A DNA stretch of 64,000 nt from an uncultured Gemmatimonadaceae bacterium (GCA_963740355.1 CAVUDW010000003.1:416001-480000), one strand, 5' to 3'. Counted from the stretch's first letter, positions 1-64,000 are shown. A program made the numbers and translations. Notes: generated by a model not told the origin, from the sequence alone.

Positions 1-51
1 GGGCTGCGTGGAGCGGCACTGGATGCGACGCTGGCGCGGCTGCTCCCGTGA
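1..51 (+). CDS. 3' end of a CDS entering the window (possibly TlpA/thioredoxin-like)
   Basis: Frame 1 reads GLRGAALDATLARLLP* to TGA at 49-51, resembling TlpA-family C-termini; only 16 aa visible. Confidence 0.3.
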   Translation, partial: GLRGAALDATLARLLP

Positions 52-134
52 CGTCGGCGTCGCCGTGCGTGGGTGAGACCGAGCGCATGCTACCGGTGAA
101 GAGCAGCGGCTCACACATCCGAATCGGGAGTGGA

Positions 135-157
135 AATCCGGTGACGCTGCACTCATT
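135..157 (+). repeat. Isolated copy of the AATCCGGTGACAGTGCACTCATT repeat
   Basis: aatccggtgacgctgcactcatt matches the 7320 copy at 21/23 positions. Confidence 0.7.
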
Positions 158-375
158 CGCAGGCACGTGCACTGTCGCCGGCTATTCGTCTTCACCCGAC
201 ACATGAGAACGCCGCCACCGCTCCTGCGTCTCTCCCAGAGGCGGACAACTCGCGCATTCGCCTCCACAGGATCGTTAGAGGCGGCCGTACCATTGCCTGC
301 GTGGTCTAACCCGTACGGCGCGGTTGGCGGCACCTCGGCCGATAGCGAGGACGATGCACCACCCCGGAGACACAG

Positions 376-1386
376 ATGCGCCGATCCTTCCGCACCCTGC
401 TGTTCACGACCCTGCCGCTGGGATTCCCGTGCGTAGCGCACAGCCAACGGCCTGTCGTCGAGAAACCGGTGCGCGAAGCACAGGAGCCGACGGCCGCGCC
501 GACACCGCCGGTGCGCGCCACCGCTCCTGCGACTGTGCGCGCCGCGCTGACGACGGCGCCTGCCCCACCGCCGGTTGCCTTGCCGCCGCTCGTGACCCGC
601 ATCACTGGCATGGAGCTCGTGACGGGTTTCGTCACTGCGGTGCCTGCCAAGATCGTGCACAACGTGACGCGTTGCCCGTTGGGCAAGGTCGTGAGCGGCG
701 GGTACGCGTACGTCGAGTCATCCGGGCCGAGCGCCGGCGTGCGAATCCTTGGCCGGTATCCTTCGGCTGGCGGCTCCACCTACGAGGCCGACGTGCTTGC
801 CGATTTGCTGCAAGCCACGTCCACGCTCCACGTGCAGGCCATCTGCATTCCGCGGCCGGACGGCTATACGGTCACGCAGGTGTCACGCACGATCGCCCCC
901 AGGGAACGGGCGACTATCGACGCGGCCTGTCCAGCGTCGCTGGTGCTGATTGGCGGCGGTGCGTCGACGGAAGAAGGCGTGTACCTCGCCGGTTCATTCC
1001 CGCGCAGTGATGGGCAGGCGTGGTCTGCGTTCGTACGGAGCGATGCAGTAATCGGCGCGAAAACCGTCACCAGCCATGCCATCTGTGCATCGCCGCGTGC
1101 AATACCGGGACGACGTCTCATCTCAACGGCGGGCACCGCGCTCGCAAGCGGCACGGGCCGGTGGCAGGGCCCATTTGCCTGCAGCATGGGGGAGCAGCCG
1201 CTCTCGATCGGCATTGCCAGCAACACAACGCTCATCAACCAGCCGAACCTCAAGCGGGATCCGACGCCGGCACCGACCACGGGCATCCTGTACTGGAATT
1301 CATACATCGAGAACACGGCGCCACGGGGTGACGCGGTCGTGGTCGATGCCCGTCTCGTCGCCATCTGCACGTTGGTCGGGCCGTAA
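376..1386 (+). CDS. Secreted hypothetical protein with Pro/Ala linker and three Cys-containing repeats
   Basis: Signal-like N-terminus; repeats CPLGKVVSGG / CPASLVLIGGG / CSMGEQPLSIG, each closed by an AIC motif. Confidence 0.75.
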   Translation: MRRSFRTLLFTTLPLGFPCVAHSQRPVVEKPVREAQEPTAAPTPPVRATAPATVRAALTTAPAPPPVALPPLVTRITGMELVTGFVTAVPAKIVHNVTRCPLGKVVSGGYAYVESSGPSAGVRILGRYPSAGGSTYEADVLADLLQATSTLHVQAICIPRPDGYTVTQVSRTIAPRERATIDAACPASLVLIGGGASTEEGVYLAGSFPRSDGQAWSAFVRSDAVIGAKTVTSHAICASPRAIPGRRLISTAGTALASGTGRWQGPFACSMGEQPLSIGIASNTTLINQPNLKRDPTPAPTTGILYWNSYIENTAPRGDAVVVDARLVAICTLVGP

Positions 1387-1458
1387 CGTCCGAGCACCCG
1401 GTGACGCGCACCGCCACGTCGAGCAACTCGACCGACGAGCCGCCGACGGGCGCAGCGT

Positions 1459-2193
1459 TCACTGATGGTGCGTACCCGCCAGTGTTCCGTCAGACCAACT
1501 CGCCACGCCGACGAGGAAGACCATCAGCGGCGGCAGGCCTTTCATCTGGGCTGCCGAGTTCGAACCGAAGAACCAATACGGCGCGCCCATCACCGGCGAG
1601 CCTTCCGCGCCGGCACCCCAGTCCTTTGCCTCCATCGCGGCCGTGAAGAACATGACATGCGGCGTGTTGTGCTCACCTTCGTCGGTGAGGTAGGCCGACT
1701 TCGACATCATGTAATCCATCGCGCCAGCCTCGAGCGCCGGTACCTCACCGCGGGCGTACGCCGCCTTGACTGCCGAGAGCATCTCCGCCTTGGAACTGCC
1801 CGCCATCGCCAACCGGCCACGGATGCGGATGATCGGTAGGATGGAGCGCGCGGCTTGAGGGTTCATGCACTCGGCGGCTCTCACCTGTGGATTCCAGAAC
1901 TCGGGCCAGTCGAACGCCGCCATCCAGCTCCTTCCCACCCAGCAAACAAAGCCGTTCGTGCCCTGCACGGCGGTCGCGTAGCCATTCCTTCCCAACACCA
2001 GGATGCTCGCGTCGCGAGAGATTGCGGCGGGTGCCGCACTTCGCGCGAGCACGATCTCGGCCGTCGAGTCCATCTCGTACCGGTCGATCGGCGCCATCTT
2101 CGGATACGGGTCCGTTTGTGCCGCGCCTCTCGTCGCGGCACAAGCCATGGCGATCACCAGCGTGAGCGCGCAGCGTCGTGTGTGGTTGCTCAT
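1459..2193 (-). CDS. Secreted hypothetical protein
   Basis: ATG overlaps the upstream stop (ATGA); signal peptide ending AAQ; protein-like composition. Confidence 0.75.
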   Translation of the reverse strand: MSNHTRRCALTLVIAMACAATRGAAQTDPYPKMAPIDRYEMDSTAEIVLARSAAPAAISRDASILVLGRNGYATAVQGTNGFVCWVGRSWMAAFDWPEFWNPQVRAAECMNPQAARSILPIIRIRGRLAMAGSSKAEMLSAVKAAYARGEVPALEAGAMDYMMSKSAYLTDEGEHNTPHVMFFTAAMEAKDWGAGAEGSPVMGAPYWFFGSNSAAQMKGLPPLMVFLVGVASWSDGTLAGTHHQ

Positions 2194-3017
2194 GCGCTCG
2201 GGTGCTCCGATCCAGCCGGCTGCGGGAAGCACGTATGCATCCACGTTTCCCACTGCGGTATTTCCCGGGCGATGGTCGCTTCCGCGTCATCGCCGTATTC
2301 GTAGAAGGTGAAGCCCGCCATCACCATGTCGCCGAACGAAATGGTGCCGAGCGCGGCGATCCCGGCGCCAGGTGCGTCGAGCCGCAGGAGCGCGCCGAAG
2401 GGCTGGTCGCTCATGTATTCCACGACGCCGCTGAGCATCGGCACACCAGCCGGCGCAGTCCACCGCTCCCCTTCTCGCACGCGGTCGAGTCCGAGCGCGG
2501 TGGTGAGCGTGCTCCACGCCTCCGCAGCCGTTCCGGGCACGGGCGTCATCACCTTGCCGATCGCGGAACGCTGCCCACGAAAGTGCGCGAGATAGAGGCG
2601 CAGGATGCGGATGATTCCGGGCCAGCCTTCTTCGGCGCCGGTCAGCTGTCCGTCCCAGTCGTCCGTGGTTGAAAAGAGGCTCTGCACCACCCGCACAACG
2701 CACACGCCGCCCGCGCGCGCTTCGATGTGGAACTCTGCGGCAATCGGCGGCGAGCCCGGCACCCAGCCTGGCCCCTCTCTGGTGAACAGGTGCGGCGGAT
2801 TCCACGCCGTCACCGAGTGGCGGAATACCATCCCGCCGCCGAAGTCGAGGTTGACTGCGACGGGCTTTCCCCCCGCCTCCTCGAACCTGGCTGGCACGAA
2901 CCAGGCCGACATACCGGGCCCGGTGGCGAGGGCCTGCCAGACGTCATCCGGCGTGCCGGGGAGCTCAATTTCGAAATCGATGAAATGGCGTCCGGACGAA
3001 TCCTTCTTTACGCTCAT
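2190..3017 (-). CDS. SRPBCC/AHSA1 (START-like) domain protein
   Basis: EIELPGTPDDVWQALATGPGMSAWF motif; coupled to the upstream regulator. Confidence 0.85.
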   Translation of the reverse strand: MSVKKDSSGRHFIDFEIELPGTPDDVWQALATGPGMSAWFVPARFEEAGGKPVAVNLDFGGGMVFRHSVTAWNPPHLFTREGPGWVPGSPPIAAEFHIEARAGGVCVVRVVQSLFSTTDDWDGQLTGAEEGWPGIIRILRLYLAHFRGQRSAIGKVMTPVPGTAAEAWSTLTTALGLDRVREGERWTAPAGVPMLSGVVEYMSDQPFGALLRLDAPGAGIAALGTISFGDMVMAGFTFYEYGDDAEATIAREIPQWETWMHTCFPQPAGSEHPSA

Positions 3018-3616
3018 TGTAGCTCCATTGGCTTGGCCTGTTGTGGGAGGGGGTGTGCGACGACGACCAGGCGATGTGCGCGGCCTCCGATGGCGGATGG
3101 ATCGTGGTACTTCGCGACGAGCGTGGCGATGGCGTCGGTGAGTTCATGGCTGAACGCCGCGCGCTCCGCTGGCGAGCGAAAGCGGACTTCCGTATCCACC
3201 GCGAGGGTGGCGAGGCGCTTGCCGGAGTCGTCGGCGCGACGCACGAGGTTGCCGAGTTCGCGCACGAGTCGCGCGCCGAGCGCGATGAGGTAGCTCGCCG
3301 ACAGTCGATCCACCTCGCGATCCGGATCGACGGCTGCGCGTCCCATGGCGCTCGGCGACACGACATAAGACGCGGCCGACGCGACGAGCAGTCGCTCCGT
3401 GAGCCCGCCCCACTTCCGTTCCTCGGCGAGTCGTACGAGGCCGTGCGCCTCGAGCGCGTTCAGGTGGTAGTTGACCTTCTGCCGTGTCAGGCCGACTCGC
3501 GTGGCGAGCGTCGCCGCGGAGGCGGGGACAGCCAGCTCGGCGAGGAGTCGGCTTCGCATAGGGTCGAGGGCGACCGTGGCGGCCGAGGGATCGTCGATGA
3601 CCTGGATATCGCGCAT
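3014..3616 (-). CDS. ArsR-like winged-helix transcriptional regulator
   Basis: ALDPMRSRLLAELAVPASAATLATRVGLTRQKVNYHLNALEAHGLV HTH. Confidence 0.9.
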   Translation of the reverse strand: MRDIQVIDDPSAATVALDPMRSRLLAELAVPASAATLATRVGLTRQKVNYHLNALEAHGLVRLAEERKWGGLTERLLVASAASYVVSPSAMGRAAVDPDREVDRLSASYLIALGARLVRELGNLVRRADDSGKRLATLAVDTEVRFRSPAERAAFSHELTDAIATLVAKYHDPSAIGGRAHRLVVVAHPLPQQAKPMELQ

Positions 3617-3625
3617 GGCCAGATG

Positions 3626-4060
3626 CTAGCCTTGACAACTTTTCTTGTCAAGGGCAGTTACGGGCGGTTTCGACAGCACCAACGCTGTCCATACGGTCGA
3701 GCGATGGTGTGACCAACCCTGTGCAGCTGCCACCAGGTGCGAAGCGCGGATCGGCTTCGTGAAGAACACGGTGTGGTCGAGCATCTCGCCACTCCAGTCA
3801 CGGGCGATCGCAGGATCCACGCTCAGCGCAACGACGGGCAATCGGCCGTCAATGGCGCGAATCGCCTATGCGAGACACTTGCCGTCGAAGTCCAGGAGAT
3901 CGAGATCAGTCACCAACACGGAAATCCGTCGACCCGCGCCTCTTTCCGTCCGGAAGCTCGCAAGGGCCTCGGCCGACGTCCCCGCCGTCAGCGCGCGCCA
4001 TCCGTCTCGTTCAAACGCGCGAGCGGCCCACGCGAGAATCGTTGGAGACAGTGTCGGCAG
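3626..4060 (-). pseudogene. Degenerate response-regulator receiver domain
   Basis: VLVTDLDLLDFDGKCLA*AIRAIDGRLPVVALS...FFTKPI; in-frame TAG at 3866-3868; no acidic N-terminal motif or clear start. Confidence 0.65.
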
Positions 4061-4103
4061 CGCGCCGACGCTGTGCACCTCCCCGTCGCACTTACTAACG
4101 ACC

Positions 4104-7099
4104 CTACGCCGCCGGCTGAATCGCCGCGACGAGCTGGTGGACACGCAGGACCAGTTCACTTGTCGCGAACGGCTTTGCCACAAACAGGCGAGGCGTCGTC
4201 GTCGGCCAGTCGTCGGGCAAGGCCACATCCAGCTGGCCTGACATGAACAGCACCGGCACGTCGATCCGCTCCTGCTGGAGGGCATCAACGAGTTCGATCC
4301 CGCTCATACCGGGCATCCGTACGTCGGTCACGACCGCCTGCACACCGTGTCCGGCGGCGCGCAACAGCGCGAGCGCCGCAGGGCCTCCATCCGCAACCAG
4401 CACGGTGAAGCCGGCGCGCGTGAGCACTTGCGCCACGATCTTGCGGACGATGTCTTCGTCGTCCACCACCAACACACGGATGTGTCTTGCGGCGTCCTCG
4501 GGTTGGGCACCCTTCGGGATCTCCGCCGAGCTCAGAACATCCGGTGACTGGGGAACCGCAACCTGTGTCAACGGCGTCAACGAGACGGTGCGCGCGGTCT
4601 CGACCGCGGCCAGTAGATCGTGAAGATGGACCCCACGCCGACCGTGCTGGAAACACGCACCGAACCGCGCGCCTGCTGCACGATCCCGAGCAGGGTGGCC
4701 AGACCGAGCCCAGTGCCTTTTCCCTGCGCCTTGGTCGTGAAGAACGGATCGAACAGTTTTGTCAGGACCTCGTCGGTCATTCCTGTGCCCGCGTCGCGCA
4801 CAGACAGTGTGACGTACGATCCCGCCTCCAACACGCCGTGCGGATGGTGGACCGCTTCGTCGAGCGTCGCGACGTCGCACTCGACGCGCACGGTGCCGCC
4901 ATGCGGCATCGCATCACGCGCATTGACGATGAGGTTGTACACGACCTGCTCGATCTGCGCCGCTTCCGCCTCGACCAGCGCGACGTTCGCGGCCTCTGCG
5001 CATGTCAGTTCGACCGTCACGTCGGTCCCGGCGAGGCGACTGAGCAGGGGATAGGTGCGACGAAGCAACGCCGGGATGTGGAGTCGTTCCGGTACGCTGT
5101 GCTGACGGCGCGCGAACGTCAGCAGTTGCGCGGTCAGGTTCGCGGCGCGCTCCGTGGCCAGACCGATGTCGTCGAGCATGCCAGCACGGTCTCGATCCCC
5201 CGCCACCCGCTCGCGCAGGATCTCGCTCGAACTTTGAATGACCGTCAGCAGACTTGTTGAAGTCGTGCGCGACGCCGCTCGCCATCCGGCCGAGCGCATC
5301 CATTTTCTGGGCATGACGCAGCTGCTCCTCGAGGGCGCGGCGCTCCGTCACGTCACGGGCAGCGACCTGATAGCCAATCACGGTACCATCGTCGTCCAGC
5401 ACCTGCGTCGATTTCGCCTCCAGCCAGACGTAGTGCCCAGCCTTGTGACGCACGCGTGCCAGGGTATGCGCCGCGCCAGTACCTGCGAGCAACGTCGGCA
5501 GGTGGTCGACGCTTTCCGGGTGCCTAAACTCGCTGGCCAACCTGCCCTCCATCTCCGCTGGGGTCCAGCCAAGGACCGCTTCGTGCGACGGGCTGACGTA
5601 TTCCAGCACGTGAGTCGTCGACCTCCGCGTGATCAGGTCGGCGCTGTGCTCTGCCAGCATGCGATACCGTCGCTCGCTCTCCGCCAGTCGGTCAGCCGAC
5701 AGCCGTGACGCGGTGATGTCAGCGAAGGTGGTCTCAACCGCATAGGGAGTGGTCTCATCCGCATGGATGAGCGGCATGGAGGTCGCGAGCACCCAAACGC
5801 GATCAGCGGTCGGGCGCTCGATGCCCATGACACGCGTCGCGGCTGCGCCGCTGCGGAGTGCCTGCACCGAGGGGTGATCATCGGCGGTCAGCGACGTGCC
5901 GGCTTCGTCAATGATTCGCCACATCGGGTCGTATGAGGTGCGGCCGGCGAGCTGGTCACCCGTCAGGCCCAGAATCCGCTCGGCTGCGGGATCCACACCA
6001 GGATCTGCTGATCGCGATCCTGCAGCACCACGCCTTCGGCCATCGCATCCAGCAGCGCCCGGAAGCGCCCTTCACTGGCCGCGTACGCGTGCTCCACGGC
6101 CAAACGCGCCGTCAGATCGCGCACGACAATCTCGCTGGCCGGTTGTGCGTCGTACGTCACGTGCGCCGCGCGCACCTCGACGTGAACGATGGCGTCGTCG
6201 TGGCGGACCAGGCGGCGCCGCGTGGGACTGAGAGTCAGCCCCGCTACATCCCGCGACCGGAAGCGCGCGCCGGCCTCTGGCTGTTCCTCAGGATGCAGGA
6301 ACGTGAGCAGGGATCGCCCGATGATGTCAGTACCCTGCGCGAATCCCAGGAGGGCCGCGGCTGCCGTGTTGGCGTACACGATCTGTTCGCCAACGCGCAC
6401 GACCACGCCGTCCGGGTTGTCCTCCGCGAGTGCGTGCCGCTGCGCGCTGAGCGTGGTGATGGTGCGCATTTCATGTCGCGTCGAACCGACGGCCCAGAAG
6501 CCGATCACCACGGCGATCAGCAGCGCGGCGAGCAGGGCGAGAATGCGCACGGTGCTTGACCGGTCCTGTGTGGCCGTCCGTTGCGCGAGGAGGGTGCGTT
6601 CCGTGTATTCAAGCGAGTCGAGCAAGGCCATCACGGCGCGGCGATGCGCGACCACGCCGGTGGTCGCGAAGGCTGCGCTCGCAGCATCCGGCGCCACGCG
6701 ACGTGCCTGCAGGATTTCCGCGCGAGCGCTATCGAGTCCGCGCAATCGCACCGCGGCACCACGGAGACGTGCCGCTTGCTGTTCGTTGTCACCGGTGAGC
6801 TGCGTGAGCTGAGTCAACCCGTTGTGCGCGTCTGCTTCGTTGCGCCGGAAGAGCGCGAGCGCCTCGGTATCCAGCGTGACGAGATACGCGTTCAGATTGC
6901 CTTGGGACGATGCGACAGCCGTCCGCACCGCCAAAACATGCTCGAGGACTTCGTGCGTATGTTCGACGAGGCGCGTGGCAGCCCGCTCGCTGCGCGTCCC
7001 CCACCACCCGACGGCCGCCGAGACCGCCAGCAACGTACCCATGCCGGCGAGGGCAAGCGACGTGCGACGCAACAGGCGTGACGGGGCCATCAGTGGCAC
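4104..7099 (-). CDS. Hybrid sensor kinase (CHASE3-PAS-PAS-PAS-HisKA-HATPase-REC), split by three frameshifts
   Basis: Pieces 5963-7099, 4914-5996, 4577-5314 and 4104-~4600; motifs GVAHDFN, NLIVNARDAM, DAGTGM, FFTTK..GKGTGLGL, VLVVDDE; single-base indels near 5995, 5255 and 4605. Confidence 0.85.
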
Positions 7100-7237
7100 G
7101 AGACCATCTCAGCGAATGGGTAAACACCGGTGGGCGAGGCACCGGTTGCGGTTCTCCTCACGCCCACTCGCGAATTCGTCCGACCGAACAGGCCCGTCTG
7201 GTAGTCTTGGCGGCGCTACCAAGCAACATATCCTCGG

Positions 7238-7395
7238 AATCCGGTGACAGTGCACACATTGCGGAGATATGCTGTTTCGGTGACACTTGCCCACCGAGAG
7301 CCGCGGACCAATTCCAAAAAATCCGGTGACAGTGCACTCATTGCGGAGATATGCTGTTTCGGTGACACGTGCCTACCGAGAGCCGCGGACCAATT
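7238..7395 (+). repeat. Tandem direct repeat, 2 x 76 bp, period 82 bp
   Basis: 7238-7313 vs 7320-7395, three mismatches; each unit begins aatccggtgacagtgcac. Confidence 0.95.
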
Positions 7396-7444
7396 TCGCT
7401 CGGGCAGCCGACGACGAGCCTGTGTGTCGCGAGCGGCCCGAGTG

Positions 7445-8170
7445 TCACCGCATGGCGCCGTGCCCATCAACAAATGGCAATGAGTGCACTGTCACCGGAT
7501 TCCCCGGGACCTGGCTGATGCCGGCGGCCAGCCACGCCTTCACGATGGAGAGGCTCTCCGCGCTCATGCCATGCCCCATCGCCAACTCGTGGTAGGTGAG
7601 TGCAACCGGGAATCGGCTCACCTCATCGCGCGCCCACCGTGCCAGGTGCACGCCCAGCTTGTCATCCGCCGACCCGTGGACGATGAGTAGTGGCTTCCCC
7701 CGCAATGCATCCGAGGCGGCCGCATGCGGCAAGACCTCTGGCAGCAGTCGCCCGCTCATCACTACCGCGCCAGCAACCTTCTCAGGCGCCGTGAGCAGCG
7801 TGGCCAACGCCATGATGCCGCCCTGGCTGAAGCCCGCGAGGAAGACGCGCGCCGGATCCGCATCGTACGTCGCCACGGCCTCGTCGATGAACTGCGCCAG
7901 ATACCGCCACCCCGCTTCCGCTTCGGCCGCCACGATCACCGGTCCCTGCGCCGTGAAGCTGACGTGAAACCACCCGTAAGCATTGGGCCCGAGTACGAGT
8001 GGTGACCGCACGCTGACGACGATGAATCGGCCGTCGAACTCGGGCGCGAGTTGCGCCATTTGCGCTTCGTTCGCACCAACACCGTGCAGAAGGATCAGCA
8101 ACGGCGGACGCTCGCCCTGTGCCAGTGCACCAGGCTCCGGCGCACGCGTGGTGTGGATCAATGTCGTCAT
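7445..8170 (-). CDS. Phospholipase/carboxylesterase (alpha/beta hydrolase)
   Basis: LLHGVGAN, GFSQGG nucleophile elbow, HGSADD, MGH. Confidence 0.9.
   Translation of the reverse strand: MTTLIHTTRAPEPGALAQGERPPLLILLHGVGANEAQMAQLAPEFDGRFIVVSVRSPLVLGPNAYGWFHVSFTAQGPVIVAAEAEAGWRYLAQFIDEAVATYDADPARVFLAGFSQGGIMALATLLTAPEKVAGAVVMSGRLLPEVLPHAAASDALRGKPLLIVHGSADDKLGVHLARWARDEVSRFPVALTYHELAMGHGMSAESLSIVKAWLAAGISQVPGNPVTVHSLPFVDGHGAMR
7477..7501 (-). repeat. Inverted copy of the repeat head
   Basis: Reverse complement aatccggtgacagtgcactcattgc is identical to 7320-7344. Confidence 0.9.
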
Positions 8171-8283
8171 ATCGATGTCACGCTGAGGATGATGCGCGTT
8201 TTGCGATGCGGCGTGCGCATCGCGACGCGCGCGCACACCGGCGGGACAGATGCCGCGTCGGTGTGCACCGGAATCCGTTCAAT

Positions 8284-8650
8284 TCACTTCGCGAGGCCGA
8301 GCTGCTTCATGAACTCACCGCTGTCCCAGAACAGCCGCTCGTGATCCATCGTCCCGTTGGTCCAGTGTGCGATGGTCGCCATCGGCAGGGCAAATCGATT
8401 GCCGGTCGGCTGAATGAACTTGCCCTCACCGATGGGCATGGGCCGTGAGAAGGTGCCGGTCATCACACCCGTCACTGACGTCCACTCACCCGATCCGAAG
8501 CGGATCGGATGCACCTTGATCTCGATGTCCGGTGCGTACACGAACATCGCCTTGAGATCGTCGATGTGCCGATCGATCCCTCGCGTCTCATGTCCATCGG
8601 GCCATGTGACGATGATGTCCTTGCCGTGACTTCCATGCAGGCGATCCCAG
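8284..8650 (-). pseudogene. SnoaL-like ester cyclase, 5'-truncated
   Basis: WDRLHGSHGKDIIVTWPDGHETRGIDRHIDDLKAMF...LFWDSGEFMKQLGLAK; no start codon, and a pentamer repeat sits where the N-terminus should be. Confidence 0.7.
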
Positions 8651-8684
8651 CGTGTCGTGTCGTGTCGTGCGTGTCGTGTCGTGC
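8651..8684. repeat. (CGTGT)n microsatellite
   Basis: cgtgtcgtgtcgtgtcgtgcgtgtcgtgtcgtgc. Confidence 0.9.
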
Positions 8685-8698
8685 GGTGTTGTTCGTGC

Positions 8699-9172
8699 TC
8701 AGGCGGCTTGCCGCACGGCGTGCGCAGCCGCGTCGTGCGCGGCCGGATTTGCACGACGCGCAGCGACCAGCGCATCCAGCGAGAAGCGCCCGGCGCCCGT
8801 GACAGCGAGTGCCGCCGTCGATGCCAGCAGGACCAGCGGGAACTCGATGCCGGTCGGCGCGAAGAAGCCGCCAGCGAGGTGCACGAAGCCGATGGCGCCC
8901 AGAATCGTGACCGCGAGGCCGACGCCCGCGATGCGAGTGAGCAGGCCGGCGATGAGTGCCAGGCCGCCGAGCAGTTCCACCGCGCCGGTGAGCGGTCCCG
9001 CGATGTGTGGGAGCGGCACACCCATCTGTCCGAAGGCGCCGGTCACGCCGGGGATGCCGTAGATGAACAGCTTCTGGAAACCGTGCGCGGCGAAGACGGC
9101 ACCCGCGCCAGCGCGGACGATGGCGAGGCCGATGTCAGCGCGCAGTGTCTGGGATGTGGAATTGGTGTGCAT
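8699..9172 (-). CDS. DoxX family membrane protein
   Basis: VFAAHGFQKLF...VELLGGLALIAGLLTR...GIEFPLVL...GAGRFSLD. Confidence 0.92.
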   Translation of the reverse strand: MHTNSTSQTLRADIGLAIVRAGAGAVFAAHGFQKLFIYGIPGVTGAFGQMGVPLPHIAGPLTGAVELLGGLALIAGLLTRIAGVGLAVTILGAIGFVHLAGGFFAPTGIEFPLVLLASTAALAVTGAGRFSLDALVAARRANPAAHDAAAHAVRQAA

Positions 9173-9226
9173 GTGATGCTCCGGAGAATGAAGAGGGCGG
9201 ACGAACGGAAGGAAGTTTTAACGCTC

Positions 9227-9240
9227 GGTGTTGTAACACC
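9227..9240. promoter_or_regulatory. Putative MarR operator upstream of doxX
   Basis: Inverted repeat GGTGTT-GT-AACACC; related GGAGTTGAAACACT at 9734-9747 upstream of marR. Confidence 0.6.
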
Positions 9241-9256
9241 TACCAACGCAAATGAA

Positions 9257-9721
9257 TCAGGGTCGATCCCGTGCCTGACTGAGCAGCTCGACCAGCGTGC
9301 GGAGCTGTGACGCGCTCAGGTGGGCGAACTGTCGCGCATGCACCTGCGCGACCTCCGCGTCGAGCGCGGAGACCAGCCGCATGCCAGCCTCGGTGAGCGT
9401 CGTGTTCACCAGGCGTCGGTCCGTCGTGCTGCGCACCCGACGGATCAGGCCCAACGCTTCCATGCGGTCCAGCAGGCGGGAGGCATCAGGCATGCGCGTG
9501 ATGAGTCGGTCACGGATCTCGTTTCGGCAGAGCCCGTTGTCCCCCGCCCCACGCAGCACCCGCAGGACGTTGTACTGGTTCAGCGAGAGCTCGTGCGGAG
9601 CCAGCACGGGGTCGAGCTCGCCCTGTAACACGGCGGCCGTTCGCGCCACGCTCAGAAACGCCTCCTGCTGGAGACTGTCGAAGGGTTTCCCCTGCCGCAG
9701 ATCGGTGCTGAGCGATGGCAT
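9257..9721 (-). CDS. MarR family transcriptional regulator
   Basis: LSLNQYNVLRVLRGA...PDASRLLDRMEALGLIRRVRSTTDRR..LTEAG. Confidence 0.92.
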   Translation of the reverse strand: MPSLSTDLRQGKPFDSLQQEAFLSVARTAAVLQGELDPVLAPHELSLNQYNVLRVLRGAGDNGLCRNEIRDRLITRMPDASRLLDRMEALGLIRRVRSTTDRRLVNTTLTEAGMRLVSALDAEVAQVHARQFAHLSASQLRTLVELLSQARDRP

Positions 9722-9789
9722 GACCCAATTATAGGAGTTGAAACACTGAATGTCAAGACTCCCACAACTGGGGCGCGCGCGTACGGGCG

Positions 9790-9960
9790 CGCGTTGTCCC
9801 ACGGCGATTGGTTGGGCGAATCCCGCACCAGGTTCATACAGCACCACGGCGCCGCGGAACGCCGAGTCCATGGCGTAACGGCCCACGATGGCACCGCCAT
9901 ATGAGTGCCCGAAGAGATCCAGCGGCACACCGACCTGCCGTGCGCGGTTCAGGCGACGCG
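9790..9960 (-). pseudogene. Alpha/beta hydrolase internal remnant
   Basis: PLDLFGHSYGGAIV...VVLYEP, in frame upstream of marR, lacking both termini. Confidence 0.55.
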
Positions 9961-9961
9961 A

Positions 9962-10693
9962 TCAGGGACTGACTCGCACGTTGCGGAAATACGCGACCGT
10001 GCCGGCGTCGATCCACAACGCGATCGCGCCACGTCCGCGTGGGCCGGACTTCACGTCGCTCACGACGAGCGTGGGTTGCGCCTGCCCATGCACGAACAGG
10101 CGAGCGGTGTCACCACGTACCTCGATGCGGATGCGGGTCCACGCGTCAGGCACCAGATCGACGTACGCTTCATAGCGTCCCGGCGTCTCGGTGCGCATAC
10201 GATTCCAAGTCCAGTCCGGGTGCGAGATGTACTGCACGGCATGGTTGCGCCGCTCCTGATCCGACGCACGACCATTGGTCGGGCGAAGGTAGAATGCGTC
10301 GTACGTGCGCAGGTCGGGCTGCACGCGGAACGCGATGCCGACGAAGCCGCGCGCACCCGGAGGCGCGTCGGGCGCTGGAGCTCCCGCGATCTCCGCCTCG
10401 ATGATCCCGTCCGCAAATTCGGACCCCTCGATCACCGCCAGCCGGTCGAACTGCGACTGCTGCTCAATCGGGAGTGACGCGATGTTGCGCTGTGTCTCGT
10501 CGGACGTGCGGAGACGCACACCGCGCTTCCCGGCATGCATCACCGACGCCGCTGTGAGGCGGTGCAACGTGAGACCGGCGGTTGACTCCACGGCGTACTG
10601 CCGCGTCGGCGCCCCCTGCGCCTCAGCGCTTTGTACGCCCGCCAGGGCAGCAGTGGCCGCGAGCATCGCGACGATGGTTTGTGTGCGTGTCAT
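9962..10693 (-). CDS. Secreted ConA-like/DUF1080-like protein
   Basis: Signal peptide ending AEAQ; FADGIIEAEIAG..GFVGIAFRV..WTRIRIEVRG..GAIALW..AYFRNVRV. Confidence 0.75.
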   Translation of the reverse strand: MTRTQTIVAMLAATAALAGVQSAEAQGAPTRQYAVESTAGLTLHRLTAASVMHAGKRGVRLRTSDETQRNIASLPIEQQSQFDRLAVIEGSEFADGIIEAEIAGAPAPDAPPGARGFVGIAFRVQPDLRTYDAFYLRPTNGRASDQERRNHAVQYISHPDWTWNRMRTETPGRYEAYVDLVPDAWTRIRIEVRGDTARLFVHGQAQPTLVVSDVKSGPRGRGAIALWIDAGTVAYFRNVRVSP

Positions 10694-10897
10694 AGCGTGG
10701 GCAGGCTCCATTGCGGCACGATGCCGTTCACCGTGCGAAGGTGATGGAATGTCCGAGGTGCTCGTGCTGGTCGCCACATGGTCATGAAAGATGTAGGTGT
10801 GCACGGTGGTCCAGCGGGACGTGGTGCGGCGCGCCGCCACGACGCGCGAATGCAGGCGACGCGGCACGGTCGCGATGCCGAGACCGTCACGGCGCGC

Positions 10898-12069
10898 TCA
10901 GGTGCCGCGCGTGATGAACAGGCCCGCACCCGTCGCGACGGCGCCCGCCCCCGCCAGCGGATGCAGATACGTGCGCTTCTTCCTGGTCGCGCTCGGACGC
11001 GTACCCATGCGCCGCGCTGTCCGTGCTGACCAGCTCCAGGAATGACGGGTCGATGTCGTGATACTCGAGCTTCGCACCGGTGCCGTTGCCGGTGAAGTGG
11101 CTGTTGTCGGCGAAGTACGAATCGACGACGCGATAGTGGCTGCGCGCTGGCGGCGCCTTTGTGCTGGAGACGGCCACACCTGCGTCGGCGCCGGCCGATT
11201 TCGCGTCCTGATGTGTCCAGACGTAGTTGCAGCGCGCCACGACGTTGTTGTGATACGCGAAGTCATCGGCGATGCCGGAGGTCCAGACGGCGCTGCCATA
11301 GAGGTCCTCATTCACGCAGTGGTGCATCGCGTGACCAGTCGTGCCGCCGCCCCAGTACACGACCGAGATCTTGAGGCCGCGGAAGATGCAATGGTGCACG
11401 ACGAGACCAGTGCCGAGCGCGATGATGCCGACATGGTTTGAGCGCCAGGATTTCGCTGCCTTCGAAAACGCACTGCGCGATCTCGAGGTCGTCCAACTCG
11501 GGACGCAGGCGCGTGACGGCGTACAGGCGCTTGATCACACCGGGGCGTGGACTTTCCACAATCGGCATGCCGAGAATCCGAAGTCCCTGGATCGTGACAT
11601 GACTGCTCTCGACGAGAATCCCATCGGCGGCGCCACCGAGCGTGTCGGGTTTGCCGTTCCACGTGTCCTTCATTGGCATCGTCGGGATCACTGTCGGCAT
11701 GCGGCCATGGTCCCACGCGACATCGTCCGGCAGCACCTCCGCACGAATCACGAGGCGCTCATCCTTGGTGAATCGACCGGGTCGGGGCGAGAAGAGCGCC
11801 GTTTCGCCGAGGACGTGGATACCTTCGGCCATCATGACCGTGAGCGGCCCGCGACCGCGGTCACGGCTCACCCGTCGCGCGGCCTCGGCCAGTGTGCGCA
11901 GCGGCGCGCCTCGACTACCGGTCTTTCCATCATCGCCGGAAGCGGGGTTCACGTACAGCGTCGTGCCGTCGGCCACGCCGCGCACCGCGCGCTCCGCGAA
12001 GGCGATGCGCGGAATCATCAATGCCGCAGCACCGAGTGCGGCGGTGCCGACGAACGTCCTGCGTTCCAT
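10898..12069 (-). CDS. Tat-exported right-handed beta-helix (pectin-lyase-like) protein, frameshifted
   Basis: MERRTFV Tat motif; LYVNPASGDDGKTGSRGAPLRTLAEA; frame changes near 11430 and 11010. Confidence 0.7.
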
Positions 12070-12109
12070 ATGCTGCTCCTGAGTGGGTCGGTGCGAAGGT
12101 TGCAGCCTG

Positions 12110-12733
12110 TCAGCTGGCAGTGACGACGGCGGGCGAGATCGCCGTGCCACGACCGGCGACGTAGCCGAGGTAGATGTTGAGCAGGCCGAGTGGCTCGAGC
12201 AGGCGCGCGTTCGCCAGTGGGCCGGCGTCGACGGTGTCGAATCCGGCGCTCTCCACGAGGCCTGCGACCGCGGCCTTCGCGTCCGTGTCGTCGCCGGCGA
12301 GGAACACCTGCGCGCGATGCGCGCCGCCGAGCACCTGGGCGAACACCGTGTTGAACGCCTTCACGACTTTGGCGTGCGGCGCGAGCTTCTGGATTTCCTC
12401 ACCGGCGGAAGTCGTGAAGCCGACGGAGAGGCCGGACATGTCGGCGGTGAGCGGATTGGTGATGTCGATGACGATCTTGCCCGCCAGGTCGCCGCTTTCG
12501 CCGAGCGCTGCGGCGGCGGCCCCGTACGGCACGGCGAGGATCACGATGTCGGCCGCGGCGATCTCGCTGGCCTGCACGGCACGCGTGGCGTGGCCGGCCG
12601 CAGTGGCGGCGTCCGTTGCATGCGCGGCGTTGGTTGCCGTGATGGTGACGTCGTGCCCTGCGGCGGCGAATCGCGTCGCGAAGGCGCGACCCATGTTGCC
12701 AGCGCCGATGATGCCGATCTTGGAGTGTGCCAT
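12110..12733 (-). CDS. NADPH-dependent F420 reductase-like oxidoreductase
   Basis: IGIIGAGNMG Rossmann motif, ILAVPY, IDITNP, VVKAFNT, DAGPL. Confidence 0.9.
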   Translation of the reverse strand: MAHSKIGIIGAGNMGRAFATRFAAAGHDVTITATNAAHATDAATAAGHATRAVQASEIAAADIVILAVPYGAAAAALGESGDLAGKIVIDITNPLTADMSGLSVGFTTSAGEEIQKLAPHAKVVKAFNTVFAQVLGGAHRAQVFLAGDDTDAKAAVAGLVESAGFDTVDAGPLANARLLEPLGLLNIYLGYVAGRGTAISPAVVTAS

Positions 12734-12801
12734 GATGCGATTCCTCAGTGGTGTGATGTGATGTCGATGTCGTCGTGCGAACGCAGCCAGCCTGTTCTCA
12801 G

Positions 12802-12824
12802 ACTGTATCCAGTACAGATACAGT
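12802..12824. promoter_or_regulatory. Putative Rrf2 operator
   Basis: ACTGTATC-N7-GATACAGT inverted repeat; matching TGTATC-N7-GATAC at 13310-13327. Confidence 0.65.
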
Positions 12825-12856
12825 TGTCGTACATTCGTGCTCTCTTCACGGTTCAA

Positions 12857-13291
12857 TTACGCGCGTGCCTTGCGTCGTGCCCGTTCGTTCACGTCGGTGA
12901 GTACATCCGCAATCGTCGTCCGTTCAAGTCGTGCGTCAACCGCGTCTTCGACCTGCTGAACCGTGTCACCCAGGGCGCTCGTGATGTTGCCGCCGACCTT
13001 GCAGAGCGGATGCGGCGAGGGGTGCAGCGGCACCAACACCCTGGTCTCGTCCACGGCGTGATAGACGTCGCGGAGCGTGATCGACGCTGCGTCGCGCGCC
13101 AGCACGGTGCCGCCACCACTGCCCTCCGTCCCCTTCGTCAGTCCGGCGCGACCCAACTGGGCCACCACGCGCCGCACGAACGACGGATTGGTGCCCACGC
13201 TGCCGGCCACGGTCTGCGACGTGACTGGTTCCCCGCCCTGTTCGGCGATGAAGACCAAGATGTGGACGGCGACGGCGAAGTGAGTATTCAC
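12857..13291 (-). CDS. Rrf2 family transcriptional regulator
   Basis: NTHFAVAVHIL..TSQTVAGSVGTNPSFVRRVV..GGGTVLARDAASITLRDVY..HPLCKVG. Confidence 0.9.
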   Translation of the reverse strand: MNTHFAVAVHILVFIAEQGGEPVTSQTVAGSVGTNPSFVRRVVAQLGRAGLTKGTEGSGGGTVLARDAASITLRDVYHAVDETRVLVPLHPSPHPLCKVGGNITSALGDTVQQVEDAVDARLERTTIADVLTDVNERARRKARA

Positions 13292-13309
13292 ACGCGGGGA
13301 ATGAGTTTC

Positions 13310-13327
13310 TGTATCTATGTTAGATAC
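13310..13327. promoter_or_regulatory. Putative Rrf2 autoregulatory operator
   Basis: GTATCTA-TGT-TAGATAC inverted repeat just upstream of the GTG start. Confidence 0.6.
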
Positions 13328-13668
13328 CGTATCGACCCCTGTCAAGGTCGGGGATCTCACGAGGGGGGCAGGACGGGATGGAGCATGAGAGGCTGCTGGG
13401 ACGTGGCCGGTCCACATCCGGCCCACACGCGGCGCGAAAGGCGTGTCGACGTGCTCTGACGCTGATCGACTTTCAACACCACGCAGCGCGTCTGCTCGCG
13501 TCGGCCGGCGAGGTGATGATGCATATACGCACCGTGTATGTGGCCGGCGGCACACCATTTCGGTCGCGCGGATTACCACCAGCTCACTGAGTCATGCGTG
13601 CCAATCGGGAGTCTGTCGCTTGACCCGGTGGGCACAGGATTTGGGACACGACGTGGCGCAAAACGACG

Positions 13669-13701
13669 CAGACCCGCTGATCACGACGATCAGCGGGCCT
13701 G
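13669..13701 (-). terminator. Hairpin downstream of tRNA fragment 1
   Basis: CCCGCTGATC-ACGAC-GATCAGCGGG stem; no clean U tract. Confidence 0.45.
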
Positions 13702-13729
13702 CAACTCTTTCAGAATCAAGACCTTCGAA

Positions 13730-13907
13730 ATCGGGACGACAGGATTCGAACCTGCGACCCCCTGAACCCCATGCTCCGGGTCGGTAGCACAAGTCGTTGC
13801 TATACAGGGGGTTATGGTATCCAAACATGGATACGTTGCCCAGATTCAGGGGGTCATTGGCTCGCGGGGGACGTGTTCGGGGACAAAACGTCGCCAGCAA
13901 CGTCGCC
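13730..13907 (-). mobile_element. att-like junction 1: tRNA-Pro(GGG) 3' fragment (13731-13772) plus arm
   Basis: Minus strand ATGGGGTTCAGGGGGTCGCAGGTTCGAATCCTGTCGTCCCGA (anticodon loop, T arm, acceptor 3' strand); 5' half absent; repeated at 50874. Confidence 0.9.
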
Positions 13908-14063
13908 GGGAAAACCGGGCCCGTTCGTGTCACAAATGCGGTCTACCTGCGGCGTGTCGCCGAGACGAGGCCTGCGCCAGCGTCGGACGCCGCCCTGCCC
14001 CTCTGCGCCGGCAGGGAGAAGGCGTCCGCCAGCCGTTGGATCGATGGAGATCAATCGCTGCGC

Positions 14064-14498
14064 TCAGCGACGCAGCGCCAGCACGACGACGCCGGCCGTG
14101 ACCATGGCAATCCCGATCCAATCGCGTGGGCTCGGCCGCTCGCCGAGGAAGACCACCGCGAAGACGGCGACCAGCACCACACTGAGCTTGTCCACCGGGG
14201 CGACGCGTGCGGCGTCACCGATCTTCAGCGCGCGGTAGTAGCACACCCACGACGCCCCGGTCGTGAGCGCCGACAGCGCGAGAAATCCGAGGGACCGTCG
14301 CGGCAGCGCGAAGGGGTCACGCCATTTGCCGAGCGCTGCGACGAACACGCCGAGGACCATTGCGATCATGGCGGTGCGGACGAGCGTCGCGAAATCCGAG
14401 TCGATCCCCTCCAACCCGGATTTGGCCGACACCGCGGTCAGCGCTGCGAAGACCGCGGACGCAACGGCCCACGGCAACCATCCGTCAGGTGCGCCCAT
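14064..14498 (-). CDS. EamA/DMT family transporter
   Basis: SAVFAALTAVSAKSGLEGIDSDFATLVRT...YYRALKIGDAARVAPVDKLSVV. Confidence 0.9.
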   Translation of the reverse strand: MGAPDGWLPWAVASAVFAALTAVSAKSGLEGIDSDFATLVRTAMIAMVLGVFVAALGKWRDPFALPRRSLGFLALSALTTGASWVCYYRALKIGDAARVAPVDKLSVVLVAVFAVVFLGERPSPRDWIGIAMVTAGVVVLALRR

Positions 14499-14745
14499 AC
14501 CGGCCTCCATCCAGAAGAAATTGCGCCCGCACAATGCGCACCGAGATGCAAGAGCCTGTGCGCGTCAGCGGGTCTGAGGACAGGCGCCTCGGCTCACGCG
14601 TGGCCATTCGGAGTATAGTCCCGAAGTCGCCGCACATCTCTCTCCCCGTGTGGCGTCCACACGGCACATATAAAGCGCCTCGGTGCCGACGTTGCCTCCC
14701 GCAGACAGTGGGGGTGCCCCTTTGCCTGTGTCCCGCACACCCACC

Positions 14746-15111
14746 ATGCCCACCGCCTCTGAGGACGACCACACGGACGCAGACCAGGTGACCGTCGCCG
14801 AGCTCGCTCAGCGCGACACCATCGCGATCCATGTGCTCTCAGTCTCCGCCACGATGGTCGGCGTCTGCCTGACCGTCATCGGGATCCTCCGCGTTGCCGC
14901 GCGGAACAACCTCGCCGGAACGCTCGCCGACGATCTGGTCGCCGTGGACGCGATTCTCTTCCTCTCCGCGGCACTGACGGCCTACGGTGCGCTCCGCTCA
15001 CGACGTATCGCAACACGGCGGCGCATCGAGGGCTGGGCTGATGTCCTCTTCGTGCTCGCGCTCGGCGTGATGACACTGGTCTGTGTCCTTGTCACGTGGA
15101 CGGTGCTGTGA
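14746..15111 (+). CDS. Small three-TM membrane protein
   Basis: HVLSVSATMVGVCLTVIGIL...LADDLVAVDAILFL; three hydrophobic segments. Confidence 0.75.
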   Translation: MPTASEDDHTDADQVTVAELAQRDTIAIHVLSVSATMVGVCLTVIGILRVAARNNLAGTLADDLVAVDAILFLSAALTAYGALRSRRIATRRRIEGWADVLFVLALGVMTLVCVLVTWTVL

Positions 15112-15147
15112 TTCGCGCAGTCACGGATTGAAATCCTACCGGACGCA

Positions 15148-15720
15148 TCACGCGGCGTTGGGCACCGACACCGTCGCCTTGCGCTCGAGCTTTCCCCACC
15201 CGACGATGCGCCCACGCAATGCGGCCACAAATGAGCGCACGACGATCCAGTACATGACCTGCCGGTACGCAACGCGCTGCAGGAAGATCAGCCATGTCAG
15301 ACGGCGATCTTCGCCCGGCTCCATCATGAAGGCGATCACCGCCGCCACCCAGTCCACGACAAGGAAGACCAGCAGCTGCTCGAGATTCGTCACCGCGTAA
15401 GTCTCACCGTGCTCACGCCACGTCAACCAAACAGACACGAGGCTCCACAGGAAGACGAGATCGACGAGCGGCGACACCGCGGCGAACAGCAACTGGAAGA
15501 CCCAGACGTTCGGCATCGCGACCAGCCCGAGCGTGCCATAGCGTCGCCGGCGCAGCACCTCGCGATGCTTCCACATGCACTGGAGCGTGCCGACACTCCA
15601 CCGGAATCGCTGTTTTGCGAGGCCGGCAAACGTATCTGGCGCTTCAGTGTACGCCTCGGCCATGTTGGCGTAAGCGATACGGAATCCAAGCCGGCTGATG
15701 GCCAGCGTGAGGTCCTGGCG
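15148..15720 (-). pseudogene. GT2 glycosyltransferase (PgaC/IcaA-like), C-terminal remnant
   Basis: DLT...AYTEAPDT...KQRFRWSVGTLQ (QxxRW) and WGKLERK; upstream sequence lacks the DXD region. Confidence 0.75.
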
Positions 15721-15940
15721 CTCCCGCAACGCGCGACCGATAGGAAGCACGGGTGAGCACCCCGACGACTGGGCGGTTTTGAACCGATCCATGCGACGTC
15801 GCCGCCGGGTGTCCAGGAGGGGACGCGCTACGTCAGCACGTGGACGCGAGCGCACCGCTTGTCGCTCGGGCTGACCATACAGCACCAACTCTAGCCGGAC
15901 CGCCGCGCCGACGCCAAGCCCACTGACTTCAGCGCTGCAG

Positions 15941-18649
15941 TCACTTGTGCACGATCCCCGCCACCCCGCCAGAGATCAGCGTGGTGACATTCGTGAGGAC
16001 TCGCGGCAATGCAAATCCGCCCGGTGACGCGAGGTATCGCGGCTCCCAGACCGGTCCGAATTTTTCCTTGAACGCGCGTAACCCCTGAAAATTGTAGAAC
16101 TGCTCGCCGCGTCCAAAAACGAACGCACCGGCTCGTGACCAGAGCGGCGCCAGTTCCGGTCGTGCGAGCAGTGGCGAGGCCAGCCCCGCCAGCGGCGCCA
16201 TCCCGAGACTTGCCTTCGCGTACCCCTCCGCCTTGCCCCAGAGCAGCAACTGGATGAACAGGAAATCCATCACGCCTCGTGGGGCATGTGCCGACCGCCG
16301 CATGAGATCCGGCGAAAACTCACCACCCGGGGCGCCGCACCAGAGATTGGCAAATGCAACGATCTCTGTGCCACCGTTTCGCGGCGCGCGCACCACTGCG
16401 ATCGGAAAGTGTTGTAGGTACGCGTCGTCGAAGCATCCGAGCGAGAACCCCTTCTCGCGCGTCGATTTTCCACCCAGCCACTCATCGGAGATCGCGCGCA
16501 ACGTCGGTAACAGTGCCGGCACGGCCGCCGGTGGCACAACATCGAACGTCAGCCCAGCCTTCTCGGCCTCCGTGAGACTGCGTCGCATCCAGCGACGTTC
16601 CGCACCGGCGAGCGAGAACGACTCGAGCGCCACGAATGCCTCCTCGCCGAGCTTCAGCATCGTCAGGCCGAGATCGATGTAGAGCGGCAGGCGTTCCGCG
16701 GTCACCTGATAGAAGACGGGCCACGCTCCATGCGCGTCCGCTTCGAGCTTGAATCGCCACGCCGCATCGATCGCCGCATCGGTCGGCCCGATCGGGTCAC
16801 CCATCGCGATCCAGCTTCGGCCCGACACACCGTACATGACGAAAGCCGCCTCGGACGGATCGTACACCAGAGACTTGTCACCAAGCAGCACCAGTGAGGC
16901 GACACTTTCGGGTGTCGCAGCGACGATCGCCGCCGCGTGCCGCAGTTCGTCCGGTGTTGGCAAGTCCCGCGCATACGTGGCATGGCGCAGGAGGCGCGAG
17001 GCGCCGACAAGTACGACTGCCGCCACCGCACCCGCCGTGGCGCGAAGGAATCGCGGCGCGTTCCCGCGAGCTGCAAAGTCCCAGAACATGTCGGAGCTGT
17101 AGTCGACATGGCGGTATGTGAAGAGTCCGAGCCACACCGACGCCCCGATAACGGCCGTGACCGCCGCCAGCCATTGGGGTGACAACGGTTCAGTCGTCAG
17201 CGCGGACTTGCGGTAGAACGCGCCGCGTGCCGGGAGCAGCACCACGAGCGCGGCGGTGAGGGCGATCGCCTCCTCGTAGTCCAGTCCCTTCAACAGCGAG
17301 ACCACAATACCAAGACTGAGGAGGAGCACCGTCAGCCCCCACGCCGCGTCGAGCCGACGGCGCAGCGCCCAGCCGAGAATGAGTAAGCCCACGCCGACGA
17401 GACTACCGAGGAAGTGCGACAGTTCCACCAGGCCAAGGGGCAGTACCGTCGTCAGTGCACGCAGTCGACCAGAGGCCGCTGGCGTGACACCGGAGAACAG
17501 CAGAATAACGCCGGACACGAAGGTCGTGACGCCGATCGCCGTCGGAATCAGGGGCTGCACCACGCGTGCCCACTGTGCACCTTGCGCGACGGTCGCACGC
17601 GTTCGTGCGAGTACGATCGGCACCCGCGACCGGTGACGCAGCATTTCAAGCACCACCAGCGTGGATACCGCCGACACGAAAGGCATCAGATAGTAGATGG
17701 CTCGATATGCGACCAACGCGACCAGCGCTTCCTGCGCGGAAAGCACCGGCTGAAGGGCGAGAATCATGATCGTGTCGAAGACGCCGAGCCCGCCCGGGAT
17801 ATGACTGAGCACACCGACCGACTGCGCCAGTACGAACAATCCGACAAACGGCACGAACGCGATCGCGTGCCCGGACGGCAGAAGCACAAACAACACCAGA
17901 CTCGCGACAACCCAATCGACGCTCGCGAGCGCCAGCTGAGCGACCACCAGCCCGTGCGACGGAACCGAGAACAACCAGCCATAGACACGGACGGAGCGAC
18001 CGCGGCGGAGCAGCGACCAGAGCACATAGAGACCCGTGGCAAGGAGCAAGGCCGCGCCCACTGTCCGCGCCAGCGCGGGAACCACGTGCAGGAGTGCCAG
18101 CGAGCTCTCGGGTTCAATCAGCAGCGCAGCACCGCTGACAGCCATCATCCCGATGGTGAATGTCGTGCTGACGAAGGCGGCCGCACGTGCCATCTCCTCG
18201 GTGGACAGCCCCCACGCTGTCCAGAATCGCACGCGGACAGCGTTGCCAGTCAGCAGCGGAAAGCCCAGCATCTGACTGATGCCGTAGGAGAGCGATGACG
18301 CGAGAAGCACGCGTGGTGTGGTAATCCGCCGCTTGATGTACCGGAGTGCGAGTGCGTCGTAGCCGGCCAGCATGACGTACGCGAGCAGTGTCAGCGCCAG
18401 TGCGCCCATCACCTGCGGACGCGGCACCGTCGCCAACGCACTCATGACGGCGTCATATCCCGTGCCCGCCAATTCGGCCCGCAGCACCAGCAGCGCCGCG
18501 GCGAGGAGTCCCACGATGAGCACGGCGCCGATGGCCGGACGGTACGTGAGCCAACGCGACGCGGTGCCGAGGGATGCGGTCGAGAGCGCCGCACGGACGC
18601 GGTGCTGGTTTGCGCCGTCCGCTCTGGGAGGCGCGCTGATGACGTTCAT
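15941..18649 (-). CDS. mprF: Bifunctional aminoacyl-phosphatidylglycerol flippase/synthase MprF
   Basis: Multi-TM N-terminus with IPGGLGVFD; KGLDYEEA; MGDPIGP, KLGEEA, EKGFSLG, DLMR, FYNFQGLRAFKEKF. Confidence 0.95.
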   Translation of the reverse strand: MNVISAPPRADGANQHRVRAALSTASLGTASRWLTYRPAIGAVLIVGLLAAALLVLRAELAGTGYDAVMSALATVPRPQVMGALALTLLAYVMLAGYDALALRYIKRRITTPRVLLASSLSYGISQMLGFPLLTGNAVRVRFWTAWGLSTEEMARAAAFVSTTFTIGMMAVSGAALLIEPESSLALLHVVPALARTVGAALLLATGLYVLWSLLRRGRSVRVYGWLFSVPSHGLVVAQLALASVDWVVASLVLFVLLPSGHAIAFVPFVGLFVLAQSVGVLSHIPGGLGVFDTIMILALQPVLSAQEALVALVAYRAIYYLMPFVSAVSTLVVLEMLRHRSRVPIVLARTRATVAQGAQWARVVQPLIPTAIGVTTFVSGVILLFSGVTPAASGRLRALTTVLPLGLVELSHFLGSLVGVGLLILGWALRRRLDAAWGLTVLLLSLGIVVSLLKGLDYEEAIALTAALVVLLPARGAFYRKSALTTEPLSPQWLAAVTAVIGASVWLGLFTYRHVDYSSDMFWDFAARGNAPRFLRATAGAVAAVVLVGASRLLRHATYARDLPTPDELRHAAAIVAATPESVASLVLLGDKSLVYDPSEAAFVMYGVSGRSWIAMGDPIGPTDAAIDAAWRFKLEADAHGAWPVFYQVTAERLPLYIDLGLTMLKLGEEAFVALESFSLAGAERRWMRRSLTEAEKAGLTFDVVPPAAVPALLPTLRAISDEWLGGKSTREKGFSLGCFDDAYLQHFPIAVVRAPRNGGTEIVAFANLWCGAPGGEFSPDLMRRSAHAPRGVMDFLFIQLLLWGKAEGYAKASLGMAPLAGLASPLLARPELAPLWSRAGAFVFGRGEQFYNFQGLRAFKEKFGPVWEPRYLASPGGFALPRVLTNVTTLISGGVAGIVHK

Positions 18650-19050
18650 CAATGATCTCGTGCGGAAGTGTGGCGTGTCACCCGACCCCCGTGTATCTCG
18701 TGCGCTGTCGCACAGGCGTGTATCAAACGGCTCGCGCGTACGGAATGGCCTTGCGCCGGCGGGTGCCGCTGCCGGTCGCGATACGACAGTGCCCTTCGTC
18801 GTCGCGCCGTTCGCCCTTCATGAACCAATCCAGAATGGCACGGACGACCGTGTGCGGTGCGCTGCGCCCTCGGAGCGATGTGACTGAGCGTGACGGCCGC
18901 TGGCCGGGCCTCCTGCCGCCCCGATGCGGTCGCCGACATTCCGAGCACCGACCTCCCCTCGGCCGCCGGTGATATGCGGGCGGCGGTGTCGAGCGGCGAT
19001 GGCGAATGGGCGGCATTGATCAGTGCTGTGTGGAAGGGTGACGCGACGGC

Positions 19051-19113
19051 AGTGAGGCTGCAGTGAGCATCGTGTCAGTACGATAGGCCGCGGTACATCA
19101 CTCCAGCCTCACT
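19051..19113. promoter_or_regulatory. Two oppositely oriented AGTGA-N6-AGTGA boxes between mprF and the divergent gene
   Basis: AGTGAGGCTGCAGTGA (19051-19066) and TCACTCCAGCCTCACT (19098-19113). Confidence 0.65.
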
Positions 19114-19125
19114 CCCCGGGACCCG

Positions 19126-21114
19126 ATGCCAGCACGACAGGTGCGCGATACCACGTCGCCGATCATCCCGCCCGAGCAGACGGCGGTGCGTGTTTCATCA
19201 CCCGGCGCGCTGCACACGTCGCTGCGTCTGGTGAGTGGCGGGGCGCGCGGCCTTGTCCTCGCGTTGGCAGCCGTGGCTCTCCTCCCCTACGTGTTCATCC
19301 CACGCTATGACCTGGTGGTGACACGCCCGTTTAATGGTGCCACACTCCACAGCCCTTACGAGCGCACGCCAGGTCAGTGGCGCTTGGCGAACTTTCATGC
19401 TCACAGCCGCGCCTGGTCCGGCCTCACATCGGGACGGGATTCCGCGCGCGCGGTCTACAGCGCGTACCGCACGCTTGGCTATGACGTGATCGGGTTGTCG
19501 AACTATCATACGATCACGACCCTGCCAGACACGCCAAATGCCATCCCCGTGTACGAACACGGATTCGGTATCCAGAAGACGCATCAGCTGGTCATCGGTG
19601 CGCGACGCGTGCTTGGATGGGACATACCGATCTGGCAAACACAGGACGCGAAACAGTTCCTGCTCTCCCGGTTGCGCGACTCCGCGGCGCTGACGACCAT
19701 CGCCCATCCGTACATGCGCTGGGGCTATACTCGCGAGCAGGTGCGCACCCTCGGCGCCTTCGATCTGCTCGAGGTGCGCAGCCACTGGGGTGATGCATCG
19801 GCGTGGTGGGACGCCGCGCTGACCGCGGGCAATCCGATCTGGGCCGTCGGCGACGACGACAGTCACGACGTGACCCGCAAGACGAGTCTCGGTCTCGTCT
19901 GGACCGTGGTTGACGCACCCACCACGCGTCCTGCCGACATCATCGCGGCGCTGCGTGCCGGGCGAATGTACGTGATCGCGGGCCAGGGCGCGCGCAGCGA
20001 TATCCACCTGATATCGCAATCGGTGCGCGGCGACACGATCACGACAACGTTCGATTCGCCCGCGCGGAAGATCCGCGTGATCGGCGACAGCGGCCGAGTG
20101 GTGCAAACAGCGGCGAATACTGCAACGCTCCGCACCGTCATGCCGCTGTCGGCACACTACGTTCGTGTCGTCGCCTCGACAGACAGCAATACGCTGTATC
20201 TCAACCCCGTCCTTCGTGCGTCCCTCCCGGTGACAGTGCGCGACGCTCCGCCGATTCGCCCGCTCGCATCATTCATCAGCCGCACTGTCGCCGGCGCGCT
20301 GTTTGCTCTCGCTGTCGTGCTGCTGGTGCCGGGGCGCTGGTCCGCTGGCCTGCGACAGATGGCGCGGCGCCGGCTGCACATCGCAGATGCAGGGAAGGCG
20401 GCAAGCATCGCGATCCTCGCAGGTGCGCTCATGGCGCCGCCGCTTCCGGCACAATCGACGTCGCGCCCCTTCGCTCCCGGTGAACGAAACGAGTACGAGC
20501 TCAAATTCGGAATACTGACCGTCGGGACGGGTGTGCTATCAGTCGCGGGGCCGGACACCGTCCGCGGGCACGAGGTGCTGCGGCTGCGATACCGGATCGA
20601 CGGTGGGATACCATTCTTTCGGGTGCATGACGAGATGGAAAGCTGGTTCGATCCGGTGACGATGGTGAGCTATCGCTTCACACAGGAACTGCGTGAAGGA
20701 TCGAAGCGATACAGCAGACACTTCGACTTCTTCCCAGATGAGCGCGTGGTGCTGGAGCGTGGCAAGCCGAGCGCCGCGTCGGTTGCGTCGCCGCTTGACG
20801 ATGCGTCATTCATCTTCTTCATGCGGATGCAGCCGTTGGTCCCCGGGGTGATCCTGACGTCAGACCGTTACTTCAGACCCGACGCGAATCCGATCATCAT
20901 CCGCGTGCTGCGGCGCGAAACAATCACCGTGCCGGCAGGCACGTTCGCGACGATTGTCGTTCAGCCGCAAATCAAAACCGCGGGAATCTTTTCGGATGGT
21001 GGCGAAGCATTGCTCTGGTTCTCGGACGATGCGTCGCGAACGCTCATCCAGATGCGGGCGAAGTTGTCGTTTGGATCGATAGGCCTCTATCTCAAACCCC
21101 GGCCGGCGCCGTGA
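19126..21114 (+). CDS. PHP-family metallohydrolase fused to a DUF3108-like domain
   Basis: NFHAHS, SNYH, YEHG, AHP and GDDDSHD metal motifs; then TM segments and PFAPGERNEYELKFG..ETITVPAGTF. Confidence 0.75.
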   Translation: MPARQVRDTTSPIIPPEQTAVRVSSPGALHTSLRLVSGGARGLVLALAAVALLPYVFIPRYDLVVTRPFNGATLHSPYERTPGQWRLANFHAHSRAWSGLTSGRDSARAVYSAYRTLGYDVIGLSNYHTITTLPDTPNAIPVYEHGFGIQKTHQLVIGARRVLGWDIPIWQTQDAKQFLLSRLRDSAALTTIAHPYMRWGYTREQVRTLGAFDLLEVRSHWGDASAWWDAALTAGNPIWAVGDDDSHDVTRKTSLGLVWTVVDAPTTRPADIIAALRAGRMYVIAGQGARSDIHLISQSVRGDTITTTFDSPARKIRVIGDSGRVVQTAANTATLRTVMPLSAHYVRVVASTDSNTLYLNPVLRASLPVTVRDAPPIRPLASFISRTVAGALFALAVVLLVPGRWSAGLRQMARRRLHIADAGKAASIAILAGALMAPPLPAQSTSRPFAPGERNEYELKFGILTVGTGVLSVAGPDTVRGHEVLRLRYRIDGGIPFFRVHDEMESWFDPVTMVSYRFTQELREGSKRYSRHFDFFPDERVVLERGKPSAASVASPLDDASFIFFMRMQPLVPGVILTSDRYFRPDANPIIIRVLRRETITVPAGTFATIVVQPQIKTAGIFSDGGEALLWFSDDASRTLIQMRAKLSFGSIGLYLKPRPAP

Positions 21115-21535
21115 TTCAATCGCCGCGCCAACACTCGGTCGTCCGTGATGGATCCGTTGCGCCCGCCGGTTCGTGACGAATGCTGGCTGGAAAGCATGGT
21201 GAGCGCTCGCTGCGTGCCGGTGAATGCGGATGAGCTTGTGCTGAAGGGCTGGAATCTCGAAGCCTGCCGCGCCGGCGTCGTCACATCCACATCCGTACTC
21301 GTCATGACGCCCTGTGTCAGCCAGGTTGTCCGCGGGCTGGGAAGCCGGAGGGCTGTGCCTTGCGCACTTCGGCGACGTCGCGGGCGGGAGAAGCGGACGC
21401 GGATCTACTTGCGCCAGACGTCGTTGATCGTGGGGTTATCTGGCCTGTGCCATCTTCACTCCGCAAGTACGACCCAGCCAGATGCGTTTCCGCAATCCAC
21501 GCTGGCTTCACCCGTCCTGAACTGGAGCCGTTCCG

Positions 21536-21964
21536 ATGATTACCCGAGGCTTGTCCCTGGCGACTCGTACCGCCGCGCTGGCATTCGCACTCGCAACCGG
21601 CACGCTGGTCGCCGCAACCAGCGCGCAAGCGCAATCGACGCCGGGCAGCGGCCCGATGAAAGAAGACAAGCCGGGCCAATTGGCCCGCGCACGCATTTCG
21701 CCTGACTCCGCCCGCCACTTGGCGCGGACCCGCGTCGCCAACGCCACCATTGCCGAAGAAGGCATCGAGGTGGAGAAGGGCAAGCTTCTCTACTCGTTCG
21801 ACATGAAGACTGCGGGTCGCCCCGGCATCGATGAAGTGCTGATCGACGCCACCACCGGCGCAATCATCTCAGTGGATCACGAGGGACCGGCGCAAGAGGC
21901 TGCTGAGCGTGCGCAGGACGCGCGCGAACGGCGCGTGAAGGCCGGCAGTGCACGGCGTCCCTGA
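21536..21964 (+). CDS. PepSY domain protein
   Basis: Signal peptide; ISPDSAR..EEGIEVEKGKLLYSFDM..EVLIDATTGAII. Confidence 0.85.
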   Translation: MITRGLSLATRTAALAFALATGTLVAATSAQAQSTPGSGPMKEDKPGQLARARISPDSARHLARTRVANATIAEEGIEVEKGKLLYSFDMKTAGRPGIDEVLIDATTGAIISVDHEGPAQEAAERAQDARERRVKAGSARRP

Positions 21965-21976
21965 GCGCGCAGGACA

Positions 21977-23743
21977 ATGAGCCGCTGCAGCGTGCATGGA
22001 AAGTGTCGGGGCGGCGTGCAACACGTCGCCCCGACACCCGTGTGCGCGATGCTGGCACTGCTCGCCTTTGTTCTGTACGCTGCGAATCTGCGTGCGCAAT
22101 CCCAACCGGCATGTGCGGGCACCGATACGGTGCCTGTCGCGCGCTACTCCGGTCGACGCATCAGTGCGGTCGACATCCAGAGCCTTGCACCATATCGCCT
22201 CTTGGGGCCGATATCGCCAATGATCCATGTGACAACGCGCGAGCTCTACATCAGAGAACGTTTGCTGTTCGCCGTTGGTGATACCGTCGACACGCTGCGG
22301 ACGGCGCAGTCTCTCCGACAACTTCGCTCGTCGCGTGGATTGCTCGGTGCGTCGCTCGAGGCGCGATGCGTGCCGGATGGTGGAGTTGCCCTGCGTGTGT
22401 CCACGCGTGACGCGTGGAGCCTTCGGCCACGGGTGGATATGCGGGGCAGCGGCCGGGTGACCGCCTTGGTGGAGGAGGCAAACTTACTCGGAACGGGACG
22501 ATCAATACGCGTGTACGGGCGCGCGGAACGCGGCGTGATCGGAGTCGGTGCCGCGCTGTCCGATCCCACGCTGTTCCACGGAAAGGCGACCGCGACGATT
22601 GCGCACGACATCCTGCAACGCGGCACGATCAGCGCGCTGTCGATGCAGTCACGGGACGCCGGAGCCCTCTCCGAGCACGACTTCGCCGTCGCGCTGACTG
22701 CAATGACACTGACCGATGTCGGACGTGACGCGGCACCAGTCTCGCGCGAATCGATACAGCGCCAAACTGCGACAGCACTGATTCAGAAGCGGGTCGTGTG
22801 GCGCCCGGAGGCCTCCCTCTATCTGCAGGTCGGCGCGGAAGCCGAGCGCACGACGCTGCAGGCACGGCTGCCGTTCGCGGGTGCCGGACCGGCGGCGGTG
22901 CGACGCGATTTCGTAGGCCTCGATGTGGGTGCGGCACGCCGTTCGGCGCGCTATCTCGCTGTACCGTGGTTGGTTCCCGGCACTGCAGCGCCAAGTGGAG
23001 CGGATGCAAATGCCGCGGAGGTGCCGACCGGGACCGAACTCGATGCGGTGCTGGCACTTGGCCGGGATCTGCGGAGCAGGCGGCCGGCAATACACGTTGA
23101 TTCATGGTTTGGCCGGATCTGGGCGATGGGTGACGGCGGCGCACGCGGCGACACGCATGCGCCCCGCGCGCTGCTGGCAACAGATCTGTGGCTGAGCGGA
23201 TATCGCACGGGCGGCTCGGGTGCGTGGTCGGCCGGAGATGCACGATTCTCCCTCGCGGCCAGTGCGCCGGCGCGGCGAGGTCGATGGACCGCGCGCGCCG
23301 CCGTCGAGCACATGGCTGACCCCGACCCCGATGTCCGCACGCTGAGCTTCGCGGAGCCGCTCGGCGCCGTCGCCTGGCGCGATGCGAGAGCGGCCGAGAG
23401 CGCCGTAACGATCTCAATGGATCGCAGCGTGCAACTGCTCCCACCAATCCGCGGCTACGCGTTGGACGGTGTGGCATTTGGCGCCATGACGACACGATGG
23501 GAAGTGACGCCGCGCACCGGACTCGCGGCCGCCACCACTGCGCGTATTCAGCAAGCCGTTCTCGGTATCGGCCTGCGCCTGAGCCCAACACACTTCGTCG
23601 CGCCGACAATGACAATTGGCATCGGTGTTCCGCTGCTGCGCATGCCGGGTAGTGCGATGTCACCCGTGCTCAGCGTCTCCGTGTCTCCGCCGCTTGGCCG
23701 CGGACGACAACGCGCACGCCGCGCACCATACATTCCCCGATGA
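21977..23743 (+). CDS. POTRA-like / Omp85-like outer-membrane protein (divergent)
   Basis: TTRELYIRERLLFAVGD..LRQLR..STRDAWSL..EEANLLGTG. Confidence 0.6.
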   Translation: MSRCSVHGKCRGGVQHVAPTPVCAMLALLAFVLYAANLRAQSQPACAGTDTVPVARYSGRRISAVDIQSLAPYRLLGPISPMIHVTTRELYIRERLLFAVGDTVDTLRTAQSLRQLRSSRGLLGASLEARCVPDGGVALRVSTRDAWSLRPRVDMRGSGRVTALVEEANLLGTGRSIRVYGRAERGVIGVGAALSDPTLFHGKATATIAHDILQRGTISALSMQSRDAGALSEHDFAVALTAMTLTDVGRDAAPVSRESIQRQTATALIQKRVVWRPEASLYLQVGAEAERTTLQARLPFAGAGPAAVRRDFVGLDVGAARRSARYLAVPWLVPGTAAPSGADANAAEVPTGTELDAVLALGRDLRSRRPAIHVDSWFGRIWAMGDGGARGDTHAPRALLATDLWLSGYRTGGSGAWSAGDARFSLAASAPARRGRWTARAAVEHMADPDPDVRTLSFAEPLGAVAWRDARAAESAVTISMDRSVQLLPPIRGYALDGVAFGAMTTRWEVTPRTGLAAATTARIQQAVLGIGLRLSPTHFVAPTMTIGIGVPLLRMPGSAMSPVLSVSVSPPLGRGRQRARRAPYIPR

Positions 23744-23849
23744 AGCACCGGAGCTGATAATGCTGGGACCGAAACGCATCGCCACTGGCGGTCGAGCCAC
23801 CGTTTTCCGCCCAGCGTATGGCCGCCGCCCGCGATTGGGGCACATTGGC

Positions 23850-26222
23850 ATGCGACTCGCCGCTGTGCTGTCGCTCTGCGCCAGCGTCGCCGTTCCCGCG
23901 CAGACTGTTCCGGCAGCGAGCGCCGCGCACGCAATACCGTCAACGGTTTGCGTCGCGCATGCGCCGGGAATCGTCAACACAGTCGAGGACAGCACCGTCT
24001 ACCGTTCGCCGTCGCTCTGCCAGTTGGTCGCAGAGCTCGCGGCCGAGGCACGACACGTACCGGCCGCGCTGACGGACTACCGTGTCAGCGTCGAAAGTGA
24101 AGTGGCCTTCATTCTTCGGACTGCTGCGGCCGCACAAGGCACCGGTTCAACCGTCTCGTCTGCCGACGCCGGTCGCGAGCGCTTGCTGCAAGTGGAACAG
24201 ATCGAGAGTGCGCTGAGGTGGGAACGCAACGGCACCGTCGATCAGCACATCATCGGGTATCGTTCGCGCGCGGTGACCGCGTCGCCGTCGGCACTCAGCG
24301 TGCTCCGTCAGCCGTGGGTGGTACCGGTGCTCTACGGAAATCGCCTGCAGCTCCTGCTGGGTCGACGCGCATCACGCACCGACTCTTCTGGCACGACGCA
24401 CGGATCGGCAGCCGCCGCCAGCGCACTGCTCGCAATCCACCCGTTCGCAGACGACCGTGCGCAGGTGTATCGCTTCGGGGGCGGCGATACGGTGGCTGTC
24501 CTCCGGCTCGGACCACGTGCCGTCACCGTCGTACGCATCACGGTCGATCCAGCAACGGCACCGCGGGGCCGGACACTCCTCTTCCGCGGTACGATTGACG
24601 TCGATGCCGAGCGCCACCAGATCATCCGGATGCGCGGGCAATTCGTGATCGAAGCACGGCAGCGCAGTGTCATCCGCCGAGCCCTGAATGCCGCCTGGGA
24701 AACAGTCGTGTTTGCCGAGCTCGAGAACGCGGAGTTCGATGGGATATACTGGCTGCCATCGCGACAGCGGATCGAGGGACAGGCACGATCGGCATTTGCT
24801 GGCGAGTTGCGCCCATTGATGCGGGTGGTGAGCCGCTTCACGAATTACCGCATCAATCAGTCCGGACGTGGCGAAGCATCGCTGGCGGGTGGCGCAAGTG
24901 ATACCGCCCGGGCGCCAGCGGCGCGGATCACGTTCGCGCCGCGTGATAGCATGAGCGCCTTCGATGCATGGCAGTCGGCGCTCGGTACCGCGACGAACTC
25001 CACTGCGCGCGCGACCGACTTCGACGACATCGCACCAGATCACTGGCGTCCCGCCGGCGCACCCTTCCTGGATTGGCGCGCGGACCGAATCAACGATGTG
25101 TTCCGCTATAACCGTGTCGAGGGAGTGTTCACGGGGCTCTCCGCGACCCTCCGATTTCGGGACGCTGCGCCCGGGCTGAGTGTGGGTACGAACGTCGGCT
25201 GGGCTTGGGCAGAACATACGCCTCGCGGCTCCGTTTGGTCCCGCTGGGCGCGCGGACCGTGGCTGTTCTCAGGACGCGCCGAACGCAGCCTCGTCAACAC
25301 GAACGATTTCCGACCGTTGCTCGACTACGAACAATCGCTGATGGCGTTGCTCGTCACGGCGGATGACTACGACTACGTGGATCGTCGAAGCGTCGTGGTT
25401 GGCATGACACGAACGCTCCCGATTCGCGGCGCGCCAGCGTTCCATATCGAAGCTGGCCCGGCGTTCGATCGCGGCGAAGTTGCACGCGTCAGGTACGGGC
25501 TGATCCATCTGGATTCTGCGTTCCGCGGAAATCGCGCCGCCGCGACGGGCGGGTATGTGCATACAGCCGCTGGCATTGACCTTCATCCGAATGTAACGGG
25601 TGACTTTCTTGCGCCAGGCGTTGGCGGTGGACTCTGGTACGAGCGCGGTGATGGGCCCCTGAGCTGGCAGCGACTGGAGGCACGACTCACAGCGAGGCGG
25701 AGTATCGCTGCACTGATCGTTGCGGGTCGGCTCGACGCGATCGCGTTGTTCGCGAAACAGCCCATCCCGCAACAGGTGATCGAGTTCGGCGAATCCGAAG
25801 GATTACCTGGATACGCGTACAAGGAGTTTGGTGGCGACCGCGCGGTGCTGGCACGCGGCGCGGTGGAGTATCAGCTCCCATTCCTTCGTACACCCATTCG
25901 GCTCGGCGGTGGCACAGGACGCATCGGCCGCCTCGTGCTGCCGGGCCTGTCGCCGTCCATCGCCGTCGGGGGACAGGCAGGTTGGGCCGCAGCGCGCGAT
26001 CCGTCGACCCGGGCTGCACTCGCGTTGTTCGGGACGCGGCGCGACAGCGTGTCCGGCGCGCTCGTCCTTGCTACGCGACCAACCGACGGGATCCGCTCGA
26101 CTCTGAGTCTCACACTGAGATTGTTCGGCGGCACGATCGGACTCGGCGTTGCACGCCCACTCGACAGCCGTGGCTCGACGCGGGGCTGGAACTTTGTCTT
26201 TGGCGCCGGGCAGGCATTCTGA
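23850..26222 (+). CDS. Large outer-membrane beta-barrel protein (DUF5686-like)
   Basis: Signal peptide; FRYNRVEGVFTG; LPGYAYKEFGGDR; terminal Phe (GQAF); alternative start 23760. Confidence 0.7.
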   Translation: MRLAAVLSLCASVAVPAQTVPAASAAHAIPSTVCVAHAPGIVNTVEDSTVYRSPSLCQLVAELAAEARHVPAALTDYRVSVESEVAFILRTAAAAQGTGSTVSSADAGRERLLQVEQIESALRWERNGTVDQHIIGYRSRAVTASPSALSVLRQPWVVPVLYGNRLQLLLGRRASRTDSSGTTHGSAAAASALLAIHPFADDRAQVYRFGGGDTVAVLRLGPRAVTVVRITVDPATAPRGRTLLFRGTIDVDAERHQIIRMRGQFVIEARQRSVIRRALNAAWETVVFAELENAEFDGIYWLPSRQRIEGQARSAFAGELRPLMRVVSRFTNYRINQSGRGEASLAGGASDTARAPAARITFAPRDSMSAFDAWQSALGTATNSTARATDFDDIAPDHWRPAGAPFLDWRADRINDVFRYNRVEGVFTGLSATLRFRDAAPGLSVGTNVGWAWAEHTPRGSVWSRWARGPWLFSGRAERSLVNTNDFRPLLDYEQSLMALLVTADDYDYVDRRSVVVGMTRTLPIRGAPAFHIEAGPAFDRGEVARVRYGLIHLDSAFRGNRAAATGGYVHTAAGIDLHPNVTGDFLAPGVGGGLWYERGDGPLSWQRLEARLTARRSIAALIVAGRLDAIALFAKQPIPQQVIEFGESEGLPGYAYKEFGGDRAVLARGAVEYQLPFLRTPIRLGGGTGRIGRLVLPGLSPSIAVGGQAGWAAARDPSTRAALALFGTRRDSVSGALVLATRPTDGIRSTLSLTLRLFGGTIGLGVARPLDSRGSTRGWNFVFGAGQAF

Positions 26223-27082
26223 GCACTCCCCATCTCGCTGTCGGCGGGCGCAAGCCGTTCGCATGGCTGCCACGCTGGACACGCTGGACGCTCTTCGTCA
26301 TCGTGATCGCCGCTGAGGTGGCGACGATGATCAGCTGGCAACTCAGCGGCTCAGACGGTGCACCGAATGCACGTGTGCAAGACGCAGTGCTGCGACAACC
26401 CGGCGTGGAACTCTACCCGGCACGAGGTGGCGCGCTCCGCGCTCGCGCGCTGATCGTCTTCTTCGGCGATAGCGGCTGTTGGCGGCCGTATCGCCGACTG
26501 GCCTCAGCACTGGCCAACGACGGCTACGCCGTCATCGCGGTACATGCTCGGCTTGCGCAGCCGGTGCTAGATTCTGTATCGGCGCGGGCAACAGAAGATG
26601 CGCTGGCAGCGCTGATCCGTCGCGGGATCGCCGAAATATCGCCCACCCTGGAAAGCAGAGCGGGTGCCGCTGCACAGCCGCTGCCAATGCCCGTCGTGCT
26701 GATGGGGCATGCAGAAGGGGCTTCGCTGGCGCTGTGGGCGTCGCAGCACGTCGCGATCAACGCGCTGCGTGGCATCGTGACGCTGTCCGCTCAATCGGCG
26801 GGAAGTCACCCCGCCGACACGCAGCGCACAGTGCACTTCACGCTGACGTCGACCGATCAGGCAGCGCGAGCGCGCGATACGTCACAGGTCATGCTGTCGA
26901 CCGTGCGTGTGGCATCGATCACTGGTTCCCTCGGGCCAGCCGGACTTGTCTCGCGCGTGCAACGGCGTAGTCCGACTGAAGCGGCGTTCGCCGTCCCCTT
27001 TTCAACCGTCCGACTCACCTCACCTTTGCTCACCGGCATCGCAGTACGGCGTTCACTCAACTGGATTCTCGCGCCGCAATGA
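26219..27082 (+). CDS. AcvB/VirJ-like alpha/beta hydrolase with Ser-to-Ala at the nucleophile elbow; start uncertain
   Basis: LIVFFGDSGCWRPYRRLASALANDGYAV; VVLMGHAEGA. Confidence 0.6.
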   Translation: MSTPHLAVGGRKPFAWLPRWTRWTLFVIVIAAEVATMISWQLSGSDGAPNARVQDAVLRQPGVELYPARGGALRARALIVFFGDSGCWRPYRRLASALANDGYAVIAVHARLAQPVLDSVSARATEDALAALIRRGIAEISPTLESRAGAAAQPLPMPVVLMGHAEGASLALWASQHVAINALRGIVTLSAQSAGSHPADTQRTVHFTLTSTDQAARARDTSQVMLSTVRVASITGSLGPAGLVSRVQRRSPTEAAFAVPFSTVRLTSPLLTGIAVRRSLNWILAPQ

Positions 27083-28609
27083 CGGCTGCGGTTGCGGGAG
27101 CCAGACAACAAATCGTGTGCCGGCGTCCGACGTCTTGTCGAGCACCACGCGCCCACCATGCGCACCCGCGATCCACTGTGCGATCGACAGTCCGAGACCA
27201 GCGCCCCCAAGGCCGCCGCCGTGCTGACGCCCACGTGCCGTGTCGTCACGCACAAAGCGATCAAACAGGGTTGCGCGAATCGAGGCCGCAACGCCCGTGC
27301 CTGAATCCTCGACCGCGATACAATACCAGGAGCCGCTGCTGTCACCACCGTGGCCGCTCGCGATGTCGGCCTGTTCAGTCAACCCGACGCGGACGGTCGA
27401 TCCCGCCGGGCTATGCTTGATTGCGTTGTCGACAAGATTGAGCAGAAGGCGGCCAAGGAGCGATGGATCACCGGAGAATGGCGATTCGTCGCTGACCGCC
27501 GCCAGGACGCTGACGTTTCGTTCGCGGCCGAGTGCGCGCCCAGCCTTCGCGACATCGACGACAATCTCCTCGAGAAATACCAGTTCACGCTGCAAGGGCT
27601 GCTCATCGCTGTCCGCACGCGCCAGCAGAAAGAGGTCTTCGACGATGCGGGTCAGCCGCTTGCCTTCAGTGCTCACGAGCGCCAACGCCGCACGCTGGCT
27701 GTCCACGCTCGGAACCGTCTGCTGCAGTTCCATGTCCGCTGCACTGCGAACAACAGCAATTGGCGTACGAAGTTCATGCGACGCATCTGACATGAACTGC
27801 CGCTGCTGCACAAACGATGCATGCAGCCGTTCCAGCATCCGGTTGAGGATTGCTGCCAGTTTCCCCAGCTCATCGTGAGGATTCGCCAGGGCCAGGCGCG
27901 CGTCAAAGCGCGACGAACTGATGTGCTCCGCCTGTCGCCCCATTGCGAGTGCTGGGGCAAGGCTGTTCCTCGCGATCAGGTAGCCGCCAGCACCGGACAG
28001 CAGAATCGCCACCGGAATCGCGGCGAAGATCCAGCCGACGAACGCCTCATTCACGTCTTCTGCCGCCGACAGGCTCCGGACGATGACGACCAGCAGTGTA
28101 TCGCCCCGATAGGATGTCCGGCGCGCGAAAACTCGCGACTCTGCGTCGTCGGCTCCGACGGAGGTAAGCACAGCGCCAGACGCCATTGTCGCGTTGAGGA
28201 CATCCTGCAAGGCGACCTGTTCGGTACGTGGTGTGACGCCGGTCGGCAGCGGCATGGCAATGGGATCCGTGTCCGACACCGCCAGAAGTTGGTGGCGCGC
28301 ATCGTAGATGCGGATCTGTCGATCACGATATCGCACTTCACGCACCACGTCCTGAGTCGCCACATCGAGCGCGGAGCCTTCCTCGGTATCCTCATCATCG
28401 AGCGCTTGCACGGTCAGCTGCGCTGTCTCGCGGAGCGAGCCGTCGACGCGAGCGAGTGTGCCGAGTGTGAGGTAGCGGTCCGTGATCAGTGCGAACAGGA
28501 CAAGGATCACGCCCGTCACCGCACCGTGCCACAGCGCCATCCTCATCCGCACCGGCAGGCGTTGATACCACCGCTCGAAGGGACGTGGCAACAAGGTACA
28601 GCGCATCAT
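27053..28609 (-). CDS. Two-component sensor histidine kinase (HAMP-HisKA-HATPase)
   Basis: DELGKLA, DASHELRTP, NLVDNAIKH, GAGLGLSIA. Confidence 0.95.
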   Translation of the reverse strand: MMRCTLLPRPFERWYQRLPVRMRMALWHGAVTGVILVLFALITDRYLTLGTLARVDGSLRETAQLTVQALDDEDTEEGSALDVATQDVVREVRYRDRQIRIYDARHQLLAVSDTDPIAMPLPTGVTPRTEQVALQDVLNATMASGAVLTSVGADDAESRVFARRTSYRGDTLLVVIVRSLSAAEDVNEAFVGWIFAAIPVAILLSGAGGYLIARNSLAPALAMGRQAEHISSSRFDARLALANPHDELGKLAAILNRMLERLHASFVQQRQFMSDASHELRTPIAVVRSAADMELQQTVPSVDSQRAALALVSTEGKRLTRIVEDLFLLARADSDEQPLQRELVFLEEIVVDVAKAGRALGRERNVSVLAAVSDESPFSGDPSLLGRLLLNLVDNAIKHSPAGSTVRVGLTEQADIASGHGGDSSGSWYCIAVEDSGTGVAASIRATLFDRFVRDDTARGRQHGGGLGGAGLGLSIAQWIAGAHGGRVVLDKTSDAGTRFVVWLPQPQPSLRRENPVE

Positions 28610-29289
28610 TCCCTTGGGGGTGTGGTCGAGAGCATATACCCAGCTCCGCGACGCGTATGGATCAGTGACACCTGGCCAGCCTGGTCAACCTTTCGGCGCA
28701 AGCGATTGATGTACGACTCGATCAGATTGGAACAGGGATCGTAGTTGTCGTCCCAGACGTGGTCGGAGATTTCGGCTCGCCCGACGACCCGATTCGTGTT
28801 GCGGACAAGAAACTCCAGTAGCGCGTACTCTTTCGTCGTCAGCGGTACCAGCGCGTCGGCTCGTGTCGCGCGCTGACTGCGCGTGTCGAGTATGAGGTCG
28901 CCGACCGATAGCAGTTCTGGGAGCACATCAGCGCCACGACGCAGCAAGGCACGCAACCGAGCGAACAGCTCACCGATGTCGAACGGCTTGGTGAGATAGT
29001 CGTCCGCACCGGCATCCAAGCCGTCGATCCGATCGCGCACACCATCCCGTGCGGTCAGCATGAGGATCCGCGCTGATGCTCCGCGACGCCGGACTTCAGC
29101 GCAGACCGAAAAACCGTCGCGCTTGGGAAGCAACACATCGAGAATGATCGCGTCGTACGGCGTAATTGCTGACTGATACACCGCATCATCGCCATCCGCA
29201 GCAACATCGACGGCATAGGATTCGGCGCGCAGGCCAGTGGCGAGCACCTTTGCCAGCACGGCATCATCTTCCACGAGCAGAACGCGCAT
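28606..29289 (-). CDS. OmpR-family response regulator
   Basis: VLLVEDD, DVLLP, GADDYLTKPF, LIHTRRGAGY. Confidence 0.95.
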   Translation of the reverse strand: MRVLLVEDDAVLAKVLATGLRAESYAVDVAADGDDAVYQSAITPYDAIILDVLLPKRDGFSVCAEVRRRGASARILMLTARDGVRDRIDGLDAGADDYLTKPFDIGELFARLRALLRRGADVLPELLSVGDLILDTRSQRATRADALVPLTTKEYALLEFLVRNTNRVVGRAEISDHVWDDNYDPCSNLIESYINRLRRKVDQAGQVSLIHTRRGAGYMLSTTPPRE

Positions 29290-29298
29290 CGCAGTATC

Positions 29299-30189
29299 TC
29301 AGCGCTGAGGGGAACGGTTTCGCCCGTCGCGGTACCGACGACCCGCCCCGGTGGTGAGTGACACGGCCGCGCGCGGATGCTCGAGGATCCAATCGAGCGC
29401 ACCTGAGACAACCGGGTATGACAATGTCAGCGAGTAGAGTGAGTGTCCGCTGAATGGTACACTGAAGAGACGGGCTCGCGCGCCGCCCGCCGCGAGCAGT
29501 GTCGAATCGACGACGGCGAACTTGTCGCGCTGGCCGCGAAGAATGGCGACGGCTTCATCGGCAGGGAGATCACGTACGGCATCGGCGACGCTGAAACTGC
29601 CCGGACCCTGCGGCTCGTCTGACATCGTCAGATCGCTCAGCGCAACACGGAGATGGCTGCGCGAGCCTGGCGATAGCGGCAGCACGCCGATCACGCCCGC
29701 CGGTCGCGCATACGACGCTGTCCAGAGTGCGAGTTCAGCCCCGAGCGAATGCCCGGCAATGATCACCGGCGTATCCGTTCCGCCCAGTTCGCGGCGACTC
29801 CGCTCGATCAACGGCAGGATCGCCTTCGTCCAAGCTGCCCCTCGCTGCGCATCGGAATCCGGCAGTGCGGCGAGAATCGTGGTAATGTCAACACCCGCCA
29901 CCGCCAGATGCCGATACCGTAACGCCGCCGCGAGCTCGCGGTGCGGTCCCCAGAAGCCGACGTCGTTGCCAAGAAAGAAAACGATCGCGTCCGGTGGGCG
30001 CGACCGGTCGCGCGCCGGGTACATCGCAATCGACGCCTGCCGCAGCACCGGATCACGTGCCTGCTCGGCTGCCGTCAACCCCTCACACCCGGACAGCACC
30101 GCGATCAGCGCCGTAGCGAGCATGCGGGCGCGCCCTCCGAGTTGCGCGGCCAACCGGCCACGCCACCACGCGGCTGTCTGCTGGTGCAT
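29299..30189 (-). CDS. AcvB/VirJ family hydrolase, probable lipoprotein
   Basis: Lipobox LSGC; FFLGNDVGFW; IIAGHSLGA; FSGH. Confidence 0.7.
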   Translation of the reverse strand: MHQQTAAWWRGRLAAQLGGRARMLATALIAVLSGCEGLTAAEQARDPVLRQASIAMYPARDRSRPPDAIVFFLGNDVGFWGPHRELAAALRYRHLAVAGVDITTILAALPDSDAQRGAAWTKAILPLIERSRRELGGTDTPVIIAGHSLGAELALWTASYARPAGVIGVLPLSPGSRSHLRVALSDLTMSDEPQGPGSFSVADAVRDLPADEAVAILRGQRDKFAVVDSTLLAAGGARARLFSVPFSGHSLYSLTLSYPVVSGALDWILEHPRAAVSLTTGAGRRYRDGRNRSPQR

Positions 30190-30377
30190 GTGCTTCTCCG
30201 GCGTGTAAGGGACGAGTGGCTGGCCACGTCGGGACAGACCGGGTGACCCTCCGAGTACGAAACAGCGGAGTATCGCATCGCGCGCATGACGCCACGATCA
30301 CTGGAAACGCGTGACATCTGGCACGTGCGCACGGGCACCGATGGGATGAATGCGACGACAGCGGTTGGCATACGGCG

Positions 30378-30393
30378 AGTGATGCTGCGGTGA
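30378..30393 (+). promoter_or_regulatory. AGTGA-N6-GGTGA box
   Basis: AGTGATGCTGCGGTGA, ~60 bp upstream of the 30453 start. Confidence 0.55.
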
Positions 30394-30452
30394 ACATCGG
30401 TGATGCACCTTACCGCCGCAGGTTCTTGCACCTCTCTCTCGCAGGGGGTTTC

Positions 30453-31160
30453 ATGGCTCGGTCGTTCCTTGGCGTAAACATCGCAGTCCTTGGCGTACTT
30501 GGTGTCGCAGTCGCCGGTTGCGAGCAGTCCACCGCAGCTGATCCCACGGCGCCCGTACGGTTTCAACTTGCGGCCGCCGCGAGCACGCGCGGTGTGAGCG
30601 CTGGCGTGATCACGTCGCAGGGACCGCTCGTCGTCACCGCAGTCCAATTGGTTGTGGGTCGTGCTGCGCTCGGAGACGGCACGGAGTTTGGCTGTCTCGA
30701 CTGCGATGGGAATTTCGTCGATGGGCAGCGGACGCCGACGCTCGTCAACCTCCCGGCAGGTGGCGGTGTGACCGACGTCGTCACCGAACAGGTCACCGCG
30801 GGACGGTATGGTCGGGCCGAATTGTCGCTGGAACCGACGGAAGCGGGCATGCCGCTGTTGCGCGGTGCCGCGACTGGCACAACGGTCCGCGTGTCTGGCA
30901 CCTACAATGGCGCGGCGTTTTCAATCGACCTCGCGATTGCTGGTGCGTTTCGCGGTGCGCTCGTGCCACCACTGAGCGTCGTCGCAGGTGCGACACCCGC
31001 TGCTGTGGCACTCACGCTGCGCCTTCCCGTCGATACCTGGTTCGTGGCGAACTCGCGTGTGCTCGATCCCGCGACCGCTGCCGATCGAACGTTGATCGAA
31101 GCGAATATCCGGGCGTCATTCGACGCGGCGGAGATCGAGTCCGGGTCGCGGGAGTCGTGA
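30453..31160 (+). CDS. Hypothetical lipoprotein
   Basis: Lipobox VAGC; CLDC motif; beta-rich. Confidence 0.7.
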   Translation: MARSFLGVNIAVLGVLGVAVAGCEQSTAADPTAPVRFQLAAAASTRGVSAGVITSQGPLVVTAVQLVVGRAALGDGTEFGCLDCDGNFVDGQRTPTLVNLPAGGGVTDVVTEQVTAGRYGRAELSLEPTEAGMPLLRGAATGTTVRVSGTYNGAAFSIDLAIAGAFRGALVPPLSVVAGATPAAVALTLRLPVDTWFVANSRVLDPATAADRTLIEANIRASFDAAEIESGSRES

Positions 31161-31921
31161 TGTGCACCGGGGCGGCCGAGGCGGGTCGTGTACGATTGGG
31201 CCGGCGTGCGCGACTGGGACTGGTCTTCGTCGCGTTGCTCAGCACCGTGACGGCGTGCGGAGGAAGCGTAGATCAGGCCGATGTGGACACAACGGATAGT
31301 GCGACAGACCTCATGGCCGGATTTGCCGTGCCGCGGCAGCCGCTCGCGCCTGCGGATTCAGCGCTCGTCACAACACTGGAACAACTGGCAAAGACGACGC
31401 ACGACAAGGTGACGAGTGGCGACTGGTCATGGGCCGCCCAGTCGGTCGACTCGATTGCCGCCACGCTGGCACCGCAAGATGCTACGCGGTCGGCATACCA
31501 GATTCCGCTCTTCGCCTTCGACACCGCGCTGAGCGCACTCCAGCGATCGATCGCTGCGCGCGCGCGTCTCGACGCCCTGACCGCCGCGAATCGACTCTCC
31601 CTTGCAATCATCCCATTCTTGGCCAATACCAAGCGCGCGCTACCGTGGCAGCTCAGTCTGCTCGATGTCTACGGTTCGGACATGGAGGTCGCGGCTGAGC
31701 GGAACGATATCGTAGGCCTCAAAGCGATCACGACGCTATTGCGCGATGCCTGGGCTTCACTCCGGCCGCGAATGGCGATTCACGATGGAGTCGAGGAGCG
31801 GACGGCATTCGACATGCTCGTGTCGCAACTAGCCCACGCGTCCACGGCGCAGGAGTTCACCGGCCTAGCGCGCGAAGTGCGCCGCAGCGTGAACGAAATC
31901 GAAGGGTTGTGGGCACCGTAG
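31157..31921 (+). CDS. Hypothetical helical lipoprotein
   Basis: Lipobox VTAC; overlaps the upstream stop. Confidence 0.65.
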   Translation: MMCTGAAEAGRVRLGRRARLGLVFVALLSTVTACGGSVDQADVDTTDSATDLMAGFAVPRQPLAPADSALVTTLEQLAKTTHDKVTSGDWSWAAQSVDSIAATLAPQDATRSAYQIPLFAFDTALSALQRSIAARARLDALTAANRLSLAIIPFLANTKRALPWQLSLLDVYGSDMEVAAERNDIVGLKAITTLLRDAWASLRPRMAIHDGVEERTAFDMLVSQLAHASTAQEFTGLAREVRRSVNEIEGLWAP

Positions 31922-31974
31922 TCCAAACCAGATCGACCGCTCGAGTAGCCATCACCTTCAGCGAGTAGCGTACA

Positions 31975-32563
31975 CTGCCGCCACCTGGTCGCCACGGCGC
32001 TGTTCGCGGGCGTGCTGGCGATGCTCATCTGGCGACAAATCACCGCCGAGACGTTCCAGCCAGTGCGCAACTCGGCGACAATCATCGCGTCGACGATCGC
32101 CGGCACGACGCTGGCAGATCCGGCGACGCGATCTCTCGGACTCGGCTACTGAGGCGGGTCGCTGCTGCTCTTTCGGTGCGTCGTCGCGTCGCTGACGATA
32201 TGGTGCGCGGAGCTGTTCTACTGGGTCACGATCACATTTTCGCAGACGCTCGGAACCGCGCTGGGTGACTGGACTACCGACACCGGCGGACTGGGGTATG
32301 CCGGTGCGGCCCTCGTGTTCGAGGCCGTGCTGGTGGTGATTGCAGGGCTGTACTTCTCGACATCACTGCGCCGAGTCATGCTTTTCTGGGCCGCGTTCAC
32401 CCTGACACGCCCGCTGGGAGCAGGCGTGGGCGACCTGATCGACAACCCCGGCGCGCAGGGCGGTCTGGCCTTCAATCGCCTGGTCGCCTCCGCTGTTATT
32501 GCGGCCGCAATCCTGATCCTGATCATGGCGCTTCCGCAGCGCGCGACTGTGCAGAAGCGATGA
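31975..32563 (+). pseudogene. COG4705/DUF347 membrane protein remnant
   Basis: STIAGTTLAD..RSLGLGY*GGSLLL (TGA 32150-32152), FYWVTITFSQTLGTALGD, FWAAFTLTRPLGA; no start. Confidence 0.75.
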
Positions 32564-32846
32564 GCGCCACATCTACCGGGTCGATGGAACGAACCGCCGC
32601 GCGATGACCGCTGCCACGCTGTCACCGAGCGTGTACAGCACTGCCTCCGGTGCGGCCGACGAAATTCGCATCGGCCCCGCGACGCCGATCACGCGGCCCA
32701 AGCTCGTATCGGTCACGTCCGACACGTTCTCGAAGGCAGTCCCGGCCGGGAGTATGGCACCTGTGACGGCTAGGCCGGCACCGGTCTGCGACAATGAGCC
32801 CGCGGCGCTAAACGTGGTATGCGCCGCGACAACAACGCGATCCGAT

Positions 32847-34310
32847 TCAGAAACTCTGCCCAAGGCCAAAGAACACCAACTGATCCTCCCGCGAGCGGCC
32901 GACATCCAACGAGATCATCGTGCTCTGATTCCACGCGATACGCGCGCCTGCGCCATAGGACCACCGGACACGGTCCAGATTCAACGACTGCCATCGATCT
33001 CGCACCGTCCCGGCATCCACGAATGGTGCGACGCCTAGCGCGAACCGCTGCCGGCCAACGGTGAACTCCGTGAGCCGGGCACGCACCTCGGCATTCGCAA
33101 ACCACAGCGCACGTCCGAGGAACCGGTTCGCGCGGTAGCCGCGCAGTGAGCGCGAGCCACCGAGCGCGTTCACGCTGCCGTCCGGGCTCCACTGATCCTG
33201 GAACTCGAAGAACGGCGCATTCTCGCCGAAGATGTTGCCGACGCCGACACGACCAGCCAACACCGTGCGCGGCCCGACGGCGACGCGGCGAAACGCCTTG
33301 ATCTGCGTAAACAGCTTGTTGAAGGTGAAGTCCGACCCGATGGCAGGATTCGACCACTCGTTCGCGAGCTCGAAGTACACGCCACGTGTCGGGTCCGGCT
33401 CGAAATCGCGCGTGTCATACAGCAAGGCCTGCTGCAGGAGCGACACGCGCCCGCCGTCCAGCCCGACCGCCAGCCCCTGGCTCGCATCGCGCGCCAGCAG
33501 CGAGATCCCGTTGGGCGCCTTCGACTCGGCCCCCGTCATGGGGTCGACCGCCACCGCGGAGCGACCCGCAAAAGTTCGATAGCGCAACCGCTGGATCTCG
33601 TAGCCGCCGAGCACACGCCAGCGACCCGCCCCCAGCGCGCGGTCGGCCTTGAGGTTGAGCATCAGCTCCTCCTCACCGAACCGGTTGCTCAGGGCGTCCG
33701 TCACGCGCGCGGCTTCGCCGGCGCCACCTGCGCGCAGGGTCTTCCGGGCCTTGTCGTAGTCGGCATAGGTCGCGAAGGTCTTCGCACCGCCGGACGGAAG
33801 ACGGAGATCAGCCAGCGTGGCCTCTGTCAGCCCGAAGTAGAGCTTCGCCGGTGTCGTTCCCGCCACGGCGTCGGCCTTGATGCGCCAACGCGTGCCGCGA
33901 ACGAACGGCACGTCGAGACCCACGAGCAACTCCCGCTGCTCCGCCGTCGTGTTGTAGGCGCCGATTCGCAGCTTCGCCCGATATGGGGTGTACGCAAACA
34001 GCGGCGACGTGCGCGCGCCATTCCAGATCACATTGACGCGCGCGCCGTAGCCGAAGCCTGCGACGGGGTCCGACGAGAGGTCGGGCAGGCCAGTGAGAAA
34101 CCGGCCTTCGCGCTTCTTCGCGAGATCGGCGTCGGACAAACGGCGGGCGCGGGCGAAGGGCGGCGCGGTATCGGTAGCCGCGGTTTTCGCCGCGGGTGCC
34201 TGCTGCCCCTCTGCACGGGAGGTCGTGATGGTCGCGTCGAGCGAGGCGAGGAACGCGATGGCGGCGGTCGTGGTCGACGCGGTAATCTGGCGCGGTGTGC
34301 GGAACGGCAT
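32847..34310 (-). CDS. BamA/TamA (Omp85) family outer-membrane barrel
   Basis: YDTRDFEPDPTRG, LGGSRSLRGYRANRF, FVDAG, terminal GLGQSF. Confidence 0.85.
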   Translation of the reverse strand: MPFRTPRQITASTTTAAIAFLASLDATITTSRAEGQQAPAAKTAATDTAPPFARARRLSDADLAKKREGRFLTGLPDLSSDPVAGFGYGARVNVIWNGARTSPLFAYTPYRAKLRIGAYNTTAEQRELLVGLDVPFVRGTRWRIKADAVAGTTPAKLYFGLTEATLADLRLPSGGAKTFATYADYDKARKTLRAGGAGEAARVTDALSNRFGEEELMLNLKADRALGAGRWRVLGGYEIQRLRYRTFAGRSAVAVDPMTGAESKAPNGISLLARDASQGLAVGLDGGRVSLLQQALLYDTRDFEPDPTRGVYFELANEWSNPAIGSDFTFNKLFTQIKAFRRVAVGPRTVLAGRVGVGNIFGENAPFFEFQDQWSPDGSVNALGGSRSLRGYRANRFLGRALWFANAEVRARLTEFTVGRQRFALGVAPFVDAGTVRDRWQSLNLDRVRWSYGAGARIAWNQSTMISLDVGRSREDQLVFFGLGQSF

Positions 34311-34432
34311 GCGGTGGTCGTCTCCGGGGTGTGAGCGGATGGCCGGGCATGGCCCGGTCACGACATCAGAGCCCGAGGTCCCATCCGTTCGGCACCTCGC
34401 AAGCTACCCAGACAAGTCTGGCCGGGGCTTGC

Positions 34433-34448
34433 TCACTCCAGCATCACT
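34433..34448 (-). promoter_or_regulatory. AGTGA-N6-AGTGA box upstream of the Omp85 gene
   Basis: TCACTCCAGCATCACT, which reads AGTGATGCTGGAGTGA on the gene strand. Confidence 0.6.
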
Positions 34449-34471
34449 GCCCGCGTTGTGCGCGTCGCCGA

Positions 34472-35143
34472 TCAGCGTTTGCCGTCCGGTGACACATCAC
34501 GCGATCGGCGCGATGACTCGTACAGCAACGCACAGCCCCCGGCGGCGACCACGCCGCCGCTCCACCCTGCGACGACGTCCGTCGCCCAGTGCACATCGAG
34601 GTACACGCGACTCATTCCGACCAGGACACTGAAAAGAATCGCCGCGTGCACCGCCCATCTCGCAACGAGGCCTTCGCGATACGATACGTACGCGACCGTC
34701 ACGCAAATGGCCATCGTCTGCAGCGAGTGGCCACTCGGAAAGCTGAAGCCTAGTCGGGGAAACAGCATGGCGCCGGGTGGACGCGTGCGGTGAAACCACA
34801 CCTTGAGCGCCCACGTGACGACCACCGACGACATCGACAGCACACCGGCGCGTGCCGCGCTGCTGTTCGTCCCTCGTCGCCACAGCCCGAACACCGCGAG
34901 GCATGCCACCGGACCGAGCACCAGCAACGAGCCCGCCCATGACAGCGCGGTGAAGACGGCATGCAGCCATGGTGACGGTGCCTCGCGCAGGCCGGCCTCA
35001 CGGATTGCGACGTCCAGCGCCGTGGTCTGGTGCCCAGCGACGGCCATCGCGAGCGCGGCGAACGTCGCGCACCCCGCTGCGCTCACGCCACGCAGCACCG
35101 ACCGGCGTGCCTGCCAGCTTTGCCGCGAGGCCGGAGCGCTCAA
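34472..35143 (-). CDS. PAP2 family phosphatase
   Basis: KVWFHRTRP, SFPSGH, SRVYLDVHWATDV. Confidence 0.92.
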   Translation of the reverse strand: MSAPASRQSWQARRSVLRGVSAAGCATFAALAMAVAGHQTTALDVAIREAGLREAPSPWLHAVFTALSWAGSLLVLGPVACLAVFGLWRRGTNSSAARAGVLSMSSVVVTWALKVWFHRTRPPGAMLFPRLGFSFPSGHSLQTMAICVTVAYVSYREGLVARWAVHAAILFSVLVGMSRVYLDVHWATDVVAGWSGGVVAAGGCALLYESSRRSRDVSPDGKR

Positions 35144-36663
35144 TGCGTGCCCGTGAGTGGTATCGGCAACACGACGACAAAGACGGCGCCGCACTGCGCC
35201 GTGTTGTCGAGGAACAGCGCGCCCCCATGCGCGTCGGCGATCCAGCGCGCAATGGCGAGCCCCAGCCCGGCGCCTGCAGAGCCAGTCGAATCACCGGATC
35301 CGCGAGACCGGTCGCCACGCACGAAGCGCTCGAAGAGTGTCGCCTGCAGTCCAACCACGACCCCCGGTCCGTCGTCCGCGACGACGATGCGGTAGACCTG
35401 GCGCGCGGGAACGTCACCTGCCGCCGACGGCTCGACACTCAGATGCAATCGCACGGTGCTATCCGCGGGGCTGAACTTGATCGCGTTGTCGACGACGTTC
35501 ATCAGCATGCGCGTCAGGAGTGTCGCATCGCCGTCGAACGGTGCTTCATCGGCAGTATTCGCGGCGACGGTGATACGCCTGGCACGGCCCAACAACCGTC
35601 CGGCCTTCGCCGCTTCAGCGACCAGTTCCTCGAGGTACAGCCGCTCGCGGTGCACTGGCTGTTGCGCACTGTCGGCACGCGCGAGCAGGAAGAGATCGTC
35701 CACGATCCGTGTCATGCGCCGCCCTTCACCCTGCACCGTCGCGAGGGCCTCGCGGAGCGCGTCCGGCGGAGAATCCTCAGTCTGCAACGCGACGTCCGCC
35801 GCGCTGCGGACCACCGCGATGGGCGTCCGAAGCTCATGCGACGCATCCGCCATGAAACGCCGCTGCTGCCCGAAGGACTCCTGCAGCCTGCCAAGCAGCT
35901 GGTTCAGCACGGTCCCCAATTCACCGAGTTCGTCATGGGCATTTGCGACGACGAGCCGTGCCTCGAGTCCTGCGGTACCGATCCGCTCGGCCTGTCGTGC
36001 CATCGCCAACGCCGGCGCGAGACTCTGACGCACCAGCAGGTACCCGAGGGCACCGGCCACGATGAGCGCGAAAGGAATGATCATGTACAGCCAACGCACG
36101 AACGCCGTGCTGCCCTCGGCGTCGTCCGCCAGCTGCCGCGCCACGACGAGCGTGAGTGGTGTGCCGAGGTATGCGGTGCGGAAGGCGAGGACGCGCGTCG
36201 CCGTTGGATCGGTACCGACGCTCGCGAATGCGCGTCCGCTGTCCCGCGCGGTACGACGCAGTTGTGCGACGACGGGAATGCCATCGAGCGAGCGCCCGCC
36301 GAGCGTGAACAGGCCAAGCGGGAGCGAGTCAGACCGGGACAGCACTCGTCCCGAGTCATCGAGGATGATCACGCGCCGATCCCGGTAGCGCACCTCACGC
36401 ACACCATCCTCCACCGCCACTTTCAACTCGGTCTGCTCCTCGGTGGCTTCGTGCTCCAACACTTGCACGACCAGATCAGCCGTCTCGAGCAGCGATGCAT
36501 CGATCCGTTGCGCGTGAGAGTGCTCGAGAAACCGCGACGTGACCACCACGAACAACAGCAACACGACGGCGACGGCGGTCACGTGCCAGAGGGCGAGGCG
36601 CGCACGGACCGGAAGCCGACCAAGCGCGCCCGATTGCGACGCCGTCTGCGGAGCTGTCGTCAC
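35140..36663 (-). CDS. Two-component sensor histidine kinase
   Basis: DELGELG, DASHELRTP, NVVDNAIKF, GAGLGLAIA; paralog of 27053-28609. Confidence 0.95.
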   Translation of the reverse strand: MTTAPQTASQSGALGRLPVRARLALWHVTAVAVVLLLFVVVTSRFLEHSHAQRIDASLLETADLVVQVLEHEATEEQTELKVAVEDGVREVRYRDRRVIILDDSGRVLSRSDSLPLGLFTLGGRSLDGIPVVAQLRRTARDSGRAFASVGTDPTATRVLAFRTAYLGTPLTLVVARQLADDAEGSTAFVRWLYMIIPFALIVAGALGYLLVRQSLAPALAMARQAERIGTAGLEARLVVANAHDELGELGTVLNQLLGRLQESFGQQRRFMADASHELRTPIAVVRSAADVALQTEDSPPDALREALATVQGEGRRMTRIVDDLFLLARADSAQQPVHRERLYLEELVAEAAKAGRLLGRARRITVAANTADEAPFDGDATLLTRMLMNVVDNAIKFSPADSTVRLHLSVEPSAAGDVPARQVYRIVVADDGPGVVVGLQATLFERFVRGDRSRGSGDSTGSAGAGLGLAIARWIADAHGGALFLDNTAQCGAVFVVVLPIPLTGTH

Positions 36664-37343
36664 GCGATTTCCGCGCTCGCGGTGAGGACATATCCGGCGC
36701 CACGTCGCGTGTGTATCAGCGGCGACTGGCCCGCGCGATCCACCTTGCGGCGCAGGCGATTGATGTACGACTCGATCAGGTTCGAGAACGGATCGTAGTG
36801 GTCGTCCCACACATGGTCCGAAATGTCGGCCCGCCCCACCACCCGCCCGGCATTGCGCGCCAGGTACTCGAGCAGGCTGTACTCCTTGGTGGTCAGCGAG
36901 AGTGGCATGCCCGCGCGCGTCGCGGTCTGCCCCCGCGTGTCGAGCACGAGGTCGCCTATGACGAGTTCCATCGGCAGCACGTCGCCCCGCCGGCGAAGCA
37001 GGGCGCGCAGTCGGGCGAGGAGTTCCTCGAAGTCGAACGGCTTGGTCAGGTAGTCATCCGCGCCGGCATCGAGCCCGGCAACCCGGTCGGTGACGGTGTC
37101 GCGGGCGGTGAGCATGAGCACGCGCGCGTGCGATCCACGCCGACGCAGCTCGGCACAGACGGACAGACCGTCGCGGCGTGGAAGGCCGACGTCGAGGACG
37201 ATGGCATCGTACGGAGTGACGCTCGCCTCGGTGACCGCGGCGGCGCCGTCGTGGACGTGGTCCACGGCGTAGGCCTGCGCACGAAGGCCCCGGGCGATCA
37301 GGCCGGCCAGGGTGTCATCGTCCTCAACCAGCAGGATGCGCAT
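36660..37343 (-). CDS. OmpR-family response regulator
   Basis: ILLVEDD, GADDYLTKPF, LIHTRRGAGY; paralog of 28606-29289. Confidence 0.95.
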   Translation of the reverse strand: MRILLVEDDDTLAGLIARGLRAQAYAVDHVHDGAAAVTEASVTPYDAIVLDVGLPRRDGLSVCAELRRRGSHARVLMLTARDTVTDRVAGLDAGADDYLTKPFDFEELLARLRALLRRRGDVLPMELVIGDLVLDTRGQTATRAGMPLSLTTKEYSLLEYLARNAGRVVGRADISDHVWDDHYDPFSNLIESYINRLRRKVDRAGQSPLIHTRRGAGYVLTASAEIA

Positions 37344-37376
37344 GCGAGCGGGTGGCAGGGAAGCTCGTGTTACGAC

Positions 37377-38417
37377 TCAGTGCGCCACGGTCACGAACCA
37401 CGTCCCCGTCACTGGCCCGCGCGCCGGCCGCGCCCCGGGGGTGCCAGCAGCGGGCGTGGGAGCAGGGCCGTACTCCACCGCGAACACATACGCCCGGTGA
37501 CGCGCCGGATCAACCGCAATCGTCTTCGCACCGGCGACCGTCGGCACGGAGGCCCGCACCGTGTACCGGTCCGGCGCATCTTGATGCACCACGGTAACGT
37601 TCCCTGTCCGGCCGGCGGGGATGTAGATCAACCGCTCGGCCGGATCCCACCCGAGTGCGTCAACACCCTCGCCATTCGTGATCTGCGCCACGACACGGCC
37701 CGTCGTGGCATCGACCACGACCGATGTGCCACTGCACCCCGCGAACACTCGATTCGTTCGCGTGTCGTACGCGATGCCCGTCGGCTCATCGCAGGGCGCA
37801 ATCTGCCAGGTGGTGACCACAGTCATCGTCTTCAGGTCCACAACGTCGATGGCATTCTTGTCCTCGATGTTGATGAAGACTCTGCCGTGGCCGTCCCCTG
37901 CACCACCCTCCGGCGCCACGCCACTCAGCGGGATCGTCCCGACCACGTCACCCGTCTTCGCGTTCACCGCGACCGCCGTCCCGACGGGATGACTGTGGTT
38001 GATCGAGATGATCAGGTTCGACGGCTCGTCGTACATGATGCCGTCTGCGCCATCCGTGCCGATGTGGACTTTCTTCACGACGCTCAGGTCCGACAGGTTG
38101 AACACCGTGAGCGTGCTGTCACCGGCATTCGTCGTGAACCCGTGTCCTTCCTTCGCTGCGAAGGCGATGCCGTGCACGCGCGGTGTGTCAGGAATGTCGC
38201 CCACCACCTGCCCCGTCATGCCATCCACGACCATCACGTGCGTGCCACGCGACACGAATACGCGCCCCGTCGCCGGGTCGGCCGCGAGGTAGTCCGTGCC
38301 ACCGCTGCCGCCGATGCTGTACTTCTGGGTGACGAACTGCTGCGCCACCGCTCCGTTCGCGTGCGCGAGTAACGCGAATGCAACGACCATTCCCGCAGTA
38401 CAGCGACGACCTGTCAT
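37377..38417 (-). CDS. YncE/YVTN beta-propeller protein
   Basis: Signal peptide; DYLAADPATGRVFVSRGTHV, VHGIA, CDEPTGIAYD. Confidence 0.85.
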   Translation of the reverse strand: MTGRRCTAGMVVAFALLAHANGAVAQQFVTQKYSIGGSGGTDYLAADPATGRVFVSRGTHVMVVDGMTGQVVGDIPDTPRVHGIAFAAKEGHGFTTNAGDSTLTVFNLSDLSVVKKVHIGTDGADGIMYDEPSNLIISINHSHPVGTAVAVNAKTGDVVGTIPLSGVAPEGGAGDGHGRVFINIEDKNAIDVVDLKTMTVVTTWQIAPCDEPTGIAYDTRTNRVFAGCSGTSVVVDATTGRVVAQITNGEGVDALGWDPAERLIYIPAGRTGNVTVVHQDAPDRYTVRASVPTVAGAKTIAVDPARHRAYVFAVEYGPAPTPAAGTPGARPARGPVTGTWFVTVAH

Positions 38418-38463
38418 GGAAACTCCAGATGGTTGGTGGAACGTGTGACACGCACAGGCGACA

Positions 38464-41400
38464 TCAGCTGACGGTGCGGACGTAGTCCCTGCCGCGAACG
38501 AGCACGAGCAGCGATGGGACGAGGAAGAGCGTGATCGGTGTGGAGAGGGCCAGTCCACCGAGGACGGCCAGCGCCAATGGCTTCTGAAGCTCACTTCCTG
38601 CGCCGAGGCCGAGCGCCAGCGGCAGCAGGCCGAAGAGCGTGCAGAGTGTCGTCATCAGGATCGGTCGCAGGCGCACGCGCGCCGCCTCCCGCAGCGCCGG
38701 TTCGAGTGCCAGCCCGCGCTCCCGCATCACGTGGTCGGTGAAGTCGAGCAGGATGATGCCGTTCTTCACGATCAGGCCTACCAGAAGGATCGCGCCCATG
38801 AAGCTGCTCACGTTCAGCGGCGTGCCGGTCACCAGCAGCGCGAGGATCGCACCGACGAAGCTGAGCGGGGCTGCAAGGAGCACCACGCACGGCTCTACGA
38901 AGCTGCGGAACTGGATCACCATCACGGCAACGACACTCACCGCCGCCAGTGCCAAGACGAGCAACAGGCTGGCGAACGCGGTCTGCTGCGTCGCATACTG
39001 GCCACCCAGCTCGATCCTGACGCTCTTGGGCGCCGGATGTGCAGCGAGCACCACGCGCACGTCCTTCATCACATCGCCGAGCGACCGCGTCGACACGTCG
39101 GCGGTGAGGCGCACGAGTTGCTGCTGATTCTCGCGTAGCAGTTCGGCGCGGACCGTCTGCGGTGTGAAGCTGGCCACCGCGCCCAGCGGCGTGGCACTGC
39201 GACCGGCCGTCGTGATCACCGGCAGCGACGCCAGTGCGCTCGCGTCGAAGCGCACGGCATCCGGTGACCGCACGCGCACTGCGATGGCGCGGTCATCGAG
39301 TCGCAGCTCCCCTGCCGACACGCCGAGCAGCGCGCCGCTGACGCTGGTCGCGACCTGCTCCGGCGTCACGCCGAGCCGCGTCGCCTCCACGCGGTCGATG
39401 GCCATCGACAGCTCGGCACTGGGCTCGGCGTTGCCGTCGTACACGTCCTCGAGCCCCTCGACCTTCCCCAGGTCGGCCGCCAGTACCTTGCCGTAGCGCT
39501 CGAGCGCCAGCAGATCGGGGCCGAAGAGCTTGATCTCCACCGGCTTCGCCGCACCGGCCAGGTCGTTGATGACGTCAGACAGGATCTGCACGAACTCGAC
39601 GCGCAGGCGCGGCATCGTGGTCGTGATCGAGTCGCGCACACGTCCGATCACACTCCTGCGTCGACGCACTCCGGTTCGCGCGCATCCGCACCACCATGTC
39701 GCCCCGGTTCTGTTCCGTGGCGAACAGGCCGAGTTCGGCGCCGGTCCGTCGCGAGGTCGCCTCGATCTCCGGGGTCCGCGCGAGCAGCGTCTCGACCTGA
39801 TGGATCATCCGGTCGGTTTCGTCGAGCGCGGTGCCGCCGGGCGTCCAGTAGTCGAGGACGAAGGCGCCTTCATCCATCTCCGGCAGGAACCCGGTCCCGG
39901 TGAAGCGATACGCCACGATGCCGCCGCATGCGAGGACGACGACCGTCACTCCGACGAGCATCGCGGTGGTGCAGCACGCCGTCGAGTGCCCGGTCATACC
40001 ATCGCTCGACGCGACCCGGCCCATGATCGACAGTCTCCGTGCCGGTCAGGTACGCTGCGCACAGCAGCGGGATGATCGTGAAGGCCAGGACGAGCGACAC
40101 CAGCACGGCGATGGTCAGCGTGAGCGAGAGCGCAGCGAAGAACTGGCCGACCACTCCCTCCAACAGCCGGAGCGGTGCGAAGACGACCACGGTCGTGAGC
40201 GTGGACGTCGTGACGGGCCACAGGAGCTCCTGCACCGCATCGCGGATCGCCACGGAGCGCGTCGGCGTCATGCCGAGGTGCCGCACGATGTTCTCGGTCA
40301 CCACCACGGCATCGTCGATCACCAAGCCAATCGCAATCGCCAGCGCGCCAAGCGTCATCAGGTTGAACGTCTGCCCGAGCAGCGACATGATCCAGACGGT
40401 GATCGCGAGGGTGAGCGGGATCACCGAGGCGCTGATGGCCGTCACACGCCAGTTGCGCAGGAACACCAGCAGCACGACGACGGCCAGTGCGGCACCGATC
40501 AGCATCGCATCACGCACCGAGGCCACCGCCGCGCGCACGAGCACCGCCTGGTCGTACACCGGCTTGAGCGCCACCCCCGACGGCAGCGTCGTCGAGAACT
40601 GCGCCGCCAACGCCGCAATGCTGTCGGCCATGCGCAGCGTATTGCCACCGGGCTGCCGCGTCACGTTCAGGAGCGCGGCCGGCCGACCGTCGCCCGCGAC
40701 GAGCCGCACACGATCCTCACGCCCGAGCGTGACGGTGGCGACGTCACGCACCCGTAGGCCGCCGCCGATTGGCACACTCGCGACATCGTCCGGTGAGCGC
40801 GCCTCGCTCTGCGTCACGATCAGATACTGCTTGTAGTCTCGTGCCACGCGACCCACGGCATTCACGCTCGTGGCCTGACGGATGGCGCTGGCGAGGTCCT
40901 CGTACCCGAGGCCGACCTGCGCGAGGCGGGCCGGATCGGCCACGACCTCGAGTTCCCGGACGCTGCTGCCTTGCACATCAACGCGCCCGACGCCGGGCAC
41001 GCGCGCGAACACAGGCCCGATCTGGAAGCGTGCAATGTCGTAGAGACGTCGCCGCGTCACCGCCTTCGAGGTTGTAACTCACGATGGGGAACACGGACGG
41101 CGTCAGCCGCTCCACCTGCAGCACGATGGCCGCTGGCAGCTGCGACCGCACGGCGTTCACGCGGGCCTGCACCAGCTGCAGGGCGACCTGCATGTCCGTG
41201 GTCGGCTGGAACGTGACGTTGATCTCGCTCCCGCCACGAATGGAGCGCGACTGCACACGTGTGACGCCGGGCACCACACTCACCGCTTCCTCGAGAGGAC
41301 GCGTGACGCTGAAGACCTGCTGCCGCGCGCCGAGTGTACTGCCCTCGGCCACGACGGCGACGCGCGAGAATTCCAGCTCGGGATAAATCGAGCTCGGGAG

Positions 41401-41520
41401 TCGGAGCGCGGCCCACACGCCGGCGGCGGCGCCGAGCGTCACGGCGAGGAGCACGAATCGCCGCTGCGACGCGAGCAACGAGAACAGTCCGCCGCGTGGT
41501 GTCTCCTTGGGCTCAGTCAT
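38464..41520 (-). CDS. RND efflux permease (CusA/CzcA/AcrB family), split by three frameshifts
   Basis: NLMTLGALAIAIGLVIDDAVVV, GFLPEMDEG, VKNGIIL, RLRPILMTTL; frame changes near 41055, 40000 and 39660. Confidence 0.88.
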
Positions 41521-42560
41521 CAACGCCGGACCGAAACGTGCACGCCGTCGTCGACCTGATACGCCCCGTCAGTGACGATGCGCTCACCGACCGCCACCCC
41601 TGTGTTGATCTCGACGCGGTCATTGCGGCGTGCACCGACCGTGATCGCTCGTGCATGCGCGACGTTTGCGCTGTCGACCACATAGAGGCGGAAGGCGTCG
41701 CCATCGGGGACGACGGCCGCCGCCGGCACCACGACGGCGTTGGCACGTGCCGCGAGCGCAATGCGACCGCTGACCGACTCGCCGATGCGCAGCTGCCGGA
41801 CCGTCTGCAACACACGCACGCGCACCGCGATGGTCCGCGTGGCACTGTCGATGGCCGCCGCGACGCTTGAGACGACACCAGTCCCAAGCGAGTCGTCTGC
41901 GTGCACGGCCCCCGACCCGAGCACCACCATCGCGCCTGGCGTGACGTGCGCTGCCTCCGTGGCACTCACGGCCAGCACGATGTCGGTGAACCGCGGATCG
42001 GCCACCTCCACCAGCGACGCCGTGCCGTCCACGCTGGCGCCGAGCGTGGCGCTGAGACGTGTGACGACGCCGTCGATTGGCGAACGCACCGTCGCCAGCG
42101 TGCGAAGCCGTCGCGCGGACGCGGCGGCCGCCGAGGCTTGCGCAAGCTCACTCATCGCGACATCGAGATCCTTGCGCGGCGCGATCCCTGCCGTCACCAG
42201 CCGCTGGGCGCGCTCCTGTGCGTGCGTGGCCGTCAGGAGCACCGCGGTGGCCCCCTGCACCGCCGCATTGAATGGCGCCGGGTCCAGCTCGACCAGCACC
42301 GCGCCCGCCGTCACACGATCACCGACCGCCACGCGCACCGCACTCACCCGCGCCGCGCCCGGCGCGCCGAGCGAGGCGATGTGTCCTGGCCGCACCGCCA
42401 CGACGCCGATGGCATCGATGGCGTCGGCAAACGTCTCGGACGTGACGGTGACCACGCTCACCGCCACGGTAGGCGACTCCGGCGCTCCGCTCGCCGAACC
42501 GCCTCCACAGGCCACGAGCGTCAAACCGCACGCCACCACTCCCAACCGTCGGGCCATCAC
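41520..42560 (-). CDS. RND membrane fusion protein (lipoprotein)
   Basis: LVAC lipobox; VAVGDRVTAG, VRSPIDGVV, IDSATRTI, VVVPAAAV. Confidence 0.9.
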   Translation of the reverse strand: MMARRLGVVACGLTLVACGGGSASGAPESPTVAVSVVTVTSETFADAIDAIGVVAVRPGHIASLGAPGAARVSAVRVAVGDRVTAGAVLVELDPAPFNAAVQGATAVLLTATHAQERAQRLVTAGIAPRKDLDVAMSELAQASAAAASARRLRTLATVRSPIDGVVTRLSATLGASVDGTASLVEVADPRFTDIVLAVSATEAAHVTPGAMVVLGSGAVHADDSLGTGVVSSVAAAIDSATRTIAVRVRVLQTVRQLRIGESVSGRIALAARANAVVVPAAAVVPDGDAFRLYVVDSANVAHARAITVGARRNDRVEINTGVAVGERIVTDGAYQVDDGVHVSVRR

Positions 42561-43891
42561 GGGCGCTCCGTCTGTGTCACGAGCCGTTGGGCGGCAATCG
42601 CCGTCCAGAGGGTCGCGAGATCATCGATGTACTGCGTCATCACGTCACGGGCGTTGCGTCGCGCCTCCAGCACACTCGGGAGCGGCGCCGCCCCTTCGCG
42701 ATACGCCTGCACCGCGAGCGCGGCGACGCGCTCGGCGGTCGTCAGCAGGCGTGCATCCCGTTCAACGCGCGCCTCGGCGGCCGTCCGATCCCGGGTCGCG
42801 CGGGCGATCTGGCGCTGCGATTCGAGCGTGACGACCGCCAGGGCGGCCTGTGCACGCGCGCGCTCCGCCTCCGCTGCCTGCACGACGCCAGCGTTGCGTC
42901 CCGGGAATGGGATGGGGAACGCAACCCCAACCGTCGGCAGGCGCTGGGTCTGCGCACCGGTCGGATCACCCTGCTCGAAACCCGCCGTGAGACTTGGCGT
43001 GCCGAATCGCGACCGCTTCTCCAGCGCCACCTGGGCCTCGGCCGCTGATACGGACGCGGCGGCTGATGTGACGCGGAGGGGCGCGCCGTTGCTCGGCCTC
43101 GGTGCAGCGATGACCGGCACGCCGAGCGTGTCGGCCAGGCTGATGCGAAGCGTGTCGGCCGGTTCGCCGATCAGCGTCTGCACGTCGAGGAGCGCACTGA
43201 TTGCTGCGATGGAATCGCCCGCCGCCACGTTGGCCTGCTGTCCCGCGACGATGGTGGCGAGCTGCACGTCGAGTTCACTGGCGTCGCCGGCGTCGCGGCG
43301 TGCTTCTGCGATACGTCGCAGGCTGTCCGCGTCAGCCGCGTTGCGTCGGGAGAGCGTGGCGCGCGAGGCCGCCGCGAGCGCCCGCGTGTACGCGGTGTCC
43401 GCATCAAACGCGATGCTCGCACGATTGTAGGCAAACTGACCGCGCGCGGCGCGTTGCATGGCGCGCGCCACCGCGAGCCGGCGACTGCGCAGCAGCGCAC
43501 CATCCATCGGCAGTTCGCCGATGATGTGATACTGCGGAGAGGATTGGGTGTAGCTCGCCTGCAGGTTCGGCTGAAATCGCACACCTGCCGTGCGGTAGTC
43601 GGCGGCGGCGCGGGCGGTATCCGCGGCGATGAACGCGACCAATGGTCCACGCGTCACCGCGGCGGCGACCGCGTCGAAGCGGGACACTGGTCGCTGGGCC
43701 TGCGCCGAGGCGGTCACGAGACACACCAGGAGCGCACTCGCGAATCTCGCTCGAGGAATACGGTGGCCTGCGGCGCGATTCGCACGGTCGCCGACCATGT
43801 GCCCGTCTGAAGCCAACGGCCGCGTGTGCCGACGCATCAGCAGACGCCACGTCATCTGAACGAGTCGGCGCCGCGACGCGAGCTGCCGCAT
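42557..43891 (-). CDS. TolC family outer-membrane efflux protein
   Basis: RRDAGDASELDV, AYREGAAPLPSVLEA; upstream of MFP and RND. Confidence 0.85.
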   Translation of the reverse strand: MRQLASRRRLVQMTWRLLMRRHTRPLASDGHMVGDRANRAAGHRIPRARFASALLVCLVTASAQAQRPVSRFDAVAAAVTRGPLVAFIAADTARAAADYRTAGVRFQPNLQASYTQSSPQYHIIGELPMDGALLRSRRLAVARAMQRAARGQFAYNRASIAFDADTAYTRALAAASRATLSRRNAADADSLRRIAEARRDAGDASELDVQLATIVAGQQANVAAGDSIAAISALLDVQTLIGEPADTLRISLADTLGVPVIAAPRPSNGAPLRVTSAAASVSAAEAQVALEKRSRFGTPSLTAGFEQGDPTGAQTQRLPTVGVAFPIPFPGRNAGVVQAAEAERARAQAALAVVTLESQRQIARATRDRTAAEARVERDARLLTTAERVAALAVQAYREGAAPLPSVLEARRNARDVMTQYIDDLATLWTAIAAQRLVTQTERP

Positions 43892-44868
43892 CAGAACCGC
43901 ACGGAGAGTGCGAGGCCGGTTTGTCCTGCGGGTGCGGCGGAGACCGAGGCCGACATCGTTGGTCCGTGACCGGACGGCAGGAACACGCGGTCGATCCAGT
44001 TGTCGGGTGAGGCGTGCTGACGACGCACCACCGCCATCCCGCTGAGCGTACCAACGCCGGCACCGAGCATCACGTCGCTCAGCCAGTGCTTGTCGTTGTA
44101 GACGCGTGACGCACCAACGAGCGCCGCGGCGGCGTAGGCGATGGGCGCGATGTAGCGGGCGTGCCGCGGCCAGCGGTGGCGCGATTCACCGGCGAGCACC
44201 GCGGCCACGGCGAATGCGGCGGTGGTGTGCCCTGATGGAAACGATTGGTATGCTCCACCACCTCGGAAGCCACGCCCTAAGCCGAAAGAACCCGGCATCG
44301 AGTCGCCGACGGCGTACGGGCGTGCGCGACCGAACGCCCCCTTGAGCACGGATGTGAGCACCGCGCTCGTGACAATCGCGCCCGTCGCGTGCAATCCCAC
44401 ATCCGCCACCGTCCGGTTGTGCAACAGCACGCCGGTGCCGTATGCCCCGAGACTGAGCACGACGGTCCCTGGATCACCGAGCTCTCGGAAGAACGCTGCG
44501 GTCCGTCGCACCGCCGGAGGACGCTGCCACTCCGTCTCCTGCGCCTCGCGCGCTAGCGACCCGTCGAACGGGCTCGCAACAGCAGCGGCGAGGATGAACG
44601 CACCGGTCGTCAGGAGTTCGCGTCGTGTCACGAGCGCGTGTGACGAGTCCCACACCACGGCGACGTGGGGCTGAGGGCCCGTTGGGCCGCGACCGGGCTG
44701 GCGACAACCAGCGTAACGCAACACAGGGTGAGCGAAATTGGGAGGCGCACGACGCGGACGACAGGGGTGATGGCGCCAGCCGCGCGCAGTGCCGCAGCGA
44801 CGGGTAACCGGGCTCCGACCAGAGCTCTGCCGCTGGATCGTAGTCCGCGAAGATGACTGCCGGATCAC
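43891..44868 (-). CDS. PAP2 family phosphatase (start uncertain)
   Basis: KGAFGRARP, SFPSGHT, SRVYNDKHWLSDV. Confidence 0.88.
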   Translation of the reverse strand: MIRQSSSRTTIQRQSSGRSPVTRRCGTARGWRHHPCRPRRAPPNFAHPVLRYAGCRQPGRGPTGPQPHVAVVWDSSHALVTRRELLTTGAFILAAAVASPFDGSLAREAQETEWQRPPAVRRTAAFFRELGDPGTVVLSLGAYGTGVLLHNRTVADVGLHATGAIVTSAVLTSVLKGAFGRARPYAVGDSMPGSFGLGRGFRGGGAYQSFPSGHTTAAFAVAAVLAGESRHRWPRHARYIAPIAYAAAALVGASRVYNDKHWLSDVMLGAGVGTLSGMAVVRRQHASPDNWIDRVFLPSGHGPTMSASVSAAPAGQTGLALSVRF

Positions 44869-45035
44869 CGCGCCTGCGCGTCTGCCAAGGCTGAGGCGCT
44901 GCCCTGATGCTCGACCGCCGTGATCCTGCCGTCATCTCGGCTCACGTATGCTTGCCCCACACAGGCGCAGCGCATCGCCGCAGATCGCTCTGTGGGCGTG
45001 CGGCGCAACTCACTCATGCTCTGGGGACTCAGACG

Positions 45036-45476
45036 ATGCACACCCTCCGCCTCGATGGCACACTGCACGCGCTCCGGCATGTGATCGCACGCTCGGCGCT
45101 CACCATGGCATTGACTGCCGCACTCACGTCCGCAGCGCATGCCCAGCGCACACCGGGCACGGGTCCGATGAAAGAGGACCGCAAGGGTCAGCTGGCGATG
45201 GCGAGAGTCTCACCGGATTCCGCACGTCGTCTGGCGCGTGCCCGCGTCGCCGGCGCTAGCATCGCCGAGGAGGGGATCGAACAGGAGAACGGCAAGCTGG
45301 TCTACTCATTCGACATGCGGACGCCGGGCCGCTCCGGCATCGACGAGGTGCTGGTCGACGCGATGTCGGGCGCGATCATCTCGGTGGCGCACGAAGGTCC
45401 GAGGGAGGAGGCTGCGGAGCGTGCGCAGGATGCGCGGGAACGCCGCGCGCGCCGGGATTCGGTACGAAAGCCCTGA
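45036..45476 (+). CDS. PepSY domain protein
   Basis: Close paralog of 21536-21964. Confidence 0.85.
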   Translation: MHTLRLDGTLHALRHVIARSALTMALTAALTSAAHAQRTPGTGPMKEDRKGQLAMARVSPDSARRLARARVAGASIAEEGIEQENGKLVYSFDMRTPGRSGIDEVLVDAMSGAIISVAHEGPREEAAERAQDARERRARRDSVRKP

Positions 45477-45564
45477 GATCCACACGCTGATGCGACCCTC
45501 GCTGCGGCGCAACGAGGTGACGCAGGTCGGCGAGCGGCGATGAAACGCACATCGTGCGGTACGC

Positions 45565-47417
45565 CTACGGCCTGGCCGCAGCGCCGGGAGCCGGGCCCGG
45601 CTCTCGGACCACGCGCGGCATGCCGTCCTCCCACGGGCTGTCCGTGAGCGGCCGCTTCCCTGACCCATCGGCATTCATGACGAAGATCCCACCGTAGGGT
45701 TGGAACGTGTTGTCGTAGAGCGACGCCTCGTCCTTGAACCCGTACATTCCGCTGTTCCACAGCAGCTGCTTCCCATCGGCGCTCCAGACACCGTGCGCGT
45801 CGTTGGATGGGCTCGTCGTCAGGCGGCGCAGCCCAGTGCCGTCCGGGCGGATGGTGAAGATGTCGAAGTTGTTCTGCTCATGGCGCCGGGTGAACGTGAT
45901 CAGCGACCCGTCGGGTGACCAGAATGGGAGGTTGTCGTACTCGGTGGTGAGCGTGCGTGTCGACGAATCGCGCAGATTCAGGACGCGCAGCCCCCACGTC
46001 GTGCCACCCCAGACGCGGTACACCAGCTGCGTGCCGTCAGGGGACCAGCTCGGGAAGCCCGCGTTGAGTGTGTCGCCGGTGAGACGCGCGCAACTCGCTC
46101 CCGTCGCGCCGCATCAGCATCAGCTTCGCCGATTGCGTCTTGCGGGCCTGCAGGTAGCCACCGACGCCGAAGGCAATCCACTGCCCATCGGGCGACCACG
46201 TCGGGGCGAAGGCCGCCCCCTGCGCCACCGTGAACACTCGGCGCTTGTTCGACCCGTCGGCCGCCATGACGGAGATGGTGCCATCCGACGCGGCCTTCTC
46301 CGTCAGCACCAGCGTGCCGTCACTCGCCTGCACGGGAAAGACGTCGGTGTAGCGGTACTCGAAGTCTGCATCCCAGCTGTAGAGCGGCGTGTTCTGGGCG
46401 CGCGGACTGAAGTCCACCGTTTCGTACACGACACGCGCACCGTCTGGCGACCACGCGGGCGACCGGAGCGCACGCTGGAATCCGCCGCGTGTTACGCGTC
46501 TGCGCGACCCCCACGGTCGGCCCGGACTTAACCAGGTAGGCGATGTTCGTTGCGTCGAGAAACTGCGGCGCGACCTTCAGTCCCGGTCCCGTGGTCTCCA
46601 CTTGCCGCACGTTCGTCGCGAGCGTGACGGAGACGATCTGTGACGTCGCGCCGGACCCAATGCCCGGGCGCAGTCGTGCGAACCACGTCTCTTCGACGGG
46701 GAGTTCATAGAAGACCAGACGCGTACCGTCAGCCGACCACTTCGGCGAGCCGGCCGCCACGCCCGACGCCGTGATCTGTCGTAGCCCTGTGCCGTCAGGG
46801 TGCACGATGTAGATCGACGACTCCTGCACATGCTCCCACCCTGACCCGTTGCCGTGTCCGCGCCACTCGGTGTTGCGGTCGGAGGAGAACGCAATCCACC
46901 GACCGTCCGGGGACCACGACGGGCGCAGGAACGCGTGGGGCTTCGTCGTGTCACCCTGGATCGCGCGACTCGTCGTCACACCACGCACCGCACGGGTGCG
47001 CAGGTTCATGATCCAGATGTTCGCCGTGCGTGCGCCACGCGTGGACACGAACGCCAGCTGTGTCCCGTCAGGTGACAAGGCCGCCTGGTCATCGAGTGCC
47101 GGGCTGTCCGTCAGCCGCTCGAGTCCCGTGCCGTCGGAACGGACTCGATAGATGTCCGCTTGGCCGCTGCGAGGACGCTCGGAGGTGAACACGATCCAGC
47201 GCCCGTCGTGTGACCACGAGGCGTGGTAGTCGAAGCTCGAGTCCGCGAACAGCCGACGCTCACCGGACCCGTCGGCGTTCGCGATGTGCAGCGTGGACGC
47301 CGATGGACCGATACGGTTCATCAGCATCACACCGGGCTGTGCATGCGCGTGTGTCGACGCGACGACGGACAGCAGCACGACGAAGAGCGGGACGAAGCGG
47401 AAGCGTAGCAGCGTCAT
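45565..47417 (-). CDS. TolB-like PD40 beta-propeller protein, frameshifted
   Basis: Signal peptide; repeated WSPDG/WSHDG/WSADG; frame changes near 46470 and 46085. Confidence 0.82.
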
Positions 47418-47794
47418 GGCGATGGCTCGGCAGCGAGTCTGTCGGTGATGGATCAGCAGGCGTTCCTCTGCATGGTGAGCGTATTACCTCATTCAGCCGC
47501 CGGCAGCCCGTCATGGTGTGAGCGGCACCTGGATGTGACGAATGGCATCCCGGCCATGCCGAGCACAGGCCATCGGTGCCGCGCGGACGCCACCCCACCC
47601 CCGGGCGCCGCACCCACCGACACCATCGAGGTGCCGTTCACGCTGCCCAGGTGCGATTGGCACGGCACCGCTGGCGCGCAGCCCCGGCTCCACGATTGCT
47701 TTCAATCTAAGGCCAGTCTGCTCACGGCCACATCGACCACCTGCGCCCCCGCCACATCGTGCGTGCCCCACCTTCGGCGACCATCGCTGCGACG

Positions 47795-49024
47795 ATGAAT
47801 GCGTCGACTGAGCCTTCGGTCGACTCGCGTGGTTCGGAGCGCGAACCGCTCCGCCTCGTCGAAGTTGCGGTGGTCTGCGCCGTGTGGGCGTTCTTCGCCG
47901 TCCTCAACCTGCTGTTCGTCGCCTTCACGACGCGCGATGGCGACGCGGGCAGGGGCGGCATCTCGCTCGTCACCGAAGGACGCCACGTCATCCTGCCCAC
48001 GGTGTGGGCCCTGCTCACGATTGTCGTACTCTGGTCGAGTCGGTATGTCCGCCTCGACCGTGCCTTCTGGCGGCAACGTGCACTCGTCGTCATCGGCGTC
48101 TCCGTGATCATCGCCTTCGGCACCGACCTGATCACCGACGCGCTGTGGGATGCCATCGTGCCAGCGTCCATTGAAGATGGGCGTAACACCATCTCCCGAC
48201 GCTTTCGCCCTGGCATTGCCAATTTCAGCTGGCTCGATGACCTCGGAGTCTTCTGGGCCGCGGTCGCCATCGCGTCAGCGCGCGGCTACGTCCTCCGAGA
48301 GCGGGAGCGGCGCCACGCCGAACGCCGTCACACCGAGGCTCTGCGCGCGGAAGCGGCGCAATTGCAGATGCAGCTGGTGGCGGCGCGACTGGATGCACTC
48401 CAGCGGCAGATGGACCCGCACTTCCTGTTCAACACCCTCAATGCCGTCTCGGCGCTCGTCGAGCGGGACCCGCACGGCGTGCGCCAGATGGTCGCGGAGC
48501 TGAGCGACTTGCTGCGGCACAGCATGAGCGCCACCACGGTTCCCGAAGTGCCGCTGCGCGAGGAGCTCGCCCTGCTCGAGCGCTACACCAGCATCATGCA
48601 GATTCGCTTCGCCGAGCAGCTGCGCCTGGTGATGCGCGTCGACGACGATACGCTCGATGCCATCGTACCCAACCTGATTCTGCAGCCGCTGGTGGAGAAT
48701 GCGATTCGCCATGGCGTCGAACACCGTGCCGACGGCGGCCAGATCATCGTCGAGGCACTACGGGATGGCGGGCAACTCGTCCTGCGCGTCCATGATGAGG
48801 GCCCGGATTTGTCGGGAGCACAAGCGGTGACGTCGCCGCGGTCCGATGGTGGCGTCGGACTCCGGAACACCGCATCGCGCCTGACGGCGCTGTATGGTGA
48901 TGCACAGGCTTTGACGCTCACCGCGATTCCAGTTGGCGGGACGGTCGCGGAGATTCGCCTGCCGTTCCGGACGCACGCGCGCCCCAGCGAATTCGCCTCC
49001 CGTTCGGAGACAGGGCATGCCTGA
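47795..49024 (+). CDS. LytS/YehU-type sensor histidine kinase
   Basis: QMDPHFLFNTLN, LREEL, LQPLVENAIRHG, GVGLRN. Confidence 0.92.
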   Translation: MNASTEPSVDSRGSEREPLRLVEVAVVCAVWAFFAVLNLLFVAFTTRDGDAGRGGISLVTEGRHVILPTVWALLTIVVLWSSRYVRLDRAFWRQRALVVIGVSVIIAFGTDLITDALWDAIVPASIEDGRNTISRRFRPGIANFSWLDDLGVFWAAVAIASARGYVLRERERRHAERRHTEALRAEAAQLQMQLVAARLDALQRQMDPHFLFNTLNAVSALVERDPHGVRQMVAELSDLLRHSMSATTVPEVPLREELALLERYTSIMQIRFAEQLRLVMRVDDDTLDAIVPNLILQPLVENAIRHGVEHRADGGQIIVEALRDGGQLVLRVHDEGPDLSGAQAVTSPRSDGGVGLRNTASRLTALYGDAQALTLTAIPVGGTVAEIRLPFRTHARPSEFASRSETGHA

Positions 49025-49871
49025 CCGGGCGAACATCCCCCATCCGCCCGTGCGCGTCCTGGTGGTCGACGACGAACGGCTGGCGCGCGTTCGCCTCGAA
49101 GATTTGCTGCGCCGAGAACGGGACGTAGACATCGTGGGTCTGGTCAATCACGGCGGTGCAGCGGTGGAGGCCATTCGGCGCCTGCGGCCGGACATCGTAT
49201 TTCTCGACGTCCAGATGCCGGTGATGTCAGGTATTGATGTGCTTCATGCCCTGAGCCCCGCGGAGGTGCCCATCGTCGTCTTCGTCACTGCGTTCGACCA
49301 GTACGCGGTGCAGGCCTTCGATCAAGCGGCGGTCGACTACCTGCTCAAGCCGTTCAGCGACGCGCGGTTCGATGAAGCGCTGCGCCGCGCCCGGCGTCAG
49401 GTGGCGCTTGCCGAACTCGACGCCCATCGCGCGGCCCTGGTTGCCGCCCTGACGCGGTTCCGGCCGCCCGAGGGGGCGGAGGCCGGTGCTGGTGACTCGG
49501 AGCCCGCCACAGCCGTGCCAGCACCCGCCGTCACCTACGTCGAGCGCATCCCGGTCGAGATGCGGGGGAAGGTCATGTCGGTGCCGGTCAGCCGGCTCGA
49601 CTACGTCACCGCCAGTGGTTCGTACGCGGAGCTCCATGTCGGTGACCGCACCTACCTGATCCGCGAGTCGATGCAGGCGCTCGAGGCACGACTCGATCCG
49701 GCGCTGTTCCTTCGGGTGCACCGCTCCGTGATTGTCCGCCTCGCACTCGTCGAGGTGCTGCACCGGTCGGGGGGCGGCGACTACGAGGTGCAGCTGAAGA
49801 CCGGTCTCAGGCTGCCGGTGAGCCGGTCCCGGCACACCGCGCTGGAGCGGTGGCTCGGGCTGTCGCGCTGA
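49017..49871 (+). CDS. LytTR family response regulator
   Basis: VVDDERLAR, FLDVQMP, TAFDQYA, FLRVHRS, LPVSR. Confidence 0.95.
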   Translation: MPDRANIPHPPVRVLVVDDERLARVRLEDLLRRERDVDIVGLVNHGGAAVEAIRRLRPDIVFLDVQMPVMSGIDVLHALSPAEVPIVVFVTAFDQYAVQAFDQAAVDYLLKPFSDARFDEALRRARRQVALAELDAHRAALVAALTRFRPPEGAEAGAGDSEPATAVPAPAVTYVERIPVEMRGKVMSVPVSRLDYVTASGSYAELHVGDRTYLIRESMQALEARLDPALFLRVHRSVIVRLALVEVLHRSGGGDYEVQLKTGLRLPVSRSRHTALERWLGLSR

Positions 49872-50027
49872 TATCCGCGCGCCACGATGCCGGCCCCTCC
49901 AATGTGCGATTTCAACCGGCGCTTTTTTACACTCTCAAATCAGCACTGACTGCGCTCCGCAATTCAGAACAAAACGAACGTGCGATTGCTGCCACGTCGC
50001 AGACCGTGCCGACCGCCCGCGGCGCCG

Positions 50028-50645
50028 TCAGCGCGCTCCGAGCTCCTGCTGCGCGTGACGCAGGACCTGCGCGGCGCCAGAAAGCGAGAGCACTCCCATG
50101 ATCATCGCCACCGCGATGTCGGGCCAGCCCTGTCGCGTCGTGAAGACACCGGCGGCGGCCGCAACGACGGCGATGTTGCTGATGGCGTCGTTGCGCGAGC
50201 AGATCCACACCGACCGCATGTTCGAGTCACCGGTCCGGTAGCGATACAAGAGCAGCGCGACACACACATTGGTGGCGAGCGCGATCAGTCCGATCACGGT
50301 CATGACCATCGGTTCCGGCACACGTCCGCTGGCGGCGACGTAGACGGCGTGTGCAATGACCCAGATGCCGAACGCCCCCATCGTTGCCGCTTTGACGACG
50401 GACGCACGCGCCCGGATCGACACGGCGGATGCCAGGACGAACAGACTCAGGCCGTAGTTCGCCGCATCGCCGAGAAAATCGAGCGAATCGGCCTGCAGCG
50501 CGGACGAACCCGCCTCGAGTCCGCCGACCAGCTCAACGACGAACATGATCGCGTTCACGACGAGGGCGATCCAGAGCGCGCGGCGATACAGCGGGGTCGC
50601 CGCGGTCGCCGTGCCACACTCTGGTCCCTGACAGCATGCGCTCAC
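50028..50645 (-). CDS. Cation diffusion facilitator (CzcD-like) transporter
   Basis: Cys-rich N-terminus; SSALQADSLDFLGD, NMRSVWICSRNDA. Confidence 0.9.
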   Translation of the reverse strand: MSACCQGPECGTATAATPLYRRALWIALVVNAIMFVVELVGGLEAGSSALQADSLDFLGDAANYGLSLFVLASAVSIRARASVVKAATMGAFGIWVIAHAVYVAASGRVPEPMVMTVIGLIALATNVCVALLLYRYRTGDSNMRSVWICSRNDAISNIAVVAAAAGVFTTRQGWPDIAVAMIMGVLSLSGAAQVLRHAQQELGAR

Positions 50646-50712
50646 TGAGCCTCCGTCGCCTCGACGCCATGTGTGCCGCAACCACAACCTGGTCACGCGG
50701 GCATCAGGAAAG

Positions 50713-50742
50713 AAAAACGCGGCTCCGGTTCATGGAGCCGCG
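50713..50742 (-). terminator. Rho-independent terminator
   Basis: CGCGGCTCC/GGAGCCGCG stem followed by TTTTT on the minus strand. Confidence 0.7.
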
Positions 50743-50873
50743 CAGTTCACATTCGTTCCGGCTGCGTCCCTGCACGCGTGCGGGGACAAAACGTATCCAA
50801 AAACATATCCGCCCTGCAAAATCGTTGGATACGTCGACCGCCTTAACTCACTTCATTCCAACGGGTTATCCCC

Positions 50874-51051
50874 ATCGGGACGACAGGATTCGAACCTGCG
50901 ACCCCCTGAACCCCATGCTCCGGGTCGGTAGCGCAACCCGTTGCAGTACAGGGGGTTAAGGCCGGAAAATGCGGGTACGTTCCGCCGATTCAGGGGGTTG
51001 CTGGCTCGTGGGGGACAGGTTCGGGGACAAAACGTCGCCGGAAACGTCGCC
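50874..51051 (-). mobile_element. att-like junction 2: tRNA-Pro(GGG) 3' fragment (50875-50916) plus arm
   Basis: Direct repeat of 13730-13907. Confidence 0.9.
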
Positions 51052-51091
51052 ACCGAAAATGAAGATACTCGCCTCCGTCAGCCCGCTGCCA

Positions 51092-52512
<1,421 letters not shown>

Positions 52513-52553
52513 TCAGGGCTGAATGATTACGGTGGTCCTGCGAAGATGTCCGC

Positions 52554-53687
<1,134 letters not shown>

Positions 53688-53824
53688 ACCAGCTCCTGCA
53701 TATCGGTGAAATGGACGCGTATCGAATTCTGTATACCGGCGGTCACGACGGGCGACTCGCGCACGCGCCGCCACCCTCGAGTCGAACATGGCGCCCGCGC
53801 GGCATCGCGAAAATGCCTCACCGG

Positions 53825-53876
53825 GCGAACCGCTCATCGACGGCGCGAACGACCCGTGCATGGTGATGAACGGCCG
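53825..53876 (-). promoter_or_regulatory. Putative LytTR boxes
   Basis: GAAC cores at 53827, 53847 and 53868 (20-21 bp period) upstream of the AKR operon. Confidence 0.55.
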
Positions 53877-53901
53877 TCGCGCAGCGCGTGCGAACGCCGC
53901 G

Positions 53902-54734
53902 TCACGTGCGACCCAGACGCCGCTCCAACGCCTCGCGTCGTGATCGGCCGACGGGCAAGCGCACCCCACCCTTGAGCTGCACTTCGTAGTCGCTTCCCTC
54001 GTTACGCAACAGCGAGTCCACGAGCGACAGCCGCACGATGGCCGAGCGATGTACCCGAACGAACTCCGCCGGATCGAGCCGCTCCTCGAGGTGCTGCATC
54101 GACTCACGGAGCAGATAGCGCTGTCCGGCGGCATGCAACTCCACGTACTGGCCGCTGGCCAGCACGTATTCCACCTGCGCCACCGGCACCACGCGCAACT
54201 TGCCGCGCATGTGCACGGCGATCCGCTCAAGGTACCGCACCGGTTCTGATGAGGTGGACGACGGTTGTGGCGCGCCGGCCTCCGCAGCGGACGGCTGCGC
54301 CTGCAGCAACGCCATCAACTGCTCATGCAACCGCTCGCGCCCGTCGCTCGCCACGCGTCGCCGGGCGCGTCGCATCGCTTCCTCGAAGCGCTCATCGCGA
54401 AACGGCTTCACGAGGTAATCCAGCGCAGCGCTGTCAAAGGCGTCCAGCGCATACTGGTCGTACGCCGTGACGAACACGGTCGCCGGCATCTGCGCCGCGC
54501 CGATGGTCTGCACCACGTCGAGCCCCGTCATGCGCGGCATCTGCACATCGAGGAACACGAGATCGGGATACAGTGCCCGGATCGCCTCCACCGCCGCCGC
54601 ACCGTCCACGGCCGTGCCCACCACGTCCACGTCGGGTTCCGCCTCCAGCAGGTCGAGCACGCGCTGCCGGCCCAGTGGCTCATCATCCACCACGAGCACG
54701 CGAAGCCGCGGCGTCTCCGGCCCACCCCGCCCCG

Positions 54735-54738
<4 letters not shown>
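53902..54738 (-). CDS. LytTR family response regulator
   Basis: VVDDEPLGR, FLDVQMP, FVRVHRS. Confidence 0.95.
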
Positions 54739-57106
<2,368 letters not shown>

Positions 57107-57110
57107 TTAG

Positions 57111-57938
57111 TCAGCGCTGAGCGCGGAACACATCGCGCGCCACACCAACTGCCGTGATGGCGTTCGGCCAGCCGGCGTAGAACGCCATCTGCGTGATGGT
57201 CTCGACCAGCTCCTCCTGCGTCACGCCGTTCTGCAAGGCGAGTGCGAGGTGCGACCGGAGCTGGTCGGGACGGTTCATGGCGATCAGCGCGCTGACGGTA
57301 GCGAGACTGCGGTCACGACGCGACAGGCCGGGCCGCGCCCAAACGTCGCCGAGCAACACGCTATCGGTGAGAGTAGCGAGCTTCGGTGCGACGTCGCCCA
57401 TGAGCTGTTGGGCACGCGAGGGTGCGGCGCTCGGCGATGTACCCTGAGCCTCCGCACGCATTCGTGCGTTGAATTCCGCGTCGCTCACCGGCTCCATCCA
57501 CTGCGTCGAGGCGGCGTCGCCCTGCTCGACGATGGCGATGTGCGTCATCGCTGATGCAGGCGCGGCGCCATGCCAGTGCTTCACGCCTGGCGCAATGCGC
57601 ACGACATCGCCCGTCCGGATCTCCTGCGCAGTCTCGTCCCACCGCTGCACGCGCCCCACGCCTGAGGTCACGATCAGCACCTGACCGAGTGCATGCGAGT
57701 GCCACGCCGTGCGCGCACCAGCGTCGAACGACACCGAGGCGGCGTACGCACGCGTCGCCGTCGTCGGACCGAAGAGTGATTCGACACGCGCCGCACCGGT
57801 GAAGTTCGGCGCCGGCGCGACGGACGTCTCCCGTGTGCCGGCACGACTGATCGTCACGCCACGCGTCTCCTGCGCCACGACGGGGCTGACGCCAGCCAGG
57901 CTTGCCAGGAGGGCGACCGTGATGGTGACTCTGTTCAA
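57111..57938 (-). CDS. Secreted cupin + carboxymuconolactone-decarboxylase (CMD) fusion
   Basis: Signal peptide; ARTAWHSH..KHWHGA; GDVWARPGLSRRDRSLAT..AFYAGWP. Confidence 0.88.
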   Translation of the reverse strand: MNRVTITVALLASLAGVSPVVAQETRGVTISRAGTRETSVAPAPNFTGAARVESLFGPTTATRAYAASVSFDAGARTAWHSHALGQVLIVTSGVGRVQRWDETAQEIRTGDVVRIAPGVKHWHGAAPASAMTHIAIVEQGDAASTQWMEPVSDAEFNARMRAEAQGTSPSAAPSRAQQLMGDVAPKLATLTDSVLLGDVWARPGLSRRDRSLATVSALIAMNRPDQLRSHLALALQNGVTQEELVETITQMAFYAGWPNAITAVGVARDVFRAQR

Positions 57939-58007
57939 TGTAAATCTCCCGTGATCACTCGACCACGAATGCCGCGTGCGTCAGTCATCCTCACGACACC
58001 ACCATCC

Positions 58008-59627
58008 TCACCGCTTGGACACGGGCGGCGCCGCGCGCTGCGTGACGTCCAGTCGGGCCTTCAATGGGTCCGGTGCTGCATCGGGCACGCCCGTGATCGC
58101 GAAGTCGAGGATCACGCCGGTCTTCGGATCGTGCCGCGGCCACGTCGGCAGCCCAGCACCATTCGGATCGCCGGTCTTCGCAAAGTTGGCCCAGTACCGA
58201 TTCATCATGCTGGACACCGCGAGATCCGCCGCGGTCGGTGTCATCCGCGGATCGCCAGCAAGACGGTCGAAGGCGTACGGCACCTCAGCGCCATGCGGCG
58301 CACCGTTGCTCAACTGCTTTCGCATGGCCTCCGGTACGTACGAGAAGCGATACACGTACGCCGGCGCGCCCTTGTTCACAAACGTCGTCGCGATGAAGCG
58401 CGCGGGTTCCGCCTGCACGCGATCAGTACCGGCCATCACGAGGAGCGGCTGCAGTTCGGTGTTGCCTGATGGATCGTACGCGCGCATCGCATCCGCCTTG
58501 CCTGCGCCGAACTGCGAGAACAGCCCATCTTTCGTTTCCGCCGAGATGAACCCGACAAAGTCCGCGCTGTTCGATCCGATGATCAGCGGAATGCGCGGCT
58601 GCCGTCCCGCTTCGTACACACTCTGCGCCGTCTCAACGGTGATGCGACCGTCGAGGATCGGACCGGGATACGTCGGCGGCCCATTCGGCCCTGCGGTTTC
58701 CTGGCCACGGTCCACGATGTCGCCGACACTCAGTGCACGCAGTTGCGCCAGTGCTGCGGCATCCGTACCCGTGATGTTGTGCCGACGTGCGAAGTTCACA
58801 CCAATGGACTCCGCCGAGATCTCACCCGGACGCCCTACGCGCATGGCGCGACCGGTGAGCACGCCATCACGCCCGCCACCCGACTGACTGATCGCCTTGT
58901 GCACGAGACCCTGTGCCATCGGCGACGTGATGAGTGAGTGCACCGACACGCCGCCCGCCGACTCACCGAAGATGGTGACGTTGTTCGGATCACCACCGAA
59001 GGCCGCCGCATTCTGCTTCAGCCAGCGGAGCGCCGCGATCTGGTCCATGTACGCATAGCTTCCCTTCAACTCATCCGGACGTTCCTGACTCAGCGCCGGG
59101 AAGGCGAAGAAGCCAAGGCGACCCAGGCGATAGTTGATTGTGACGAGCATCACGTCCTGCTTGGCGAACTGCGTGCCCGCCGTGCTCGGCCACGCTCCAC
59201 TGCCGAACATGAAACCACCGCCATGAATCCAGACCATCACCGGCAGGCGTGCACCGGCCGTGGTGTTGGCTGGCCGCCAGATGTTGAGGAACAGACAGTC
59301 TTCCGCAGATGACGCCGAGATCGGCGGGGCGTTGGGCCCGAACGCCGCCTGTGGACAGTCGGCGCCGTACTTGGTCGCATCACGCTCGCCTTCCCACTTC
59401 GGTGCCGCGCGCGTCGGACGCCAGCGGTATTCGCCCGTTGGCGGCGCGGCGTACGGAATGCCTTTGTAGCTGACGACGCCGTCGTCGGTCGTACCGCGCA
59501 CGATACCCGACGCGGTCCGCACCGTCTGTGCGTGCCCGGCGCTGACGAGGACAAGTGCCGCAACTGCAGTTGCCGTGAATCGGCAGGACATGGAGACCGT
59601 CAGTGGTGAGAGGGAGTGCGTGCGCAT
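58008..59627 (-). CDS. Type-B carboxylesterase
   Basis: [36 protein letters not shown]. Confidence 0.95.
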
Positions 59628-59637
59628 CACGATCTGG

Positions 59638-61869
<2,232 letters not shown>

Positions 61870-61875
61870 GCGCGG

Positions 61876-62361
61876 TTACCGGTTCGGGGTGCTGGCGCGA
61901 TTCGACGCGGACGGCGACGCCGCCTGCTTTACCGCAGCGCGAATGCGGAGGTACGTCGCGCAGCGACAGAGGTTGCCTGACATCGCGGCATCGATCTGCG
62001 CATCGGTCGGCGACGGCGTCTGCTTCAGGAACGCCGCAGCCTGCATGATCTGCCCCGCCTGGCAGTAACCGCACTGCGCCACGTCCTGCTCCTGCCACGC
62101 GCGCTGCAGCGGGTGCGATCCATCGCTCGACAGCCCTTCAATGGTGGTGACCTCCGCCCCGGCGGCTGCCGCGACCGGGATCGAGCACGAACGAACAGCG
62201 GCGCCGTTGAGGTGCACCGTGCAGGCACCGCATTGCGCGATGCCGCAGCCGTACTTGGTGCCGACCAGATCCAGCGAGTCCCGCAGGACCCAGAGCAAGG
62301 GGGTGTCGGTGGGGACATCGACGGTGATGCTCCTGCCGTTCACCTTCAGCGTCGTGGACAT
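61876..62361 (-). CDS. iorA: (2Fe-2S)-binding subunit, IorA-like
   Basis: [30 protein letters not shown]. Confidence 0.88.
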
Positions 62362-62467
62362 GGGGCGCGGGCTCCGGATTGCGGTGGGCGTGTCGGCACG
62401 GCGAGCGGGCATGAGGCTCTCGCGCACTTCAAGCTGGATCCGGTGCGGCGCAGCTCAAGAGCGATGT

Positions 62468-62659
62468 GCGTGAACGGCTCACCGGTGGTGCGAACGGCTC
62501 AGCGGCACCGTATCTGGGGGTGCGCCCGCTCGAGGCCCAAGCCGAACGACTGGCAGTGACCGACCTCGGCAAGCACCAGCTGGCATCGCCGCGTTGCGTT
62601 CGCGGACAGCCGCAGATACGCGCATTGAGCCATTCACTCCGCCGGTGAGTCGTTCACGC
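62468..62659. promoter_or_regulatory. Mirror-image pairs of LytTR-like boxes in a divergent promoter
   Basis: GAACGGCTCA at 62472 and 62492; inverted TGAGYCRTTCAC at 62626 and 62646. Confidence 0.7.
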
Positions 62660-62742
62660 CACGGGCGCTGGACCAGCACCCCGCACGAGCCACGTTTCCC
62701 CGCACCAGCACCCGTCCCGCTTCACTGAGGAACACTGACAAC

Positions 62743-63210
62743 ATGACCCGCGCCCTTCTCCGGCTCAGCGCCCTGATCACGTTTATCGCCGCGCCACTCG
62801 CAGCACAGCAGGCGGCAACGCCGACCGCCGCGCCCGCCACCAAAGCTGAACAGGAAATTCTCGACCTCTCGCGCGCCAAGTGGCGCTGGATGGCCGACAA
62901 GCAGATCGACTCACTCGCGCCGCTGTTTCATGAAAAGGCCAGCTTCGTGCACATGAGCCGCACCATGACGCGGGATCAGGAGCTCGAGGTCATCCGCAGC
63001 GGCAACATCCACTACAAGCACGCCGAGATCTTCGAGTCGTCGGCGCGCTTCATCGACAACACCGCCATCGTGCTGCAGCGCATCCGCCTCGATGCGGTCG
63101 TCGGCGGCAATGAGGTGACCACGATGTTCAGCGTCACCGAAGTGTACGTGAAGCAGCGTGGCGCCTGGAAGCTCGGGGTGCTCGCCTTCAGCCGATTGGC
63201 GCAGCAGTAG
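62743..63210 (+). CDS. Secreted NTF2-like (DUF4440) protein
   Basis: Signal peptide; AEQEILDLS..FVHM..TEVYVKQRGAWKL. Confidence 0.8.
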   Translation: MTRALLRLSALITFIAAPLAAQQAATPTAAPATKAEQEILDLSRAKWRWMADKQIDSLAPLFHEKASFVHMSRTMTRDQELEVIRSGNIHYKHAEIFESSARFIDNTAIVLQRIRLDAVVGGNEVTTMFSVTEVYVKQRGAWKLGVLAFSRLAQQ

Positions 63211-63262
63211 ACGTGTTCCCGCGCGCGTTCACTCCCGCGTCATCACTCCTCGCGACTCACCC

Positions 63263-64000
63263 ATGCCAATGTCGAAATATCTCGTACTTGCCGCGCTCGC
63301 CGGCAGCGCACTCGTGCCCATCGTCACTGCCTCGGCGCAGGCCGCAGCCGCTGCTCCGATTAAGTGGGAGGTGCCGGCGGGCTTCGTGGTGTCGGTGTAC
63401 GCCGATAGCGTCGAGAACGGACGCGCCATGGCCATCGGTCCGCGCGGCACCGTGTTCGTCGGCTCGCTGCGCGCTGGCAAGGTGCATGCGCTGATCGACA
63501 CCAACGGTGACCAAAAGGCGGATCGCGTGGTGCTGATCGCGAAGGGGCTGGCCATGCCGTCCGGCATCGCGATGCGGCGCGGTGCGCTGTATGTCGCGAC
63601 GACCAGCCGCATCCTGCGATATGACGACATCGAGCAGCACCTTGACGCGCCGCCCGCGCCGGTCGTCGTGCGTGACAGTCTCCCAAACCCCAGCGCCGGT
63701 CACATGTGGAAGTTCATCGCTTTCGGGCCTGATGACCTGCTCTACATGTCCGTGGGTTCGACGTGCAACATTTGCCTGCCGGCCGCAAACACCGCGACCA
63801 TCATGCGGATGAAGCCGGCCGGCACGAACCTCGAGATCTTCGCCTCCGGTGCGCGCAACTCGGTGGGCTTCGACTGGCATCCGGTCACGCACGAACTCTG
63901 GTTCACCGACAACGGGCGTGACATGCTGGGAGACGATGTGCCCAACGACGAACTGAACGTCGCGCCGCGCGCCGGCATGCACTTCGGCTTCCCGTATTGC
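63263..64000 (+). CDS. PQQ-dependent sugar/sorbosone dehydrogenase (runs off the window)
   Basis: Not in the ORF track; reads VPAGFVVSVYA..KFIAFGPDDLLYMSVGSTCNIC..GARNSVGFDWHP..LWFTDNGRD..DELN. Confidence 0.88.
   Translation, partial: MPMSKYLVLAALAGSALVPIVTASAQAAAAAPIKWEVPAGFVVSVYADSVENGRAMAIGPRGTVFVGSLRAGKVHALIDTNGDQKADRVVLIAKGLAMPSGIAMRRGALYVATTSRILRYDDIEQHLDAPPAPVVVRDSLPNPSAGHMWKFIAFGPDDLLYMSVGSTCNICLPAANTATIMRMKPAGTNLEIFASGARNSVGFDWHPVTHELWFTDNGRDMLGDDVPNDELNVAPRAGMHFGFPYC

Follow-up and report, generated by a model that had tools for sequence, protein, structure and literature searches.

A probable stack of decayed islands at tRNA-Pro(GGG) in a Gemmatimonadaceae genome, with a candidate divergent tyrosine recombinase

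CIMEs are elements that have lost their integration genes and kept attL and attR, and together with an element that still carries an integrase they form tandem arrays at the 3' ends of tRNA genes. For ICESt1 and ICESt3, a succession of integration, decay and integration of a newcomer has been proposed (PMC5704250). In the tycheposons of Prochlorococcus, newcomers displace older islands inward, past events are marked by broken integrases and stray partial tRNAs, and the cargo is adaptive or defensive (bioRxiv 10.1101/2020.12.28.424599). Dehalococcoides carries multiple tandem islands no more than 100 kb downstream of ssrA, with direct repeats of the 3' end and extra conserved bases by the repeat. 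Units without an integration module were suggested to be CIMEs, and the system combines a CcrB-like serine recombinase, a six-gene module, a 20-bp repeat and a tmRNA target (PMC3146451). Islander/TIGER arrays consist of an intact tDNA and displaced 3' fragments that are oriented alike, with attP centred on the anticodon loop, and for Islander a tandem member counts only when an integrase gene of its own is present (PMC4383910). We compare our locus with these systems.

The stretch of DNA that we analysed (the window, 64 kb) is the interior of an island array of about 185 kb (G000:C3 ~382.6–567.5 kb), in which we mapped at least six units and which occupies 3.4% of the 5.45-Mb genome. The contig, C3, is 2.58 Mb long; coordinates without a contig name are those of the window. 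An intact tRNA-Pro(GGG) gene lies on the minus strand at C3:567541–567614, 100.6 kb to the right of the window, and the distal chromosomal flank begins near C3:382.5 kb. The displaced tRNA-Pro(GGG) fragments in the window are on the minus strand, like the intact gene. No tRNA gene was found in the 64 kb with ARAGORN, and Rfam gave no match in the window. A 12-nt arm motif matches exactly at four places in the 5.45-Mb genome, each of them at a junction of this array. Extra seams were seen at C3:536446–536517 (a P arm only), at C3 ~481.35–481.53 kb (a decayed core and P arm, followed by an EamA stump) and at C3:415833–415994, just outside the left end of the window (coreless sequence resembling a P' arm). 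Among the array's cargo are genes for metal resistance, efflux, envelope remodelling and defence. The half-tRNA repeats are probably internal seams in a stack of old, partly decayed islands at tRNA-Pro(GGG).

Each fragment in the window comprises the 42 nt of the tRNA 3' half from the anticodon loop to the discriminator (13731–13772 and 50875–50916, minus). As the first-pass annotation had reported, the two lie 37,144 bp apart and share 59 identical bp (13730–13788 and 50874–50932) within a longer gapless repeat, which we measured at 178 nt and 85% identity (repeat family D8). This repeat is far beyond chance. Beyond the core, 15% of positions differ between the junctions, and their flanks are unrelated. 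At junction 1, a degenerate type C P' arm (13620–13729, minus), the attL-side arm of unit U5, matches the DNA downstream of the intact tRNA at 74% identity and shares its arm type with G004:C133, which also adjoins a stump of the P0001 family described below. It is followed by the 59-bp core (13730–13788, minus) and by the attR-side P arm of unit U4 (13789–13931, minus), which is 85% identical to the P arm of junction 2 and contains paired 9-mers and a GTCCCC motif at 13866–13907. At junction 2, the attL-side arm of U4 is a type B P' arm (50761–50873, minus; motif 50782–50810) that lies directly next to a CDF gene and is 94–97% identical to the P' arms at the intact tRNA in G001, G014 and G016. 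Beyond it are the core (50874–50932, minus) and the attR-side P arm of unit U3 (50933–51075, minus; motif 51010–51051). Conserved blocks are present across 14 P arms from ten genomes, G000 included. Pfam identified the genes flanking the junctions as Rrf2 (12857–13576), EamA (14064–14531), CDF (50028–50693) and cupin (51092–51952), the same neighbours that the annotation had named.

The junctions delimit units whose cargo (Pfam) shows decay. U5 (1–13729, 13.7 kb), whose distal P arm and core were lost just left of the window, carries ArsR/SRPBCC, a three-piece sensor kinase (4577–7096), an esterase, DoxX, MarR, an F420-type oxidoreductase and Rrf2. U4 (13789–50873, 37.1 kb) has complete sites at both ends. 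It contains half an EamA gene, a GT2 fragment, MprF, DUF3108, three large family-less ORFs (21977–27079), two OmpR/kinase pairs, Omp85, two PAP2 genes, an RND efflux operon, a PD40 protein in pieces, a LytTR pair and CDF. U3 (14.5 kb; 50933–64000 in the window, continuing to window-equivalent 65,344) carries a cupin, three aldo-keto reductases, a LytTR pair, a cupin-CMD protein, a carboxylesterase and molybdenum hydroxylase subunits. Kinase and PD40 genes are split, EamA is halved, and an RND transporter pseudogene (38464–41520, minus) is broken into four frame pieces; it has 87–90% amino acid identity to an intact paralogue at C3:572659–575709, with 69% for the fourth piece (aa 519–640). U4 has no block-level synteny in the 19 genus genomes, where we found pieces of 5.2 kb at most; pieces at 87–94% identity are present in G013, G015 and G019. 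In G013:C77, a U4-like EamA end has neither P arm nor core in the 457 bp before the contig end. In G001 and G014, elements with a family recombinase have ends that match the P' arm and CDF gene of U4 at 90–97% identity; the remainder of U4 is unrelated to those elements.

Among the 87 window ORFs, Pfam found no integrase, excisionase, transposase, relaxase or phage gene, which agrees with the earlier statement that no such gene is recognisable in the 64 kb. Whole-genome six-frame scans yielded four PF00589, no PF00239, no PF01609 and six PF00665 matches. None of the ten PF00589 and PF00665 matches lies in C3:380–570 kb, and the integrase and resolvase models (PF00589 and PF00239), which the annotation had proposed as a check, found nothing in that interval in six frames. 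The only one of the four PF00589 genes that was characterised (C3:2343144–2344244) has homologues named integron integrase and is far from the array. Conjugation or mobilisation genes were seen in none of the units.

The description of the array as integrase-free nevertheless did not hold. Extending the contig rightwards, as the annotation had suggested, led to the minus-strand tRNA and, beside it, to a 626-aa ORF, P0001 (C3:565533–567410), which ends 40 bp from a P' motif and is the candidate integrase. In the window, a C-terminal stump of a P0001-family recombinase (13456–13566, plus; ~32–35 aa) reads towards junction 1. It matched the family HMM at E 0.002 (profile positions 563–594) among 3,630 six-frame peptides from C3:380–568 kb, where the stump and P0001 were the only matches. 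In tblastn with 17 family members as queries, the stump was again the only other match, to P0007 (57% over 35 aa, E 7e-4); P0001 as the query reached only E 0.44. Neither Pfam nor the family HMM found an intact or decayed recombinase trace inside U4, the 37-kb unit. U3, U4 and U5 lack an integrase gene by the same searches, with the stump in U5 the sole remnant, and the candidate is present only in the tRNA-proximal unit. Because of P0001, the stump and the 94–97% identity of the U4 P' arm to arms that adjoin full-length family members in two sister species, the inner units look more like elements that have lost an integrase than like cassettes integrase-free by design. Searches of the genes beside P0001 with Pfam, NCBIfam and PHROGs gave a YhaM-like HD protein and otherwise family-less ORFs, with no primase, helicase or replication module. 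The HD protein is the only conserved neighbour of P0001-family recombinases. We rejected it as a MobH-type relaxase: it scored 17.9 bits against a MobH cut-off of 200, and YhaM matches better.

P0001 is matched by no family or structure database. Pfam returned no family for it at E ≤ 10 and no PF00589 match for any of the 29 family members at E ≤ 1, and NCBIfam and PHROGs likewise matched neither P0001 nor the other members. A PDB profile search found no recombinase; its sole matches, a designed helical bundle and TodS, had E values of 0.09 or higher. Against 33 canonical recombinases the family HMM gave nothing significant: its best E of 0.028 did not improve on the 0.057 reached with 235 non-recombinase ORFs. 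R406 and K436 are invariant in the family alignments, R542 and H565 are invariant in alignment A1 (nine sequences) and at least 90% conserved in A2 (29 sequences), and Y587 is invariant in A1 only. In the canonical alignment A3, these five putative catalytic residues correspond to R163, K190, R261, H284 and Y293, and hhalign sets them against the canonical Arg I, GKGxK lysine, Arg II, His and Tyr. With residues 380–626, the hhalign score was 31.5 (P 0.0012), compared with 11–18 for nine reversed or shuffled controls; the profile–profile support is nevertheless weak, with an hhalign probability of 7.9–19.8%, and of only 0.6% (P 0.093) with an alignment of XerC/D only. The His of HxxR is not conserved in the family, and the His-to-Tyr spacing is 16–22 aa versus 9 in canonical enzymes. 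A homologue search to widen the canonical profile returned close integron-integrase relatives only. With ESM features, the best named hits were in the PF00589 clan in ten of ten cases, and in 24 of 30 for the C-terminal part.

The family is also linked to the sites. Of 13 family matches in relatives, 11 share a contig with a tRNA-Pro core, are no more than 2.9 kb from it and are oriented towards it. All four type A P' arms adjoin genes or stumps that have 70% identity or more to P0001, and four of six type B arms adjoin a full or partial recombinase of a subtype 30–33% identical to it; arm type thus tracks recombinase subtype. This linkage could reflect co-inheritance alone. Arms occur in 11 and the family in 10 of the 19 genus genomes, and both are absent from all 41 genomes outside the genus. 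A search for loci with alignment A1 gave seven, all in Gemmatimonadaceae or Gemmatimonadales MAGs. Two family members are at the ends of predicted viral contigs, and P0001 had no tblastn match in phage and plasmid collections. P0001 orthologues have dN/dS values of 0.20 and 0.15, by which the gene is under purifying selection. Judged from these sequence features, the P0001 family is most likely the array's recombinase, a genus-restricted and very divergent tyrosine recombinase that would catalyse integration at tRNA-Pro(GGG).

Comparison with relatives showed that units are shared between species. U3 matches G016:C1:130520–145007 in a single block at 89.8–90% identity, and the G016 copy also ends in a P arm and core. 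As a block, U3 was found in one of the 19 genus genomes. Neither G000 nor G016 has a recombinase in it, and its array positions and neighbours differ. A segment from the P' arm to CDF is 90% identical to G016 and G001. Chromosomal background identity is 70–82% (three arbitrary 12-kb segments), so integrase-less units at about 90% were exchanged horizontally, which speaks for some continuing mobility. A 3-kb CDF-MerR-YnfA unit between cores occurs in G016 and in one environmental contig of 17.9 kb. It keeps the last ~90 bp of a recombinase gene and is thus a deletion derivative. When we looked for the junction 2 region in public runs, no run contained more than 15% of the sampled words, and contigs from four runs break at the core.

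We favour accretion by successive site-specific integration followed by decay, of a CIME-like or tycheposon-like kind, as the probable origin of the array. Each island would have brought an attP made of P arm, core (the tRNA 3' half) and P' arm, with the recombinase gene at its P' end. Crossover within the 42-nt identity, from the anticodon loop to the 3' end, would have regenerated the tRNA, and later arrivals would have integrated likewise, so an internal seam would be a hybrid P-core-P' that joins attR of one unit to attL of the next. Deletions would then have stripped recombinase genes from the inner units, leaving the stump at 13456–13566, and would also have taken some cores and broken cargo genes, until the recombinase was intact only in the tRNA-proximal unit. 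Such deletions would make the 37-kb interval a non-autonomous, CIME-like remnant that keeps both att sites. The earlier proposal of tens-of-kb units that a single integrase family stacked at one tRNA fits what we found: six or more units are spread over about 185 kb, and the P0001 family is the probable integrase family.

Set against the described systems, U4 retains the CIME pattern: both att sites are kept (P' 50761–50873, P 13789–13931), and integration and transfer genes are missing. As in CIME/ICE-IME accretion, U4-type units keep att sites beside a unit with a candidate integrase at the tRNA 3' end; unlike it, the array has no conjugation or mobilisation genes, its recombinase is not a recognisable PF00589 member, and it is much longer (at least six units, ~185 kb). 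The array shares with tycheposons a probable inward stacking, a fragmented integrase, partial tRNAs and adaptive and defence cargo, but it has no primase, helicase or replication module, and phylum and recombinase family differ; we do not claim membership. Like the Dehalococcoides ssrA islands, it is tandem and repeat-delimited, with conserved bases beside the repeat and integrase-less units, although it sits at tRNA-Pro with a candidate tyrosine recombinase rather than at a tmRNA with a serine recombinase. The intact tRNA-Pro, the same-orientation 3' fragments and the anticodon-loop-centred site are those of Islander/TIGER arrays. Because Islander demands an integrase of its own for each tandem member, U3–U5 would go uncalled and P0001 unrecognised.

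An integron consists of an IntI gene with an adjacent attI, and of cassettes that end in attC. The array resembles one as a platform that gathers promoter-distal units at one recombination site, and the first-pass annotation had proposed integron-like logic. However, it has no IntI, attI or attC; its units are multi-gene mosaics of 14–55 kb on both strands, with pseudogenes; some junctions are coreless and the seams are attP-like; and the integron-integrase homologue lies at C3:2.343 Mb. That the locus is a working cassette system, in which the P0001-family recombinase would excise, exchange and re-insert integrase-less units in trans as an integron-like platform for large cargo, seems unlikely to us. 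It would account for U4 lying between 59/59-identical cores with full arms, for P-arm blocks conserved at 14 sites in ten genomes, for the recombinase-less U3 at 90% identity in G016, for the core-bounded 3-kb unit and for an intact recombinase under purifying selection within the array. Yet the 3-kb unit, with its recombinase end, is a deletion derivative, several seams lack a core and cargo genes are pseudogenised. The type B P' arm of U4 belongs to the subtype only 30–33% identical to P0001. The sharing could date from an integrase-bearing stage of the units, or be explained by homologous recombination between conserved sites of 150–340 bp. It is likewise doubtful that tRNA-Pro(GGG) is a live between-species exchange platform using a model-invisible recombinase, a large-cargo functional integron analogue on attP-type sites; U3 and the 3-kb CDF-MerR-YnfA unit, which have no recombinase of their own and are about 90% identical between species at different array positions, keep that reading open.

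We consider it improbable that P0001 is no more than a conserved gene of the cargo or backbone next to attL and that canonical PF00589 integrases, since lost or located elsewhere, built the array. Such a history would suit the lack of database matches and the genome G016, which has a full array and no P0001-family match at E ≤ 0.001. Canonical integrases do occur at tRNA-Pro: one lies beside a degenerate core in G001:C67, so more than one integrase family targets this tRNA, and another adjoins tRNA-Pro(GGG) in G044. The G001:C67 site, however, lacks the arm motif, and none of the four PF00589 genes of our genome is near the array, the one examined being integron-integrase-like. The conserved residues, the collinear catalytic alignment, the ESM features and the attL position and orientation of 11 of the 13 matches are all consistent with an integrase. 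Mis-assembly, or segmental duplication of a tRNA fragment without site-specific recombination, is very improbable. Repeats can mislead assemblers, and metagenome contigs do break at the core, but the junctions differ at 15% of positions outside it, their flanks are unrelated, the host contig spans 2.58 Mb, and the junction architecture recurs in independent assemblies of 11 of the 19 genus genomes and in environmental contigs.

The best reading of the array is therefore that it belongs with the known accreted islands of CIME-like or tycheposon-like type. Both the 185-kb array and its recombinase family would escape island finders that require every unit to have a recognisable integrase. The host phylum lives in soil and freshwater and is poorly studied. 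If confirmed, P0001 would add a tRNA-Pro-specific integrase clade invisible to Pfam and NCBIfam, and the locus would offer a tractable case in which to ask if decayed units that keep their att sites can still move.

The window (positions 416001-480000 of contig C3) contains no tRNA gene. It carries two 3′ halves of tRNA-Pro(GGG), each running from the anticodon loop to the discriminator on the minus strand, at 13731-13772 (junction 1) and 50875-50916 (junction 2). The junctions lie 37,144 nt apart and share an identical 59-bp block and a gapless repeat of 178 nt at 85% identity. The first-pass annotation had described both halves and the genes beside them correctly, and the rightward extension that it proposed led to an intact gene: the one tRNA-Pro(GGG) among the 50 tRNA genes of the source genome (G000) lies on the minus strand of the same contig (C3) at 567541-567614, 100.6 kb right of junction 2. 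To find related sites, we used BLAST of the junction units together with a 12-nt arm motif. Beyond the window's junctions, such sites were found at the tRNA-Pro locus only, and all four exact matches of the motif genome-wide fell at junctions of the array. These further sites comprise a P′ arm adjoining the intact tRNA (C3:567450), a P arm without core (C3:536446-536517) and a P′ arm without core directly left of the window (C3:415833-415994). A decayed core with a P arm and an EamA stump is located at C3:~481.35-481.77 kb. Because comparison with the sister species G016 and G005 indicated that the chromosome resumes on the distal side near C3:382.5 kb, the array spans approximately 185 kb and has at least six units. 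Counted outward from the intact tRNA, these are U1 (C3:567.5 to 536.5 kb), U2 (536.5 to 481.5 kb), U3 (481.5 to 466.9 kb; window 50.9-64 kb and beyond), U4 (466.9 to 429.8 kb; window 13.8-50.9 kb), U5 (429.8 to 416.0 kb; window 1-13.7 kb) and U6 (416.0 to ~382.6 kb). The first-pass reading of an integrase-free tandem array was therefore partly supported: islands are stacked in tandem at tRNA-Pro(GGG), but a candidate recombinase, P0001, sits beside the intact tRNA. Present-day mobilization in trans, which that reading also proposed, is at most possible.

A complete seam, read in tRNA orientation, consists of a P arm (~140 bp), the core and a P′ arm (~110 bp). Each arm carries two 9-mers matching the pattern GGNNNCGTT, approximately 14 bp apart, followed in both arms by TTGTCCCC and then a second GTCCCC. 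Several conserved blocks are common to 14 P arms from 10 genomes (G000 and nine sister species), and one of these blocks repeats a portion of the core in inverted orientation. Such a seam is the attR of one unit fused to the attL of the next, equal to an attP, as a tandem array predicts. Arm-bearing sites were present in 11 of the 19 compared genus genomes and in none of 41 genomes outside the genus.

Pfam searches identified no integrase, resolvase, transposase, relaxase or phage gene among 87 ORFs of the window, 90 ORFs of C3:479.5-582.7 kb or 32 ORFs of C3:380-416 kb. Six-frame scans of the whole genome returned four matches to PF00589 (none within C3:380-570 kb), none to PF00239, none to PF01609 and six to PF00665 (none within the array). 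Together, the Pfam searches and the PF00589 and PF00239 scans, both suggested at first pass, confirmed that no standard mobility gene is recognizable in the window. Elsewhere in the genome, five rve-type transposase matches (370-aa frames) on contigs C2 and C3 are identical and point to a single IS present five times, with its closest copy to the array at C3:603804. One of the four PF00589 genes (C3:2343144-2344244, minus strand, outside the window) has homologues named 'integron integrase' at 63-83% identity, many of them from Gemmatimonadaceae; G000 probably harbours a genuine chromosomal integron remote from the tRNA-Pro array.

P0001 is a 626-aa ORF on the plus strand (C3:565533-567410) that ends 40 bp from the P′ motif adjoining the intact tRNA. 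It matched nothing in Pfam (E ≤ 10), NCBIfam or PHROGs, a PDB profile search returned no recombinase, and none of 29 family members matched PF00589 at E ≤ 1. The family is rare, with 40 representatives (E ≤ 0.001) among 1.84 billion proteins and six in a word-indexed search; those with a name come from MAGs of Gemmatimonadaceae or Gemmatimonadales. Several lines of evidence suggest that P0001 may be a tyrosine recombinase. Across the family alignments R406 and K436 do not vary, R542 and H565 are invariant among 9 sequences and at least 90% conserved among 29, and the invariance of Y587 is limited to the 9-sequence alignment. In hhalign comparisons with 33 canonical recombinases from G000 and its relatives, these five residues were collinear with Arg I, the GKGxK lysine, Arg II, the His and the tyrosine. 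The whole-length family gave P 0.0044, and residues 380-626 gave a score of 31.5, P 0.0012 and a probability of 19.8%; nine reversed or column-shuffled controls scored 11-18 (P 0.11-0.75). Repeating the comparison with a 19-sequence XerC/D-type alignment reproduced the identical alignment more weakly (P 0.093, probability 0.6%). The R-K, K-R, R-H and H-Y spacings of P0001 are 30, 106, 23 and 22, compared with 27, 71, 23 and 9 in an alignment of canonical tyrosine recombinases. With language-model features, the 10 best named matches to whole P0001 were all in the PF00589 clan (score 0.97, 137 of 256 features shared), which suggests a distant relative; for residues 380-626, 24 of 30 matches were in the clan. 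The dN/dS ratio was 0.20 between P0001 and its orthologue in G003 and 0.15 between the family members of G014 and G001. Two family genes lie at the extreme ends (≤540 bp) of predicted viral contigs of 41 kb and 50 kb (L084 and L085, IMG/VR; 71-72% G+C), and their matches to the family HMM have E-values of around 1e-46 to 1e-48. In U1 the recombinase gene is preceded, at C3:561582-563549, by an ORF of 181 aa and a YhaM-like HD-domain protein of 385 aa; among solved structures, the YhaM exoribonuclease is nearest to the latter (E 3.9e-13). Both are kept in G000, G001 and G014 (47-89% aa), perhaps as part of the backbone of this family of elements.

The P0001 family was found in 10 of 19 genus genomes and in none of 41 outside the genus. 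In relatives, 11 of 13 family matches, several of them C-terminal stumps, have a tRNA-Pro core match no more than 2.9 kb away on the same contig and read towards the core; the exceptions are on G011:C200 (6.8 kb away) and G001:C84 (a contig without a core). P′ arm type tracks recombinase subtype. Each of the four type A arms has as its neighbour a gene or stump that shares at least 70% identity with P0001, and four of six type B arms are beside a subtype 30-33% identical to P0001, the two without an adjoining recombinase being those of junction 2 and G016. Type C arms, at junction 1 and on G004:C133, each have a divergent stump beside them. This correspondence could arise from physical linkage alone. 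On G001:C67, a canonical PF00589 integrase adjoins a degenerate tRNA-Pro core, at a site without the arm motif. The builder of the array is likely a divergent, unannotated recombinase family, for which the P0001 family is the candidate.

The P0001-family HMM, run on 3,630 six-frame peptides from C3:380-568 kb, found only P0001 (E 5e-235) and a stump in the window at 13324-13587 (aligned over ~13471-13566, E 0.002). Searching with 17 family members by tblastn found the stump's place alone (13456-13560, E 7e-4), and neither method detected a recombinase trace in U4 or U3. The junction 2 P′ arm and CDF gene are 90% identical to the tRNA-proximal array end in G016 and G001, and three relatives display what may be successive stages in the loss of the U4 recombinase. 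A type B recombinase directly adjoins the equivalent P′ arm in G014; in G001, with CDF-MerR-YnfA in between, it is set back by 2.8 kb. In G016 it is reduced to its last ~90 bp, which are joined to an incomplete P arm and core; the result is a 3-kb unit that is also present in an environmental contig. Beyond the CDF gene, U4 is unrelated in sequence to the elements of these three relatives.

Cargo genes are also broken. The RND gene of U4 (38464-41520) is in four frame pieces, which are 87-90% identical in protein to an intact paralogue located immediately past the tRNA, except for the fourth (aa 519-640; 69%). The OEP-HlyD-RND operon of U4 (window 38464-44865) is a diverged copy of the intact operon at C3:572659-578309, on the chromosomal side of the tRNA (75% DNA identity; 87-90% protein identity for most of the RND gene). 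Elsewhere in the window, the genes for a sensor kinase and a PD40 protein each lie in pieces, EamA is reduced to one half and GT2 to a fragment. The phosphoketolase of U2 (C3:506163-507686), in three ORFs (XFP_N, XFP and XFP_C pieces), is probably a pseudogene. These broken frames indicate decay, although some could be sequencing errors. Between the split sensor-kinase gene and an esterase gene, a 76-nt sequence occurs in two tandem copies (7238-7395; 96% identical, 82-nt period). Three large plus-strand ORFs (588, 868 and 366 aa) without a Pfam family occupy 21977-27079, part of the lowest-G+C stretch in the window (0.625-0.65). Three paralogous aldo-keto reductase genes with a LytTR two-component pair (51502-57064) and a second LytTR pair (47759-49868) account for the long diverged repeats D1, D2, D5 and I1. 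Right of the window, U2 carries a defence cluster (C3:483687-495559) of bSEFIR (E 4.5e-44), DUF3800, GajB (8e-176), GajA (3.5e-205) and type I restriction R and M genes.

The locus represents an already known kind of system, a tandem array of islands, here long and decayed. In the published model for CIMEs (PMC5704250), elements likewise integrate, decay and are joined by newcomers; such a history is also described for the ssrA islands of Dehalococcoides (PMC3146451) and, including fragmented integrases and stray partial tRNAs, for the tycheposon islands of Prochlorococcus (bioRxiv 10.1101/2020.12.28.424599). Islander is described as requiring an integrase in every tandem member (PMC4383910). 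Among the papers listed on Gemmatimonad genomic islands and integrases at tRNAs, none concerned this locus by its title and abstract.

Units of the array are partly shared between species. U3 is 89.8-90% identical to a single 13-14.5-kb block in G016, where it is the outermost unit, and was found as a block in this one genome of the 19. G013, G015 and G019 contain pieces of U4 (0.8-5.1 kb) at 87-94% identity; other U4 matches in genus genomes are at paralogue level only, and whole U4 in order was found in none of the 19. As background, three 12-kb segments of the chromosome, chosen arbitrarily, have syntenic counterparts in G016, G001 and G014 at 70-82% identity, and the array flanks are 79.7% and 83.5% identical to those of G016. 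Unit DNA has therefore moved between species after their divergence. It may have travelled inside elements that carried an integrase, by mobilization in trans, or through homologous recombination between copies of the conserved sites.
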